A stretch of 64,000 nucleotides of DNA, from the NCBI GenBank assembly GCA_964556645.1, contig CAZKXC010000002.1, positions 14,496 to 78,495 of the forward strand, given 5' to 3'. This document shows positions 1 to 64,000 of the stretch, one piece after another (the stretch's first letter is position 1; the number at the start of each line of letters is the position of its first letter). A model generated the notes under the pieces. It worked only from the letters and a program-made list of their open reading frames with translations. It searched no databases and was not told the DNA's origin. Made by a program: the position numbers and the translations under genes. The DNA comes from an uncultured Halobellus sp. Its GTDB lineage: Archaea > Halobacteriota > Halobacteria > Halobacteriales > Haloferacaceae.

Positions 1-60
1 GTCCTCGAAGACGCGGGGTACGTCTTCGACGAGGACGGGATGGTCCACTTCCCCGAGTGA
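1..60 (+). CDS. dppA: 3' end of a peptide ABC transporter substrate-binding protein (partial, runs off the left edge)
   Basis: Frame 1 reads VLEDAGYVFDEDGMVHFPE*, matching the C-terminus of the SBP at 28522-30291 (ILADAGYVWDGDGNLHYPE). It lies directly upstream of dppBCDF. Confidence 0.8.
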   Translation, partial: VLEDAGYVFDEDGMVHFPE

Positions 61-84
61 CCCCGGCTCAGTAGCACCACAACA

Positions 85-1062
85 ATGGGAAAAACCGAAT
101 TTTTCGTTCGACGGACGTTTCAGCTGGTCGTAACTCTCTGGGCAGTGGCCACGGCGTTGTTCATGCTCTTCCGGCTGATGCCCGGTGACCCCACCTCGTA
201 CATCATCTCCCCGCAGATGACGCCGGAGGTCCGGAGACGAATCATCGACAGCTACGGGCTGAACGATCCGTTGTGGGTACAGTACGTTCGCTACGTTCAG
301 AACCTCGCGACGTTCGACCTCGGTCGGTCGTTCAACACGAACGCGCAGGTGAGCGAGGTAATCATGACGTTCCTGCCGAACACGCTCGTGTTGATGTTGT
401 CGGCGTTCGTCATCGCGTACATCATCGGGATTACGCTCGGCGTGCTCACCGGCTGGTACCGGGGCAGCCGGTTCGAGAAGACGACCGTCTTCGGCGCGCT
501 CATCGGCCGGAGCTTCCCGACGTTCTGGGTCGGCATCATGGTCGTCTGGCTCTTCGGCGCGCAGCTCGGACTGCTCCCGCTGAGCGGGATGCGGAGCATG
601 GGGACGAACCCGAGCGGGTTCCTCGACACGGTGCTCTCGCTCGACTTCCTGTATCACCTGATCGGCCCCGCGTCGGTCCTCGCGTTCTACTACATGGGAT
701 ACCCGTTGTTGATCATGCGAAACAGCATGCTCGAAACCCTCTCGGAGGACTTCATCGAGATCTGCCGGGCGAAGGGGCTCTCCGAGGGAGCGATCATGTT
801 CAAACACGCGGCCCGCAACGCGATGTTGCCGGTGCTCACCGCCGCCGCTATCGCCGTCGGCTACGCCGTCGGGGGGAGCGTTCTCATCGAGACCGTCTTC
901 GGCTGGCCCGGCATCGGTCGTGAGATGATCCGGGCGGTGTTGCGGCGGGACTTCCCGGTCGCACAGGGGACGTTCCTGGTGTTGGCACTCGCCGTCGTGA
1001 TAATGAACTTCTTCGCGGACCTCATGTACGGCGTCTTAGACCCGAGAGTCACGTACGATTAA
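85..1062 (+). CDS. dppB: Peptide/nickel ABC transporter permease (DppB/OppB)
   Basis: N-terminal FRLMPGDP, EAA-loop region EDFIEICRAKGLSE, C-terminal ETVFGWPGIG...DPRV. Confidence 0.93.
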   Translation: MGKTEFFVRRTFQLVVTLWAVATALFMLFRLMPGDPTSYIISPQMTPEVRRRIIDSYGLNDPLWVQYVRYVQNLATFDLGRSFNTNAQVSEVIMTFLPNTLVLMLSAFVIAYIIGITLGVLTGWYRGSRFEKTTVFGALIGRSFPTFWVGIMVVWLFGAQLGLLPLSGMRSMGTNPSGFLDTVLSLDFLYHLIGPASVLAFYYMGYPLLIMRNSMLETLSEDFIEICRAKGLSEGAIMFKHAARNAMLPVLTAAAIAVGYAVGGSVLIETVFGWPGIGREMIRAVLRRDFPVAQGTFLVLALAVVIMNFFADLMYGVLDPRVTYD

Positions 1063-1064
1063 CA

Positions 1065-2039
1065 ATGAGTCAAAAGAAACAATCCATATTCGCGGAACTC
1101 GACGAGTACGAATCGGACGACGAGTTCAGCGCCTGGCAACGGAACGTCCGGCTCTGGAAGGAGACGCTCTCCGAACAGTGGGGGCTGCTCACCGACGACG
1201 GGCTCGTCGTCGCCGCGATGGCGGTTCTCGCGACGTTCGCGAGCATCGCCCTGTTGGCGCCGTACCTCGCGCCGCACAACCCGACCGAGCGGCTGTACCG
1301 CAACGACGTTCTGATCGCGCGGTGGCTCGAACCGTCGTTCCTCGGCGGCGAAGGCGGCTACGTCCTCGGGACGACGGCCGAGGGATACGGCATTCTGAGC
1401 CAGCTGATCTACGGCGCGCGGCCGGCGCTCATCGTCGGCATCGTCGCGGCGTTCATGACCGTCGGCATCGGCACGATGGTCGGGCTGACGGCCGGCTACT
1501 ACGGCGGCTACGTCGACGACTTCCTGATGCGGCTCGTGGACTTCGTCTACGGGCTCCCGCTTTTGCCGACCGCCATCGTGTTGGTCACGCTGCTCGGTCC
1601 GGGGCTCGACAGCATCATCTTCGCGTTCGTCATTCTCCAGTGGCGCACCTCCGCACGGGTGATCCGGTCGCAGGTTCTCTCGCTGCGCGAGCGCTCGTTC
1701 GTGAAAGCCGCGAAGGTGTCGGGAGCGAGCAACTGGCGGATCATCTCCAGACACATCGCTCCCAACATCCTGCCGATGGCGTTCCTCTACGGCGCGTTCG
1801 CGATCGCGTGGGCGATCCTGACCGAGGCGGGCGTCTCCTTCCTGGGTCTGGGCGACCCCGAGAGCGTCTCGTGGGGCGTGATGCTCCAGAACGCCCGGGT
1901 GTACAGCGCGATGACCGAGGGGACGTGGTGGTGGTTCATGCCGCCGGGCATCTGTATCGCCCTCGTCGTGATCAGCGGCTTCCTGATCGGCCGCGGCTAC
2001 GAGGAGATCGTGAATCCGGAACTCCAAGCAGGCACATGA
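1065..2039 (+). CDS. dppC: Peptide ABC transporter permease (DppC/OppC)
   Basis: LGTT...SQLIYGAR, ARVIRSQVLSLRERSFVKAA, SFLGLGDP..SWG, WWW..PPG. Confidence 0.93.
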   Translation: MSQKKQSIFAELDEYESDDEFSAWQRNVRLWKETLSEQWGLLTDDGLVVAAMAVLATFASIALLAPYLAPHNPTERLYRNDVLIARWLEPSFLGGEGGYVLGTTAEGYGILSQLIYGARPALIVGIVAAFMTVGIGTMVGLTAGYYGGYVDDFLMRLVDFVYGLPLLPTAIVLVTLLGPGLDSIIFAFVILQWRTSARVIRSQVLSLRERSFVKAAKVSGASNWRIISRHIAPNILPMAFLYGAFAIAWAILTEAGVSFLGLGDPESVSWGVMLQNARVYSAMTEGTWWWFMPPGICIALVVISGFLIGRGYEEIVNPELQAGT

Positions 2040-2067
2040 TATCCATGACACATCGAGGTGCGTTCTG

Positions 2068-3096
2068 ATGGCAATGCTCGAAGTGAACGATCTGGAAGTC
2101 TACTACGAGACCGAACACGGCTCGGTCAAGGCCGTCGACGGCGTGAGCTTCGAGATCGAGAAGGGAGAAAACCTCGGCATCGTCGGGGAATCCGGCTGTG
2201 GAAAAAGCACCCTCGCGAAGGCGATCATCGGTATCCTCCCGAAAAACGGCTACATCAACGGCGGCGAGATCCTCTTCGAGGGAGAAGACCTCACGGAACT
2301 CCCCGAGAAGCGCCGCCGAAAGCTCCGGTGGGCCGAGATCTCGATGATCGCCCAGTCGGCGATGAACGCCCTCGATCCGGTGTACACAATCAGAGAACAG
2401 ATCCTGGAGGCGATCGACACCCACAAGCCCGACATGGGCCGAACCGCGGCTCAAGACCGCATCGACGAGATGTTCGAACTCGTCGGGCTCGACGTCGAGC
2501 GACAGACGGATTATCCACACCAGTTCTCCGGCGGGATGCGCCAGCGGGCCATGATCGCGATGGCGCTCGTGCTCGAACCCTCGCTCATCCTGGCCGACGA
2601 GCCGACGACCGCGCTCGACGTGATCATGCAAGACCAGATCCTCAAACGGATCAGCAGCATCCAAGACGAGGTCCAGTCGTCGATGATGGTGATCACACAC
2701 GACGTCGCGGTCGTCGCGGAGACGTGTGACCGCGTGGTGGTGATGTACGCGGGACACGTCGCCGAGGAGGGGCCGGCCGCGGACATCTTCAACAACCCGT
2801 ATCACCCGTACACCATCGGGCTGAAGAGCGCGTTCCCGAACATTCAGAAGTCCGAACAAGACCTCGTCAGCATCAGCGGCCATCCGCCGGATCTCCAGAA
2901 CCCGCCCGACGGCTGTCGGTTCGCCGAGCGGTGTCCGATGGCGACGGACGAGTGCCGCGAGGTCGAGCCGCCGGCGGTGGTCAACGGCGACTTGCGCTCG
3001 TACTGTCACCACGTCGACAGAGTCGACGCCGAGCTTCGCCCGGTGGCCAACGAGGCGCGCACGTGGAAGAACGCCGAGGAGGTGGCCGATGACTGA
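2068..3096 (+). CDS. dppD: Peptide ABC transporter ATP-binding protein (DppD/OppD)
   Basis: Walker A GESGCGKS, YPHQFSGGMRQR, ADEPTTALD, oligo_HPY tail (HPYT, CRFAERC). GAGGTG Shine-Dalgarno-like sequence upstream. Confidence 0.95.
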   Translation: MAMLEVNDLEVYYETEHGSVKAVDGVSFEIEKGENLGIVGESGCGKSTLAKAIIGILPKNGYINGGEILFEGEDLTELPEKRRRKLRWAEISMIAQSAMNALDPVYTIREQILEAIDTHKPDMGRTAAQDRIDEMFELVGLDVERQTDYPHQFSGGMRQRAMIAMALVLEPSLILADEPTTALDVIMQDQILKRISSIQDEVQSSMMVITHDVAVVAETCDRVVVMYAGHVAEEGPAADIFNNPYHPYTIGLKSAFPNIQKSEQDLVSISGHPPDLQNPPDGCRFAERCPMATDECREVEPPAVVNGDLRSYCHHVDRVDAELRPVANEARTWKNAEEVADD

Positions 3097-4156
3097 CGAC
3101 ACGCTCATCGAGGTCGAGAACCTGAAAAAGTACTTCGACGTCGAAAGCGGGCTGGTGAACGACGTGATGAACCGGATCCGCGGCCAGGCGGCCGACCGGG
3201 TCCACGCGGTCGACGGCGTCTCCTTCCGGCTCCGAGAGGGCGAGACGTTCGGCATCGCCGGCGAGTCCGGCTGTGGAAAAACCACGACCGGAATGTGTCT
3301 CGCGAAGCTGTACGACCCGACGGACGGCAGCATCTACTACGACGGCGAGGATATCGCCGACAAGTCCGGCGCCGAGCTCGCCAGCTTCCGGCAGAACGCA
3401 CAGATGATCTTCCAGGACCCGTTCGAGAGCCTCAACCCGCGGATGACGGTGTACGACACCGTCGCCGAGCCGCTCCGGATCCACGACGTGCCGAACCAGC
3501 GCGCGAAGGTCCGCCGCGCGCTCGAGTTCGCCGAGCTTCTGCCCGCCGACCAGTTCTTCGACCAGTATCCACACGAGCTCTCCGGCGGACAGCGGCAACG
3601 GCTCGCGATCGCGCGGGCGCTGGTCATCGACCCGGACTTCATCGTCGCCGACGAGCCCGTCTCGATGCTGGACGTGAGCCTCCGTGCGGGCGTGTTGTCG
3701 CTTCTCGAGCGCATGACCGACGAGTTCGGCCTGTCGGTCGTCTACATCAGCCACGACCTCTCGCTTCTCAGACACATGTGCGACCGGATCGCCATCATGT
3801 ACATGGGGACCATGGTGGAGAAGGGGCCGACAGAGGATATCGTCACGGACCCGAAACACCCGTACACGCGGTCGCTCATCGACGCGGTTCCGGTGCCGGA
3901 TCCCGGCACGGGCCGCGAGCGCGTCGAACTGAAAGGCGAGGTCGGCGACGCGATCAACATCCCGACCGGTTGTCGGTTCAAGAACCGGTGTGAGGAGTAC
4001 ATCGGCGACGTCTGTGACACCGTCTCGCCGCCGCTCGAGGCGAAGTCGGACATCGACGACGACCGCGACGTCGCGTGTCACCTGTACGAGAGCGCCGAGG
4101 AGTTCGACCCATACGCCGAGGCCGACGCCGCTCCCCAAGGCGGCGCTACCGACTAG
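3089..4156 (+). CDS. dppF: Peptide ABC transporter ATP-binding protein (DppF/OppF)
   Basis: GESGCGKT, QMIFQDP, YPHELSGGQRQR, ADEPVSMLD, HPYT, CRFKNRC, VACH. Overlaps the dppD stop. Confidence 0.95.
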   Translation: MTDDTLIEVENLKKYFDVESGLVNDVMNRIRGQAADRVHAVDGVSFRLREGETFGIAGESGCGKTTTGMCLAKLYDPTDGSIYYDGEDIADKSGAELASFRQNAQMIFQDPFESLNPRMTVYDTVAEPLRIHDVPNQRAKVRRALEFAELLPADQFFDQYPHELSGGQRQRLAIARALVIDPDFIVADEPVSMLDVSLRAGVLSLLERMTDEFGLSVVYISHDLSLLRHMCDRIAIMYMGTMVEKGPTEDIVTDPKHPYTRSLIDAVPVPDPGTGRERVELKGEVGDAINIPTGCRFKNRCEEYIGDVCDTVSPPLEAKSDIDDDRDVACHLYESAEEFDPYAEADAAPQGGATD

Positions 4157-4186
4157 GGCCCGTCTCTACTCCGCGCCGTTCGTCCG

Positions 4187-4417
4187 TCACCTGCGGTCCC
4201 GCTCGTCGACGTTCGACTCCGCCTGTGCTGCCCGTCTCGCGTCGGCGAGCCGACGGCGATACTCCCAGTAGCCGCCGACCACGAACAACACGGCCAGCAC
4301 CAGTCCCGTCGCCGCGGTGTCCTGATACCAGAACCACCCGACGGCGGCCGCCGCCGCCAACACCGACAGCCCGAACGTCACCTTCGCGCGGGCTCTGACC
4401 CGGTTGACATCGACCAT
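4187..4417 (-). CDS. Small hypothetical membrane protein (about 76 aa, 2 TM)
   Basis: MVDVNRVRARAKVTFGLSVLAAAAAVGWFW...; two hydrophobic segments and a charged tail; TTATAT on the minus strand about 25 nt upstream. Confidence 0.65.
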   Translation of the reverse strand: MVDVNRVRARAKVTFGLSVLAAAAAVGWFWYQDTAATGLVLAVLFVVGGYWEYRRRLADARRAAQAESNVDERDRR

Positions 4418-4474
4418 TGACGGAACATCACACGGCACGCATATAATCCGTGCTCCCGTCTCCGCCGGATCGTC

Positions 4475-5863
4475 TCAGTCGTCCGCCCAGGGCCACGACC
4501 GGTCGTCGCCCCACGGCCAGGAGCCGGTCGCTTTCATCCCGACGTCGTACCCCTCGTCGATCGTCTGGTCTCTGATCGCGTCGGCAGCCCGGTTCTCGAC
4601 GGGGCGGTCGGCCTCGGCGAGCTTGGCGACGCCGGCGGCACACAACACCGACACGTCACGCAGGTCGCGCTTGTCGAGTTTGTCGAGCGTGTCGCCGTGG
4701 GTGTGCCCCCAGCCGCGGCCGCTCTCCTCGGACCGCGTGCGGCCCTGCGCCGCGGCGACGCCGCGCTGGACGAACGGCCAGTGGTCGCTGTGTGGCCGGA
4801 GGCCGTCCTCGACGTCGACCGGCACGCCGAACTCGTCGCTCACCTCCTCGAACGCCTCGCCGATCGCGTCGAACCCGTGCGGATACACCACGAGGTTTCG
4901 CGAGTAGCCGGCGCCGTCGACGTTCACCACACACTTCACGCGGTCGAGGTCGTGCGTCTGTGCCCAGTGGTACGAGCCGTAGAGCCCGGTTTCTTCGGCG
5001 CCGAAGACGACGAGCCGCACGCGGGTTTCCAGCTCCGACTCGACCGCCGCGAGGATCCGGGCGACGCCGACGACCAGCGCCGACCCGAATCCGTTGTCGT
5101 TCGATCCGGTGCCGACGTCGTGGGCGTCGACGTGGGCGGTGTACAACACCTCCTCGTCGGTGTCCGGCCCGACGACGCCCTCGACGGTGACCGAACTCGC
5201 CGGTCCGGTTCGGGTCTCGACCGACAGGGTGGCCTCGACTCCTCCGTCTCCGTCGGTCGCGTCGCAGTGACGACTGAGCCGGGTGCCGACCTCCTTGCTG
5301 AGTCCCACCGCGGGGATCGGGCCCGGGCCGTCGGTGTCGCCGATGCTGCCGGTCGGCGGCAGCGCCCCCTCGATGTGGTTGTAGAACAGAAACGCCTCGG
5401 CGCCCGACTCGGCGGCGTAGCTGTACTTCTCGCCGCGGTGGACCCAGCGTCCGTACTCGTCTGGCGTCAGACTCGACGCCATCGCGATCGATCCGGAGAG
5501 GTCGACGTCCTCGAAGTCCTCCGGGAGTCCGTACCCCATGTCGACGACCTCGCCGGTCACCTCGCCCGAGGGGCTCCCCGGCAGCGCGACCAGCTCGTGG
5601 GTGCCGTCGAACGTGCTCGTTCGGTCGCCGTACGCGACCGCTAACGACGCGTCCTCGCGCCACCAGCCCGGAATCGAAAACGGCGTCTGGGTGACGTCCG
5701 CGAGTCCGGCCGTCTCGAACGCCTCGGCGATCGCGTCCGCCCCGCGGGCCTCGCCCTCGTGACCGGGCATTCTGTCGTCGAGGTCCGAGAGTTCGGTCAA
5801 CAGTTCCCATCCGGCCGTGTCGGTGTACGCGTTTCCGATCGCCTCCGGCGGTATGCTCGTCAT
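4475..5863 (-). CDS. M28 family aminopeptidase with PA domain (probably cytoplasmic)
   Basis: Zn-ligand motifs AHVD, NDNGFG, AEETG, NVD and SDH. Start moved to MTSIPPE because the ORF-track extension overlaps lhr. No signal peptide. Confidence 0.88.
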   Translation of the reverse strand: MTSIPPEAIGNAYTDTAGWELLTELSDLDDRMPGHEGEARGADAIAEAFETAGLADVTQTPFSIPGWWREDASLAVAYGDRTSTFDGTHELVALPGSPSGEVTGEVVDMGYGLPEDFEDVDLSGSIAMASSLTPDEYGRWVHRGEKYSYAAESGAEAFLFYNHIEGALPPTGSIGDTDGPGPIPAVGLSKEVGTRLSRHCDATDGDGGVEATLSVETRTGPASSVTVEGVVGPDTDEEVLYTAHVDAHDVGTGSNDNGFGSALVVGVARILAAVESELETRVRLVVFGAEETGLYGSYHWAQTHDLDRVKCVVNVDGAGYSRNLVVYPHGFDAIGEAFEEVSDEFGVPVDVEDGLRPHSDHWPFVQRGVAAAQGRTRSEESGRGWGHTHGDTLDKLDKRDLRDVSVLCAAGVAKLAEADRPVENRAADAIRDQTIDEGYDVGMKATGSWPWGDDRSWPWADD

Positions 5864-5931
5864 GCTACTACGCTGCCGGGGAAGCAGCATCATCGTTCGG
5901 GAAGCGGCGGACGCCGCCGTCGCCGGCGCCG

Positions 5932-8844
5932 TCAGTCCCAAAACGACTGTGTTCGGGCGTACTCGCGCTCCTGTCGCAACACGTCGCGGTAGAACTCCGC
6001 CTCGTCTTCGCGCAGTTTGTTGATGATCCGGGCGGCGTTGTGCGGCCCGACGCCGCGGGCGGCCATCGCGATCACCGCGCGCTTCCCGTGGGTCTGGACC
6101 AGGCTCGCGGCCCGATGGGCGCGCTCGGTGCGCCGCTCCTGTTCGTCGTCCTTCTGTGCGGCCCGGACCGCGGCGAGCGTCTCGTCGTCCCACGGGTTCA
6201 ACGAGGCGATCCGCGTCGAGCCGCACTCGGGACACTCCGGCTGGTCGCGGACCCGCCGGACCGTGGTGGTTCGGTCCCACTCCGTGCAGTGGAGACAAAA
6301 CAGGATCACGCGGTCGTTTCGGATGCGTTCACGCACCGTCTCGATCACGTCGGCGTCGGCGTTTTCGGGCACGAGAAACTCCGTGCCGGCCGACCGGCCG
6401 GCGGTTCCGAGCGGCGTTCGTTCTCGGGCGGTCGCGAGCCCGATCGCGGCCGACTGGATGCGGTCGAGCACCGTCGCGGTCGACTCGACCGCGAGGTCGG
6501 CGTGAAACACCTCACGAAGCGCCTCCTCGTAGACGGGCGTCCCGTCTAAGGCGGCGAGCAGGCGGTCGCCGCCGAACCGCCCGCGACCCTCTCGGTAGCG
6601 TTTGACCGACCCGAACTTCGCTGCGACCTGCGCGAGGGTGAACTTCAACGCGTCGGAGTTTTTCAACGCGATCTCGAGATACGCCTCCACCCCCGCCGGG
6701 TCGGTCGTCTCGAGCACCTCGCGGAACGTCCCCGGCGTGACCCCGGTCGGCACCTCGAACTCGATCCGGTACGGGTCGACGTCCATCCCCACCGACGACC
6801 CCGTGCGTTGGCCGACGAGCGCGGCGAGCAGGCGCGCGAGCGTCTCGTTTACCGCGTGGCCGAACGCCGCGTTGACCGCGACCGTCCGCGCGCTGGCCTC
6901 GATCACGACCCGCTCGTCGGTGGGGACGGGATGGCCGGCCTCGACGTGGTCGGCGACCGTCTCGATCGCCGCCGCGATCGTCCGCTCGTCGGCCGGATAC
7001 CGGTCGGCCAGGTCGCCGGCGACCGCCTCCGGCGTCGCGCCCGCGTCGAGCGCCTCGGCGACCTCGCCGCGAAGCCGGCCGACCTCCTCGGCGACGGGTC
7101 GGGGAACGGGAATCTCCTGGCCGATCCACGACGGCACCTCTCCGGCGGGGTCTTCGATCGGCGTGACCTCGACGCGCTCGTCCTCCTCGTCGACCTCCGT
7201 GATTCGCCACATCTCGCCGCGCTGGATGAACGTCTCGCCCGGCCCGGCGAAGTTGACGACGAACCGCTCGTCGAGCGTTCCGATCCCTCGCCGCGAGGAC
7301 ATGTCGTACACCTCGTACGTCGACTCGTCGGGGATCATCGAGAGGTTGGCGTAGAAGTACTGCCAGGTGCCGCCCGACTTCTCGAGCGTGTCGGACTCCT
7401 CGTCGAGCCACACCAGGCGGTTCCCGTCGAGCTCGCGAACGACCTCCTGAAACGCCGGCTCAGAGAGGTCGCGGAAGGGATACGCGCTCGTGACCGTCGC
7501 GTACGCCTCCCGCGCGTGGACCTCGCCGTCGTCCATCACGACACCGACGATCTGGTTGGCCACCGTGTCCAGGCTGCCGTGGTGGATCGCGGCGGGCTCG
7601 ACGAGCCCTTCGCCGGCCCGCCGGGCGATCGCCATCGCCTCCAGCGTGTCGTCGCCGCCCTGAGTCACGACGGTCCCCTCGGACACCAGGTCTCGCCGGT
7701 GGCCAGCCCGCCCGATCCGTTGGAGCAGTCGGGCGACCTCGCGGGGACTCCCGTACTGAACCACGTGGTCGACCCGCCCCACGTCGATGCCGAGCTCCAT
7801 CGACGACGTGCAGACGAGCCCGTCGACCGCGCCCGACTTGAACCGGTCCTCGACGTCGACGCGCACCTCCTTCGAGAGCGAGCCGTGGTGGATCTCGATC
7901 GTGACCGGGTCGTCGCCGTCCGCTCGCTCGCGCTCGGCGAGCGTTTTGAACCGCGAGCCGAGCGCCTCCGCGGTTTGCCGCGTGTTGACGAAGATCAGCG
8001 TCGACTCGTGTTCTCGGACCGTCTCGCGGATCGCGCGAACGTGGCTGGCGGTGGTCTCGTCGACCGCGAGCTCGCCGGCGAGCCGCGAGTCGCGGTCCGT
8101 GATCTTCGGGTCGAGCACCCGCACGTCGGTCCGCGCTCCGGCGGCGACCTCGACGGTTTCGAACGTCCGGTCGCCGGGCCGGTCCGGGTCGCGGCGACCA
8201 CAGCCGACCAGGAATCGCCCCACCTCTTCGGGCGATCCCACCGTGGCGCTCAGCCCGATCCGCTGGAACGGTCCCGCGACCCGCCGGAGGCGTTCGAGCC
8301 CCACGGTGAGCTGGGCTCCCCGCTTTGCCGACGCCAGCTCGTGTACCTCGTCGACGACGACGTGTGCGACGTCGGCGAGCCCCTCGCGCATCTTCGAGCC
8401 CGTCAGGATCGCCTGAAGGCTCTCCGGCGTGGTGATGAGCACGTCCGGCGGGTCGTCCGCCTGTTTCGACCGCTCGTACTGGGTGGTGTCGCCGTGACGC
8501 ACCGCGACCTCGACGTCGAGCCGGTCGCCCCACCACTCCAGCCGGTCCATCATGTCGCGGTTGAGCGCGCGAAGCGGCGTGATGTAGAGCGCGGAGATGC
8601 CCGCTCGCGGCTCGTCGCCGGGCGACGCCCGCGCGTCGTGTATCGCGTCGAAGACGGGCAACATCGCGGTCTCCGTCTTTCCGGTGCCCGTCGGGGCCAA
8701 CACGAGCGCGTTCTGTCCGGCCGAAAGCGGCGGGATGGCCTTCCGTTGTGGCTCCGTCGGCGTGGTGAACCCGCGGTCGGAAAGCGCCTCTCTGAGGTCC
8801 GCTCCGAGGTGAGTGAACGCGTTCATTCCCGACGGCTCCGACAT
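5932..8844 (-). CDS. lhr: Lhr-family SF2 ATP-dependent helicase
   Basis: APTGTGKT, YITPLRALNRD, DEVHE, LSAT, HHGSLS, ELGIDVG, QRIGRAGHR; C-terminal CLHC...CPEC. Confidence 0.93.
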   Translation of the reverse strand: MSEPSGMNAFTHLGADLREALSDRGFTTPTEPQRKAIPPLSAGQNALVLAPTGTGKTETAMLPVFDAIHDARASPGDEPRAGISALYITPLRALNRDMMDRLEWWGDRLDVEVAVRHGDTTQYERSKQADDPPDVLITTPESLQAILTGSKMREGLADVAHVVVDEVHELASAKRGAQLTVGLERLRRVAGPFQRIGLSATVGSPEEVGRFLVGCGRRDPDRPGDRTFETVEVAAGARTDVRVLDPKITDRDSRLAGELAVDETTASHVRAIRETVREHESTLIFVNTRQTAEALGSRFKTLAERERADGDDPVTIEIHHGSLSKEVRVDVEDRFKSGAVDGLVCTSSMELGIDVGRVDHVVQYGSPREVARLLQRIGRAGHRRDLVSEGTVVTQGGDDTLEAMAIARRAGEGLVEPAAIHHGSLDTVANQIVGVVMDDGEVHAREAYATVTSAYPFRDLSEPAFQEVVRELDGNRLVWLDEESDTLEKSGGTWQYFYANLSMIPDESTYEVYDMSSRRGIGTLDERFVVNFAGPGETFIQRGEMWRITEVDEEDERVEVTPIEDPAGEVPSWIGQEIPVPRPVAEEVGRLRGEVAEALDAGATPEAVAGDLADRYPADERTIAAAIETVADHVEAGHPVPTDERVVIEASARTVAVNAAFGHAVNETLARLLAALVGQRTGSSVGMDVDPYRIEFEVPTGVTPGTFREVLETTDPAGVEAYLEIALKNSDALKFTLAQVAAKFGSVKRYREGRGRFGGDRLLAALDGTPVYEEALREVFHADLAVESTATVLDRIQSAAIGLATARERTPLGTAGRSAGTEFLVPENADADVIETVRERIRNDRVILFCLHCTEWDRTTTVRRVRDQPECPECGSTRIASLNPWDDETLAAVRAAQKDDEQERRTERAHRAASLVQTHGKRAVIAMAARGVGPHNAARIINKLREDEAEFYRDVLRQEREYARTQSFWD

Positions 8845-8997
8845 CGTCGGACGTTGGGCGTTCGGGCGATTAAGCCCGTCGCTGTGCGAGCGGTCTCCGC
8901 GCTCGTCAGCGGCGGAGCCGTCCTTCGACCCGTCGGATCCGCCCGCAGCCCCGCCGCCCGGAGCGCCGTTTCGGCCGGCGGTACCCGTCCCGTCTCG

Positions 8998-10023
8998 TCA
9001 CTGAAGCGCCATCACCTGCTCGACCTTCGACGCCGGGAGGTTTCGGCCGGTGACGGGAATCGCGACGGTCTTGCCCGCGAGTTCGTCGCGCAGCTCGTCC
9101 AAGATGGCGAACGGCGGCGCACACGCTCCCTCCATCATGATGCGTTCTTCGCTGAACATCGCGGCGACCGTCTCCACGATCGCCTCCTCGCTGACGGTGT
9201 ACATCTCGTCTAGCTGCTCGCGCATCACCCTCACCGGCAGGGCGTACGGAACCCGCGCGGCGATCCCGTCGGCGAAGGTGTTCGCCTCGTCTTGGGGGGT
9301 GAGCTCGCCCGTCCGCCAGGCCTGATAGGCGGCGTCCACGCTGGCGGCCTGGACGCCGATCACGTCGGCGTCGGTGACGCTCCCGACCGACAGGGGGTAT
9401 CCGGCGCCGATGCTGCCGGCCCCGACCGGGCCGAGAACCACGTCGACCTCGGGCAGCGCCTCGGCGATCTCGAGGCCGGCGGTTCCGGTGCCGGCCATCA
9501 CCAGCCGCTCGTTCCCGGGATGGACGTATCGGTACCCCTCATCGGCGGCGAGGTCGGCGGCCCACTCCGCGGAGTCGTCGTAGTCGTCGCCGACGACCTT
9601 GATGCGGCCGCCGAGACGCTCGATTCCGTCGATCCGATTCTGGCCGGTCCCCTCGGGGACGGCGACGACCGCCTCGGTGTCGAACCAGCGGGCAGCCTGT
9701 GCGAGGGCGCGGCCGTAGTTGCCGGTGCTCGCCGTCACGACCCCCTGATCCCGGAACGCCTCGTCTAGCTCGGCCAGAACGGTCGCCACGCCGCGGATCT
9801 TGAACGACCCAGTCGGGAGGGTGTCCTCGCGTTTCAGGTACACGTCGGCGTCGTACTCGCGTGACAGCCACTCGCTTCTGACGAGCGGCGTCTCCGGGAG
9901 GTGATCACGGAGCGTCCGCCGCGCCCGGTAGACGTCGGCCGTCGTCGGCGGCGTGAGGTCGTGATACTCGAAGACGGTCGAGGCGTCCGGGGAGTCGACG
10001 CGCTGATACTCGGGCTGTGACAT
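8998..10023 (-). CDS. PLP-dependent serine/threonine dehydratase (ammonia-lyase/racemase family), no ACT domain
   Basis: YLKREDTLPTGSFKIRG with the PLP lysine, ASTGNYG, TFADGIA, TGRN. Confidence 0.85.
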   Translation of the reverse strand: MSQPEYQRVDSPDASTVFEYHDLTPPTTADVYRARRTLRDHLPETPLVRSEWLSREYDADVYLKREDTLPTGSFKIRGVATVLAELDEAFRDQGVVTASTGNYGRALAQAARWFDTEAVVAVPEGTGQNRIDGIERLGGRIKVVGDDYDDSAEWAADLAADEGYRYVHPGNERLVMAGTGTAGLEIAEALPEVDVVLGPVGAGSIGAGYPLSVGSVTDADVIGVQAASVDAAYQAWRTGELTPQDEANTFADGIAARVPYALPVRVMREQLDEMYTVSEEAIVETVAAMFSEERIMMEGACAPPFAILDELRDELAGKTVAIPVTGRNLPASKVEQVMALQ

Positions 10024-10176
10024 ACCCTGACTCCATACTCGAGCATCCTGAAGCTATCCCTCGCGGCCCGGCGCCGACGCCGACCCGCAGTGCCGCCCGA
10101 GTATCACCGGTGAAACTCGGTGCGACGTACTCAAGTGTGGCTCCCGCGTCCTCTCGATCATGTGGGGTCTCACGCG

Positions 10177-12342
10177 ATGAGCGACGGCGGGCAGTTCGCT
10201 CCGGAGACGTCGGCACGAGCGGTTCTCGGCCGCGTCACCGACCCGATGTTTGCGCTCGACGAGGCGGCCGCGCTCGCCTTCTGTAACCCGGCCGCGGCGG
10301 AGTTGTTCTCGACGACGGATCCGGTCTCGCTCGGCGATCCGGTCCGAGACCACCTGCGAGACCGTTTTGGACCCGCGTTCTCCGCGCAGCTCCGGGAGGC
10401 GGCGGAGACGGGGGTGTCGGCGTCGTTTCGCGCCTACGATACGGTCTCAAAGCGGTGGGTTCGCGCCGCCGCGCATCCGTCCGCGGGTCGGCTGACGGTG
10501 ACCGTCTCGCCGGTCCCGGACGACGACGCCGCACGCCTGGCGGAGGCCGCGGACGCGGCGATCGACGGCATCGCGGTTCTCAACCCGGATGAAGAATACG
10601 TCTACATGAACCAGGCACACGCCGCCGTCTTCGACTTCGAGCCGGACGAGCTGCTCGGCGACACCTGGCGACGGCTGTACGGCCCCGCAGAACAGGCTCG
10701 GATCGAACGCGAGGCGTTTCCACGGCTCCGCCGCGACGGGGCGTGGCGCGGCGAGACGACGGGGCGGCGCCGCGACGGCAGCGTCGTCCGCCAGGACATG
10801 TCGTTGTCGCTGCTCGACGATGGCAGCCTGGTTTGTACGAACAAAGACATCACCGAGCGCTGCCGACGCGAGCGCGAGCTCGACCAGCTTCGCGAACGGC
10901 TCGACCTCGCGGTCACGGGAGCGAACCTCGGCGTCTGGGACTGGGATATGACGACCGACGAGGTGACGTTCAACGACCGGTGGGCGACGATGCTCGGCCT
11001 CTCGCCCGACGAGATCGATCCCCACCTCGACGCGTGGGAGACGCGCGTCCACCCGGCGGATCTCCCTCGCGTCGAAGCACAGCTCGAGGCACACGTCGCC
11101 GGCGAGACCGAGCTGTACGACTGTGAACACCGGATGCGGACCGCCGCCGGCGAGTGGACGTGGATCCGCGACGCCGGAAAGGTCGTCGAGTACGACGCCG
11201 AGGGCGCGCCGAAACGAGCGGTCGGAATCCACCTCGACATCGACGCGCAGAAACGACAGGAGGCCGCGTTAGAACGCGCCCGAAACGAGCTGCGACAGGT
11301 CATCGACCTCGTTCCCGACCCGATCTTCGCGAAGGACGCCGACGGGAGGTACCTGCTCGCCAACGAGGCGACCGCCGACGCGTACGGGCTGACGGTGGCC
11401 GAAACCGAGGGCACCCTTGAATCGGAGATCATCCCCGACGGCGACCAGTCGGTCCACTTCCGCGCGGACGACAAACGGGTGCTCGACTCCGACGAGCCGG
11501 TCGAGATACCCGAAGAGAAACTGACGACGGCCGACGGCGAGACCCGCCTGCTCCGGACGACGAAGATACCGTACACGGTCGCCGGAACCGACCAGAACGC
11601 CGTCTTGGGGTACGCACGCGACGTCACGCCGCTGCGGCGGTACGAGAGCCGGTTGGAAGAACAGCGCGACAGCCTGACCGTGCTCAACCAGATCGTCCGT
11701 CACGACATCCGCAACGCGCTTCAGGTCATCACCGGCAGCGCGGAGCTGTTGGCGGACCGCCTCGACGGCGAGGAGACCCGACTGATAGATGCGATCCGGC
11801 TCTCGGCCGCGGAGGCGATCGAGATCACCACCTCCGCCAGAGAGGTGACCGACTTACTCGTGCGGACGGAGCCGGACCCGTCTCCGGTCCCGTTGACGCC
11901 GGTGCTCACCCGACAGATCGAGGCCGTTCAATCTGGCGACCGGCCCGTTCGCGTCGTCCGGGCGGGCGAGTCGGACGAGCGGCCGGTCCTGGCGGACGAC
12001 ATGCTCGACTCCGTCTTCCGGAACCTGTTAGGAAACGCCGTGGCCCACACCGACGCCGACGTTCCCTCGATCCGCGTCGCGACGACGGCGCTCTCAGACC
12101 GGATCCGCGTGAGCGTCGCCGACAACGGCCCCGGCGTGCCCGACGCGGAGAAAGAAGCCATCTTCGAGGAGGGAATCTGCGGGCTGGACAGCGACGGCAC
12201 CGGCCTCGGACTCTACCTCGTTCGGACGCTCGTCGAGCGGTACGGCGGCGCGGTGTGGGTCGACGACGCCGAGGAGGGCGGCGCCCGGTTCACCGTCGAA
12301 CTCCCGCGCGCAGACGCCGAGGAGCCGGCCACCGACGACTGA
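10177..12342 (+). CDS. Soluble multi-PAS sensor histidine kinase
   Basis: About four PAS/PAC repeats, H-box RHDIRN, N-box NLLGNAV, DNGPG and GTGLGL. No TM segment. Confidence 0.9.
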   Translation: MSDGGQFAPETSARAVLGRVTDPMFALDEAAALAFCNPAAAELFSTTDPVSLGDPVRDHLRDRFGPAFSAQLREAAETGVSASFRAYDTVSKRWVRAAAHPSAGRLTVTVSPVPDDDAARLAEAADAAIDGIAVLNPDEEYVYMNQAHAAVFDFEPDELLGDTWRRLYGPAEQARIEREAFPRLRRDGAWRGETTGRRRDGSVVRQDMSLSLLDDGSLVCTNKDITERCRRERELDQLRERLDLAVTGANLGVWDWDMTTDEVTFNDRWATMLGLSPDEIDPHLDAWETRVHPADLPRVEAQLEAHVAGETELYDCEHRMRTAAGEWTWIRDAGKVVEYDAEGAPKRAVGIHLDIDAQKRQEAALERARNELRQVIDLVPDPIFAKDADGRYLLANEATADAYGLTVAETEGTLESEIIPDGDQSVHFRADDKRVLDSDEPVEIPEEKLTTADGETRLLRTTKIPYTVAGTDQNAVLGYARDVTPLRRYESRLEEQRDSLTVLNQIVRHDIRNALQVITGSAELLADRLDGEETRLIDAIRLSAAEAIEITTSAREVTDLLVRTEPDPSPVPLTPVLTRQIEAVQSGDRPVRVVRAGESDERPVLADDMLDSVFRNLLGNAVAHTDADVPSIRVATTALSDRIRVSVADNGPGVPDAEKEAIFEEGICGLDSDGTGLGLYLVRTLVERYGGAVWVDDAEEGGARFTVELPRADAEEPATDD

Positions 12343-12504
12343 ACGAGGTCGCCGACGGCCACCGGTCTGCGACCGACGGCATCGCCGGCGACGCTACGCC
12401 GATCCGATCGCGTTCTGTGTCGGACTGGGGTGATCGGCGGCGGGCAACACGACGCGAAGCACGGTCTCGTCGTCCGACGGGGCGGTCGTCGAGGAGCCTC
12501 GTTC

Positions 12505-13935
12505 TCAGGTCACGCCGCCGTCCTCGGTCGCGTACTCCCGGTGTGCGTCGGCGGCGAGAATCGCCTCGATCCGGTCGACCACCTCGAGCACGTCCGCGAA
12601 GGCGGTGTAGGGGGCGGCCGGACACACCCGCACCACGTCGGGCGGGCGGAAGTCGACGACGACGCCACGGTCTCTCAACGCCTTGCTCAGCCGCGCGGCC
12701 TCGGGGTGTTCGACGGCGACGTGGCCGCCGCGGGCGTCGTGGCTTCTGGGAGTGCCGACGTCGACCGCCGGGAGACGCTCGTCGACGAGCGCGATCAGAA
12801 AGTCGGTGAGCGCGAGCGACTTCGCGCGCAGGCGTTCGAGCCCCGCCGCCCGCAGCGTCTCGATCGATCCCTCGAGCGGCGCGGCCGCGAGCAGCGGCGG
12901 CGTGCCGATCTGCCACGCGCCCGCCGAGTCCGCGGGCGTGTACGTCGCCCGCATCTCGAACTGCGTCGCCTTCTCGTGGCCCCACCACCCGGCGAGTGCG
13001 GGCGTCAGGCCGTGGTGACGCTCGGCGACGAACAACGCGCCGATCGAGCCCGGCCCGGCGTTGAGGTACTTGTACGTGCACCAGACCGCGAAATCGACCC
13101 CGGCGTCGCCGAACGCGTGTGGCACCGCTCCGACCGAGTGGGCGGCGTCGAACCCCGCGTACGCGCCGGCGTCGTGAGCCGCCCGCGTGATCCGTTCGAC
13201 GTCGAACAGCTGGCCCGACCGGTACAACGCGGTCGGCATGAAGACGATGCCGACGTCGTCGTGGGTCTCGAGCGCCGCCTCGATGTCCGCCGGGTCGATC
13301 GTCCGCCCGTCCTGACTCTCGACGACCCGCAGCTTCTCGTCGGGGTCGATCCCCCGCTGGCGCAGCTGTGCGCGGATCGCGTAGTGGTCCGACGGGAAGT
13401 CGAGTTCGTTCACCAACACCGCGGGGGCGACGTCGGCTCCGCCCTCAGGCCCCCAGGTTCCGTCGGCGGCCGCGTGACCGGCCCGGTCGGGGCCGTTTCC
13501 GGCGAGGAGTTCGTCGAGAAACGTCCCGACGAGCGTGTGGATGTTCACCGTGATCGAGTTGCTCGCCACCACCTCCGACTCGCTCGCACCCACGAGCGGC
13601 GCGAGCGCCGCCCCCAGCCGCTCGCCGACGCCGAACCACGGCGGGTCGGCGTCGGTCCAGCCGCCGATCAACAGTTCTCGCCACTCGTCGACGACGCGGT
13701 CGAGACTCGCGAGCGCCGCGTCGCTCGGCGGGCCGAGCGAGTTGCCGTCCATGTACAACCGGTCGTCCGGCAGCGAAAACCGGTCGGCGACCGCCGAGAG
13801 CGGGTCGGCCGCGTCGAGGCGGGCGGCGGTCCGAACCGGGTCGCGCTCGAAGCCGTCGCCGTCGAGCGCCGCGCTCGCGGGCGCGTACGGGTCGTCGGCG
13901 TCTGAGACCGGATCGTCCCTTTCTGTGCCGTCCAT
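12505..13935 (-). CDS. kynU: Kynureninase
   Basis: YMDGNSLG, FPSDHY, DAAHSVG, WCTYKYLNAGPG, GWWGH, DFRPPDVVR. Confidence 0.93.
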   Translation of the reverse strand: MDGTERDDPVSDADDPYAPASAALDGDGFERDPVRTAARLDAADPLSAVADRFSLPDDRLYMDGNSLGPPSDAALASLDRVVDEWRELLIGGWTDADPPWFGVGERLGAALAPLVGASESEVVASNSITVNIHTLVGTFLDELLAGNGPDRAGHAAADGTWGPEGGADVAPAVLVNELDFPSDHYAIRAQLRQRGIDPDEKLRVVESQDGRTIDPADIEAALETHDDVGIVFMPTALYRSGQLFDVERITRAAHDAGAYAGFDAAHSVGAVPHAFGDAGVDFAVWCTYKYLNAGPGSIGALFVAERHHGLTPALAGWWGHEKATQFEMRATYTPADSAGAWQIGTPPLLAAAPLEGSIETLRAAGLERLRAKSLALTDFLIALVDERLPAVDVGTPRSHDARGGHVAVEHPEAARLSKALRDRGVVVDFRPPDVVRVCPAAPYTAFADVLEVVDRIEAILAADAHREYATEDGGVT

Positions 13936-13996
13936 ACGGGACACGACGGCGCGGGCGACTAAGCCCTTCCGGGGTCGCCTGCGACGCGCCCGCGGC

Positions 13997-16708
13997 TCAC
14001 TCGACGATGTCGATCGCGGGCCGCCCCGGCGCCGCCTGTGCGGCGGTGTCCGGGTCCGCGTCGGCGGCGCGTTCGACGGCGACCGGCGCGTCGAACTCGC
14101 GTTCGATCAGCCAGGCGGCCGCCCGCAACGCCGCGTACTCCTCGTCGCCCGAGAGCGTCTTCGAGAGCGCCTCGCGTTCCGCCTGGAGGTCCTGTCCGTA
14201 GGCGGCGGCGGCGTCGCCCTGCTCGCGGATGTGGTCTTCGGCCATCAGCTCGCCGATCAGGTTGTCCGCGTCGCTGTCGGCGGCGATCGCGAGCGCGTCG
14301 TACTTCCAGTCGGGGGCGACGACGACGTCGATCCGCTCGGGATCGTCGATGCCGGCGACCTCGACGATGTCACGGACGTCCTCGCGGGTGTTCTCCACCA
14401 GCCGCCGGCGGCGCTCGACCGTCTCGCGGTCGACGGTCGCGGCCGGCCAGTCGGCCGCGACCACGAACCCGTCGCGGCCGAGCGTCTCCCACAGCTCCTC
14501 GGCGAGGTGTGGCGTGACCGGCGCGAGCAGCCGAACCGCGACGTCGAGCCCTCGCTCGTACACCTCCGGGTGAGGGTCGGCGTACTCGCGGTAGCTCCGG
14601 AGCGTGTTCACGAGCGCCTGCGCCTCGCGCAGCGCGACGTTGAACGTGAGGTCGTCGTACTCCGCGCCGGCGATGGCGACGGCGGCGTCGATCTCGTCGG
14701 CGACGTAGTCGTCGACCGTCGCGCGGTCGGCGTCGGTCGCGGCGTCGCCGGCGACGTACTCCTCGACGAGGTCGGTCAGCCGCGCCAGAAACCGGTGTGT
14801 CGACCGCACGCCCTCCTCGGACCAGTCGAAGTCGCGCTCGGGCTGGGCCGCCTGCAACATGAACAGGCGGGCGGTGTCCGCGCCGTACTCGTCGACGATC
14901 CGTTGTGGCGAGACCACGTTCCCCGTGGATTTCGACATCTTCTCGCCGTCCAGCTGGACCATCCCCTGTGCGAGCAGGTTGGTGAACGGCTCGCGGTGGT
15001 CGAGCCCCTCGTGGTCGGCCAACACCTTGGTGAAAAACCGCGAGTACAACAGGTGCATCACGGCGTGTTCGATGCCGCCGACGTACTGGTCGACCGGCAT
15101 CCAGTCGTTCGCGCGGTCGCGGTCGAACGGGGCGTCCGCGAGGTCCGGCGAGACGTATCGCAGGAAGTACCACGAGGAGTCGACGAAGGTGTCCATCGTG
15201 TCCGTCTCGCGGACGGCGGGCTCGCCACACGCCGGGCAGGCGGTCTGTTTCCACTCCGTGGCGGCGTCGAGCGGGTTGCCGGTGGTGTTGACGAACTCGG
15301 GCAGCTCGACCGGCAGGTCGGACTCGGGCACCAACACGGGCCCGCAGTCGTCACAGTGGACGACCGGAATCGGCGTCCCCCAGTAGCGCTGGCGGGAGAT
15401 CCCCCAGTCGCGCAGCTGGTACTGGACGCTCTGTTCTGCGGTCTCGATCGCCGCGGTGAGCCGCTCGCGGGCCGTCTCGCTGTCGAGGCCGTCGTACTCG
15501 CCGGAGTTGACGAGCACCCCGTCGTCGGTGAACGCCGCCTCGCTCACGTCGGGGGCGTCGGGCACCGACTCGCCGTCCCAGTCGTCCGGCGTCGGGGCGA
15601 TCACCGGCTCGATGTCGACGCCCATCTTGGCGGCGAACGCGTGGTCGCGCTCGTCGTGTCCGGGAACGCCCATCAACGCTCCCGTCCCGACGTCCGAGAG
15701 GACGAAGTCGGCGACGAACACCGGCAGCTCCTCGCCGGTGACGGGGTTCGTGGCCGTCAGCCCCGTCTCCACCCCGTTCGGCTCGTCGCCGTCAGGGTCG
15801 GCCTCGTGGTGAACGAACTCGTGGACGGCGTCGTCCTCGGCGGCCAGCGCCTCGCTGATCGGGTGGTCGGGCGCGAGCGCGAAGAAGGTGGCACCGCAGA
15901 CGGTGTCGACGCGCGTCGTGAACGCCTCGACGGCGCCGTACTCCCGCGGCTCGGTCTCCTCGCCGGCCGCGTCAGATCCGCCGTCCGGCTCGCTCACGTC
16001 GAACGTCAGCGTCGTTCCGTGCTGGCGGCCGATCCAGTTGCGTTGCATCTGTCGGACCGAGTTGGGCCATCCCTCGAGCTCGTCGATGGCCTCCAACAGC
16101 TCGTCGGCGTACTCGGTGATCTTCAAGAACCACTGGTCCAGCTCGCGGGCCTCGACGGCGGTGTCACACCGCCAGCACAGCTCGTCGTCGCCCTCGACCT
16201 GCTCGTCGGCCAGCACCGTCTCACACGAGGGACACCAGTTGACCTCGGCGTCGCGGCGCTCGACGAGCCCCGCCTCGTGGAACCGGCGGAACAGCCACTG
16301 GTTCCAGCGGTAGTACGCCGGCGTACAGGTGGTGATTTCTCGGTCCCAGTCGTAGCCGAACCCCATCGACCGCATCTGGCTCCGCATGGTGTCGATGCAG
16401 TCCATCGTCCAGTCGCGGGGGTTGGTGTCGCGCTCCTTGGCGGCGTTCTCGGCGGGGAGGCCGAACGCGTCCCACCCCATCGGGTGGAGCACCTCGTCGC
16501 CACACATCCGGCGGAAGCGGGCGTACGCGTCCGTGATCGTGTAGTTGCGGACGTGGCCCATGTGGAGCTTTCCGGACGGATACGGGTACATCCCGAGAAC
16601 GTACGTCGGGTCGTCGACGTCGTCCGGCGTGCGGTACACGGCGGCGTCCGCCCACGCCTCCTGCCACCGATCCTCGACCGCGGTGTGGTCGTAAGCCTCC
16701 TGAGACAT
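13997..16708 (-). CDS. leuS: Leucine--tRNA ligase (bacterial-type architecture)
   Basis: MYPYPSGKLHMGH (HIGH), GWDAFGLPAENAA, CP1 editing motifs FTTRVDT and GTGALMGVPGHDERD, SRQRYWGTPIP, KMSKS. Confidence 0.97.
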   Translation of the reverse strand: MSQEAYDHTAVEDRWQEAWADAAVYRTPDDVDDPTYVLGMYPYPSGKLHMGHVRNYTITDAYARFRRMCGDEVLHPMGWDAFGLPAENAAKERDTNPRDWTMDCIDTMRSQMRSMGFGYDWDREITTCTPAYYRWNQWLFRRFHEAGLVERRDAEVNWCPSCETVLADEQVEGDDELCWRCDTAVEARELDQWFLKITEYADELLEAIDELEGWPNSVRQMQRNWIGRQHGTTLTFDVSEPDGGSDAAGEETEPREYGAVEAFTTRVDTVCGATFFALAPDHPISEALAAEDDAVHEFVHHEADPDGDEPNGVETGLTATNPVTGEELPVFVADFVLSDVGTGALMGVPGHDERDHAFAAKMGVDIEPVIAPTPDDWDGESVPDAPDVSEAAFTDDGVLVNSGEYDGLDSETARERLTAAIETAEQSVQYQLRDWGISRQRYWGTPIPVVHCDDCGPVLVPESDLPVELPEFVNTTGNPLDAATEWKQTACPACGEPAVRETDTMDTFVDSSWYFLRYVSPDLADAPFDRDRANDWMPVDQYVGGIEHAVMHLLYSRFFTKVLADHEGLDHREPFTNLLAQGMVQLDGEKMSKSTGNVVSPQRIVDEYGADTARLFMLQAAQPERDFDWSEEGVRSTHRFLARLTDLVEEYVAGDAATDADRATVDDYVADEIDAAVAIAGAEYDDLTFNVALREAQALVNTLRSYREYADPHPEVYERGLDVAVRLLAPVTPHLAEELWETLGRDGFVVAADWPAATVDRETVERRRRLVENTREDVRDIVEVAGIDDPERIDVVVAPDWKYDALAIAADSDADNLIGELMAEDHIREQGDAAAAYGQDLQAEREALSKTLSGDEEYAALRAAAWLIEREFDAPVAVERAADADPDTAAQAAPGRPAIDIVE

Positions 16709-16840
16709 CTGCTTATATACTCGTGGTGGAGTCGGTGTTCTATACTTTTCCATCCACCGCCGAGACGCCGACCGCGACGGGCGCTCCGTCGGTCTCGGCG
16801 ACGGGTCTCGCGGACGGGGACGTTTTCGATCGGGGACATA

Positions 16841-16850
16841 CTTATATAAT
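16841..16850 (+). promoter_or_regulatory. TATA box of the GNAT gene (leaderless transcript likely)
   Basis: CTTATATAAT lies 21-30 nt upstream of ATG 16871. Confidence 0.6.
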
Positions 16851-16870
16851 CATCTGTGTTAATCGTGAGC

Positions 16871-17605
16871 ATGCTGTTCTCAGACGAGATCACATTCAAC
16901 AACCGCGACCGCAGGGACGTGTACGACCGCATCGAGCGGGCGGGAACGATCGACTACGAGACGGCCCGCCGCTCGCTGGACATGGACCCGGAGGCGTTCG
17001 GCCATCACGTCGCCGTGCTCCGGCGCGACGGGATCGTCACCCGCACCGCAGACGACGAGCTACGGATCGCCTTCGAGGACGAGTCGGAGCGCTTCTCGCT
17101 CGACGACGATCTTGAGGTAACGATCAGACAGGCCCAACAGGACGACCTCTCCGGGCTCGTCGGCGCGATCCGCGAGGCGCTCTCGGATCAGCGGTACATC
17201 GAGGCCGAGACCGTCGCGGACGTCGTCGAGAGCGAAGACGTCCTCCTGCGGCACAACGACGTCGAAAAGCGCGTCTTCTTCGTTGCCACCGTCCACGGCG
17301 ACGTGATCGGCTGGATCCACATCAACGCGCCGACCGTCGAAAAGCTCGCACACACCGCCGAGTTGACCGTCGGCGTCGTCGAAAGCTACCAGGGACGGGG
17401 GATCGGCACTCGGCTCTTGGAACGCGGCGTCGAGTGGGCGGCCGAAAACGGCTTCGAGAAGCTGTACAACAGCGTCCCCTCTTCGAACGAGGGAGCGATC
17501 GAGTTTCTCGAACGCCACGGCTGGGAGGCCGAAGCCGTCCGCGAGAATCACTACAAGCTCGACGACGAGTACGTCGACGAGGTGATGTTGTCGAAGGAGA
17601 TATGA
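16871..17605 (+). CDS. GNAT N-acetyltransferase with N-terminal winged-helix-like domain
   Basis: Acetyl-CoA motif VVESYQGRGIGTRLL, N..AIEFLERHGW; about 75-aa HTH-like N-terminus. Confidence 0.85.
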   Translation: MLFSDEITFNNRDRRDVYDRIERAGTIDYETARRSLDMDPEAFGHHVAVLRRDGIVTRTADDELRIAFEDESERFSLDDDLEVTIRQAQQDDLSGLVGAIREALSDQRYIEAETVADVVESEDVLLRHNDVEKRVFFVATVHGDVIGWIHINAPTVEKLAHTAELTVGVVESYQGRGIGTRLLERGVEWAAENGFEKLYNSVPSSNEGAIEFLERHGWEAEAVRENHYKLDDEYVDEVMLSKEI

Positions 17606-17782
17606 CGGCCCGCACCCTTCTCACTTTGCGAGCCGCTCAGCTCCAATGACACTACGTCACACATCTCACGATTCGGGGCACTCGAACCGCGGCCGGGCCG
17701 ACCCGTCTTCGCGCCCGGCAGCGCGAACTGATCGCTGCCGTCTCCCTTCTTCGGAGCCGAGAAACGGGGGGTGTTTCGTTCC

Positions 17783-18961
17783 GTGATCGTCGGGGTACCG
17801 GCAGAGACCGATCCGGACGAAACCCGCGTCGCGCTCGTTCCCCCGGTCGCCGCCGACCTCGTCGAGGAGGGGTTCGACGTGTGTGTCCGCTCGGGGGCGG
17901 GTGACGCCGCCGACTGGTCCGACGAGGCGTACCGCGAGGCCGGCTGTACGGTCGTCGCCGACCAGGCGGACGTGTTCGAGCGGTCGGACCTCGTCGTCCG
18001 CGTCAACGGCCTCGGCGGCACGGCCGCCGCCGACCTCGACTCGTATCGATCCGGCCAGACGGTCGTCGGCCTGCTCGGCCCGTACGACCTCGACGACGAG
18101 CTCGAGGTTCTCGCCGACCGAGGCGTCACCGCGTTCGCGCTGGAGCTGATGCCCCGGATCAGCCGGGCACAGAGCATGGACGCGTTGTCGTCGATGTCGA
18201 GCATCGGCGGCTACAAGTCGACGATCGTCGCGGCCGAGCGCCTCCCGAAGCTGTTTCCGCTGCAGATGACCGCCGCCGGCACGGTCCAGCCCGCCGAGGT
18301 GTTCGTCATCGGCGCCGGCGTGGCCGGGCTCCAGGCGATCGCGACCGCCGAACGGCTCGGCGCGTCGGTCCGGGCCTACGACATTCGTCTCGAGGCCCGC
18401 GAGGAGGTCCAGAGCCTCGGTGCCGACTTCGTCGAACTCGACCTCGAGACCGAAGGGTCGGGCGACGACGAGGGGTACGCACGCGAGATGGACGAGGAGT
18501 TCTACCGCCAGCAACGCAAAGAGCTCACCCGCGTCGTCGGCGAGTCCGACGTCGTCATCACGACGGCTGCCATCCCCGGCAAGCCGGCGCCCGAGCTGGT
18601 GACAGAAGAGATGGTCGCGGGCATGGAGCCGGGGTCGGTCATCGTCGACCTCTCTGCGGCCACCGGGGGCAACTGCGAGCTCACCGTCCCCGACGAGACG
18701 ATCGACCACGACGGCGTCGAGATCTACGGGCCGACGAACCTCCCGGCGACCGTCGCTCGCCACGCCAGCCAGCTGTACTCCAACAACGTGTACAACTTCA
18801 TCCAGAACATGTTCGACGACGAGCGGCGACTCGAGACGGACGACGAGGTCGTCGAGTCGACGATGCTCACCCACGACGGCGCGGTCCAGTGGGTCCACCC
18901 CGCCGAGCGCGACGCGGAGGAGCCGGCCGACGACGAGACGGAGGCCGAGACCGATGCCTGA
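17783..18961 (+). CDS. pntA: NAD(P) transhydrogenase alpha subunit, part 1 (dI, PntAA)
   Basis: GTG start giving MIVGVPAE; ETRVALVP, PRISRAQSMDALSS, GAGVAG, TAAIPG, GGNCE. Confidence 0.93.
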   Translation: MIVGVPAETDPDETRVALVPPVAADLVEEGFDVCVRSGAGDAADWSDEAYREAGCTVVADQADVFERSDLVVRVNGLGGTAAADLDSYRSGQTVVGLLGPYDLDDELEVLADRGVTAFALELMPRISRAQSMDALSSMSSIGGYKSTIVAAERLPKLFPLQMTAAGTVQPAEVFVIGAGVAGLQAIATAERLGASVRAYDIRLEAREEVQSLGADFVELDLETEGSGDDEGYAREMDEEFYRQQRKELTRVVGESDVVITTAAIPGKPAPELVTEEMVAGMEPGSVIVDLSAATGGNCELTVPDETIDHDGVEIYGPTNLPATVARHASQLYSNNVYNFIQNMFDDERRLETDDEVVESTMLTHDGAVQWVHPAERDAEEPADDETEAETDA

Positions 18962-19241
18962 TCTCATCACCAACCTGACGTTGTTCGTCCTGGCGGCGTT
19001 TCTCGGCTACTCCGTGATCACGAAGATCCCGGCGACGCTCCACACTCCGCTGATGTCGGGCGCCAACGCGATCACGGGCATCACGCTCGTCGGCGCCGTC
19101 GTCGTCGCGGGGTCGGGGTCGACGACCCTCGCGACCGTGCTCGGCTTTCTGGCGGTCGTCATGGCGACGATCAACGTCGTCGGCGGCTACCTGGTGAGCC
19201 ACTTCATGCTCACCGACTTCCAGGGCGGAGGTGGTCGGTGA
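18954..19241 (+). CDS. NAD(P) transhydrogenase alpha subunit, part 2 (membrane, PntAB)
   Basis: IPATLHTPLMSGANAI, INVVGGYLVS; 3 TM; coupled to its neighbours. Confidence 0.92.
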   Translation: MPDLITNLTLFVLAAFLGYSVITKIPATLHTPLMSGANAITGITLVGAVVVAGSGSTTLATVLGFLAVVMATINVVGGYLVSHFMLTDFQGGGGR

Positions 19242-20671
19242 TGCTCAGCGTGCTTCCCGAGTCGATGCTCCGGCTCGCGTACCTCGCTGCCGCCGTGTTG
19301 TTCATCCAGGGACTGCGAGACATGACCCACCCCCGCACCGCCGTCAGGGGGAACCTCATCTCCGCGGCCGGGATGTTCGTCGCCGTCGCGGTGACGGTGC
19401 TCTGGTTCGAGCTGCTCTCGCCGGTCGTGTTGATCGCCGGTCTCGTTGTCGGCGGTCTCGTCGGCTCCGGGCTCGCGATGCGGGTCGAGATGACACAGAT
19501 GCCACAGCTGGTCGGCGTCTTCAACGGCTTCGGCGGCGGCGCGTCGGCGCTTGTCGCCGGCGCCGAACTCGTCCAGTATCAGGCCGAAAACGGCGGCGCG
19601 TTCCCGACGGAGATGGCCGTCGCCGCGGCGGCGTCGGGCATCATCGGCGCGGTCACGTTGTTCGGGAGCACGGTCGCCGCCGGCAAGCTCCACGGCGTGA
19701 TCACGGGCTCTGCGATCCGGTACACCGGCGAGCAGGCGGTCAAGGTCCTGGTGTTGGCTCTCGCCGTGTTCTCGGGGATTCTGCTCGTCGTTCAGCCCGA
19801 CGCTCTCCCGGCGGTCCTTCGCGGAGAGATGGTGCCGACGTACTGGATTCTCGTCGGTACGGCCTCCGTGCTCGGCGTGCTGCTCGTGATCCCGATCGGC
19901 GGCGCCGACATGCCGGTCGTCATCGCGTTGTTGAACGCCTACTCCGGGCTGGCCGCCGCCGGCACCGGCTTCGTGTTGGACAACACCGCGCTCATCATCG
20001 CCGGCACGCTCGTCGGCGCGGCCGGGCTCATCCTCACCGTCATCATGTGTGAGTCGATGAACCGCTCGCTCGCCAACGTGCTCTTCGGCGGATTCGGCGA
20101 GGAAGCCGCCACCGAGGAGATGGAGGACATCTACGAGGGGAACATCACCGAGACCTCTCCGGAGGAGCTCGAGATGTTACTCGACACCGCAGACCGCGTC
20201 GTCATCGTCCCCGGCTACGGGATGGCGGTCGCACAGGCACAACACGCCGTCGCCGAGCTCGCGGACATGCTCGACGCCGACGGCGTCGACGTCGAGTTCG
20301 GCATTCACCCGGTCGCAGGCCGCATGCCCGGCCACATGAACGTGCTTCTCGCGGAGGCCGACGTGCCGTACGAGCAGATGCGAGAGCTCGAAGAAATCAA
20401 CCCGACGTTCTCACAGACCGACGTCGTCATCGTCACCGGCGCCAACGACGTGGTGAACCCGCGCGCCAACGAGGACGATTCCAGCCCGATCGCCGGGATG
20501 CCGGTGTTGAACGTCGGCGAGGCCGGCACCGTCGTGGTGAACAAACGGAGCCTGAGCCCGGGCTTTTCGGGCATCCCGAACCCGCTTTTCGCCCAGGACA
20601 ACGCGTACATGTTGTTCGGCGACGGCAAGGAGATGATGCAGGCGGTCGTCAACGAGTACAAAGAGTCGTAG
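19238..20671 (+). CDS. pntB: NAD(P) transhydrogenase beta subunit
   Basis: MPQLV, GGADMPVVIALLN, MNRS, VPGYGMAVAQAQH, HPVAGRMPGHMNVLLAE, GANDVVNP. Confidence 0.96.
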   Translation: MMLSVLPESMLRLAYLAAAVLFIQGLRDMTHPRTAVRGNLISAAGMFVAVAVTVLWFELLSPVVLIAGLVVGGLVGSGLAMRVEMTQMPQLVGVFNGFGGGASALVAGAELVQYQAENGGAFPTEMAVAAAASGIIGAVTLFGSTVAAGKLHGVITGSAIRYTGEQAVKVLVLALAVFSGILLVVQPDALPAVLRGEMVPTYWILVGTASVLGVLLVIPIGGADMPVVIALLNAYSGLAAAGTGFVLDNTALIIAGTLVGAAGLILTVIMCESMNRSLANVLFGGFGEEAATEEMEDIYEGNITETSPEELEMLLDTADRVVIVPGYGMAVAQAQHAVAELADMLDADGVDVEFGIHPVAGRMPGHMNVLLAEADVPYEQMRELEEINPTFSQTDVVIVTGANDVVNPRANEDDSSPIAGMPVLNVGEAGTVVVNKRSLSPGFSGIPNPLFAQDNAYMLFGDGKEMMQAVVNEYKES

Positions 20672-20827
20672 CCGTTCGGGCCGAGGTCGGTCCGGAACGG
20701 TGAGCGCCCTGCCGGCCGTCTCCACGGACGCCGCCCCGCCCGGCGGCCAGACCAGAACCGCCTCCGGCGGCGACACCCCATCGTGGAAGGCGTGGAACTA
20801 AAACGCCCCCCGCCTCTCCCTTCTGTA

Positions 20828-22072
20828 ATGCCACGAACGATATCCGGCGAGCGGCTCAGAGACCGGTTCGACCGGTTCAACGAGATCGGCGCGACGGAAC
20901 GCGGCGGCGTGAACAGGCCGTCGCTCTCCGAGGCGAACGCGCGAGCGCGCGACACGCTGGTCGACTGGTTCGAGACCGCCGGACTCGCGGTCCGCGTCGA
21001 CGAGATGGGCAACATCTTCGGGCGGCGCGCCGGACGCGACGACGACCTCCCGCCGGTGTTGCTCGGCTCGCACGTCGACAGCCAGTACAACGGCGGCCGC
21101 TACGACGGCGTCATCGGCGTGCTCGGCGGTCTCGAGGTCGTCGAGACGCTCAACGACGCCGGCGTCGAGACGGAACGCCCGATCGAGGTGGTCTCGTGGA
21201 GCAACGAGGAGGGCGTCCGCTTTCAGCCCGACATGCTGGGCAGCGGGGTGTTCGCGGGCAAGTTCGACACGGCGTTCGCCCACTCGCTCGAGGACACGGG
21301 GGGACGCGTCTTCGGCGAGGAGCTCGAACGCATCGGCTACCGCGGGGAGACGCCGTGTGAACCCCGAGACCTCCACTGTTACCTCGAGCTCCACGTCGAG
21401 CAGGGACCGACGCTCGTAGACGCCGGTCTCAGCGTCGGCGTCGTTGAGGGCGTCTACGGCTTCGTCTGGTTCGACGCCGCGTTCACCGGCAGCGCGGACC
21501 ACGCCGGGCCGACGCCGATGGACCTCCGCAACGACGCACTGGTCGCGACGGGCGACGTGATCGAGGCGGTCCGGCGCATCGCCGGAACAGAAAGCGCCGA
21601 CCTCGTCGGCACCGTCGGCTCGGTCGACGTCTCGCCGAACGCGATCAACGTGATCCCGGAACGCGTGGAGTTCACCGTCGACCTCCGGTCGTACGACGAC
21701 GCCGCCGTCGACCGGGCGGCCGACCGGGTTCGCGAGGAGATCGACCACGCCGCGGCGCGCGAGGGGATCGCGGCCGAACACGAGGTGATCATGCGGATCG
21801 AATCCCAGTCGTTCGACGACGGCGTGATCGAGACGGTCGCCGACGCCGCCGACGCGCTCGACGCGGACGCCACCCGGCTCGTCAGCGGCGCGGGCCACGA
21901 CGCGAGCTACCTCAACCGGATCTGCCCCACCGGGATGATCTTCGTTCCCAGCGTCGACGGCGTCAGCCACACCGAAGCCGAGTTCACCGAGTGGTCGGAC
22001 GTCGTGACGGGCGTGAACGTGCTGTTGAACGCGGCGGTCGCACAGGCGACTGAACGGCCCGACGAGGCGTGA
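20828..22072 (+). CDS. M20 Zn-dependent hydrolase (N-carbamoyl-L-amino-acid/allantoate amidohydrolase family)
   Basis: GSHVDS, GRYDG, NEEG.RF, ELHVEQGP, HAG, SGAGHDA. Confidence 0.92.
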   Translation: MPRTISGERLRDRFDRFNEIGATERGGVNRPSLSEANARARDTLVDWFETAGLAVRVDEMGNIFGRRAGRDDDLPPVLLGSHVDSQYNGGRYDGVIGVLGGLEVVETLNDAGVETERPIEVVSWSNEEGVRFQPDMLGSGVFAGKFDTAFAHSLEDTGGRVFGEELERIGYRGETPCEPRDLHCYLELHVEQGPTLVDAGLSVGVVEGVYGFVWFDAAFTGSADHAGPTPMDLRNDALVATGDVIEAVRRIAGTESADLVGTVGSVDVSPNAINVIPERVEFTVDLRSYDDAAVDRAADRVREEIDHAAAREGIAAEHEVIMRIESQSFDDGVIETVADAADALDADATRLVSGAGHDASYLNRICPTGMIFVPSVDGVSHTEAEFTEWSDVVTGVNVLLNAAVAQATERPDEA

Positions 22073-22180
22073 GACGGCCTCCGTCCGCTCCTCGCGGAGT
22101 CGTGGGTCCCGTCCCGCCGCTGGCGCCCACTGAACATGATAGGGGCCGATCTTAAGCCGTGATGGGCGGAACGGCTCCGC

Positions 22181-23713
22181 ATGACGGACGAAACCGTGCT
22201 GCTGGGCGGCTTCTCACACGAGACGAACACGTTCGCCGACGGCACGACCGGCCGGCCGTTGTTTCAGGAGCGACGCGAGTACGTCGGCGAGGAGATCCCC
22301 GACCGGATGCGCGGAACCAACACCAACGAGGGCGGCGCCATCGACGCCGCCGACGCCGCGGGGATCGACCTCCGCTACACCGTCTCCGCGTCGGCCACGC
22401 CGAGCGGCGTCGTCGCCGCGGAGGCGTACCAGTTCTACACGGACCAGATTCTCGACGGGGTCGCCGACCACGCCGACGAGCTCGACGGCGTCTGTCTCTG
22501 TCTCCACGGAGCGATGGTCCCCGAAGGGATGGACGACGGCGAGGGACCGCTCGTGGCGTCGGTCCGCGACCGCGTGGGCCCGGACGTTCCGATCGCCGTG
22601 ACGCTCGACCTCCACGGCAACATCACGGACCAGCTCGTGCGGGAGGCGGACATCCTCGTCGCCTACGAGGAGTACCCGCACACGGACACCGGCGACACCG
22701 GCCGCCGCGCGATGCGGTTTCTCGCGCGGACGATGCGCGGCGAGCTCGACCCGGCGATGCACATCGAACGGCCGCCGGTGCTCGCGATGGGCCCCACACA
22801 GAACACGCGCGAGGGGCCGATGGCCGAGGTGATGGCGCTCGCCAGAGAGTACGAGCAGCGCGACGACGTGATCAAGGTGAACGTGTTTCCGGGGTTCCAC
22901 CAGGCCGACGTCCCTTCGGCCGGCTGCTCGGTGCCGGTCGTCGCCACGAACGCCGAGACCGCCACGGACGTCTCTCGAGAGATGGCCGAACACATCTGGG
23001 AGCGCAGAGACGACTTCGTCGCCGACTACCCTGACCCCGAAGAGGCGGTCGCGACGGCGATAGACCACGCGACCGACCTCGAAGACGATGACGGACCGAT
23101 CGTGTTGGCCGACGTCGGCGACAACCCCGGCGGCGGCGGCGCCGCCGACGGGACGACCGTGCTTCGAGAACTGCTCGACCAAGGGGCGACGAACGCCGGC
23201 TTCGCCATCATGCGCGACCCCGACGTGGTCGACACCTGCGTCGAGGCGGGCGTCGGCGAGCGGGTGACCGTCGACCTCGGAGGAAAAACCGACGACAGAC
23301 ACGGCGAGCCGATAACGGAACTCGACGGCTACGTGAAAGCGATCACCGACGGTGAGTTTCACAACACCGGCCCGATGGGGACCGGCAGCGAGAACCACCT
23401 CGGACGGACGGTCCACATGAACTGCGGCCACGACGACGGCGTGAGTGTTCTGTTGACGGAAAACCGACTTCAGCCTCTCGACGCCGAAATCTGGCGTCAT
23501 GCGGGCATCCAGCCCGAGCGGCTGGACACACTGGTGGTCAAAAGCATGAACCACTTTCGGGCGGATTATGAGCCCATGTCCAGCGAGGTTATTCCGATCA
23601 ACAGCATCGGCCTTTGTAGCATGGATCCCCGAAACTTCGAGTTCGACCGCATTCGCCGGCCGCAGTTCCCGCTCGACGACATGACAGACGACGACTACCC
23701 CGACTGGGCGTAG
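22181..23713 (+). CDS. M81 family metallopeptidase (MlrC-like)
   Basis: HETNTF, LHGAM, DLHGN, YPHTD, DNPGGG, VVKS..HFRA. CTTAAG lies 25-30 nt upstream of the ATG. Confidence 0.92.
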   Translation: MTDETVLLGGFSHETNTFADGTTGRPLFQERREYVGEEIPDRMRGTNTNEGGAIDAADAAGIDLRYTVSASATPSGVVAAEAYQFYTDQILDGVADHADELDGVCLCLHGAMVPEGMDDGEGPLVASVRDRVGPDVPIAVTLDLHGNITDQLVREADILVAYEEYPHTDTGDTGRRAMRFLARTMRGELDPAMHIERPPVLAMGPTQNTREGPMAEVMALAREYEQRDDVIKVNVFPGFHQADVPSAGCSVPVVATNAETATDVSREMAEHIWERRDDFVADYPDPEEAVATAIDHATDLEDDDGPIVLADVGDNPGGGGAADGTTVLRELLDQGATNAGFAIMRDPDVVDTCVEAGVGERVTVDLGGKTDDRHGEPITELDGYVKAITDGEFHNTGPMGTGSENHLGRTVHMNCGHDDGVSVLLTENRLQPLDAEIWRHAGIQPERLDTLVVKSMNHFRADYEPMSSEVIPINSIGLCSMDPRNFEFDRIRRPQFPLDDMTDDDYPDWA

Positions 23714-23878
23714 ACTCGCTGCGTCCTCTGCTGCCGGCAGGCCGGTTGGGGCCTCCAACTCACGGCACCCTCCGTGACTCACGTCGAGTGCGGCTACGCC
23801 GGGCCGTTCACCGACGAGAGGGCTTCCTGACGCGGCCCTCGACGAGTTCGAACTCCACTCTCACGATCACACCTGGCG

Positions 23879-24328
23879 TTATCGGGTGACCTCCTCGTAC
23901 GTGTTCCGCAGGACGTAGCTTCCGAACGTTCCCAAAGTCAGGAGCGTTATCGCTAGCAGGGTGAACAAGAACGCGTCCCGGAGCCCCGACAGATAGATGC
24001 CTCGTTGTACCGCAGGATCGTTGTACCAGCCGACGAGCGCGGGGAACGCGTAGCCGGCGAAGCCGGTCACGAACGCGACGAGAGACCCACCGAAGACGGT
24101 CATCAGTCGGTCGAACATTGACTCGGCGTAGTAGTCGACGTAGAATCCAAGCCCGACGACGCCGACGAGCGTGTACTTGTGAAGCGGAAGGGACGAAACG
24201 GGGTAGATGAGCACGTACGCGACCCAGCAGCCGGTGGTTATTCCGACTAACAGCGCTGCGAGGACGCTGCCGCGCCGGCCGCGGACGACCCACGCCACCG
24301 CGCTGGCTGCTGCCGTGGTGCCCGCCAC
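23879..24328 (-). CDS. Hypothetical membrane protein (about 149 aa, about 4 TM), last gene of the second dpp operon
   Basis: GTG start 1 nt after the dppF TGA; hydrophobic helices. The longer ORF-track version overlaps dppF. Confidence 0.75.
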   Translation of the reverse strand: MAGTTAAASAVAWVVRGRRGSVLAALLVGITTGCWVAYVLIYPVSSLPLHKYTLVGVVGLGFYVDYYAESMFDRLMTVFGGSLVAFVTGFAGYAFPALVGWYNDPAVQRGIYLSGLRDAFLFTLLAITLLTLGTFGSYVLRNTYEEVTR

Positions 24329-24329
24329 G

Positions 24330-25466
24330 TCAGTCGGCAAGCCCTTCCGACACGCCGTCGCCCTCCTCCTCCTCGAGTTCAACACGGCGGTGAGGATCGG
24401 TTTTCGCGTCCTCGGGCACGTCGTCAATCGCCCGCAGTTCCTGTTCGAACTCCGTTACGTCCTCGTCTTCGTAGTAGGCGTGACAGGCGACGCGCCGCTC
24501 GTTGTCGCGGATACTCAACAGCGGCGGATCGATGTGGTCACAGATGGCTTCCCGCTCGGGGCAGCGATCTTTGAACCGGCACCCGGTCGGGAGATTGATC
24601 GGGTCCGGAATGGAGCCACGTATCTCGACGTGTTCTCGCTCCCGGAACGGGTCTGGCTCCGGCGCCGCCCCGAGCAGCGCCTTCGAGTACGGGTGTACCG
24701 GCTCCTGTATCACCGTCTCTGTCTCGCCGAACTCGATGATGCGGCCCAGATACATGATACCGATGCGGTCACACACCTGCCGAAGCAGAGAGAGGTCGTG
24801 GCTGATGAACAGGATGGTGAGCCCCATCTCCTCGTTGAGCCGCTGAAGCAGGTTCAACACACCCGCCCGGATGCTCACGTCGAGCATCGACACCGGCTCG
24901 TCGGCCAACAGGAAATCCGGTTCCAGCACCAACGCTCGCGCGATGGCGACGCGTTGTTTCTCCCCGCCTGACAGCTGATGAGGATAGTTCTCCAGCCACG
25001 TCTCCGGCGGTGTGAGCTCAGCGCGTTCGAGTGCCTCGATAACTCGCGCGTAGCGCTCCTCGGCGTCGCCGATGCCGTGGATTTTCAGCGGCTCGACAAC
25101 CGTGTCGTACACCTTCATCCGCGGGTTGAGACTCTCGAAGGGATCCTGAAAGATGATCTGGACGTCGCGTCGGAACCGCTGGAGTTCCGCGCCAGAAATT
25201 TCGGTCACGTCCTCGCCACGGAACCGGATGGTGCCGTCGCTGGGCTCGAGCAATCGAATAAGCGTCTTGCCAGCGGTCGTCTTCCCACAGCCAGATTCTC
25301 CGGCCAGCCCGACGATCTCACCCTGCTCGATCTGGAGATCGATACCGTCGACAGCCTTCACGTGTTGTTCGTTGCCGATGAGGCTGTCGAGCAGCCCCTG
25401 TTGGGAGCTGAAGTATTTTTTCAACCCCGAACATTCCATGATATACTCCGCTTGGCTATCAGTCAT
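24330..25466 (-). CDS. dppF: Peptide ABC transporter ATP-binding protein (DppF)
   Basis: GESGCGKT, YPHQLSGGEKQR, ADEPVSMLD, HPYS, CRFKDRC, VACH. Confidence 0.95.
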   Translation of the reverse strand: MTDSQAEYIMECSGLKKYFSSQQGLLDSLIGNEQHVKAVDGIDLQIEQGEIVGLAGESGCGKTTAGKTLIRLLEPSDGTIRFRGEDVTEISGAELQRFRRDVQIIFQDPFESLNPRMKVYDTVVEPLKIHGIGDAEERYARVIEALERAELTPPETWLENYPHQLSGGEKQRVAIARALVLEPDFLLADEPVSMLDVSIRAGVLNLLQRLNEEMGLTILFISHDLSLLRQVCDRIGIMYLGRIIEFGETETVIQEPVHPYSKALLGAAPEPDPFREREHVEIRGSIPDPINLPTGCRFKDRCPEREAICDHIDPPLLSIRDNERRVACHAYYEDEDVTEFEQELRAIDDVPEDAKTDPHRRVELEEEEGDGVSEGLAD

Positions 25467-26547
25467 CGGTCCCCTCCGCGGCGATGGTGGCGTTGTCGTC
25501 CCGTGCTGTTTGCCAGGTGGAACGTTGTTTTGCTTCGGCCCGCATGCTTTCGATCCGCTCGTGATGGTAACACGCAGAGTAGTGGTCGTCAGCGACTTCT
25601 TCTAGCGGCGGATGAGCGTTCTCACATTCTTCGGTGGCGAACGGACACCGCTTCATAAACCGACAGCCGTCCGGCAGGTCGGCGATATCCGGCGGACTTC
25701 CCGGAATACTGATGAGATCTGACTGGTCGCCTCGAAGCGTCGGGAACGCGTTTTGCATCCCGAGCGTGTACGGGTTAAACGGATTCGCGAAGATGTCTCG
25801 GAGGTCGCCGTACTCCATCAGCTTTCCCGAGTACATTACGCCGAGGCGGTTACACGTCTCCGCAATGACGCTGATGTCGTGAGAGATGATGATAACCGAG
25901 ATATTCAGCTCATCTCGGAGCTCCTTCAATCGCTTCAGAATCTGGTCTTGTACGATGACGTCGAGCGCCGTCGTCGGCTCGTCGGCGATGATGAGGTCGG
26001 GATCCAGCGCCAGCGACATCGCGATGTACGCTCGTTGTTTCATCCCGCCGGAGAACTGGTGTGGATAGTCATCCATTCGCTCGGGATCTAATCCAACCGT
26101 CTCGAACAACTCGGCGGCGCGCTCGCGTGCCTCGTCGGTCGACACGTCGCGATGTGCTTGGATGGCTTCGACGATCTGACTGGAGATCCGGTGAACCGGG
26201 TTGAGAGCGTTCATCGCGCCCTGGCTGATGAGCGAGAGATGCTCCCAGCGTAACGCGTCGAGTTCACGCTTTTTCAGTTCAGTCATCTCGACGCCGCGGT
26301 ATTTGATCGAGCCGGCGTTTATACGCCCGTTGGACGGGAGCAGACCGAGTATCGCCTGTGCGACCGTGCTCTTGCCACAGCCGGATTCGCCGACGAGTCC
26401 GAATATCTCGTTCTCGTCGACGGAGAAGCTGATGTGATCGACCGCCGTCAGATCCCCGGCGCTCGTCTCGTATACAACTTCCACGTCGGTCACGTCGAGC
26501 AACGGTGCGTCGTCGTCAAATTCGAAGTCTGCGGTTGCTTGTTTCAT
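25459..26547 (-). CDS. dppD: Peptide ABC transporter ATP-binding protein (DppD)
   Basis: Start MKQATAD overlaps the dppC stop (TAATG); GESGCGKS, YPHQFSGGMKQR, ADEPTTALD. Confidence 0.95.
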   Translation of the reverse strand: MKQATADFEFDDDAPLLDVTDVEVVYETSAGDLTAVDHISFSVDENEIFGLVGESGCGKSTVAQAILGLLPSNGRINAGSIKYRGVEMTELKKRELDALRWEHLSLISQGAMNALNPVHRISSQIVEAIQAHRDVSTDEARERAAELFETVGLDPERMDDYPHQFSGGMKQRAYIAMSLALDPDLIIADEPTTALDVIVQDQILKRLKELRDELNISVIIISHDISVIAETCNRLGVMYSGKLMEYGDLRDIFANPFNPYTLGMQNAFPTLRGDQSDLISIPGSPPDIADLPDGCRFMKRCPFATEECENAHPPLEEVADDHYSACYHHERIESMRAEAKQRSTWQTARDDNATIAAEGTDD

Positions 26548-27488
26548 TATTTTTCTTGGAGCTGCGGGTTGACGACCTCCTCGTAGCCACGACCAACGAG
26601 ATACGCGCCCGTGACGACGAGGGTGATCGACACGCCCGGCGGGATGACCCACCACCATGCGGTGCCGAACGCCTGGGTGACGAACGCGCGCTGAAGCATC
26701 ACACCCCACGAGGGAACCGTCGGGTCACCGAAGCCGAGGAACGCAATACTCGCCTGTGCGACGATCGAGTAGCCAACCGCGATCGCGGCGTACAACGCGG
26801 ATAACGGGATGACGTTCGGGAGAATGTGGACGGCCATGATGCGGAAGTCACTCGCGCCGGCGGCTTGAGCGGCCTCCACGTACGGCCGTTCGCGCAAGGT
26901 AAGCACCTCTGAGCGTATCACCCGTGCGGTCGAGAGCCAGTACAACAACGCGATACCGAGGATGATGTTCCAGACGCTCGCGCCCAACACCGTCACGAGA
27001 ACGATGACGAACGGAATGAACGGCAGGCCGTAGAGCACGTCTACGACCCGCATGATTATCTCGTCGACCCAGCCGCCGTAGTAGCCGGCGACGACGCCGA
27101 GAGTGGTCCCGATAACGGCGACCATGAACGCGCCGAGTATGCCGACGAACATGGCGATGCGCGCTCCCAACAACAACTGCGAGAGCACGTCGTGAGCGGA
27201 CTCCGTCGTCCCGAGCGGATGGGCGGCCGACGGCGGTTGTAGCGAAGCCCACGAGCCGTCGGCCATATAAAGCCGCTCGTACGGCGCGTACGGGACGATG
27301 TACGGCGAGATGATCGCGATCAGTAAGTAAAACAGAATGATGATCAGGCCGGCGACCGCCATCTTCGAACGCACGAAGATGCGGCCCTGTTCGATGGTGC
27401 TCCGTTTGAGGTTCTGGACGAAGCGCTGCCATCCCTGTTTGGTCTCCCTCTGCCGCGGATCGCGCATCTGTGCGGTTTCTTCGCTCAT
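26547..27488 (-). CDS. dppC: Peptide ABC transporter permease (DppC)
   Basis: HPLGT, ARVIRSEVLTLRERPYVEAA, FLGFGDP..SWG, WWW..PPG. Confidence 0.93.
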   Translation of the reverse strand: MSEETAQMRDPRQRETKQGWQRFVQNLKRSTIEQGRIFVRSKMAVAGLIIILFYLLIAIISPYIVPYAPYERLYMADGSWASLQPPSAAHPLGTTESAHDVLSQLLLGARIAMFVGILGAFMVAVIGTTLGVVAGYYGGWVDEIIMRVVDVLYGLPFIPFVIVLVTVLGASVWNIILGIALLYWLSTARVIRSEVLTLRERPYVEAAQAAGASDFRIMAVHILPNVIPLSALYAAIAVGYSIVAQASIAFLGFGDPTVPSWGVMLQRAFVTQAFGTAWWWVIPPGVSITLVVTGAYLVGRGYEEVVNPQLQEK

Positions 27489-27489
27489 G

Positions 27490-28473
27490 TCAGCTTTCCT
27501 CCAGACGGACCCGTGGGTCCAGATACGAGTACGCCAGGTCGGCGAAGAAGTTCATCGTGATCACGATGATCGAGAGCAGCGTGAACGCACCCTGTGCGAC
27601 GGGGTAGTCGCTGCGGAGCGACGCTTTCACCATCTCCCGTCCCAACCCGGGCCAGGAGTACACCGTCTCGATGAGCACTTGTCCGCCGACGGCGAAGCCA
27701 ATCGCGATTGCGAACGCCGTCACGACCGGAAGAATCGCGTTCCGCGCGGCGTGTCTGAGCAGGATTCGTCGGTCCGTCAGTCCCTTCGCGCGCGCCGTGT
27801 CGATGTAGTCCTCCGAGAGCACTTCCAACAGGTTGTTTCGCATCAACAGAAGCGGCAGCCCGGTGTAGAACGTACACAGCGTGAACACCGGTAGGGCGAG
27901 ATGATACAGAAAGTCGGTGCTGAGGAACTTCTCGCCGACCGTCGAGTAGTCCGCCTGCATCCCTCGCATCCCGCCCAACGGGAACAGATCGAGTTGGAAC
28001 GAGAACAGATAGAGGACGATCATTCCCGTCCAGAAGACGGGCGTCGACCGGATGATGAGGACGATGAGCATTCCGAATCGCTCCCTGGTTGTCCCCCTGA
28101 CCCAGCCGAGCTGTGCGCCGAGGTAGGTGCCGACGGTGTACGAGATGAGGAACGCCGTCACCATCAGACTCATGGTGTTCAGGAAGCGGTCAGCGACGAG
28201 CGACCGGACGGACTCCCCGTAGTAGAACGACTGGCCGAAGTTCAACTGCAACACGTTCCAGATGTACAGGACGTACTGTTTCCAAAGCGGTTCGTTTAGA
28301 CCGTAGTCTTCGATAGCCGCCTGTCGTGCTGCCTCGTTCATCCGTGGACTCGTGATGGCTGCCATCGGGCCACCAGGGACCATGCGGAAGAGAAAGAACA
28401 GTATGGTGACGACTGTAAACAATGACAGCACCATCAACAACAGGCGTCGGGTTACGTATCGTTTGTTGACCAT
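27490..28473 (-). CDS. dppB: Peptide ABC transporter permease (DppB)
   Basis: FRMVPGGP, EDYIDTARAKGL, ETVYSWPGLG, DPRV. Confidence 0.93.
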   Translation of the reverse strand: MVNKRYVTRRLLLMVLSLFTVVTILFFLFRMVPGGPMAAITSPRMNEAARQAAIEDYGLNEPLWKQYVLYIWNVLQLNFGQSFYYGESVRSLVADRFLNTMSLMVTAFLISYTVGTYLGAQLGWVRGTTRERFGMLIVLIIRSTPVFWTGMIVLYLFSFQLDLFPLGGMRGMQADYSTVGEKFLSTDFLYHLALPVFTLCTFYTGLPLLLMRNNLLEVLSEDYIDTARAKGLTDRRILLRHAARNAILPVVTAFAIAIGFAVGGQVLIETVYSWPGLGREMVKASLRSDYPVAQGAFTLLSIIVITMNFFADLAYSYLDPRVRLEES

Positions 28474-28521
28474 TTATTTCGATGAGAGTTCGTGTGGCGG
28501 TGGAGAAATGCTCGGCGAAAA

Positions 28522-30291
28522 TTACTTTCCGGTCTTCCCTTCTGGGTAGTGGAGGTTTCCGTCGCCGTCCCAGACGTAGCCGGCGTCGGCGAGAATCTCG
28601 ATGGCGGCCTCGGTGCCGCCGTCGAAGTAGGTCGTTTCTGGGTTGTGCCAGAAGCTAAGCGAGGGATTGATCGGAGTCCGTGCCTGTTGTCCGAATCCCT
28701 CGTACAGCTCGTTGATTATCGTTTGTTGAGCGGCGGTGATCACCGCGTTCGTCGCCTGGCGCACTGCGACGTCGTCGAACGGCGGACGCTGGTTGTTGAG
28801 CCACGCACACTGCCGGCAGTCGTCGAGCGAGGAGAAGAACGTCAGGTGGTCCTGCTCGTCGCTGGTGTCCTTGAGCTGCTGTGGATCGCCGAACCAGTAG
28901 TCGAGCAGGTCGTAATCGCCGTTGATCATCGCCTGCATCTCCGCGTCACGCGTCGACAACGGCCGCTGGATCCGCGCGTCGATATTCGGCGCGGCGAACG
29001 CGTGGTCTTTGTACGCCGGCATCTCGAAGCGCGACCCCTGGTCCCACTCGCCCCACTGGAAGGGGCCAGAGCCGACGATCGGCTGGTCGTTGCTGATGTT
29101 GATGTTCCACGGCTGGTCCGTGTTGCCGGTGTCCTCCATGAGCTGTGTCCAGTAGTGCTCGGGAAGAATCGGCGTCGTTCCCGCGGTGATGAGAATAAAT
29201 GGCACGTACGGCTCCTGGAGGTTGAACGTCACCGACAGGTCGCCGTTGGCCTCGACGCTCTCGACGACCTCGACGACGCTGTTGAGGTACGCCGGCGGCT
29301 CCGTCTCCATGATCAACTCGAACGTCCACACCACGTCGGAGGCGGTGACGGGTTCGCCGTCGTGGAACGTCATTCCCTCCTTCAGCTCGAACGTCACCGT
29401 GGTGTCGTCCGACCAGTTCCATTCCGACGCGGCCCAGCCTGCTGGTTGGAGTTCGGGATCTGCCCGGACGAGGAAGTCGTGCATGAACCGCGTCGGCGTC
29501 CAGTTCCGGCTCGGGCCGACTCCGTTGATGTGGAGCGGATTGAGCTGGTCCGACGGGTCCCAGTTGTTGGTGACGATGGTGTTGCCCTCCTCGTTTTTGG
29601 GCTCGATCTGGGTGTAGTTCCAGATGTTCCGCATTCCGGAGACGTCCACGACCGTCGAGTCCTCCTCGAACCGGTCGGAGTTGAACGCGTACGTGTTCTT
29701 GTTGTAGAGGTACTGCGTCTCGGGGCGTTTCTCGCCGAGGATGTTCTGGGCCTCGTAGATGAGTTCCTGCCGCGCCTCCCTGTCGGTTTCCTGCCGCTGT
29801 GCCATCGCGACCTCGTTGTACCGCTCGTCGTTGAACCCCGCGTAGTTGGCGCTCCCGTCCTTGTGGAACCGGTTGACGATGATGCTGTCAGGCTCTCCGT
29901 TGTTCGCACACCAGTTGTACGTCACGAGGTCGAAATCGCCGTTGCTTTCGCGTTCTCTGAGCACGGTAAACTCGATCGGGTCGACCTCTGCCGGGATGCC
30001 GAGTTCCTCGTTGAGCCGCCTGTCGACCAGGACGTTCGCCTGGTAGCGCGCGGCGTAGTAGCGCTCCGTGTTGCTCACGTGGATGACCGGGTCCATCATC
30101 CGTTCCTCGGGCAGGTCTTCTTCGATAACTTTCGCGGTGTCGCTTCCGCCGCCGCCGCCACCGCTACCGCCGCCTGCCGGTTCACTCGAACACCCGGCGA
30201 TGCTGACGGCGCCGACCGCCGCGCCTGCCGCGCCCATCTTCCGCATGAATCCCCGCCTGTTCTCCCCCTCGCTGTGTCTATTGCTAGACAT
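28522..30291 (-). CDS. dppA: Family 5 ABC substrate-binding Tat lipoprotein (DppA-like)
   Basis: Tat and lipobox signal NRRGFMR...SIAGC, Gly-rich linker, FHDGEPVTASDV, GSGPF, PPFDDVAVRQA. Confidence 0.93.
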   Translation of the reverse strand: MSSNRHSEGENRRGFMRKMGAAGAAVGAVSIAGCSSEPAGGGSGGGGGGSDTAKVIEEDLPEERMMDPVIHVSNTERYYAARYQANVLVDRRLNEELGIPAEVDPIEFTVLRERESNGDFDLVTYNWCANNGEPDSIIVNRFHKDGSANYAGFNDERYNEVAMAQRQETDREARQELIYEAQNILGEKRPETQYLYNKNTYAFNSDRFEEDSTVVDVSGMRNIWNYTQIEPKNEEGNTIVTNNWDPSDQLNPLHINGVGPSRNWTPTRFMHDFLVRADPELQPAGWAASEWNWSDDTTVTFELKEGMTFHDGEPVTASDVVWTFELIMETEPPAYLNSVVEVVESVEANGDLSVTFNLQEPYVPFILITAGTTPILPEHYWTQLMEDTGNTDQPWNINISNDQPIVGSGPFQWGEWDQGSRFEMPAYKDHAFAAPNIDARIQRPLSTRDAEMQAMINGDYDLLDYWFGDPQQLKDTSDEQDHLTFFSSLDDCRQCAWLNNQRPPFDDVAVRQATNAVITAAQQTIINELYEGFGQQARTPINPSLSFWHNPETTYFDGGTEAAIEILADAGYVWDGDGNLHYPEGKTGK

Positions 30292-30315
30292 ACACACGGG
30301 TACGTGTCTCCATCT

Positions 30316-30325
30316 CATATAATAC
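30316..30325 (-). promoter_or_regulatory. TATA box of the second dpp operon
   Basis: Minus strand TATTATATG, about 25-33 nt upstream of ATG 30291. Confidence 0.55.
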
Positions 30326-30430
30326 TATCCCCTTTCATGAGAGGTACACGATTATTCAGGACGAGGCGCGCTCTACCGCCCTGATAGTATGCGTTCGCGT
30401 CGCCGTGGTTTCACGAGAAAGTGGGCGCTA

Positions 30431-30931
30431 CTACACCAGGTAGGCGTTGAGAATGGTCATGTTCGTGCTCAACCCCTCGACAGCGTCGTTGTGAGCGGTG
30501 AGCGCCTCGTGAGCGCGTTCGAACTTCGGCTCCGGATCAGCGTCAACCGCCTCCGGCCCCTCGTCTTCTAGCGAGTCGAGATTCGCTTCAACGATGTCGA
30601 GTGCGGTAGTCATCGCGTCGTGGAACGTCCGGAGATGATCGTTGTGGTCTCGGAGCTTTTCGACCGTCGCCTCTCGGTGGCGGACGGCTTGCTCTACCGT
30701 CAGAAACTCCGTACTGTCGACGATTTCTTCGATGTTCGATTCCTCGTCTTCGAGTTCGGTCTCCAGCCTGTCGAGTGCCTCGCGCTCTTTGAGGAGCGCA
30801 CTGCGTGTCTCGTCGAACGCCGTCGTCTCTCCGGCCTCGTAGGCGGCAAACTCCTCTTGAAACACGTCGCGTCGCTCGCTGTCGTGGCTTCCGACCTGTT
30901 CGGCGGCTTGGAGAATCTCGTGTAATCCCAT
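30431..30931 (-). CDS. Hypothetical acidic alpha-helical/coiled-coil protein
   Basis: 166-aa ORF with haloarchaeal D/E-rich composition and heptad-like pattern; no competing plausible frame. Confidence 0.75.
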   Translation of the reverse strand: MGLHEILQAAEQVGSHDSERRDVFQEEFAAYEAGETTAFDETRSALLKEREALDRLETELEDEESNIEEIVDSTEFLTVEQAVRHREATVEKLRDHNDHLRTFHDAMTTALDIVEANLDSLEDEGPEAVDADPEPKFERAHEALTAHNDAVEGLSTNMTILNAYLV

Positions 30932-31046
30932 AACGAGCGTCTCCGTCTCGCCGCTGTTGTAATTTTCGCCCGCCGTGCGGCCGTGTGGGGTCCCGGCTGT
31001 AACCGGCGGGCGAAGTTTTTAGCTCTTCGCTGGCACACCACACGGT

Positions 31047-31871
31047 GTGCAACTCCGAATTCGCGCCCCGCAGTACACCGGCCCCAACCGCTGCTGGCCG
31101 TGTACTGTCCTCAACGTCGGTATCGTTCTTCTCGGCGGAGCGGTGCTGACGACCGTCGCCGGCGTGATGGCAGCGCTCCCGGCGGTCGTCGTCGGTCTCA
31201 CAGCCGTCTGGCTCAGGGGGTACCTCGTTCCCGGAACGCCCCGCCTTGGTCGACGGCTTCCCCAGCCGGTGCGGTCGTGGTTCGGCACGCACGACCCCGT
31301 GGCGGAGCGACCGGCAGCCGACGCGCTCGTTGCTGCCGGCGTGCTCGACACGGACCTCGTTCTCACTCCCGAGGCGAACGCGACGATACAAGCACGAGCG
31401 AGCAGCTACGTCGACGACCGCGAGGCGTTAGAGACCGCCGCGTTGACCGAGTTCGACGCGACGACGGTTTCTGTCAACCGTCGGCTCGGCGGCGGAGAAC
31501 GCTGGTTCGTTCTCGACGATTCCGAACGAACCGTCTGTCAGTGGGGAGCACGGCCGGTCGCGGCGCTCGACGTCGCCGGTGCGGCGTACCTCGACGACCG
31601 GCTCCCGGACTGGGACGGGCGGGGAGAGCGCGAGCGGTCGACGATGCTCGCGTTGCTCCGCTACGGGACACCGAACTGCCCTGACTGTGGCGCCGCGTTC
31701 GAGTCGACAGAACGAGACGTCACCTGTTGTGGCGGTCGGTCGCTCGCGGGCGCACGCCGGTGTGCCGAGTGCGATTACGCGCTCGTCGACCGAAACGACC
31801 TCCCGGCCCAAACGGTCGAAAAGACACCGGAGAACCAGGGGGAAAGCCCGCAGGCAGGGGTCGGAGAGTGA
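31047..31871 (+). CDS. Hypothetical membrane-anchored Cys-rich (Zn-ribbon) protein
   Basis: PQYTGPNRCWPC, two TM segments, WLRGYLVPGTP, C-terminal CPDC...TCC...CAEC. Confidence 0.8.
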   Translation: MQLRIRAPQYTGPNRCWPCTVLNVGIVLLGGAVLTTVAGVMAALPAVVVGLTAVWLRGYLVPGTPRLGRRLPQPVRSWFGTHDPVAERPAADALVAAGVLDTDLVLTPEANATIQARASSYVDDREALETAALTEFDATTVSVNRRLGGGERWFVLDDSERTVCQWGARPVAALDVAGAAYLDDRLPDWDGRGERERSTMLALLRYGTPNCPDCGAAFESTERDVTCCGGRSLAGARRCAECDYALVDRNDLPAQTVEKTPENQGESPQAGVGE

Positions 31872-32311
31872 GAACCACCCGCCTGCTCGTGACGGCGTCG
31901 TTGCTGTTTTTCACTCTCGTTTCCGTGGGCGTCGTTGCGGAGGCCGAGCGCAACTACGCGACGGTAGCCGAACGAGACGATTCGACCGCGGCGGTCGACG
32001 ACGTCGCACTCGATGATGGACTCGAGTTATCGATACGGGTGTACAACTCGATGAACCGACCGCTGCGCGTTCAGTACGTCAACATCGACCTCTCTCACGA
32101 CGAGGGACGCGGTGGGTCGAGCACCCCGTACAACGGCTACCGAACGGTCGACCCCGGAGCGGAGACGCTGACGGTCTCGGTTCCGGAGCGACTGATGGGT
32201 GGGTCCCTTTCTCGAGGCGACACCGTCAGGCTTCGCGGCACCGTCGTCGTGGAAGTGTACAACAACTACCGGTTCGACATTCCGATCGAGCCGACGGAGG
32301 TGACGCTGTGA
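31868..32311 (+). CDS. Hypothetical protein with N-terminal anchor/signal and beta-rich (LEA-2/Ig-like) domain
   Basis: GTGA overlap with the upstream stop; MRTTRLLVTASLLFF..., LSIRVYNSMNRPLRVQYV. Confidence 0.72.
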   Translation: MRTTRLLVTASLLFFTLVSVGVVAEAERNYATVAERDDSTAAVDDVALDDGLELSIRVYNSMNRPLRVQYVNIDLSHDEGRGGSSTPYNGYRTVDPGAETLTVSVPERLMGGSLSRGDTVRLRGTVVVEVYNNYRFDIPIEPTEVTL

Positions 32312-32661
32312 GCAGAGACGAGACCGATGACCGACAAGAAGAGTACGCCGGCTGGGAACTCCCAGGACAGTCGAGCGAGGACGAGGATGGACCGGGAGGC
32401 GAGGCCGCCGGCCCCTCACACGCCGAGGAGGAACCGGTCGGGCCGCCTCCAAAAATGCGCGATCAGATCCTTCGAGACCGAATCCGAGACCGCCTCGGCG
32501 TCACTCCACGACAGTGGTACGTCGCCGAGACGGTGTTGTTGGTCCTGCCGTACCCGTTGTTCGTCTTCGTGTACCTCAGCTTCGACGTGGCTGAGACGCC
32601 GTTTCTCCTCGTGACGCTCGGCTACTCGCTGGTCGCGATGTACTTCGGTCTTCTCTCGTGA
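32308..32661 (+). CDS. Hypothetical protein with acidic N-terminus and 2 C-terminal TM helices
   Basis: GTGA overlap with the upstream stop; GGAGGTGA Shine-Dalgarno-like sequence upstream. Confidence 0.75.
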   Translation: MSRDETDDRQEEYAGWELPGQSSEDEDGPGGEAAGPSHAEEEPVGPPPKMRDQILRDRIRDRLGVTPRQWYVAETVLLVLPYPLFVFVYLSFDVAETPFLLVTLGYSLVAMYFGLLS

Positions 32662-32735
32662 CCCGGAGGCCTGCTCGAAACAAGGACCCTCGTTTTGTTT
32701 CCGAACCCACCGATATCCTCGGTCGGAGCAGGGGT

Positions 32736-32749
32736 ACTGTTTAATCAGT
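32736..32749 (+). promoter_or_regulatory. TATA box of the D-aminoacylase operon within a near-palindrome (candidate operator)
   Basis: ACTG-TTTAAT-CAGT; TTTAAT lies 25-30 nt upstream of ATG 32770. Confidence 0.5.
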
Positions 32750-32769
32750 TGCGCACGGGCGTTAGTCCG

Positions 32770-34365
32770 ATGACACACGACGCTATTCTGCGAAACGGCC
32801 GAATCGTGGACGGCACCGGCTCCCCGTGGCACCGCGGCGACGTCGCGATCGCCGACGGCCGGATCGCCGCGGTCGGCGCGGTCGACGCGGACGGGGCCGT
32901 CGAGGTCGACCTCGACGGCGACGTCGTCGCGCCGGGATTCATCGACATCCACACCCACTCGGATTTCACCCTGCCGGCGAACCGGGACGCCCACAGCAAG
33001 GTCAGACAGGGCGTGACACTCGAGATCGTCGGCAACTGTGGGACGAGCGCGGCGCCGCGATACGGCTCCGCGTCCCGCTCCGTCGACGACTGGTTCGCGA
33101 GCAGGGGGCTCGACGACGCGGTCGATCCCACGGCGTGGGAGTCGATGGCCGGCTACCTCGAGTACCTCGCGTCGGACGGCGTCTCGCTCAACGTCGGGTC
33201 GCTCGTCGGACACGGCAACGTCCGCGCGGCCGTCGTCGGCTACGAGGACCGTGCTCCCTCGCCCGACGAACTCGACGAGATGCGGGCGCTCGTCGCCGAG
33301 GCGATGGCGGACGGCGCGGTCGGACTCTCCACCGGGCTGTTTTACTCGCCGGGCTCGTACGCCGACGTCGACGAGGTGGTGGCGCTCGCCGAAGTGGCGG
33401 CCGACCACGGCGGCTTCTACGCCACGCACATGCGCTCGGAGAGCGACGAGCTCGTGGCGAGCGTGCGAGAAACCATCGAGATCGGGCGTCGGGCGGACGT
33501 TCCGGTGCAGATCTCCCATCACAAGGCCGTCGGCCCCGACAACTGGGGGCTGGTTCGAGCGACCCTCCGCCGGATGGAGCTGGCCCGCCGCCGCGAGGGC
33601 ATCGACGTGCAGTGTGACCAGTATCCGTACGTCGCTTCCTCGACGAGCCTCGGGGCGATCCTCCCCAACTGGGCTCACGACGGCGGCGACGACGCGCTCC
33701 TCGACCGACTCCGCGATCCCGAGACCCGCGCCCGCATCCGCGAGGAGGTGAAATCGGGTCGCACGGCCGACTGGGACGGCGTCCTCGTCGCGGGCGTCCA
33801 GAACCCCGATCTGAAGTCGTACGAGGGGAAGACGCTTGCCGAGCTCGCGTCCCGGGACGGCGAGGAGCGCTCGCCGGTCGAGATGCTTCTCGACATCGTG
33901 CTCGAAGACGAAAACCGGACCATGCACGTCAGCTTCGGCATGGACGAGACGGACGTCCGAACGGTGATGCGGCACGACCTCACCATGGTCGGCAGCGACG
34001 GCTCCTCGCTGCGGCCGACCGGCCCGCTCGGAGACGGGGTGCCGCACCCGCGCAACTACGGCACGTTCCCCCGCGTGCTCGGCCACTACGCCCGCGACGA
34101 GGAGGTGCTCTCGCTCGAGCGTGCCGTCCACAAGATGACCGGCATGCCCGCCGCGCGGCTGGGGCTCGACGACCGCGGCGTGGTGAAACGGGACGCCCGC
34201 GCCGACCTGACGGTGTTCGACCCCGACACCGTCGCAGAGACCGGCGACTTTCTCGACCCCGCCGTGTATCCCGCCGGCATCGACCACGTGCTCGTCAACG
34301 GCGAGTTCGTCGTGCGCGACGGCGACCACACCGGCGAGCGGCCCGGAGACGTGATCGGCGCATGA
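32770..34365 (+). CDS. N-acyl-D-amino-acid deacylase (D-aminoacylase, amidohydrolase superfamily)
   Basis: GRIVDGTG, PGFIDIHTHSD, GNCG, THMRSE, SHHK, DQYPY, GSDG, HPRNYGTFPRVLG; metal ligands intact. Confidence 0.93.
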   Translation: MTHDAILRNGRIVDGTGSPWHRGDVAIADGRIAAVGAVDADGAVEVDLDGDVVAPGFIDIHTHSDFTLPANRDAHSKVRQGVTLEIVGNCGTSAAPRYGSASRSVDDWFASRGLDDAVDPTAWESMAGYLEYLASDGVSLNVGSLVGHGNVRAAVVGYEDRAPSPDELDEMRALVAEAMADGAVGLSTGLFYSPGSYADVDEVVALAEVAADHGGFYATHMRSESDELVASVRETIEIGRRADVPVQISHHKAVGPDNWGLVRATLRRMELARRREGIDVQCDQYPYVASSTSLGAILPNWAHDGGDDALLDRLRDPETRARIREEVKSGRTADWDGVLVAGVQNPDLKSYEGKTLAELASRDGEERSPVEMLLDIVLEDENRTMHVSFGMDETDVRTVMRHDLTMVGSDGSSLRPTGPLGDGVPHPRNYGTFPRVLGHYARDEEVLSLERAVHKMTGMPAARLGLDDRGVVKRDARADLTVFDPDTVAETGDFLDPAVYPAGIDHVLVNGEFVVRDGDHTGERPGDVIGA

Positions 34366-35498
34366 GCGCCCGCGTGACGGCCGTCGAGACGGTGCCGGTG
34401 TCGGTGCCGACGGAAACCGCCTACGAGACGAGCCTCTCGATCGCGGCCGGCGAGGCGGAGTCGTACGACCACGTGCTGGTTCGCGTCGAGACCGACGCCG
34501 GCGTCACGGGTCTCGGCGAGGTCGCGCCGCTCCCGACGTGGCCGCACGGCCTGACGCAGTCGGCCGTCGTGGACCTGATCGCCGACCGTCTCGCGCCGCG
34601 TCTCGAGGGGGAGTCGCTCGACCGGATTCCCCGGCTCGTCGACCGGGCGGAGCGAGCGCTCTCCGACGAGCCGTTCCCGCTCTGTGGCGTCGACGTCGCG
34701 TTGTACGACGCGCTGGGAAAGACGCGCGACCTCCCGGTGTACGACCTGCTCGGCGGCGCTCCGGACGGCGAGGCGGCGATCGACTTGCACTACTCCATCG
34801 GGATCCGCCCCCCGGCGGAGGTTCGCGACCTGGCCGTCGAGGCCCGCGACGACGGGTTCACGGCGTTCAAAGTGAAGGTCGGCGGTCCGGACTTCCCGGC
34901 CGAGCGGGAGGCGATCGCGGCGATCGCGGACGCGGTGCCCGACGCCCGGATTCGCGTCGACGCCAACCAGGGGTGGTCGGCCGCCGAGGCGGTGCGTCGC
35001 GTCCCGCTTCTCGACGCCGACGCCGACGGGCTCGTGTTGGTCGAACAACCCGTCCCCTCCGACGACATCGCGGGGCTCCGGCGGGTGCGGGAGGCGACCG
35101 GCGTCCCGGTGTTGGCGGACGAGGCCTGCTTCTCGCCGGCGGACGTCGCCACGCTCGCCGCCCGCGACGCCTGTGACCTCGTCAACATCAAGCTCGCGAA
35201 GACGGGCGGGCTCACCCGCGCACGCGACGTCGCGACCGTCGCGGACGCCCACGGACTCCCCTGTTTCATGGGGAGCATGCTCGAACTCGGCGTCGGCACG
35301 GCCGCGAACGCGCACTTCGCGGCGTCGTCGCCGGCGGTCAGTTATCCGACCGGCGTGTTGAACGTCCACGCGGCGTCGACGCTGATCGACGCGCCGGAGG
35401 CGTGGTCGCCCGCCGGAGACCGGTTCACCGTCCCGGACGCGCCGGGTCTCGGCGTGACTCTCGACGACGCGGCGGTCGAGCGCTACCGCACCGACTGA
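34362..35498 (+). CDS. Enolase-superfamily (MLE subgroup) racemase/cycloisomerase of unknown substrate
   Basis: KVK, DAN, EQP, DE, NIKLAKTGG, GSMLE. ATGA overlap with the D-aminoacylase. Confidence 0.85.
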   Translation: MSARVTAVETVPVSVPTETAYETSLSIAAGEAESYDHVLVRVETDAGVTGLGEVAPLPTWPHGLTQSAVVDLIADRLAPRLEGESLDRIPRLVDRAERALSDEPFPLCGVDVALYDALGKTRDLPVYDLLGGAPDGEAAIDLHYSIGIRPPAEVRDLAVEARDDGFTAFKVKVGGPDFPAEREAIAAIADAVPDARIRVDANQGWSAAEAVRRVPLLDADADGLVLVEQPVPSDDIAGLRRVREATGVPVLADEACFSPADVATLAARDACDLVNIKLAKTGGLTRARDVATVADAHGLPCFMGSMLELGVGTAANAHFAASSPAVSYPTGVLNVHAASTLIDAPEAWSPAGDRFTVPDAPGLGVTLDDAAVERYRTD

Positions 35499-35593
35499 GC
35501 CGCCGCCGGACCGAGCCGGATCGGGCGCGGCTCGGAAACCCATCATGAAAGGCTGTGGGGTTTTGTCACACAGGGCGGTACGTGGCTCAGACG

Positions 35594-36682
35594 ATGAACG
35601 TTCGAAACGCCTTCGACGCGCCCGTTCCCACGGTCGTTCTCGCGGAGGGCGAGTTCGGGAAGACGGGCGGGAAGACCGCGAACGGGGTCGTCACACACAG
35701 CGAGGTGTTCGACGCCCGGGCCGTGGTCGACTCGACGACCGCGGGCCAGACGGCGGCCGACGTGCTCTGTCAGCCCGGCACACCGGACGTCCCGATCGTG
35801 GAGTCGGTCTCCGCCGCCCTCGATATCGCACCCGACGCCGAGGCGCTCGTCATCGGCGTCGCGCCCGCCGGAGGCCAACTTCCCGATCCGTGGGTCGACG
35901 AGATCGAAGACGCCGTGCGGGCCGGCTGTGATATCGTCTCCGGGCTCCACGTCTTTCTCGGCGACGACGACGAGTGGGCGAGCCTGGCGGCCGCTCACGA
36001 CGCGCGGATCTTCGACGTGCGAAAACCGCCCGCCGAAGAGGCGCTTCGCGTCGGCGACGGCTCGGTCGACGACGTCGACGCCGACGTCGTGCTCACGCTC
36101 GGCACCGACTGTGCGGTCGGAAAACGCACCACGACGTTCGAGCTGTACCGGTCGGCGCGGGACGCCGGGCTGAACGCCGGCTGGGTCGCGACCGGTCAGA
36201 CCGGGATCATGGTGGGGGCTCACGCCGGGGCGGTCATCGACCGGGTGCCGGCCGACTTCACCGCCGGCGTCGTCGAAGACCTGGTGGCGTCGGTGGCCGC
36301 CGACGCCGACCTCGTCTTCGTCGAGGGACAGGCGTCGCTCACCCACCGGGCGTACTCCGGTGTCACGCTCGGGATCCTCCACGGCGCCTGGCCGGACGCG
36401 GTGGTTCTCGCCGACGACCCGGACCGTGTCGGCCGGACGCACTTCGACCGGTTCGCCGTCGACGGCGTCGACACGGAGGCCGCGCTCATCGAGGAGCTCT
36501 CGGACGCGGTCGTCGCCGCGATCTCGACGTGGGGTGACCCCGAGACGGCGCGGGACCGCCACGGGCTGCCGGCGGCGAACGTGTACGAGGACGGGGGTGC
36601 CGACGCCCTCCTCGACGCGGTTCGGGACGCGCTGGCGTCGCCGGCGAAGCCCCCCGCCGAGCCGAGCGAGGGTGAGCGATGA
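35594..36682 (+). CDS. dgcN: DUF1611 family protein (DgcN-like D-amino-acid N-acetyltransferase)
   Basis: GKTANG, IGVAPAGG, SGLH, DVRKPP, GTDCAVGKRTT, ATGQTGI, VEGQASL.H.AY. The DgcN function is assigned by family, not verified here. Confidence 0.82.
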   Translation: MNVRNAFDAPVPTVVLAEGEFGKTGGKTANGVVTHSEVFDARAVVDSTTAGQTAADVLCQPGTPDVPIVESVSAALDIAPDAEALVIGVAPAGGQLPDPWVDEIEDAVRAGCDIVSGLHVFLGDDDEWASLAAAHDARIFDVRKPPAEEALRVGDGSVDDVDADVVLTLGTDCAVGKRTTTFELYRSARDAGLNAGWVATGQTGIMVGAHAGAVIDRVPADFTAGVVEDLVASVAADADLVFVEGQASLTHRAYSGVTLGILHGAWPDAVVLADDPDRVGRTHFDRFAVDGVDTEAALIEELSDAVVAAISTWGDPETARDRHGLPAANVYEDGGADALLDAVRDALASPAKPPAEPSEGER

Positions 36683-37734
36683 GCTCCGTCGTCGACGTCG
36701 CCGTCGAGCCGCTCGACCTGCCGTTGTCGGAGCCGTTCGAGATCTCGCTCGGCGTTCAACACGCCGCCTCGAACGTGCTCGTGACCGTCGAGACGGAGGC
36801 GGGGATCACGGGATACGGCGAGGGCTCGCCGCTCCCGCCGGTGACCGGCGAGACGCAGGAGGCGGCGGTCGCGACGGCCCGGGCGGCCGCCGACGTCGTC
36901 GAGGGACGCGCGGTCGGCGACTACCGACGCATCGTCGACGACCTCCGACACACGTTTCCGGGCGCCGCATCGGCGACGTTCGCCGTCGAGACGGCCGTCC
37001 TCGACGCGTTCTGTCGGGAACGCGAGCTACCGTTCTCGGAGCTGTTCGGCGGCCCGCCGTCGCCCGTCGAGACCGACATGACGATCCCCATCGTCTCGCC
37101 CGAGACCGCCGGCGAACGAGCACAGGCCGCCGTCGACCGAGGGTACGAACACCTCAAGATCAAGACCGGCACCGACGTCGCCGCCGACGTCGAGCGGGTG
37201 GCCGCGGTCGGGACGGTCGCGCCGGACGCGCCGATAACGGTCGACGCCAATCAGGGCTGGACCCCGAAGGAGACGGCGCGGTTCGCCGACCGACTCGCCG
37301 ACCGAGACGTCCGGATAGACCTGATCGAACAACCCGTGCCGGCGAGCGACCTCGCCGGGCTCGCGGACGCCCGCCGCCGCGTCGACGTTCCCGTCGCGGC
37401 CGACGAGGCGGTGTTCACGCCACAGGACGCGGTTCGGGTCGTCCGAAACGACGCGGCCGACGTGATCAACGTCAAACTCGGGAAATCCGGGCCGCTGGCG
37501 GCCGCCGACATCGCCGCGATCGCGAGGGGTGCGGACCTCGATCTCATGGTCGGGTGTATGCTGGAGAGCGCGATCGGCATTCACGCCAGCGCGCACGTCG
37601 TCGCCGGCAGCGGCGCGTTCTCGTACGTCGATCTCGACGGGAACCGGCTGCTCGCCGCGGACGTCGTCGATCTCGACGACGGTCCGGTCCACGAGATCGC
37701 CGGGCCCGGACACGGCATCACGCCGGAGCGTTGA
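36679..37734 (+). CDS. Dipeptide epimerase / N-acetyl-D-amino-acid racemase (AEE/DgcA-like)
   Basis: PFEISLG, KIK, DANQGW, EQP, DE, NVKLGK, GCMLES and the DxD motif (VDLDG). ATGA overlap with DUF1611. Confidence 0.88.
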   Translation: MSSVVDVAVEPLDLPLSEPFEISLGVQHAASNVLVTVETEAGITGYGEGSPLPPVTGETQEAAVATARAAADVVEGRAVGDYRRIVDDLRHTFPGAASATFAVETAVLDAFCRERELPFSELFGGPPSPVETDMTIPIVSPETAGERAQAAVDRGYEHLKIKTGTDVAADVERVAAVGTVAPDAPITVDANQGWTPKETARFADRLADRDVRIDLIEQPVPASDLAGLADARRRVDVPVAADEAVFTPQDAVRVVRNDAADVINVKLGKSGPLAAADIAAIARGADLDLMVGCMLESAIGIHASAHVVAGSGAFSYVDLDGNRLLAADVVDLDDGPVHEIAGPGHGITPER

Positions 37735-37737
37735 GCC

Positions 37738-39954
37738 CTACAACGTCTCGGCGTTTCGCGCCTGTTCTGCGCGCCGGTCGGCCTGTTTTATCCGGCTGCT
37801 CGCCGCGTTCGAGAGCCCGGGCGGCAGGTCGTTTCTGGCCGCCTCGAGCCGGTCTGTGACCCGTTGGAGCCGCTCGGCGACAACCTCGAGCTGTCGGTCG
37901 GTGTTTCCCGGGTGTCCCTCTCGGGCTCGGGTTCTCGCTCGTTCCGCGGCGTCGACGACGGCCGCGAGCGCGCGCTCGAGCCCGGTGACCGCGTTCGCCG
38001 GACCGCCGGTCGCGTTTCCGCCGCCGGTGGTGTCGCCGTTGCCGTCGCCGTCGTCGTCATCGTCGTCGCCGTCGTCGTCATCGTCCCCGTCGTCGCTCTC
38101 CTCTCCGACCGCCGCGACAGACGCCCGAGTCTCCTCGGCGATGTCGGCGATGAACCCCGCGAGCGGCGCCTTGCCGGTCTCCGGTCTGTCGATCCGGATC
38201 CCCGTGTCGGCGCTCGGGTCCGGGTTGACCCGATACGCGCCGATCTCCCCGTCGCCGTCCCGCACCTCGGCGGCGTAGGCTCCGCCGGCGTGGACGTAGA
38301 CGGCGTCGGACCCCTCCTCTGTCGGCGACTCGTAGATCCGTCCGGCGAAGTCGTCCTCGATGGCCGTGGCGACGACGTCGGCGTCGGCCTCCTCGTCGGT
38401 GAGTTCGAGCTTCGTGGCGTTCGCACGCGCGACGAGCGGGATTTCTCCGTCGACGCCGGCGGCCGTCACGGGGTCGTCGTCGTCGGTCACCGACAGCCGC
38501 TCGCTGTGTGGCTCCCGGCCCGCGCCGTTGAGCGTGAGCCGGTGGTCGCCGGATTCGACGCCCTGGACGACGGCGACGCCGCCGAACGTCGGCACCGCCT
38601 CGGGGTCGCTCTCGAGGAGCGCGACCGACTCGACCCCGGCGTCGACCGTGGTCAGCCCCTCGTTCTCGGGGGCGTCGTCGCTCGTCGTCGCCTCCGTCAC
38701 CCGCGCGACGATCGTGTTCACCGGCGCTGGCGCGCCGATGGCGTCGTAGCGGTCGGCCAGCTCTCCCCGGTGGTTCGGCGCGGTGATGTCGGCGGCCGGG
38801 TTGTCGTACCGGGGCTGCTCCCACGGCACTCCCGTGGTCGTGAGGTGGCCGGCGACCGCGTCCTCGGCGACCGCGGGGACCGCGAACTCGAAGCTCAGCT
38901 GTGGCCCGACGAAGGCGTCGATCCCTTCGAGCTCGGCGCTGTCGACGAGGTCGTAGGCGACGGTGTCGTCGCCGGCCGCGCCGTCTCCGTTCTCGACGCG
39001 GTCGACGTGTTCGAACGTGATTCCCGTCTCGCGCAGCGGCAGGTCGGTCGGCGGCGAGCGCACCTCGGCGAGCGAGCGGACGGTGAGGGCGTCGTCGACC
39101 AGCGATGCCCGATCGACCGCGGGGAGCCGGTCGTGGTCGTATATCGGCTCGCCCTCGAACTCCGGCACGACGAACGGGAGCCGCGCGCCCTCGTCGCGAG
39201 GGAGCCCGTACGCGAGCGGCACGTCGGTGAGGTCCTCGATGCCGTCGATGGCCGTGTTCGTGATGTCGGCGAGCAGCCCGTCGGTGCTCACGCGCTGGAA
39301 GTGGTCGGCGACGTCGTTGACAGACAGCGTCGAGGAGTGCGAGCCGAGCTCCGGGAGCACCCGCGGAACGACGTCGGGATCGGGGTCGAGAAACTCGTTG
39401 TTGGGGACGCGCCGCGAGTGTGAGCTGGCGACGAACAGCTGTGGCTCGTCGGTCTCGAGGTCGACGAACGCGTGAAGCACCTCCCAGTCGTGCCAGTGGA
39501 AGTTGGCGGTGAACTGGTCGAACGCGGAGTACAGCCAGAACTGGACGACCCCGAGCGAGGACCCCTCGTACGTGACGCCGTGGTAGAACACCGTCGGATT
39601 CGGCGGCGCGGGCGGCTGCTCCGGGTCGCCCGCGGTCCCCTCGATTCGCTCGTGGTAGCCGTTCATCGCGTCGAACCCGTCGACGACCGTCTCGCCGTCG
39701 CGGTCCGTGGCGTACGGCCGCGGGTCCGTCGGGAACCACGGCTCGTGGACGTCGAAGTACAACGCCGGGGCGAACCGGACCGCGAGCTCGCGGACCCGCT
39801 CGTCGTCCATCCCGGTCGTCCCCCCATCCTCCTCGCGCTCGACGGCCGAACAGCCGGCGAGAGAGGCGGCGCCGACGCCCGCGACGGCCCCGAGAAGCGT
39901 CCGTCGACCGACGCCCGACGACGTCTCCGGCTCGGTCGTCGACTCCTCAGTCAT
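37738..39954 (-). CDS. Large Tat lipoprotein of unknown function (NPP1/Vps62-like N-terminal domain)
   Basis: GRRTLLG...SLAGC; RFAPALYF, QFWLY, NFHWHDWE, SSH; acidic linker and helical C-terminus. Confidence 0.8.
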   Translation of the reverse strand: MTEESTTEPETSSGVGRRTLLGAVAGVGAASLAGCSAVEREEDGGTTGMDDERVRELAVRFAPALYFDVHEPWFPTDPRPYATDRDGETVVDGFDAMNGYHERIEGTAGDPEQPPAPPNPTVFYHGVTYEGSSLGVVQFWLYSAFDQFTANFHWHDWEVLHAFVDLETDEPQLFVASSHSRRVPNNEFLDPDPDVVPRVLPELGSHSSTLSVNDVADHFQRVSTDGLLADITNTAIDGIEDLTDVPLAYGLPRDEGARLPFVVPEFEGEPIYDHDRLPAVDRASLVDDALTVRSLAEVRSPPTDLPLRETGITFEHVDRVENGDGAAGDDTVAYDLVDSAELEGIDAFVGPQLSFEFAVPAVAEDAVAGHLTTTGVPWEQPRYDNPAADITAPNHRGELADRYDAIGAPAPVNTIVARVTEATTSDDAPENEGLTTVDAGVESVALLESDPEAVPTFGGVAVVQGVESGDHRLTLNGAGREPHSERLSVTDDDDPVTAAGVDGEIPLVARANATKLELTDEEADADVVATAIEDDFAGRIYESPTEEGSDAVYVHAGGAYAAEVRDGDGEIGAYRVNPDPSADTGIRIDRPETGKAPLAGFIADIAEETRASVAAVGEESDDGDDDDDGDDDDDDGDGNGDTTGGGNATGGPANAVTGLERALAAVVDAAERARTRAREGHPGNTDRQLEVVAERLQRVTDRLEAARNDLPPGLSNAASSRIKQADRRAEQARNAETL
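38044..38085. repeat. Perfect 2 x 21-bp in-frame tandem duplication (poly-Asp linker)
   Basis: GTCGCCGTCGTCGTCATCGTC at 38044-38064 and 38065-38085; encodes DDDDDGD twice on the minus strand. Confidence 0.85.
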
Positions 39955-40100
39955 GGACCGACTCTGTACTGGTCCACGCGCGTCGGCTGGTTCTCGGCCG
40001 GGTCGATCGCAGAGCCATTGCGTTCGGACACCGACACAGAACGGAATAAGCCTTCTGACCCCCGCGAAAGGTATTTGCGCGCGGAGTCGCCATCTCGGGT

Positions 40101-40493
40101 ATGGCGTGGAAGCGGGTCCTCTACTACGGCGTCATCGCGCTCGGAGCGTTGTTCGTCGTCAGCGTCGTGGTGTCCGTCATTTCGACCATCCTGAGCCTGG
40201 CGTGGGCGGCCGTCTCCGCCGCGGTCTCGCTCGCGGTCCTCCTCGGCGTCGTCTACGTCGCCTACAGGGCCGTCTCGTGGTTCTCCGACGGCGCCGACAC
40301 TGCCGACACCGCCGACCGCACCGGACGACCCGAGACGACGGCCGACGAGAGCCCGGCCGACAGACAGGACCGCCTCCGACGACAGTACGTCGAGGGTCAG
40401 ATCAGCGAGGCGGAGTTCGAGCGCCGGATCGCCCGCGAGCTCGAGGCCGAGGACCACGGCGACATCGAACGAGCACTCGAACGCGAGCGTTAG
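40101..40493 (+). CDS. SHOCT-domain membrane protein
   Basis: Two N-terminal TM segments; C-terminal LRRQYVEGQISEAEFERR. Confidence 0.85.
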   Translation: MAWKRVLYYGVIALGALFVVSVVVSVISTILSLAWAAVSAAVSLAVLLGVVYVAYRAVSWFSDGADTADTADRTGRPETTADESPADRQDRLRRQYVEGQISEAEFERRIARELEAEDHGDIERALERER

Positions 40494-40837
40494 AACCGGT
40501 CTCGAAGCTCCGCACGGAGGTCCGCGAGCCCGACGTCGTTCATCGACAACACCACGAGCAGGTGATAGACCAGGTCGGCGCTCTCGCCCGCGAGCGCTTC
40601 GGTGTCGCCGTCTTTGGCCGCCAGAATCGCCTCCGTCGACTCCTCGCCGACCTTTTCTAACGCCGCGTTGTCGCCCTTCTCGTGGGTGAACAACGAGGCG
40701 GTGTACGACCCCTCGGGGAGCTCCCGCTTGCGCGACTCGATCGTCGCGAACAGCTCGTCGAGCACCGCGTCGTCCGGGACGTCCCCGTCTGCCGCTCCGT
40801 GACCGTCTCCGGCCGTCTCGTCTCCGTCGCCGCTCAC
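40490..40837 (-). CDS. hisE: Phosphoribosyl-ATP diphosphatase
   Basis: LFATIESRK...GSYTASLF, KVGEESTE, ESADLVYHLLV. GTG start overlaps the pdxT stop. Confidence 0.93.
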   Translation of the reverse strand: MSGDGDETAGDGHGAADGDVPDDAVLDELFATIESRKRELPEGSYTASLFTHEKGDNAALEKVGEESTEAILAAKDGDTEALAGESADLVYHLLVVLSMNDVGLADLRAELRDRF

Positions 40838-41427
40838 GCGACCACCCGGCTGTCGGGGAAGAACGCCAGGTCGTGGATCCGCGAGTCCTCGGTGAGTTCG
40901 GGGTGGAACGAGGTGGCCACCACGGGGCCGTCGCGCACCGCGACCGGCCGGCCGTCGACCGTCGCGAGCGTCTCGACGCCGTCGCCGACGTCGTCGATGG
41001 CCGGCGCCCGGATGAACACCGCGTGGAACGGCTCCTCGAGCTCCGCGACGGGCACCTTCGCCTCGAAGGAGTCCTTTTGTCTGCCGAACGCGTTGCGGTC
41101 GACGGAGACGTCGACCACGCCGAGCGCGTCGACACGGTCGTCTTTGGCGTCGCGCGAGCAGACGATGAGCCCGGCACACGTCGCGAGGACGGGTTTGCCC
41201 GCCCGGACGTGGTCGCGGATCTCCTCGGCTATCCCCTCGCGGTGGATCAGCCGCGATATCGTGGTCGATTCTCCGCCCGGCATGAGGAGGACGTCGCAGT
41301 CGGGGACGATCCCGGAGTCCCGGATCGTGACGACCTCTGCGGGCTCGTCGTGGGCGGCCGCGGCGCGGCGAACCGCCTCGGCGTGTTCGGCCACGTCGCC
41401 TTGGACCGCGATGACGCCAGCTTTCAT
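40834..41427 (-). CDS. pdxT: PLP synthase glutaminase subunit
   Basis: GVIAVQGDVAEH, PGGESTT, TCAG, RNAFGRQKDSFE, FIRAP, FHPE. Confidence 0.96.
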   Translation of the reverse strand: MKAGVIAVQGDVAEHAEAVRRAAAAHDEPAEVVTIRDSGIVPDCDVLLMPGGESTTISRLIHREGIAEEIRDHVRAGKPVLATCAGLIVCSRDAKDDRVDALGVVDVSVDRNAFGRQKDSFEAKVPVAELEEPFHAVFIRAPAIDDVGDGVETLATVDGRPVAVRDGPVVATSFHPELTEDSRIHDLAFFPDSRVVA

Positions 41428-41495
41428 ACGCCCACTGTGGGCGGGATCGTCAAAAATGGCGCGCTGCCGGCCAGAACGGGCGAGTCCCCTGCGGC

Positions 41496-42161
41496 TCAGT
41501 AGACGACGAGCGCGAGATACAGCTGGCCGACCCCCGCGAGCACCATCACCGCCCCGGCGAGCCGTTTTAGTTGCCCCGAGTACGCCGCCAGTCGGCCGGC
41601 GTTCGTGAGCAGCCCCATCCCGGTCGCGACCGTCGTGGCGACGAGCAGCGCGGCGACGACCCCCGCGTACGTCACCACCACGACCGCCGCCGCGTCGGCC
41701 GGCAGCGCGATCGACCGAGCGATCACGGCGAGAAAGATCGGCGCGACACAGCCGGCCCCGGCCAGCGCGTATCCGGCGCCGAAGAGTCCGAACCCGAGCA
41801 CGCTCGCTCGTCGCTTCGGAAGCGGAACCGTGACCGACGGCGACCGTCCGGCGACGACGAGCAGCCCGAACACGACGAGCAACCCCCCCACGAGCGACTC
41901 GAAGACGGTGATCTTCGAGAGCGTCGCGTGGCCGACCCGCACGGTCGCGCCCGCGAGCACGCCGAACGTCGCCAGCACGCCGATCCCGGCCGCGATCCCG
42001 CGGATCCCCGCGCCGCCGATCGAGACCTCGTCCGCGTCGGTCTGGTTCACGTAGAACCCCACGTAGCCCGGCAACAACGGGTACGCACACGGCGAGAAGA
42101 ACGTCGCCACGCCGGAGGCGACCGCGAACGAGACGTCCGTCGCGAGCGCCGTCCCGGTCAT
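41496..42161 (-). CDS. ccdA: CcdA/DsbD-like thiol-disulfide membrane transporter
   Basis: FFSPCAYPLLPGY and GCVAP cysteines; about 6 TM. Confidence 0.9.
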   Translation of the reverse strand: MTGTALATDVSFAVASGVATFFSPCAYPLLPGYVGFYVNQTDADEVSIGGAGIRGIAAGIGVLATFGVLAGATVRVGHATLSKITVFESLVGGLLVVFGLLVVAGRSPSVTVPLPKRRASVLGFGLFGAGYALAGAGCVAPIFLAVIARSIALPADAAAVVVVTYAGVVAALLVATTVATGMGLLTNAGRLAAYSGQLKRLAGAVMVLAGVGQLYLALVVY

Positions 42162-42182
42162 CTCACCGCCCCACGGGCCGGA

Positions 42183-42725
42183 TCATCGGTCCCGTGCGGT
42201 CTCGATCGCCTCGACGAGCGTGTCGGCGGTGTGGACGCCGCTGTCCGACCAGCGGATCCGGCCGGTGGCGTCGATAGCGATCGCCGCCGGGAACGAGCCG
42301 ACGTCCAGCCGCGAGGTGAGCGCCGCCGTCGGGTCGGCCGCGACGAGCCAGTCGCCGCCGTTGTCGCGCCACCACTCGGCCACCGCCGCCTCGGTCATCG
42401 ACCGGCCGACCGCCTCCGGCGTGACCGACACGAACTGGACCGCGTCGTCGACGCGGTCTGCGGCCTCGCCGAGCGCCGGCATCTGTTCTTCACACGGCGC
42501 ACACCAGGTCGCGAAGACGTCGACGAACGTCGGCCGACCGGGCGCCGGTATCGTCACCTCCCCGTCGCGGCTCCCCGGCGCCGGAATCGTGTCGACCGTG
42601 AGCGGCTCGACCGGCTCGACCGACGAGCCGCCGAGCGCGGTCGGGACGGTCCCCGTCGCCAGGAGCCCGCCGCCGCCGACCACGCCGGCGCTCGCGACCC
42701 CGGCGAGCAGGTGACGGCGGTTCAT
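42183..42725 (-). CDS. TlpA/ResA-like exported thioredoxin
   Basis: Tat signal MNRRHLL; FATWCAPC; cis-Pro motif SFP. Confidence 0.88.
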   Translation of the reverse strand: MNRRHLLAGVASAGVVGGGGLLATGTVPTALGGSSVEPVEPLTVDTIPAPGSRDGEVTIPAPGRPTFVDVFATWCAPCEEQMPALGEAADRVDDAVQFVSVTPEAVGRSMTEAAVAEWWRDNGGDWLVAADPTAALTSRLDVGSFPAAIAIDATGRIRWSDSGVHTADTLVEAIETARDR

Positions 42726-43409
42726 TCAGCCGGTCACCACCCGCTCGACGTCGTTCACGAGCCGCTCGACGTCCGTCTGGGGGCCTCTGGGGTACGCCCG
42801 CTCGACGATTCCCTCCGTGTTCGCGAGGAGGATCAGCCCGTAGTGGGGGAACCGGTACGACAGGTTCTCGTACTCGTCGGCGTCGGCCTTCTCGATGACG
42901 AGTCCGAACTGCTCGTCCAACAGCTCCTGACCCCGTTCGTAGCTCTCCGGCCGGAGGAAGTGCCAGTTGCCGGCCTCGAGGTTCACGCCCTGCTGGTCGG
43001 CGTACTCGCTCAGAACGTCGGCGGTGTCCCGCTCGGGGTCGAACGTGAGCGCGAGAAACGCCGTCTCGTCGCCGTACCCCTTCTCGGCGGCGACCTCCTG
43101 GACGCGCCGGAGCCGGAAGATGAGCGCCGGGCACACGCCGTCCGGACACATCGTGTAAAACGAGGTCCACAGGACGGCCCGCTCGCCCTCGTACGCGGCG
43201 GTCGAAACCGTCTCGCCGGTGATCGGGTCCGGCACCGTGATGTGCGGCAGCTCGTCGCCGTAGCTCGGATGCGACGCCTCGCTCAGGTCCTGGTCGGGAG
43301 GGCCGAGCACCGTCCCCTCCGCGCCGGCGCTTCCCAACACGCCGAGACAGCCGGCGCTGCCGGCGACGGCGGGAACGGCGAGCGACCGCAGGTAGTGACG
43401 GCGATCCAT
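42726..43409 (-). CDS. SCO1/SenC family copper chaperone (Tat lipoprotein)
   Basis: MDRRHYL...SAGC, YTMCPDGVCP, TFDPERDT, W.FL and the conserved His in FPH. Confidence 0.9.
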   Translation of the reverse strand: MDRRHYLRSLAVPAVAGSAGCLGVLGSAGAEGTVLGPPDQDLSEASHPSYGDELPHITVPDPITGETVSTAAYEGERAVLWTSFYTMCPDGVCPALIFRLRRVQEVAAEKGYGDETAFLALTFDPERDTADVLSEYADQQGVNLEAGNWHFLRPESYERGQELLDEQFGLVIEKADADEYENLSYRFPHYGLILLANTEGIVERAYPRGPQTDVERLVNDVERVVTG

Positions 43410-43566
43410 GGTGGAAGGCGGGTTCTCGCGTATAAGTTCGTTTCGTCGATCCCCAGTCGGCGGGGTCGTTCTCCGCGGGCGAATCGTTCGGGTCTCGGTA
43501 TCGGCCTCGGCCGCTCGCCGGCACGCGTGTCGGCCCGAAGCGATCGGGACCAGTCGCGACGCGGCC

Positions 43567-43731
43567 TCAGGCGACGGTCAACGAGAGGACCTGGACGAAC
43601 ACGCCGAAAAGCACACAGAAGGCGATGACCGTCTTCGGGTCGATCGCGATCGCGTTTCGGTCCTGCGAGTCGAAGTACCGAACGAGCCCCGCGCTGGACA
43701 TCAGCCCGCCGGAGTTGCTGCCGCTGCTCAT
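43567..43731 (-). CDS. secG: Preprotein translocase subunit Sec61beta (archaeal SecG), 54 aa, not in the ORF track
   Basis: Hand translation: [54 protein letters not shown]. Confidence 0.93.
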
Positions 43732-43845
43732 ACCCGCGATACCTCACCGCCGCGTGTAAGCGTTTCGTCTCGGGCGAACCCGCCCGGCCGCGTCCGCCGC
43801 GTGAGAAACCCTTATCGGCGAGCCCCTACTACCCGTCGGCGAACC

Positions 43846-44115
43846 ATGACCGTTCGAGTGCTGGATTTCTACGCCGACTGGTGTGGCCCGTGTAAAACGC
43901 AGGACCCGATACTGGAGGAGGTCGAAGACGAACTCGGCGACGCCTTCGAGCTTCAGAAGGTCGACGTCGACGAAGAGCAGGACGTCGCCAACCAGTACCA
44001 GGTGCGCTCGCTGCCGACGCTCATCGTCGAGAACGACGACGGCGTCGTCGACCGGTTCGTCGGCGTCACCCAGAAAGAAGACATCACGGCGGCGATCTCC
44101 GAGGCGGGCGCGTAG
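43846..44115 (+). CDS. trxA: Thioredoxin
   Basis: [16 protein letters not shown]; GAAA..CTTATC promoter at about 43805-43816. Confidence 0.95.
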
Positions 44116-44186
44116 CCGCCGCGTCACGCGGGCGTTCTCGGCGGCGTCTCGCAACCTTTTATGCCGGCGGCGTGCTCCCGACGTGT

Positions 44187-44336
44187 ATGGCCAGATTCGA
44201 CGCCGCCGAACGCCGCAACCTCGACCGACAGATCTGCATGCGGTGTAACGCCCGCAACGCGCCGGACGCCGACCGGTGCCGCAAGTGCGGCTACACCAAT
44301 CTCCGTCCGAAGGCGAAAGAACGCCGCGCGACCTGA
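44187..44336 (+). CDS. rpl40e: 50S ribosomal protein L40e, 49 aa, not in the ORF track
   Basis: Hand translation: [49 protein letters not shown]; TTTTAT at 44157-44162. Confidence 0.96.
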
Positions 44337-44431
44337 TCCGACGCCGCTCGGTTCGTGCCGCCCGTCTTCGTTCTCGTTTCGTTCGCGAGCCCGTCGGCCG
44401 TCCCCGGGGTCCACTCCCCTCACGCGTCGAC

Positions 44432-45838
44432 TCAGTCGTCGGTCCCGGACTCTCGTTCTCCGCCGCTGCCGCGTTCCGCCATCATGTCCGCGGCGCGGGG
44501 CGCCCAGCCGGTGTAGTGGAAGCCGGCCGCGACGACGACCGCCATCCACCAGTACGCGAGCCCCACTCCGACGTACGCCCCCGTGGGACCGAGCCCCGCC
44601 GTTCGGCTCAACAGCCAGGAGGCGCCGAGAAAGAGCCCGAACATGCCCGTGACCCGCGCCACCAACGGGATCCGGGTCTCGCTCGCGCCCTGGAGTGACC
44701 CCGACAACGCCGAGAAACAGGCGAGCCCGCCGCCCGCGATTCCGTACACCCGCGCGAAATCGACCGCGTAGCGGGCGGTCTCTGGATCGCCGGTGAACAC
44801 CGAGACGACCCGGGGGGCGGCGCCGATGAGTCCGACCCCGATGCCGCCGATGGTACAGAGCCCGAGCGCGGCGACCGCCCAGCCGTTGAACCGGGCGTCG
44901 CTCGGGTTCCCCGCGCCGAGCGCCTGCCCCACGAGCACCGAGGCGGCGACGTTGTATCCCCGCGAGAGCGGCCCGGTCACCTGCTGGTAGACGCGGCGAC
45001 CGATCTGGAAGCCGGCGTTGACCGCCTCTCCGAACCCGAGCAACAGGGCGTTGAACGGAAACTCCGCGGCCTCCGAGCCGAACCCCTCGGCCACCCGCGG
45101 CGCGCTCACCCGCAGAAGCTGTCGGGTGATCGTGAGATCGCGGGGGCGCGCGAAGTCGGCCTCGGTGTGGGATCCCCAGATCGCCGCACACAACAACGCG
45201 GCCGTGAGGACGTTCGCGCTCGCGGTCGCGAGCCCGACGCCGACGATCTCCAACCGAGGGAGACCGAAGAGGCCGAGCCCGAAGACGGCGGAGCCGACGA
45301 TGTTGACGGAGTTGGCGAGAACGTTGACGTACATCGGGGTGCGGGTGTCGCCGGTTCCCTGTAACGACCGCGCCCCGACGAGCGCGACGTGGCGTGCCGG
45401 CGCGGTCACGAAGACGATCGCGAGGTACGCGGAGCCGAGCGCGACCACCTCCGGCGGGGTCTCCCGGCCGACCAACTGTCCGAACACGTCGATCGCGGCC
45501 TCGCCGAGGAACAACCCGAAGAGCGCGAACGGGATCCCCGCGAGCGCGCCGATCAGGATCGCCTGTGTGACCGCCTCGTCGCGGTTCGCGGTCGCGTCCG
45601 CGCCGGTGTCCTGTGAGGAGAGCGCGATCGCCCCGCCGCCGAGTCCGAGTCCGATCCGCAACGGGAACCGCGCGTACAGGTCCGCGAGCCCGATCGCGAC
45701 GACCGCCGCCGGCGAGAACAACGCGGTGACGATGATGTCGGTCGTCCGCATCGCGGTGCGGAACGTCTGCTCGGCCATCACCGGCCAGGCGAGCGCGAAG
45801 ACGCGCGCCCAGACGCGCCGGAGACGCGGGAGGTCCAT
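44432..45838 (-). CDS. MATE family efflux transporter
   Basis: LAWPVMAEQ, LQGTGDTRTPM, GAS.TRIP; about 12 TM. Confidence 0.92.
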   Translation of the reverse strand: MDLPRLRRVWARVFALAWPVMAEQTFRTAMRTTDIIVTALFSPAAVVAIGLADLYARFPLRIGLGLGGGAIALSSQDTGADATANRDEAVTQAILIGALAGIPFALFGLFLGEAAIDVFGQLVGRETPPEVVALGSAYLAIVFVTAPARHVALVGARSLQGTGDTRTPMYVNVLANSVNIVGSAVFGLGLFGLPRLEIVGVGLATASANVLTAALLCAAIWGSHTEADFARPRDLTITRQLLRVSAPRVAEGFGSEAAEFPFNALLLGFGEAVNAGFQIGRRVYQQVTGPLSRGYNVAASVLVGQALGAGNPSDARFNGWAVAALGLCTIGGIGVGLIGAAPRVVSVFTGDPETARYAVDFARVYGIAGGGLACFSALSGSLQGASETRIPLVARVTGMFGLFLGASWLLSRTAGLGPTGAYVGVGLAYWWMAVVVAAGFHYTGWAPRAADMMAERGSGGERESGTDD

Positions 45839-45947
45839 GCGTTCCGGTGAACGACGGGGGTCGGGTTTTACCTGTCGGAGCCGGGCGGATCGGTCGGGCG
45901 CTCGGCGCCGCCCGAAGGTTGAAACCCGAGACCGACCCAGACGGCTC

Positions 45948-46358
45948 ATGGACGCCTTCGTGTACGGGACCCTCACCGAGCCGGCTCGGGTCGGCGACCT
46001 GCTCGACTCCTTCGTCTTTGTGGGGCCGGCGACGCTCCGCGGCCTCCACCTCGTCGAGGGCCGGTATCCGACGCTCGCTCCGGGCGGGGAGACGGCCGGG
46101 CGGCTCCTCCGCACCGACGAGGTCTCGGCGCTCGACGGGTACGAGCGCGTCGACGACGGGCTCTACGTTCGGGTGACGGTCCCGCTCGACGCCCCGGACG
46201 GGTACCCCCCGGAGGCGGCCGTCTACGTCGGCGAGCCCGACCGGCTCGACGCGAACACGACGTGGCCCGGCGCGGGTAGCTTCCGCGACCGGGTGACCGA
46301 CTACCTCGCCGCGAACGACGTGGCCGTCCGGCTCGGCGATCGTCTGACGGGCGGATGA
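45948..46358 (+). CDS. Gamma-glutamylcyclotransferase family protein
   Basis: FVYGTL, YPTL.PG, LDGYE...Y.R. Confidence 0.88.
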   Translation: MDAFVYGTLTEPARVGDLLDSFVFVGPATLRGLHLVEGRYPTLAPGGETAGRLLRTDEVSALDGYERVDDGLYVRVTVPLDAPDGYPPEAAVYVGEPDRLDANTTWPGAGSFRDRVTDYLAANDVAVRLGDRLTGG

Positions 46359-46514
46359 CGCCGCTTTCGTCCCCCGATTTCACTTTCACTCCGGCTGCCG
46401 GACCTTTTTGTATCCCGCGGCGTTCGTTTCAACCGCACGTCACACGCGTGCATTCCCCCACCCTTTCGCGGCGTCGACCGGAACCGATTAGCCCCCGGCG
46501 TCGCCACCACGGGT

Positions 46515-47729
46515 ATGCTCTCGTTGTCTGACATCCGCGACGCCCGCGAGCGGGTCGCCGGCGTCGCCCGCCACACCCCGTTGGAGCGGTCGCGGACGTT
46601 CTCGGAGATGACCGGAGCGGCGGTCCACCTCAAACTCGAGAACTTCCAACGCACCGGCGCGTTCAAGATCCGCGGCGCGACCAACCGGATCGCGACCCTC
46701 TCGCCGTCGGCGCAGGCGGCCGGCGTCGTCACCGCGAGCGCCGGCAACCACGCGCAGGGCGTCGCGCTCGCGGCCGAGCGCGCGGGCGTCGACGCCACCG
46801 TCGTGATGCCGCGATTCGCCCCCGTCTCGAAGGTGAAAGCCACCCGCGGCTACGGCGCGACCGTCCGGCTCGAAGGCGTCGACTACGACGAGGCGCAGGC
46901 CGCTGCCCACGAGCTCGAACGCGAGCAGGGGCTGACGTACGTCCACGCCTTCGACGACCCCGCGGTCATGGCCGGACAGGGCACCCTCGGATTAGAGATC
47001 GCCGACGACTGTCCCGACCTCGACACGGTCGTCGTTCCGATCGGCGGCGGCGGCCTGATCGCCGGCGTCGCCGTCGCGATCAAGGAGACGCTCGGTCACG
47101 ACGTCCGCGTCGTCGGCGTTCAGGCCGAGGGAGCCGCCTCCGCGGCCGCGTCGATCGCCGACGGCGAGCGCCACGAGCTCGAGGGCGTCGACACGATCGC
47201 CGACGGGATCGCCACCCGCGCGGTCGGCGAACGACCCCTGGAGGTGATGACGACCTACGTCGACGAGGTGGTCACCGTCGACGACCGCGAGATCGCGCTC
47301 GCGCTCACGCTGCTTCTCCAGCGGTCGAAGACGCTCGTCGAGGGAGCCGGCGCGGTCGCGCTCGCGGCGACGCTCTCCGAGGCGTTCGCGTACGACGACG
47401 ACGAGCGGATCGTCGCCGCGTTGTGCGGCGGCAACATCGACCTCAACCGGCTCGGCACCGTGATCCGCCGCGGGCTCGTCCAGATGGGTCGGTACCTCAA
47501 GATCACCGTCGACCTGAAAGACCGCCCCGGCGAGCTCGAACGCGTCTCCAGCATCGTCGCCCGCGCCGGCGCGAACGTGTACGCGGTCCACCACGACCGG
47601 ACCTCCCGAGACGTCGCGGTCAACGCCGCCGAACTGGAGCTCGAATTGGAGACCGACGACGCCGACCACGCCGCGAGCATCGTCGAGGAGCTCGAGGCGG
47701 ACGGCTACGAGGTGGAGATACTCTCGTGA
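46515..47729 (+). CDS. ilvA: Threonine ammonia-lyase with C-terminal ACT domain
   Basis: KLENFQRTGAFKIRGA, SAGNHAQG, PIGGGGL, GGNID, ACT motif DRPGEL. Confidence 0.95.
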   Translation: MLSLSDIRDARERVAGVARHTPLERSRTFSEMTGAAVHLKLENFQRTGAFKIRGATNRIATLSPSAQAAGVVTASAGNHAQGVALAAERAGVDATVVMPRFAPVSKVKATRGYGATVRLEGVDYDEAQAAAHELEREQGLTYVHAFDDPAVMAGQGTLGLEIADDCPDLDTVVVPIGGGGLIAGVAVAIKETLGHDVRVVGVQAEGAASAAASIADGERHELEGVDTIADGIATRAVGERPLEVMTTYVDEVVTVDDREIALALTLLLQRSKTLVEGAGAVALAATLSEAFAYDDDERIVAALCGGNIDLNRLGTVIRRGLVQMGRYLKITVDLKDRPGELERVSSIVARAGANVYAVHHDRTSRDVAVNAAELELELETDDADHAASIVEELEADGYEVEILS

Positions 47730-47766
47730 CGGTCGCCCGGCGCCGACCCGACGGCGCGCGGCCGGC

Positions 47767-48837
47767 TCAGTCGTCGCTCTCCGCGGCGACCGGCGCGGGC
47801 TCGTACAGCCCGCCCGCCCGCTCGAGGTCCGAGAGGTAGTCGTCGGCGTCGAGCGCGGCTTTCACGCCCATCCCGCCGGCCGTGACCGCCTGCTGGTAGT
47901 GGTGGTCGACCACGTCGCCGGCGCCGAAGAGCCCCTCGACGGCGGTCGCCGTCTGGTCCGCGCCGCGGCCGTCCTCCGTGTACAGGTAGCCCGCGTCGTC
48001 GCGCTCGACGCCGGTGTCCTGGAGGTACTCCGTGTTCGGGGTGTGGCCGATGGCGTAGAAGACGGCGCCGACGTCGAACGCGTACTCGTCGACCTCGTCT
48101 TCGGTCGCGGGGTCCGCGAGCTTCTCTTTGGGGTGGCCGTCGGGGTGTTCGACGAGGGTGACGTGGTCGATCCCCTCCTCGGGGGTCCCGTGAATCTCGG
48201 TGAGCTCGGTGTTGCGCAGAATCTCGATCGCGCCGTCGTCGACCTTGTCCATCACCCGCTCGATCCAGACGTCTTCGGCGCGGAACTCCTCGCGGCGGTG
48301 GGCGATATAGACGGTGTCGGCGAACTTCGTCAGAAAGTTCGCCTCCTCCATCGCCGCGTCGCCGCCGCCGACGACGAGCATGTCCTCGCCGCGGAAGAAC
48401 GCGCCGTCACACGTGGCACACGTCGAGAGGCCGTACCCCATCAGCTCCGCTTCGCCCGGCACGCCGAGGGTCCGGGCGGACGCCCCGGAGGCGGCGATCA
48501 CGGCGTCGGCGGTGTAGACGTCGCCGTTCGTGAGCTCGACCCGAAACTGTCCTTCGGGCTCCTTTCGCACGTCGGCGACGATCCCGTTGCGCAGCTCCGC
48601 CCCGAACTTTCGGGCCTGGTCTTTCATCCGCGTGATGAGGTCCGGCCCGGAGATGCCGTCGGGAAAGCCCGGATAGTTCTCCACGTCGGTCGTGAGCGTG
48701 AGCTGGCCGCCGGGCTCGTCGCCCTCGACCAACAACGGCTCGTTGTTCGACCGGGCCGCGTAGATCGCCGCGCTCAGGGCGGCGATCCCGCTGCCGGCGA
48801 TCAACAGTCGTCGGTGCTCGAGTATTTCGTCGCTCAT
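47767..48837 (-). CDS. trxB: Thioredoxin reductase
   Basis: GGQLTLTTDVENYPGF, CATCDG, GGGDAAMEEA, GDV...QAVTA. Confidence 0.95.
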   Translation of the reverse strand: MSDEILEHRRLLIAGSGIAALSAAIYAARSNNEPLLVEGDEPGGQLTLTTDVENYPGFPDGISGPDLITRMKDQARKFGAELRNGIVADVRKEPEGQFRVELTNGDVYTADAVIAASGASARTLGVPGEAELMGYGLSTCATCDGAFFRGEDMLVVGGGDAAMEEANFLTKFADTVYIAHRREEFRAEDVWIERVMDKVDDGAIEILRNTELTEIHGTPEEGIDHVTLVEHPDGHPKEKLADPATEDEVDEYAFDVGAVFYAIGHTPNTEYLQDTGVERDDAGYLYTEDGRGADQTATAVEGLFGAGDVVDHHYQQAVTAGGMGVKAALDADDYLSDLERAGGLYEPAPVAAESDD

Positions 48838-48969
48838 ACTATACTGTTCGGTACGACGGGATATGTAGGTTGCGCTGGCGGGATCTGAGCCGAATCGCCG
48901 GACCGCGACGCCGGCCCGCGGCGGCGGCCGACCCGCCGACGCTCGGCCCGCGGCGACAGCCGGGCGCTC

Positions 48970-50421
48970 TCACTCCGAGGGCTCTTCTCCCGGCTCGGCC
49001 GCGGCCGGCGTCGGCGGGTCGGCGAGCGCCGCGAAGAACCGCCCACGGATGTACTCCTCGACGACGGGCGTGAGGTCCTCGTCGTCGTCGACGGCCTCGA
49101 GAATCCCCAGAGGGACCTGCGCGCCGGCCATGTTGGCGTGGCCGCCGGCGGAGCCCGGGCCGCCGAGCGCGTCTCGCACCACCTCGCCGACGTCGAGGTC
49201 GGTTCCGCGCGCCCGCGCCGACCCGTAGATGACGCCGTCGGTGTAGCCGTACACGAACGTCACGGAGATCCCCTCCATGTCGAGCAGTCGGTCGGCCGCC
49301 TGCGCGAGGGCGTCCCGGTCGCCGATCTCGCCGACGCAGCTGGCGACCGCCGACCCTCGGACCTCGCGTCGATCGATCGCCGTCGCGAGCACGCGAAGCG
49401 TCTCGTGGCTCATGCTGGGGCTCTCGACGCGCTCGAGCGTCGCCTCGTCGACGCGCGGCAGCAACGACGCCGCGGCCTCGAAGTCGGGGATCGACACCTC
49501 TCGGGTGAAATCCCGGGTGTCGATGCGGATCCCGTACAGCAGCGCGGTCGCGACCGCGCGGTCCGGCTCGACGCCCAGCCGCGAGAGGTACTCTTCGATC
49601 AGCGTGCTCGTCGCGCCGGCGTCCGGCCGCACGTCGACGAACGTCCCCGTGACCGGCCCGCGCGGCGGATGGTGGTCGATCACGACGTCGACGGCCGTCT
49701 CCTCCGGCAGCGAGTCGTTGATCCCCGCCCGCGAGTGGTCCACGAGCGCGATCCCGCCGTAGTCGTCGAGCGCGATCTCCTCGACCGTCCGCAGCGGGAG
49801 ATCGAGCAGGTTCACCATCGCGCGGTTCTCCTGGTGGCTGATCTCGCCGCCGTAACAGACGTCCGCGGAGACGCCCGTCGCCTCGGCGATCCGCGCCAGG
49901 CCGAGCGCGCTCGCGATCGCGTCCGGGTCGGGGTTGTCGTGTGCGACGACGAGCAGCGGCCCGTCGAGCCGGCGGATCGTTCCGACGAGCCGCGGCGGGC
50001 GCTCGTCGTCTTCGGCCGTCTCCCCGTCGACGTCGACGGCGTGACAGACTCGGTTCGCCATCGCCTCTACGGGGTCGACGACGCGGTCCGCGATCGACCG
50101 CAGCCGCTGGCGCTGGTCGGTGGTCGGAGCGGTGCCGACGTGCGCGACGATCATCGCGGTGGGGTAGCGCGTCCGGGCCGCGGACGCGGCCGCGACGTTC
50201 CGCGCGGGGTCGTCGTCCGCGACCACCACGACCGCGGCGTGGTCCGGATACGCGCCGGCGTCCGTGGGGTCGGCCTCCACGGTCGCCACCCCGCGGTCGC
50301 GAAGCGTCGACGCCCAGCCGGTGTCGTCGGTCACCGCGAGAACGTCGTCGCTCCCCTCGTGGCCCCGTTCGACGAGCGCGTTCCCCACCGCGCTACAGCC
50401 GAGCAGCAGACGGCGGATCAT
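48970..50421 (-). CDS. DHH/DHHA1 phosphoesterase with N-terminal TrkA-N-like domain
   Basis: HDNPDPDAIAS, VIDHH, GIRIDT, SAR, GGH. Confidence 0.9.
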   Translation of the reverse strand: MIRRLLLGCSAVGNALVERGHEGSDDVLAVTDDTGWASTLRDRGVATVEADPTDAGAYPDHAAVVVVADDDPARNVAAASAARTRYPTAMIVAHVGTAPTTDQRQRLRSIADRVVDPVEAMANRVCHAVDVDGETAEDDERPPRLVGTIRRLDGPLLVVAHDNPDPDAIASALGLARIAEATGVSADVCYGGEISHQENRAMVNLLDLPLRTVEEIALDDYGGIALVDHSRAGINDSLPEETAVDVVIDHHPPRGPVTGTFVDVRPDAGATSTLIEEYLSRLGVEPDRAVATALLYGIRIDTRDFTREVSIPDFEAAASLLPRVDEATLERVESPSMSHETLRVLATAIDRREVRGSAVASCVGEIGDRDALAQAADRLLDMEGISVTFVYGYTDGVIYGSARARGTDLDVGEVVRDALGGPGSAGGHANMAGAQVPLGILEAVDDDEDLTPVVEEYIRGRFFAALADPPTPAAAEPGEEPSE

Positions 50422-50483
50422 GTGTCACCCGGAGGAGACGGCGACGCAAAACGCTGCCGTCCGCGAGGCGAGTCCCCGTCGCC

Positions 50484-53069
50484 TCAGCCGCGGTTCTCGG
50501 GGTCGGTCGCCGCCGCGACGACGTCCACGGCGGCGCGGTTTTCGGCCACGTCGTGTACCCGGACGATGCCCGCGCCCCGCTCGGCGGCGAGCGCGGTCGC
50601 GGCCACGGTGGCGTGTTCGCGGTCGTCCGGCCCGCGCCCCACCGCGTCGAACATCGACTTGTACGAGTGGCCGACCAACACCGGACAGCCGAGCGCCGCG
50701 AACTCGTCGGTTCGCCCGAGCAGTTCGAGGCTCTCGGCGGCCGACTTGCCGAAGCCCAAGCCGGGGTCGACGATCACCCGGTCGCGGTCGATCCCGGCCA
50801 CCTCCGCGAGCGCGAGCCGCTCGCGGAGGTCGGCGATCACGTCGTCGACCACGTCGCCGTACTCGGGGTCGTTCTCCGGGTCGACCGGCGCGTCGATGCT
50901 GTGCATCACCACCACCGGACACCCCGCGTCGGCGACGATCTCGCGCATTCGCGGGTCCTCCAGTCCGGTCACGTCGTTGATGATGTCGGCGCCCGCCTCG
51001 AGCGCGGCCGTCGCGACCCGCGGCTTCCGCGTGTCGGCGGAGACGAGCACGTCCCCGTCGGCGACCGCGTCGACCCGTTGAACCGCCTCGATGACCGGGA
51101 CGATGCGGTCGATCTCTTCTTCGGCGGGGACGACGTCGGCGCCCGGCCGGGTCGACTCGCCGCCGACGTCGATCACGTCGACGCCCGCCTCGACCATGCG
51201 GCGGGCTCCCGCGACCGCGTCCGCGAGCGCCTCGTGGCGGCCGCCGTCGTGAAACGAGTCGGGCGTCACGTTGAGCACGCCCATCACGGCGGTGGCGTCG
51301 GTCCAGGGATACTCGGCGGCCGCCTCGCCGTCCGAGCCGTCGTCGCTCCCGAGACGCGATCGGAGGTCCGCGGCGACGCCCGCGAGCCCGCCGCCGCCCG
51401 CGGCCTCGAGACGGGCACACAGCGCGCGGAACTCGGCGACGGACCCGGCCAGCGTGACGGGCGAGAGCTCGCCGCCGCCGAACCCGTTTCCGCCGTCGAC
51501 GTCGCTCCCCCGGCCGTCCGCGCCGACCCCGCCGACGGCGGCCTCCCCGCCGACCGTCCGGAGCGTCGCCGCGACCCGCTCGGCGCGGTCCTCGCGGAGC
51601 CGCAGCGTGTACACCCGGTGGTCGATCCCGTCGCGCGCGCGGCCGACTCCCGACGGCGGGACCCCGCCGCGTTCGAGCGCGCGCCTGGCGTCGGCCGGGT
51701 CGTCGACCGACCGCGGGGTCACCGTCCGGGTCATCGCCGCACGGGCCTCTGCGACCGCGAACAACGACCCGGCGACGAGCACGCAGTCGTCCTCGCCCGC
51801 CCGGTCGGTCGCCGCCGCGACCGCGTCGGCGACGTCGTCGCCGGCGGTCACGTCGTCGACGCCGGCGGCCCGCAGCGCCGCCGCCAACACCGCCGGGTCC
51901 TCCGCGCGGTCGATCGCCGGCCGACAGGTGATCGCGGTGTCGGCCGTCTCGAGCGCGGCCGCCGTGCCGGCGTGGTCCTTGTCGTGCATCGCGGCGTACA
52001 CGAGGTGGAGGTCGTCGTAGTCGTAGTCGGCGAGCGTCTCCGCGAGCGTCTCGCAGGCGGCCGGGTTGTGTGCGCCGTCGAGCACGGTCAACGGCTCGAT
52101 GCCCGCGACCTCGAACCGCCCGGGCCACGTCGCCCGCGCGAACCCGTCGGCGAGCGCGCGTCGGCTGACGCCGTCGCTCGCGGCGTCGACCGCGTCGGCC
52201 TCGTCGGCCCCATCGTCGACAACCGCCGCCGTCCGTCGCGCCAGCGCGGCCGCGACGGCCGCGTTCGTCGCCTGGTGTTCGCCGACCAGCGGGACCCGAT
52301 ACCGCCCCGCCGACTCGCCCTCGAACGCGACCTCGGCGTCCGCCAGGCTCACGCGCCCCTCGTAGCTCGCGACGATCGCCGGCGCGTCGCCGCCGTCGCT
52401 TCCCGGCCCCGCGACCGTGGTCACCGGCGCGCCGGCCTCCTCGGCCACCTCGCGGACGACCCGGAGCGCCTCGCCCGCACAGGCGGTGACCATCGGCGCG
52501 TCGGGCGCGGCGATGCGAGACTTGGTGCGGGCGATCTCGGCAATCGAGTCGCCGAGCACCGCGGTGTGTTCCAGCGAGACGTTCGTCACCGCGGTCGCAA
52601 CCGGGTCGACCGCGCTCGTCGCGTCGTACTCGCCGCCGAGTCCCACCTCGAGAACGGCGACGTCGACGTCGCGGCGCGCGAAGTCGTGGATCGCCATCGC
52701 GGTGACGACCTCGAAGAACGTGAGCGGCTCGCCGGCGGCCGCCCGCTCGACCAGCCACGGCTTCACCTCCGCGACGAAGTCGGCGATAGCCGCCTCCGTG
52801 ATCGGCCGGCCGTCGACGCGAATCCGCTCGGACAACGCCGTGAGGTGCGGCGAGGTGTACAATCCGACCGAGAGACCCGTCTCTCTGAGGATCGACTCGA
52901 CCATCCGCGCCGTGCTCCCCTTTCCGTTCGATCCCGTGATCTGGACGCACGCCAGGTCGGATTCGGGGTTGTCCAGCCGGTCGAGCAGCGCCTCGACGCG
53001 CTCGGTGCCGGGCTTGACCGAGAAGCGACGGAGGTCGAACAGGAAGTTCGCCGCCTCGTGGTAGTGCAT
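50484..53069 (-). CDS. folP: Bifunctional folylpolyglutamate synthase / dihydropteroate synthase (FolC-linker-FolP)
   Basis: FolC motifs GSNGKGS, TSPHL, EVGLGG, WPGRFE, DGAHNP; FolP motifs MGVLNVTPDSFHDGG, GGESTRPG, DPGLGF, RVHDV. Confidence 0.95.
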   Translation of the reverse strand: MHYHEAANFLFDLRRFSVKPGTERVEALLDRLDNPESDLACVQITGSNGKGSTARMVESILRETGLSVGLYTSPHLTALSERIRVDGRPITEAAIADFVAEVKPWLVERAAAGEPLTFFEVVTAMAIHDFARRDVDVAVLEVGLGGEYDATSAVDPVATAVTNVSLEHTAVLGDSIAEIARTKSRIAAPDAPMVTACAGEALRVVREVAEEAGAPVTTVAGPGSDGGDAPAIVASYEGRVSLADAEVAFEGESAGRYRVPLVGEHQATNAAVAAALARRTAAVVDDGADEADAVDAASDGVSRRALADGFARATWPGRFEVAGIEPLTVLDGAHNPAACETLAETLADYDYDDLHLVYAAMHDKDHAGTAAALETADTAITCRPAIDRAEDPAVLAAALRAAGVDDVTAGDDVADAVAAATDRAGEDDCVLVAGSLFAVAEARAAMTRTVTPRSVDDPADARRALERGGVPPSGVGRARDGIDHRVYTLRLREDRAERVAATLRTVGGEAAVGGVGADGRGSDVDGGNGFGGGELSPVTLAGSVAEFRALCARLEAAGGGGLAGVAADLRSRLGSDDGSDGEAAAEYPWTDATAVMGVLNVTPDSFHDGGRHEALADAVAGARRMVEAGVDVIDVGGESTRPGADVVPAEEEIDRIVPVIEAVQRVDAVADGDVLVSADTRKPRVATAALEAGADIINDVTGLEDPRMREIVADAGCPVVVMHSIDAPVDPENDPEYGDVVDDVIADLRERLALAEVAGIDRDRVIVDPGLGFGKSAAESLELLGRTDEFAALGCPVLVGHSYKSMFDAVGRGPDDREHATVAATALAAERGAGIVRVHDVAENRAAVDVVAAATDPENRG

Positions 53070-53200
53070 ACGCTGTGGGTCGGCTCCGCGGCGTTTAGGC
53101 GTACCGGACCGATGCGGTTCGCCGGCCCGCGTCATCGCCGCCCGTCGCGTCCCGCCCGCCGAAGAGGAACGCTTACGCGCGCCGCGACCCGACCCCGTCT

Positions 53201-54241
53201 ATGAACGAGAGGGCGGCCGACACGGCCGCGGCGTCGTCGGCGACGGCGGCCACGCCACCGACGGACGCCGGCGCCGACCCCGTCGTCGTCGGCGACGAGC
53301 TGCGGAAGTCGTACGGCGATGTCGTCGCGCTCGACGGCGTCGAACTGACCGTCGAACCGGGCGAAGTGTTCGGGCTGATCGGCCCCAACGGCGCGGGGAA
53401 GACGACGCTGGTCCGCGCGCTCACGGGAACCACGGGCGTCGAGGGGACGGTCCGCGTCTTCGGCTCCCCGCCCGACGAGGTGGACCCACAACGGATCGGC
53501 CTTCTCCCGCAGTCGTTCGACCCGCCGGAACGGCTCACCGCCCGCGAGCTCGTCGACTACTACGGCGGCCTCTACGACGACGCCCGCGACACCGCGAGCG
53601 TGCTGGCCGACGTGGGGATGGCCGACGACGCCGACGCGTGGTACGAGACGCTCTCGGGCGGCCAAAAGCGTCGGACCTGCGTCGCGACCGCCATCGTCAA
53701 CGATCCCGACCTGCTCTTCTTGGACGAGCCGACGACCGGCATCGACCCCGCGGGCCGGCGGGCGATCCACCGGCTGGTCGAGCGGCTCGCCGGCGGCGGC
53801 ACGACGGTGTTTCTCACCAGCCACGCCATGGACGAGGTCGAGCGGCTCGCCGACCGGGTCGCGCTGGTGCGCGGCGGGACCGTCGTCGCCGTCGGCCCGC
53901 CGGCCGCGCTGATCGCCGAACACGGCGGCCGGCCGCGCCTGGAGGTGACGCTCGGCGAGCCGACCCGCGGCGACGCGGTCGCCGAGGCGGTCGCGGACGC
54001 GGTCGACGGCGCGTCGGTCGACTCGACCGACGACGGCCTGCGGGTGCTCGGCGTGCGGCCCGAATCGATCGGCGCGGTCGTCGACGCCCTGGGCGAGACC
54101 GGCGTCGGGTTCGACTCGCTCGCGTGGGCAGAACCCACCCTCGAGGACGTCTACCTCCGGCTGACCGGCGAGGAGTACGCGTCCCGGTCCGAGCCGTTCT
54201 CGGCCGACGGCTCGGAATCGACCCGAGGCGGGTCGCGATGA
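53201..54241 (+). CDS. ABC-2 type transporter ATP-binding protein
   Basis: GPNGAGKTT, LSGGQ, LDEPTTGID, SH. Confidence 0.93.
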   Translation: MNERAADTAAASSATAATPPTDAGADPVVVGDELRKSYGDVVALDGVELTVEPGEVFGLIGPNGAGKTTLVRALTGTTGVEGTVRVFGSPPDEVDPQRIGLLPQSFDPPERLTARELVDYYGGLYDDARDTASVLADVGMADDADAWYETLSGGQKRRTCVATAIVNDPDLLFLDEPTTGIDPAGRRAIHRLVERLAGGGTTVFLTSHAMDEVERLADRVALVRGGTVVAVGPPAALIAEHGGRPRLEVTLGEPTRGDAVAEAVADAVDGASVDSTDDGLRVLGVRPESIGAVVDALGETGVGFDSLAWAEPTLEDVYLRLTGEEYASRSEPFSADGSESTRGGSR

Positions 54242-54999
54242 GCCGCGCCGCGCGGGTCGTCACGGAGTCGACGGCCGCGACCCGGTCGTTCCTCCGGCGG
54301 CGGACGGCGGTGTTTTTCACGTTCTTTTTTCCGGTGATCCTGGTCGTCATCTTCGGGGCGCTCGTCCGGACGCAGCCGACCGGCGGCGGGCTCTTCGCGG
54401 AGCCGGCGGGCTACTACATTCCCGGCTACCTCGCGGTCGTCGTCCTCTTCACGCCGCTGTCGCGGGTCGGCTCGGAGATCGCGCGCCACCGCGACGGCGG
54501 CCGGTTCGAGAAGCTGGCGACCACCCCGTTGTCGCGCGCCGAGTGGCTGCTCGCGCACACGGCGGTCAACGTCGCGATCATCGGCGCGGCGAGCCTGTTG
54601 ATCTTCGGGCTCGTGCTCGCGGTGACCGACGCGGCCGCGGACCTCCGCGTCTCGCCCGCGCTCGCGGTCCTGCCGGTGTTCGTCGCCGTCGGCGTCGCGT
54701 TGTTCTGCGGGCTCGGAGCGGTTCTCGGCGCGCTCGCGGACTCACAGGACGGCGTGATCGCCGCCAGCAACACGGTCGCGCTCCCGTTGTTGTTCCTCTC
54801 CGAGACGTTCGTCCCGCCCGCGCTGCTCCCCGAGTGGTTTCTCCCGGCGGTCGCGGCCTCGCCGCTGACGTACTTCGCGCGCGGCACGCGGGCGATCGTC
54901 GTTGAGGGCGGCGCGTGGGCCGGCGACCTCGCCGTCCTCTCCGTGCTGGCGGTCGGGTCGCTGACGCTCGGCGCGTACGCCGTGCCGGACACCGACTGA
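54238..54999 (+). CDS. ABC-2 type transporter permease
   Basis: ATGA overlap; FFTFFFPV, TPLS, LSETFVP..LP, SPLTY. Confidence 0.92.
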   Translation: MSRAARVVTESTAATRSFLRRRTAVFFTFFFPVILVVIFGALVRTQPTGGGLFAEPAGYYIPGYLAVVVLFTPLSRVGSEIARHRDGGRFEKLATTPLSRAEWLLAHTAVNVAIIGAASLLIFGLVLAVTDAAADLRVSPALAVLPVFVAVGVALFCGLGAVLGALADSQDGVIAASNTVALPLLFLSETFVPPALLPEWFLPAVAASPLTYFARGTRAIVVEGGAWAGDLAVLSVLAVGSLTLGAYAVPDTD

Positions 55000-55087
55000 G
55001 CCGCCGTCGCCCGGCGGGATCGCCGCCGACCCGAAAGCCGATGGTTTATACGCTCCGCTGCCGTTTCGGCGCCAACAGGGCTCTACC

Positions 55088-55225
55088 GTGACCACCGCCG
55101 AGTTCTCGTGTCCGAGCTGTCGACAGGTGATCGAGGTGAACGACGAGATGCGCGAGACGATCCTGCGAGCGGGTTGTCCGGTGTGCACGGCCGAGGTGAC
55201 CGACGACGACTTCGGGGCGCCGTGA
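55088..55225 (+). CDS. Small Cys4 zinc-finger protein (45 aa), not in the ORF track
   Basis: Hand translation from GTG: MTTAEFSCPSCRQVIEVNDEMRETILRAGCPVCTAEVTDDDFGAP; TTTATA at 55045-55050. Confidence 0.85.
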   Translation: MTTAEFSCPSCRQVIEVNDEMRETILRAGCPVCTAEVTDDDFGAP

Positions 55226-55234
55226 GCCGAGGCG

Positions 55235-55684
55235 TCACTCGGTCTCGACGGTGATCTTCCGCCCGGTCAGCCGCTCGGGAGCGAGTCGATAGAGTTCGAT
55301 GTCGAGGTCGGCCTTGCCGTCGGCCCACATCTCGAACAACGGCCGACGGGTCTCGCCGTACCGGGCGATCGTCTCCGCGGTGAGCGTCTCCGGGTCGACC
55401 CGTTCGAGCGTCCCGACGGCGATCGCGCTGGTGTACACCCGCTCCGTCTCGTCGTGTACGACGAGCCGGGCCTCCGGATCCGACGCGAGAAACGCGCGCT
55501 TCTCGCTGTCGGCCGCCGACACCAGCCGGAGAAACGCCTCCCGCGAGGTCTCGTCGTAGCCGTAGGAGACGGGAATCGCGTACGGAGAGTCGTCGCGGGC
55601 GAGCGAGAGCACGCCGGTCTCGTGGCGGCCGAGAAACGCGTCGACCGCCGACGCGGACATCTCGGCCTCGCTGCTCGTCGTCAT
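55235..55684 (-). CDS. Pyridoxamine 5'-phosphate oxidase-like flavin-binding protein
   Basis: FL..HETGVLSLA...PYAIPVSY, S.K, S.IAVGTL, LTGRK; TTTATG about 24-29 nt upstream. Confidence 0.88.
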   Translation of the reverse strand: MTTSSEAEMSASAVDAFLGRHETGVLSLARDDSPYAIPVSYGYDETSREAFLRLVSAADSEKRAFLASDPEARLVVHDETERVYTSAIAVGTLERVDPETLTAETIARYGETRRPLFEMWADGKADLDIELYRLAPERLTGRKITVETE

Positions 55685-55739
55685 ACCTACGTCTCCGCAC
55701 ACGTGAACATAAACCACACGAGACCTCGACCCGGGCCGC

Positions 55740-55889
55740 TCAGTCGACGGTGACGGTGAGGTCGGCGTCGGCGATCGGCGCGCCACAGACGGCACAGCCC
55801 GCCTCGAGCAGCGTCTCCCGCATTCCCGCGTCCACCTCGAAGGACCGGTGACACTCCGGACAGACGAAGGTGTGTGTCGGCGTCGTCAT
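55740..55889 (-). CDS. Small Cys4 zinc-finger protein (49 aa), paralog of 55088-55225
   Basis: MTTPTHTFVCPECHRSFEVDAGMRETLLEAGCAVCGAPIADADLTVTVD; GGAGG Shine-Dalgarno-like sequence upstream. Confidence 0.85.
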   Translation of the reverse strand: MTTPTHTFVCPECHRSFEVDAGMRETLLEAGCAVCGAPIADADLTVTVD

Positions 55890-55960
55890 GTCGACGCCTC
55901 CCACGCGAACGCACATCAATCGACCACTAGGTTCTCGTGGCGCCGGAATCCGATCTCCGC

Positions 55961-56692
55961 TCAGTCCAACACCGTCGCGAGCAGTTTTCGTTGTGCGGCC
56001 GCGATGTGCTCGCTGAACGTCGACCGGTCGATGTCGAGCGCCGCCGCCATCTCGCCCGCGTTCGCGCCCTTCGGGTGGTCGAAGTAGCCGGCGTCGTACG
56101 CCGCCGCGAGCACCTCGCGCTGGCGCTCCGTCAGCTGGCTTCTGTCGACCGTGACGAGGTCGCTCTCCTCGGGGGTCGACGACGACTGCAACAGCCGCAA
56201 CACCTGCATGTCCGCACACGACTCCCGGAGCCCGTCGAGGACCGACCGGAGCGTCGGGAGGTCGGCCGCGTGAAACGTCACGAGGAGCCGCCCGTCGCGG
56301 ACGACGGTCTCCGTGGCGGGGACGCCGTGACCTTCGAGCACCGAGAACGGCGATCCCGCCGTTTCCGGGGTTTCGAAGCGGTAGGCCGCCTTTCGCCCGT
56401 AGTCGAACACCGTCTCGACGCCGTCGGAGACGGCGAGGTCGGCGTCGGCGATGAACTCGATCACGACGGTGTCGGGGTCGCCACCGGAGCCGGTCTCCTC
56501 GCTCTCGCCGGCCTCGGTGGCGTCGGCGGCGGCCGACGCGTCGCCGTCGGCGGGGTGATCCCCGTCGGAGTTGTCTCTGGGCCGACACCGGGCGACGTTG
56601 TAGATAGCCGTCGACCCGTCGACGACGCCGTCGAACGGCGACGGCGACGACGTCGGCAGCGAGACCTCTGCTCTGATGCCGGCTCCCATCAT
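55961..56692 (-). CDS. HTH-10 (Bat-type) transcriptional regulator, DmsR/NarO-like
   Basis: N-terminal GIRAEV; C-terminal LTERQREVL.AAYDAGYFDHPKGANAGEMA..L.IDRSTFSEHI..AQRKL. Confidence 0.9.
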   Translation of the reverse strand: MMGAGIRAEVSLPTSSPSPFDGVVDGSTAIYNVARCRPRDNSDGDHPADGDASAAADATEAGESEETGSGGDPDTVVIEFIADADLAVSDGVETVFDYGRKAAYRFETPETAGSPFSVLEGHGVPATETVVRDGRLLVTFHAADLPTLRSVLDGLRESCADMQVLRLLQSSSTPEESDLVTVDRSQLTERQREVLAAAYDAGYFDHPKGANAGEMAAALDIDRSTFSEHIAAAQRKLLATVLD

Positions 56693-56820
56693 TCGTCCGT
56701 GTTCGCGGCCGAACAAAACGCTGGCGGCGGGTCGATCCGCGCCGTCGCCGCGGTGCCAGTATAAAACACCCCACATATACAGGGACGCCGTTCGGGGTGC
56801 TGTGGCTCCGACGTACTCGT

Positions 56821-57213
56821 ATGAAACGAACCCCGTCCCGCGTCGGCGGACCGACGACCCTGACGGAAGCAGACGAGGGCCTCGATGCGGCGCTCGACGC
56901 GCTCTCGGACCCCGACTGCCGGCAGATTCTCGCGACGGCCGACGAGCCGATGACCACCTGTGAGCTCGCGGACGCCTGTGACCTCGCCCTCTCGACGGCG
57001 TACCGCAAGGTCGAGCGGCTGAACGAGACGCCCCTGCTCGCCGAGGGCGTCCGATTCGACCCCGACGGCGACCACGCCGCCGAGTACTCCCGGGCGGTCG
57101 CCGGCGCCGCGCTCGAGCTCACCGACGCCGGGGTGCGACTCACCGTGGAGCCCGACGAAGACGGCGCGATCAGCGCCACGTTCGACGTCGACGCGGGCGT
57201 CTCCGCGGACTGA
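56821..57213 (+). CDS. ArsR-like winged-helix regulator
   Basis: LDALSDPDCRQIL...PMTTCELADACDLALSTAYRKVERL. Confidence 0.85.
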   Translation: MKRTPSRVGGPTTLTEADEGLDAALDALSDPDCRQILATADEPMTTCELADACDLALSTAYRKVERLNETPLLAEGVRFDPDGDHAAEYSRAVAGAALELTDAGVRLTVEPDEDGAISATFDVDAGVSAD

Positions 57214-57308
57214 GCCCGGCCGTCGGGCGGCTCACGCCCCATCCGACAGTCTCGACGCTGATAATTGGCGGCGTACGATTATGTAACCCGATCGGCGAAT
57301 CACGTCAC

Positions 57309-58856
57309 ATGGAACAGACCCCGGACGCCGCGACCCTTCTCGATCTCACCCAAGACAAGGTCGCTGTCATCGACGACCGGGGTGTGTATCGGTTCCTCAA
57401 CGCGGCGGCCGGTGACCTCCTCGGATACGACCCGGACGAGCTCATCGGCACGGACGCGTTCGACCGGCTTCACCCGGACGACGAGCCCCGGCTCCGGGCG
57501 TCGTTCGAGCGCATCGTCGCCGGCGACCCGCCTCCGACGGAGCCCATCGAGTATCGGTACGCCACCGCCGACGGCGGCTGGCTCTGGCTGCAAAGCGAGC
57601 TCCACCCGCCCGAACACACCGGTATCGACGGCTACGTGTTGAGCTCGCGGGACGTGACCGCCGAGGTCGAGTCGATACGCCGCCTCGAGACGATCGTCGC
57701 GAAGTCGCCGGACGTCCTCTGGATGTTCGACGCCGACTGGTCGGAGCTGTTGTTCGTCAACGAGTCGGTCGAGGCGGTGTTCGGCATCCCGCCGGCCGAG
57801 CTCCGCGAGCGGCCGTGTCGGTTCGTCGAGCTCGTCCACCCGGACGACCGCGCCCGCGTCGAGCGCGCGATGGAACGGCTCTCGGCCGGCGAAACCGCCC
57901 GCATCGACTACCGAATCCAGCCGCCCGACGACGAGATCAGGTGGCTTCGCGTGCCCGCCGAGCCGGTCTTCGAGGACGGAGAGGTGGTCGCGGTGTCCGG
58001 GTTCACACGCGACGTCACGGACGAATATCGGCGAAACCGCCAGCTCGCGGTGATGGACAACCTGTTGCGTCACACCATTCGCAACGACATGAACATCGTC
58101 ATGGGGACCGCAGAACGGATCGCCGAGCAGACGACGGGGAGACCGGCGACGGACGCCGAGACGGTCCGACGCGTCGCCGAACAGCTCACGCAGACCGCGG
58201 AGAAACAACGCGACGTGATCGACCTGTTGAGCCAGGGCGGGTCGCCGTGCCCGGTCGCGGTCGAGCCGCTCGTGCGCGAGTCGATAGCCGCGGCGCGGGC
58301 GGCCGAGCCGAGCGGCGCGTTCTCCGTCTCCTGTCAGCCGGCGGCGACCGCGCTCGCGCTGCCCGAACTCGACCACGCGATCTCGGAACTCGTCGAGAAC
58401 GCGGTCGAACACGCCGAGTCGACCCCGGTCGTTCACGTCGAGGTGACCGTCTCCGAGGCGACGGTCGCGATCGCCGTCCGCGACAACTGTCCGCCGGTTC
58501 CGGCCGAGGAGCGCCACGTCATCGCCGACCAGTGGGAGATGGACGACCTCCGACACACCGACGGAATGGGGCTCTGGCTCGTCTACTGGATCGCCGAGCG
58601 CTCCAAGGGACGGCTCGACTTCGACACGCACCCGAACGGCAACGTCGTCACCGTCACCGTTCCGCGCGCGCACGACGCCGCCGCCGAACGGGTGTTCGGA
58701 GGGGGGTCAGTCGCCGACGGCGATACCGTCGACGCGGCCGGCGAGGAGACCACGGCCGATTCGCCGCCGCCGACCGCCTCCGTTCGCCACGACGGGGGGT
58801 CGCCGCCGGACGACGGCGAGTCGCCGCCCGACGGGAGCGACACCGACCCCACGTGA
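57309..58856 (+). CDS. PAS-PAS sensor histidine kinase
   Basis: Two PAS domains (HPDD), H-box LRHTIRN, ELVENAVEH, DNCPP (atypical G1), GMGLWL. Confidence 0.9.
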   Translation: MEQTPDAATLLDLTQDKVAVIDDRGVYRFLNAAAGDLLGYDPDELIGTDAFDRLHPDDEPRLRASFERIVAGDPPPTEPIEYRYATADGGWLWLQSELHPPEHTGIDGYVLSSRDVTAEVESIRRLETIVAKSPDVLWMFDADWSELLFVNESVEAVFGIPPAELRERPCRFVELVHPDDRARVERAMERLSAGETARIDYRIQPPDDEIRWLRVPAEPVFEDGEVVAVSGFTRDVTDEYRRNRQLAVMDNLLRHTIRNDMNIVMGTAERIAEQTTGRPATDAETVRRVAEQLTQTAEKQRDVIDLLSQGGSPCPVAVEPLVRESIAAARAAEPSGAFSVSCQPAATALALPELDHAISELVENAVEHAESTPVVHVEVTVSEATVAIAVRDNCPPVPAEERHVIADQWEMDDLRHTDGMGLWLVYWIAERSKGRLDFDTHPNGNVVTVTVPRAHDAAAERVFGGGSVADGDTVDAAGEETTADSPPPTASVRHDGGSPPDDGESPPDGSDTDPT

Positions 58857-58964
58857 CCGGCGCGGCCACCCGCGCTCGGCATCCGTCCGATCGTTCGTGA
58901 TCAACTCGCCCGCTGGCCGGCGTTTCAGGGCTCTTAAACCGGTGGTCCGCGTAGACGGACGCTG

Positions 58965-61079
58965 ATGGGTACGCTCACCGAACTGTTCGACCCGAAGCGG
59001 GTCGCGGTCGTCGGGGCGACGGCCCGTGACGGCGCGGTCGGCCGCGCCGTCACGTCGAACCTGCTCGACGACTTCGACGGGGTGACGGTTCCAGTCAATC
59101 CGAACTACGACGCGGTGCTCGACACCCCCTGTGTCGACGACGTCGCCGAGGCCGACGCCGACCTCGCGGTCGTCGTCGTCCCGCCGTCGATCGTCCTGGA
59201 CGCGATCGAGGCCTGCGGCGAGGCGGGGGTCCGCAACGTCGTCGTCATAACCGCGGGGTTCGGCGAGACGGGCGAGGCGGGCGCCACGCGCGAACGGCGC
59301 CTCGCCGACATCGCCGAGGAGTACGACCTGAACCTCGTCGGCCCCAACAGCCTCGGGATCATGTCGACCCCGTCCGGGATGAACGCCACCTTCGGCCCGG
59401 AGAACGCGCTCTCCGGCGGGCTCTCGTTCATGAGCCAGTCGGGGGCGTTCGTCACCGCCGTCCTCGACTGGGCCACCGACAACGGCGTCGGGTTCAAAGA
59501 CGTGGTCTCGCTCGGCAACAAGGCGGTTCTCGACGAGACGGACTTCGTCGACCACTGGGGCGACGACGCCGAGACCGACGTGATCATCGGCTATCTGGAG
59601 GGGATCGAGGACGGCCGCGAGTTCATCGAGACGGCCCGCGAGACCGCCTCCGACACCCCCATCGTGGTCGTGAAGTCCGGGCGAACGAGCGCGGGCGCCC
59701 AGGCCGCCTCCTCGCACACCGGAACGCTCGCGGGCTCCGAGACGGCCTACGAGGCCGGCCTCGACCAGGCGGGCGTCATCCGCGCCGAGTCGGTCGACGA
59801 ACTGTTCGACGCCGCCGGCATTCTGGGCAGCCAGCCGCTGCCGGACACCGACGCGGTCGCCATCGTGACCAACGCCGGCGGGCCGGGCGTGATGGCGACC
59901 GACGCGGTCGGCGACGCCGGCCTCGACCTGGCCTCGTTCGCCTCCGAGACCACCGCGGCGCTTCGCGAGTCGATGCCGGACGAGGCCAACGTCCACAACC
60001 CGGTCGACGTCATCGGCGACGCCGACGTCGACCGCTTCCGCGAGGCGTTACGGACGGTGCTTGCCGACGAGAACGTCGGCGCCGCGCTGGTGTTGGCCGC
60101 GCCGACCGCCACCATCGACTTCGACGACCTCGGCGACGCGGTCCGCGAGACGGTCGCCGAGACGGACGCGCCGGTGGCCGCCTGTCTGATGGGCGGCGAC
60201 CGGACCCGGGAGCCGAAACGCATGCTCCAGAACGCGGGAATTCCGTGTTACTTCGATCCCGCCCGCGGGATCGAGAGCCTCGCGACGCTGGCGGAGTACC
60301 GCGACATCCGGGCGCGCGAGTACGCGGAGCCGATGTCGTTCGACGTCGACCGCGAGCGCGCCCGCGAGGTGCTCTCGTCCGTCACCGACCGGAGCGACAA
60401 CCGCCTCGGCGTGGAGGCGATGGCGCTGCTCGACGCCTACGGCATCCCGACGCCCACGGGCGAGATCGTCGACTCGCCGGGTCGCGCCCGCGAGGTCGCC
60501 GCCGACATCGACGGCGGCGTCGTGATGAAGATCGTCTCGCCGGACATCCTCCACAAGTCGGACATCGGCGGCGTCGCCGTCGACGTCGCCGACGCCGACG
60601 TGGCCGACACCTACGAGGACCTCGTCACCCGCGCGCGAAACTACCAGCCGGACGCGACGCTTCTTGGCGTCCAGGTGCAGGAGATGGTCGACCTCGACGC
60701 CGGCGTCGAAACCATCGTCGGGATGAACCGGGACCCGCAGTTCGGTCCCCTCCTCATGTTCGGGCTCGGCGGCATCTTCGTGGAGGTGATGGAGGACACG
60801 ACCTTCCGCGTCGCGCCCGTCTCGGCGCCCGAGGCCCGCGAGATGACCGAAGAGATCCGGTCGGCTCCCCTGTTGCGCGGGGCGCGCGGCCGCGACCCCG
60901 TCGACGTCGACGCCGTCATCGAAACGATCGGCCGGCTCTCACAGCTGGTCACCGACTTCCCGGCGATTCTGGAACTCGACGTGAATCCGCTCGTCGCACT
61001 GCCCGACGCCGACGGCGGGACCAACGCCGCCGCCGTCGACGTCAGACTCACCGTCGACCCCGAGAAACTCGACCCATGA
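58965..61079 (+). CDS. acdAB: Acetate--CoA ligase (ADP-forming), fused alpha/beta
   Basis: VAVVGAT, GPNSLG, SQSGA, SHTG (phospho-His), NAGGPG, NPVD, HKSDIGGV, LDVNP; CTTAAA about 27-32 nt upstream. Confidence 0.94.
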   Translation: MGTLTELFDPKRVAVVGATARDGAVGRAVTSNLLDDFDGVTVPVNPNYDAVLDTPCVDDVAEADADLAVVVVPPSIVLDAIEACGEAGVRNVVVITAGFGETGEAGATRERRLADIAEEYDLNLVGPNSLGIMSTPSGMNATFGPENALSGGLSFMSQSGAFVTAVLDWATDNGVGFKDVVSLGNKAVLDETDFVDHWGDDAETDVIIGYLEGIEDGREFIETARETASDTPIVVVKSGRTSAGAQAASSHTGTLAGSETAYEAGLDQAGVIRAESVDELFDAAGILGSQPLPDTDAVAIVTNAGGPGVMATDAVGDAGLDLASFASETTAALRESMPDEANVHNPVDVIGDADVDRFREALRTVLADENVGAALVLAAPTATIDFDDLGDAVRETVAETDAPVAACLMGGDRTREPKRMLQNAGIPCYFDPARGIESLATLAEYRDIRAREYAEPMSFDVDRERAREVLSSVTDRSDNRLGVEAMALLDAYGIPTPTGEIVDSPGRAREVAADIDGGVVMKIVSPDILHKSDIGGVAVDVADADVADTYEDLVTRARNYQPDATLLGVQVQEMVDLDAGVETIVGMNRDPQFGPLLMFGLGGIFVEVMEDTTFRVAPVSAPEAREMTEEIRSAPLLRGARGRDPVDVDAVIETIGRLSQLVTDFPAILELDVNPLVALPDADGGTNAAAVDVRLTVDPEKLDP

Positions 61080-62137
61080 CAGACACACCCACCACACTCG
61101 TCACCGCGATCGAAGAAGGCGCCGGAAAGACAGCGATCACCCTCGCGCTCGCGCGGCTCGCGGCCGCCGACGACCGCAGCGTCGGCTACATGAAACCGAA
61201 GGGCACCCGTCTGCGGTCGAACGTCGGCAAGACGCTGGACCAAGACCCGATGCTCGCCCGCGAGATCCTCGGACTGGACGCCGAGATGCACCAGCTGGAG
61301 CCGGTCGTCTACTCGCCGACGTTCATCGAGGGAGCAATTCGCGGCACCGAAGACCGCGACGCGATCCACGAGCGGGTTCACGAGGCGTTCACGGGGCTCG
61401 CGGCCGACCGCGAACACATGTTCGTCGAGGGCGGCGGCGACTGGGTCACCGGCGGCGTCGTCGACCTCACCGACGCCGACGTGGCCGACCTGTTCGACGC
61501 CCGGGTCGTTCTGGTGGCGGGATACGAGGCGCCCGGCGACCTCGACGAGGTGCTCGCGGCCGCCGACGCGTTCGGCGACCGGCTGGCTGGAGTGATCTTC
61601 AACAAGGTGTCCGACGCCGCCTTCGACTCGCTCGACCGGGACGGGATCCCGTTTCTCGATTCCCGCGGGATTCCGGTGTTCGGCGCGCTCCCTCACGAGA
61701 AGGCGCTCGCGGGCGTCACCGTCGAGGACTTAGCCGACGAGCTCGGCGCGGAGCTGTTGACAGATGCTCCCACGGACGCGTTCGTCGAGCGGTTCCTCGT
61801 GGGCGCGATGGGCGGCGACGAGGCGCTCCGGCACTTCCGGCGCGCGCGCGACACGGCGGTGATCACCGGCGGGGACCGCGCCGACGTCCAGACGGCCGCC
61901 CTCGACGCCTCCGGAGTGAAGTGTCTCGTCCTGTCCGGCGGTCACCGCCCGTCCGGCGCGGTGCTCGGCCGGGCCGCGGAGGCCGGCACGCCGGTCCTCG
62001 CGATGAACACCGACACCGCGACCGCGATCGACCGCGTCGAGGGCGTCATAAGCGGCGGCCGAACCCGAGACGCGCGAACCGTCGACCGCATGGCGGAGCT
62101 GTTGGACGCCCACGCCGACGTCGACGCGCTGTTTTGA
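61076..62137 (+). CDS. Phosphotransacetylase-family protein (BioD-like P-loop plus DRTGG, no catalytic PTA domain)
   Basis: EGAGKTAI, GYMKP.G, FVEG, FNKV, VGAM, ITGGDRAD. ATGA overlap with acd. Confidence 0.88.
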   Translation: MTDTPTTLVTAIEEGAGKTAITLALARLAAADDRSVGYMKPKGTRLRSNVGKTLDQDPMLAREILGLDAEMHQLEPVVYSPTFIEGAIRGTEDRDAIHERVHEAFTGLAADREHMFVEGGGDWVTGGVVDLTDADVADLFDARVVLVAGYEAPGDLDEVLAAADAFGDRLAGVIFNKVSDAAFDSLDRDGIPFLDSRGIPVFGALPHEKALAGVTVEDLADELGAELLTDAPTDAFVERFLVGAMGGDEALRHFRRARDTAVITGGDRADVQTAALDASGVKCLVLSGGHRPSGAVLGRAAEAGTPVLAMNTDTATAIDRVEGVISGGRTRDARTVDRMAELLDAHADVDALF

Positions 62138-62251
62138 GCCGGAGGCGTCGCGCGGTTCGGCGACCGCCGCTCGGCCGACGCTCCCGCGACGACCGGCCGA
62201 GCGGGAGAACGTCTGACATACTGTTTTGAGGGAGGACGACGAAGAAGGGGT

Positions 62252-63244
62252 ATGACTAGTCTCTCGGAGACGTACGGAGGGAAGGGGCGCTCCGAGGTGG
62301 ACCCGCGTCGGCTGTCGCTCGGCGTCGGGTTGTTCGTCGGGGGGACGCTGCTCGTCGTCGCGGGAATCGTCGCGGCGGCGGAGGTGCTCGTTCCGAGCGG
62401 CTACACCTCCGGCGCGGCCCGACGGCTCGGCGGCATCCTCGGCGGTCTCGGCGTCCCGCTCGTCACCCTCGGGGTGATGACCGTGCTGCCGGCCGACCGA
62501 CGCACCCGAACGGCCGCGGTCGTCGGGGCGGCGATCATGGCGCTGGGCGTGGCGTTGTTCTCGCAGGCGTACCCGGACCACTGGGTCGGGGGTCCGCGCC
62601 CGGAGCTCGTGGACCTCACGCTGCCGACGGCGGGCGTGTACTTTCTCGGCGCCGCGACCGCGATGTGGTGTGTGTTCGTCGGCGTCGCCAACTTCAAAAC
62701 CAGAAACGATCCCGGCGGAACGGTGACGATGGAGGTGACCCACGAGGGCGAAACGAAGGTCATCGAGGTCGAACGCGACCGGATCGAGGGGCTCGGCGGC
62801 GGCGTCGGCATCTTCGGCGGCACTCCCGACGGCAGCGTCGAGACGCAGACGAACCGTCCCGGCGGGCCGGAGGCGGCCGGGTCGCCTCCCGACCGGGCGC
62901 CGGCGGCCGGTGTCGACGGCGCTGGAGCCGGCGGCCCCCTCTCGCCGTCGCCGTCGGGGCTCAGCGATGGCGGCAACACGACGGCCGACATCTCCTCGCC
63001 GCTCGACGAGACGGCGCCGGACTCGCCGACTGCCGACCCGCCGGCCGGCGGCACGCCGGACGCCCCGGCGGCTCCGTCGCCGGGCATCGACGCCTCGGCG
63101 CGCGACGGCCCCGGCGACACCTACTGTGGCAACTGCGCGGAGTTCGACTACGTCAGAACCGACGAGGGGATGCGGCCCTACTGCGGGCACTACGACGAGC
63201 TGATGGACGACATGGAAGCCTGCGATCAGTGGACGCCGCGGTGA
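62252..63244 (+). CDS. Conserved haloarchaeal membrane protein (4 TM, Pro/Gly/Asp-rich linker, C-terminal Cys motif)
   Basis: Four hydrophobic helices, YPDHW, low-complexity linker, YCGNC..F...PYC.....MEAC..W. Confidence 0.8.
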   Translation: MTSLSETYGGKGRSEVDPRRLSLGVGLFVGGTLLVVAGIVAAAEVLVPSGYTSGAARRLGGILGGLGVPLVTLGVMTVLPADRRTRTAAVVGAAIMALGVALFSQAYPDHWVGGPRPELVDLTLPTAGVYFLGAATAMWCVFVGVANFKTRNDPGGTVTMEVTHEGETKVIEVERDRIEGLGGGVGIFGGTPDGSVETQTNRPGGPEAAGSPPDRAPAAGVDGAGAGGPLSPSPSGLSDGGNTTADISSPLDETAPDSPTADPPAGGTPDAPAAPSPGIDASARDGPGDTYCGNCAEFDYVRTDEGMRPYCGHYDELMDDMEACDQWTPR

Positions 63245-63265
63245 GCCGGGCGGCGCGGCGCTCCG

Positions 63266-64000
63266 TCACGCCGGCTCGCCCGACGGCAGCTGTGATTCGG
63301 CGATCGCGAACGTGAGCGTGCTCAACACGCCCAGCAGCGTCCCGCCGGCCAGCGCCATCGCGAGGTCCACGAGCGCCAGCGACGCCACGCCGGGAGCCGA
63401 CGGGAGAAAGAAGCCGGAGACCCCGTACAACACGATCGCGATGGCGACGACGTAAAACGGCGCGTTGAGGTGGCGCCACCGGAACCGCCCGGCGAGGTAC
63501 TCGTCGGTGATCTGGCCGAGACTGGAGGTCACTCCGGCGACCGCGAGCCACTGGACGAAGCCGTGGACGAAGGCCGTGACGACGACGCCCGGCGGAAGCG
63601 ACCCGGCGGCCCCGCGGACGGCCTCGACCGTCTCGGTTCCCTGAACTCCGCCGACGAGGATCAACGCGACGGCGACGACGTACGTGACGAGCGTCACCCG
63701 CCCGGCGTAGAGCACGTTCCGAACGGCGTCTGCGGCGCCGTCGACGGTCGCTTCGAGCCCCAGTCCGCGGAACAACGAGTAGAGCCCGACCGCCCCCGAG
63801 ATGAGCCCCAACACGGCCGCGCCCGCGACGTCGAAGAGGTTCGCGAGCACCACGAGCGGGTAGATGAGCAACAGGACGCCGAGCGGGACCAGAATCGTCC
63901 CGCGGGTCTCGGGGTCGGCCAACACCTGCTTGATCGTGTAGTAGAGCGATTCGAGGTCCTGTGCCTGGCGGACGACCACCCGCCGGACCCCGTCGATCGG
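63266..64000 (-). CDS. DUF373 family membrane protein (5'-truncated by the window edge)
   Basis: Frame is open to the edge: PIDGVRRVVVRQAQDLESLYYTIKQVLADPE...; multiple TM segments. Confidence 0.85.
   Translation of the reverse strand, partial: PIDGVRRVVVRQAQDLESLYYTIKQVLADPETRGTILVPLGVLLLIYPLVVLANLFDVAGAAVLGLISGAVGLYSLFRGLGLEATVDGAADAVRNVLYAGRVTLVTYVVAVALILVGGVQGTETVEAVRGAAGSLPPGVVVTAFVHGFVQWLAVAGVTSSLGQITDEYLAGRFRWRHLNAPFYVVAIAIVLYGVSGFFLPSAPGVASLALVDLAMALAGGTLLGVLSTLTFAIAESQLPSGEPA

Follow-up and report, generated by a model that had tools for sequence, protein, structure and literature searches.

A probably mobile haloarchaeal gene island combining a peptide-type importer, a D-aminoacylase homologue and predicted amino acid inversion enzymes, with a proposed role in the use of D-residue peptides

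The window analyzed here is a stretch of 64,000 nucleotides from a contig of an uncultured Halobellus sp., and all positions given are those of this whole stretch. Profile scans of the window proteins against Pfam and NCBIfam placed every gene named by a first-pass annotation, which had listed an M20 amidohydrolase, an M81 peptidase, a dppABCDF importer, accessory genes and two enzyme pairs within 17 kb. The left part of the cluster carries, on the forward strand, an L-carbamoylase-like amidase of the M20 hydantoinase/carbamoylase family (20783-22072) and an M81 (MlrC-like) metallopeptidase (22181-23713). The M20 protein passed both subfamily cut-offs (NCBIfam NF006769, 499.6 bits versus 452; TIGR01879, 419.1 versus 204) and matched the N-carbamoyl-L-amino-acid hydrolase 8apz in the PDB with 336 bits. 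The M81 protein carries both Pfam domains of its family, DUF1485 with 331 bits and MlrC_C with 199 bits; among PDB structures it matched 3iuu with 181 bits and microcystinase C (7ylq) with 178 bits. The MlrC model of NCBIfam gave it 194 bits against an exception-level value of 999, and it is best taken as a member of the M81 family rather than MlrC itself; it is predicted to be cytoplasmic.

The reverse strand encodes the importer. The ATPases dppF (24330-25466) and dppD (25459-26709, with a start probably near 26556) both carry ABC_tran and oligo_HPY domains, and the permeases dppC (26547-27488) and dppB (27490-28473) combine BPD_transp_1 with OppC_N or BPD_transp_1_N in Pfam. Together with an SBP_bac_5 binding protein, a predicted Tat-lipoprotein (SBP, 28522-30318, taken as 28522-30291 for the protein), these two permeases and two oligo_HPY ATPases form an ABC importer of the Dpp/Opp type. 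The head of the dpp operon is u166 (30431-30931), an acidic soluble protein recognized by its conservation, with no family in Pfam, NCBIfam or the protein atlas. A small gene located 3′ of dppF (23882-24373), also on the reverse strand, had no family in the Pfam scan and shares 68% identity with an equally placed gene in a Halolamina locus (L067).

The binding protein departs from the canonical family-5 topology, as it was not colinear with the Pfam profile or with the solved DppA, OppA and NikA structures. Profile positions 3-285 correspond to residues 293-588, and positions 296-367 to residues 86-157. The same swapped order of segments was found by BLASTP against a canonical SBP, and the alignment of an AlphaFold2 model (pLDDT 90.8) to DppA and NikZ was confined to residues 237-598. 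Profile order and predicted structure thus both identify the SBP as a family-5 (Dpp/Opp/Nik) protein whose fold is circularly permuted, and none of the top PDB matches examined was colinear with it. Its best NCBIfam match was a nickel-type SBP, at 112 bits far under the cut-off of 600.

To the right, the forward strand resumes with three small predicted membrane proteins encoded upstream of the D-aminoacylase homologue: u274 (31047-31871), which carries CxxC pairs in its translation and is DUF8054-like according to the protein atlas (score 0.96), and u194 (31727-32311) and u117 (32308-32661), both identified from their translations. The D-aminoacylase homologue (DAA, 32695-34365) is followed by an enolase-superfamily enzyme of the MLE subgroup (MLE2, 34362-35498; Pfam MR_MLE_N and MR_MLE_C), then by a DUF1611 protein (35555-36682; DUF1611_N and DUF1611_C) and a dipeptide-epimerase-like enzyme with a DxD motif (EPI, 36679-37734), all on the forward strand. 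A convergent gene of 738 amino acids marks the right border. The translational coupling noted for both pairs was borne out by the sequence, in which the DAA and MLE2 genes (34362-34365) and the DUF1611 and EPI genes (36679-36682) each overlap by 4 nt, ATGA; the two pairs lie just 95 bp apart. The likely starts of DAA and DUF1611 are the ATG codons at 32770 and 35594, respectively, the points at which alignments with homologues begin.

DAA matched PDB entries 1m7j (322 bits, E 6e-95) and 3gip (288 bits), and also the carbohydrate deacetylases of the D-aminoacylase family (9kb1 and 9kb3, 252-255 bits). This family reportedly cleaves N-acyl-D-amino acids, and Cummings and colleagues are said to have described in 2009 some members acting on L-Xaa-D-Yaa dipeptides. 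The hallmarks of D-acylases are an HxH motif, a bridging Cys, two His, a catalytic Asp, the Tyr of YPY and a carboxylate-binding Arg (PMC12149444). Alignment of DAA with 1m7j and 9g5m revealed all of these catalytic and ligand-binding residues. DAA differs from the known D-aminoacylases in its mobile alpha/beta domain, the one that sets side-chain specificity, which is longer and unalignable (query 320-381), so that the counterpart of the specificity residue Arg295 of Bb3285 could not be placed. It also differs in being archaeal and in having a racemase as its natural operon partner. In industry, D-acylases are combined with NSAR in a known process (PMC12149444).

The partner, MLE2, keeps the KxK, D, E, D and K residues of the subgroup in alignments. 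The DxD motif of dipeptide epimerases is absent from MLE2 and its orthologues, which have PTGVLN where DLD is expected. MLE2 reached no NCBIfam cut-off, including those of menC for an N-succinylamino-acid racemase/o-succinylbenzoate synthase (TIGR01928, 103 versus 200.65; TIGR01927, 102 versus 130.55). Bacterial matches reach at most 38% identity and are generic genes of the dipeptide-epimerase-like kind. Homologues with 53-54% identity in Natrarchaeobaculum and Halostella lie next to a different Dpp system, whose SBP is ordered in a similar way, and next to ChlI/ChlD-like AAA+/VWA genes. Since neither a D-aminoacylase nor a window-type DUF1611 gene was found in those loci, the importer-MLE2 core may serve something other than D-peptides.

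The DUF1611-EPI pair had been equated with the DgcN-DgcA route, and this assignment was not supported. The window DUF1611 protein has the domain architecture of DgcN (DUF1611_N, 102.6 bits; DUF1611_C, 200.4 bits) and its coupling to a racemase, but it scored 182.2 bits with the DgcN equivalog (NF041892, cut-off 480), over profile positions 53-261 of 326 only. EPI scored 180.5 bits with the DgcA equivalog (NF042940, cut-off 400), which ranked third; its best NCBIfam match was the Thermotoga-type L-Ala-D/L-Glu epimerase (281.8 bits, cut-off 500). A second DUF1611/epimerase pair in the same genome, on contig C42, lies closer to DgcN-DgcA, although likewise under both cut-offs: its DUF1611 protein reached 251.8 bits with DgcN, and the best match of its epimerase was DgcA, with 253.5 bits. 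With PDB entry 7xrj, which we take to be DgcN, the window and C42 proteins scored 118.6 and 176.7 bits, respectively, so the window copy is not the closest to DgcN in its genome; with the PDB structure of TM0796, the window protein scored 209 bits. Across 200 Halobacteria genomes, DUF1611 bit scores fall into two groups, the window type occurring in about 33 of the 200 sampled. Matches were found in 183 of 201 genomes, and most of these are of the near-universal C42 type. By profile score, the window pair is therefore best described as a paralogue, forming a subfamily distinct from the DgcN/DgcA-like C42 pair. NCBI labels window-type proteins simply "DUF1611 domain-containing protein", and a literature search on DUF1611 found nothing useful.

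Alignment of EPI with YkfB and TM0006 revealed the shared segments KIK, DANQGW, EQP, ADE, NVKLGK and DLD (190-206 bits). EPI hence has the motif set of the MLE-subgroup dipeptide epimerases (AEE), namely KxK, Asp/Glu/Asp metal ligands, a second Lys and DxD. It differs from YkfB in having Gly25 at the position of Arg24, presumably the residue of the 20s loop that holds the Glu side chain. It differs as well in its obligate pairing with DUF1611, which it directly follows in 29 of 34 loci; the characterized dipeptide epimerases are not known to be obligate DUF1611 partners.

To compare neighborhoods, related loci were collected by genome searches, with GC3-based gene calls and local BLAST; the caller performs poorly in lower-GC genomes (Haladaptatus, Natronocalculus). 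The order dppFDCB–SBP–u166, small membrane genes, DAA, MLE2, DUF1611, EPI is common to Halorubrum (four species, L034-37), Halolamina (L041/L071, L067, L069 and L070) and Haladaptatus (Haladaptatus litoreus and a plasmid of H. pallidirubidus, L072-73), and this recurrence in three genera indicates a grouping beyond chance. In the syntenic loci, the dppFDCB orthologues are 78-94% identical and u166 always occupies the same position, with 58-69% identity. The genes u274, u194 and u117 are kept in Halolamina and Haladaptatus, u117 also in Halorubrum. M81 stands alongside dppF wherever the fetched loci pass dppF (L034-L037 in Halorubrum, L067 in Halolamina) and is kept in L156 too. The first-pass annotation had made its reading depend on co-conservation of the genes, and this was found for the importer, accessory genes, DAA, MLE2, DUF1611 and EPI in three genera and for M81 where loci reach it. 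It failed for M20, which had no orthologue in the 34 related loci and was discarded as a conserved member of the cluster.

A rearranged version occurs in Halorubrum sp. JWXQ-INN 858 and runs S15 - M19 - DAA2 - M81 - MLE2 - DAA - SBP - dppBCDF - u166, then HTH_10, then DUF1611 - EPI. All parts of the cluster nevertheless lie within 25 kb, and u166 is 39% identical there. The DUF1611-EPI pair has its own HTH_10 regulator in this genome, which fits the earlier suggestion of two branches. As the pair sits 9 kb downstream in the same extended locus, the idea of fully separable modules was dropped. Relatives carry additional genes whose sequences assign them to families that include D-specific members. 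One is a second paralogue of the D-aminoacylase, one is BhcC/D-Ser-dehydratase-like, and the others encode an M19 dipeptidase and an S12 peptidase of the Pab87 type. In other genera, window-type DUF1611-EPI pairs adjoin different importers, namely a further Dpp system, an APC permease and an NhaC-like carrier, and also M19 and Pab87-type S12 peptidases, acyl-CoA ligases and M20 deacylases of the ArgE/DapE type. D-aminoacylase paralogues occur near window-type pairs in 9 of 34 loci, against a chance estimate of about 1.6% per 20 kb (2 copies in 2.46 Mb). The lower GC content of the dpp part (0.60 versus 0.70), a patchy occurrence (4 of 23 congeners in Halorubrum) and the plasmid copy fit mobility of the island.

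The analysis above establishes what the genes are, their active-site motifs, their conserved linkage and the paralogy to the DgcN/DgcA-like pair. The pathway built on them is a proposal as regards all substrates, the stereochemistry, the sequence of steps and the part played by M20. Among the readings considered, the most likely is that the 15 kb form an accessory island of haloarchaea, horizontally mobile and serving the use of small peptides or N-acyl amino acids with D-residues; we hold its chances to be about even. The permuted Tat-lipoprotein SBP and DppBCDF would take up the substrate, which M81 and DAA would cleave in the cytoplasm to a free D-amino acid. The DUF1611 protein would then N-acylate this product from acyl-CoA, as DgcN does, and the coupled DxD epimerase would invert the alpha-carbon in the manner of DgcA. 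An L-specific deacylase, here perhaps the adjoining carbamoylase-type M20 enzyme, would finally free the L-amino acid. MLE2, coupled to DAA, might racemize a different substrate without a free N-terminal amine, possibly an N-acyl amino acid. Such a system would resemble ddpXABCDF of E. coli, a D,D-dipeptide permease with the DdpX dipeptidase, in encoding a Dpp-type importer with an enzyme cleaving D-residue dipeptides, although ddp relies on a hydrolase of another family and lacks an inversion module. Several points count against the D-residue reading. If a D-deacylase shares an operon with a D-acylating enzyme, a futile cycle results unless their acyl preferences differ, and the M20 step is not conserved. 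The neighborhoods of the Natrarchaeobaculum and Halostella MLE2 homologues, the nickel-type best match of the SBP and the carbohydrate deacetylases among the DAA homologues also weigh against it. Of the D-residue peptide system envisaged at first, the D-theme was strengthened by the second D-aminoacylase, BhcC-like, M19 and S12 neighbors in relatives; poly-gamma-glutamate as a substrate found no specific support and was set aside, with no gamma-glutamyl hydrolase among the neighbors examined.

Yu and colleagues reportedly described in 2023 the DgcN-DgcA(-DgcH) pathway of D-glutamate catabolism in Pseudoalteromonas sp. CF6-2. The window pair shares with it the coupling of a DUF1611 protein to an enolase-superfamily racemase and the proposed logic of acylating a D-amino acid, racemizing the N-acyl form and deacylating it. 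PMC12363236, citing Yu et al. 2023, states that the pathway occurs in Halobacteria. We nevertheless consider it improbable that the window pair is this D-glutamate pathway itself (N-acetylation, racemization, deacetylation), with the other genes merely feeding it D-Glu, given the better scores and far wider occurrence of the C42 pair, the position of both pairs under the equivalog cut-offs, the Gly of EPI facing Arg24 of YkfB and the unspecific NCBI label. Unlike DgcN-DgcA, the window pair is moreover linked to a peptide-type ABC importer and to three further enzymes, namely a D-aminoacylase, an M81 peptidase and another racemase, and its substrate is probably not D-Glu.

Diverged DAA- and enolase-family enzymes could instead act on substrates without D-residues, such as osmolytes bearing N-acyl or N-carbamoyl groups, ligands of the opine or metallophore type, or ordinary L-peptides. 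The ligands of family-5 SBPs include peptides, nickel chelates, opines and sugars, as the range of matches illustrates, and the nickel-type best match of the SBP, the ChlI/ChlD-like genes and Dpp system beside distant MLE2 homologues, the carbohydrate de-N-acetylases within the D-aminoacylase family and the carbamoylase type of the adjoining M20 all point in this direction. We hold this to be unlikely, because DAA retains the Tyr and Arg that bind the alpha-carboxylate and all other D-acylase hallmarks, several independent neighbors in relatives come from families with D-specific members, and DUF1611 with an epimerase is the sole pair here with a published function, the inversion of D-amino acids. 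Proximity by chance or island assembly, without a shared pathway, would account for the lack of M20 conservation, the many other contexts of DUF1611-EPI and the location of a second D-aminoacylase and a BhcC-like gene on other contigs of the window genome. It is very improbable in view of a gene order shared by three genera and a plasmid, a linkage that survives rearrangement, and two translational couplings with so short a gap between the pairs.

Haloarchaea are wall-less, and the D-amino acids of bacterial cell walls constitute a large, poorly used pool of nitrogen and carbon in saline waters. Extending the D-residue reading, we tentatively propose that this transferable island allows wall-less haloarchaea to live on D-residue peptides that bacteria release, for instance muropeptides and the debris of lipopeptides. 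The undescribed elements would then be a permuted class of family-5 SBPs tuned to such ligands, a natural D-acylase/racemase tandem and a second DgcN/DgcA-like pair working by acylation followed by inversion, with a non-D-Glu substrate range, beside the near-universal one. As the island is present in cultured strains, for example of Halorubrum cibi, H. aethiopicum, Halolamina pelagica and Haladaptatus litoreus, this proposal is directly testable. If true, two or more DgcN/DgcA-type inversion modules that differ in substrate would exist in haloarchaea, the inversion chemistry would be tied to the import and cleavage of peptides with D-residues, and the D-acylase/racemase pairing used in industry would have a natural instance.

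The window is high-GC haloarchaeal DNA on contig C2 of a metagenome-assembled genome (169 contigs, 88% complete). The closest named relatives of its proteins belong to Halorubrum species, and the "uncultured archaeon A07HR67" carries a stretch 99% identical to it. Searches against Pfam, NCBIfam and PDB sequences bore out all the genes named in the first-pass annotation. On the forward strand, these are an M20 amidase (hydantoinase/carbamoylase family; 20783-22072) and an M81/MlrC-like peptidase (22181-23713), followed on the reverse strand by dppFDCB (24330-28473) and a family-5 substrate-binding protein (SBP, 28522-30291), and again on the forward strand by a D-aminoacylase homologue (DAA, 32770-34365), the MLE-subgroup enzyme MLE2 (34362-35498), a DUF1611 protein (35594-36682) and the dipeptide-epimerase-like enzyme EPI (36679-37734). 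The two translationally coupled pairs, DAA-MLE2 and DUF1611-EPI, were also confirmed, each as an ATGA overlap read in the sequence, and the gap between MLE2 and the probable DUF1611 start is just 95 bp. Five small genes interspersed in the cluster matched no recognised family. The small gene u274 (31047-31871, +), upstream of DAA, encodes two predicted membrane helices and CxxC pairs in its C-terminal part; a protein-atlas comparison grouped it with archaeal DUF8054 (score 0.96). In Halolamina and Haladaptatus, too, it leads the gene string that contains the D-aminoacylase.

The residues that define the D-acylase family are a His-x-His motif, a bridging Cys, two more His, a catalytic Asp, the Tyr of the YPY hinge and a carboxylate-binding Arg (2025 structural study, PMC12149444). 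In DAA, all of them align with their counterparts in the D-acylases of A. faecalis and K. pneumoniae; the mobile domain that governs side-chain specificity is longer and gives no alignment. EPI harbors the complete dipeptide-epimerase residue set, DLD included, and its alignment to YkfB revealed a Gly at the position of Arg24, the Glu-binding residue of YkfB. In MLE2, the metal ligands and both catalytic Lys residues are present but the DxD motif is missing; it reached no curated cut-off among the NCBIfam profiles.

The DUF1611/epimerase pair had been assigned to the DgcN-DgcA route, an assignment that failed the membership tests. The same genome encodes a second pair (locus L003, contig C42:54-2158, -), which adjoins the ApbC, ribosomal protein S2 and enolase genes and scores closer. 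Its DUF1611 protein obtained 252 bits with the NCBIfam DgcN profile versus 182 bits for the window protein, and 177 versus 119 bits with PDB 7xrj, which we take to be DgcN; the top NCBIfam family of its epimerase is DgcA, at 253.5 bits. Both pairs missed the DgcN/DgcA NCBIfam equivalog cut-offs, and NCBI names the window-type proteins only "DUF1611 domain-containing protein". When the window DUF1611 was searched across 200 Halobacteria genomes, the matches split into two groups. The window type (at least 443 bits, 61-78% identity) occurs in about 33 of the 200 genomes and in just 4 of 23 congeneric genomes. A DUF1611 match of any kind was found in 183 of 201 genomes, in most of which the sole match is of a 215-250-bit type; the C42-type pair is near-universal among the sampled Halobacteria. 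To judge from these sequence comparisons, the window pair is a paralogous subfamily and not DgcN-DgcA itself.

To characterize the neighborhood, 20 kb were fetched around all 34 window-type DUF1611 copies and searched with the window proteins. EPI directly follows DUF1611 in 29 of the 34 loci, and the commonest additional neighbor is a divergent HTH_10 regulator (22/34); the importer near the pair varies: some loci have another Dpp system, others an APC amino-acid permease or an NhaC-like carrier. The full window arrangement, dppFDCB-SBP-u166 facing (u274-u194-)u117-DAA-MLE2-DUF1611-EPI, where u166, u194 and u117 are further small genes, was found again in four Halorubrum species, several Halolamina genomes, Haladaptatus litoreus and H. 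pallidirubidus, the last copy being plasmid-borne. In the loci that reach far enough (four Halorubrum and one Halolamina), M81 comes after dppF, and beyond it lies a second D-aminoacylase paralogue, DAA2, itself followed in the Halorubrum loci by a PLP enzyme of the D-Ser-dehydratase / 3-hydroxy-D-aspartate-aldolase family. The window's own genome carries DAA2 and a BhcC-like gene of this PLP family on other contigs. Halorubrum sp. JWXQ-INN 858 has a different order: S15 peptidase, M19 dipeptidase, DAA2, M81, MLE2, DAA, SBP, dppBCDF and u166 are followed by DUF1611-EPI with a facing HTH_10 regulator in between, and these genes still lie within about 25 kb. As the linkage outlasts this rearrangement, it argues for a shared function of the cluster genes. 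Co-conservation of the system as first outlined thus held for the importer, SBP, DAA, MLE2, DUF1611 and EPI in three genera, and for M81 where loci reach it; it did not extend to the window M20, which has no counterpart in the 34 loci. A Halolamina locus (L067, G110:C1:2527350-2547250) has lost MLE2 from the island, and its DUF1611 is missing the N-terminal 150 residues, only residues 155-364 matching; it looks like a decaying copy.

As a lead, the M19 peptidases, the S12 peptidases of Pab87 type and the D-aminoacylase family have members that act on D-residue peptides. In L045 and L059, the neighbors of the window-type pair are an M19 dipeptidase, a D-aminoacylase paralogue and a Dpp system distinct from that of the window; L045 additionally has a beta-lactamase-fold protein bearing a Pab87 octamerisation domain. 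A D-aminoacylase paralogue is immediately 3' of EPI in L049; DUF1611 is accompanied by an amino-acid permease and an ArgE/DapE-type M20 in L062 and L066, and an acyl-CoA ligase is additionally present in L038 and L055. Overall, a D-aminoacylase-family gene occurs within 20 kb in 9 of the 34 loci, versus about 1.6% per locus expected by chance, as estimated from the two family copies in the window's own 2.46-Mb genome; because the loci are related, this comparison is an informal one.

Profile alignment and modeling indicate that the SBP has a circularly permuted family-5 fold, with the ~150 residues that are C-terminal in the canonical fold placed ahead of the rest. Residues 293-588 of the protein, which ends at residue 598, correspond to Pfam profile positions 3-285, and residues 86-157 to positions 296-367. 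Against a canonical 539-aa haloarchaeal SBP, its N-terminal part maps to residues 395-515 and its C-terminal part to residues 102-377. The AlphaFold2 model (pLDDT 90.8, input alignment of 60 sequences) aligns with DppA, NikZ and AppA only at model residues 237-598, equivalent to chain residues ~1-350, with Z scores of 22-25 and Foldseek query TM-scores of just 0.37-0.47; over its full length, the model is colinear with none of the top 50 PDB matches. Homologues colinear with the protein exist in haloarchaea and in several bacteria, e.g., Caldalkalibacillus, Tindallia and Vreelandella. A second dppBCDF operon, of lower GC (0.635), lies at 85-4156 (+) and is served by an SBP paralogue with the same permuted order just upstream of the window (G000:C2 ~13056-14552).

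Family-5 SBP ligands range, among the structure-search matches, over peptides, nickel chelates, opines and sugars. A search of 200 other genomes yielded MLE2 orthologues in just 9 of them. The four most distant (53-59% identity) occur without DAA and window-type DUF1611, and three of these four adjoin ChlI/ChlD-like AAA+/VWA genes and a further Dpp system whose SBP is similarly ordered, so the importer-MLE2 core may serve another chemistry. The clusters of Natrarchaeobaculum and Halostella (MLE2 homologue of 53-54% identity; L158:10663-15299, L159:2731-9392 and L160) comprise this homologue, Dpp, the ChlI-like and ChlD-like genes and two unknown genes (~357 and ~150 aa), a combination that is undescribed.

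Base composition sets part of the cluster apart. The GC content of the dpp part is 0.60-0.61 versus ~0.70 around it, and that of 24000-32600, comprising the dpp operon and the small accessory genes, is 0.60-0.64 versus ~0.70 in the flanking genes, whose third-position GC is also higher. The low GC, the low third-position GC, the patchy distribution and the one plasmid copy are consistent with an accessory island, and the base composition with its acquisition from elsewhere.

We consider the mechanism proposed for the island as a whole about equally likely to be right or wrong. Among described systems, the DgcN-DgcA route for D-glutamate comes closest, and the window pair resembles it in architecture. 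Unlike DgcN-DgcA, however, the window pair is welded in three genera to a peptide-type importer, two racemases and D-aminoacylase-family hydrolases, and its predicted substrate is probably a different one.
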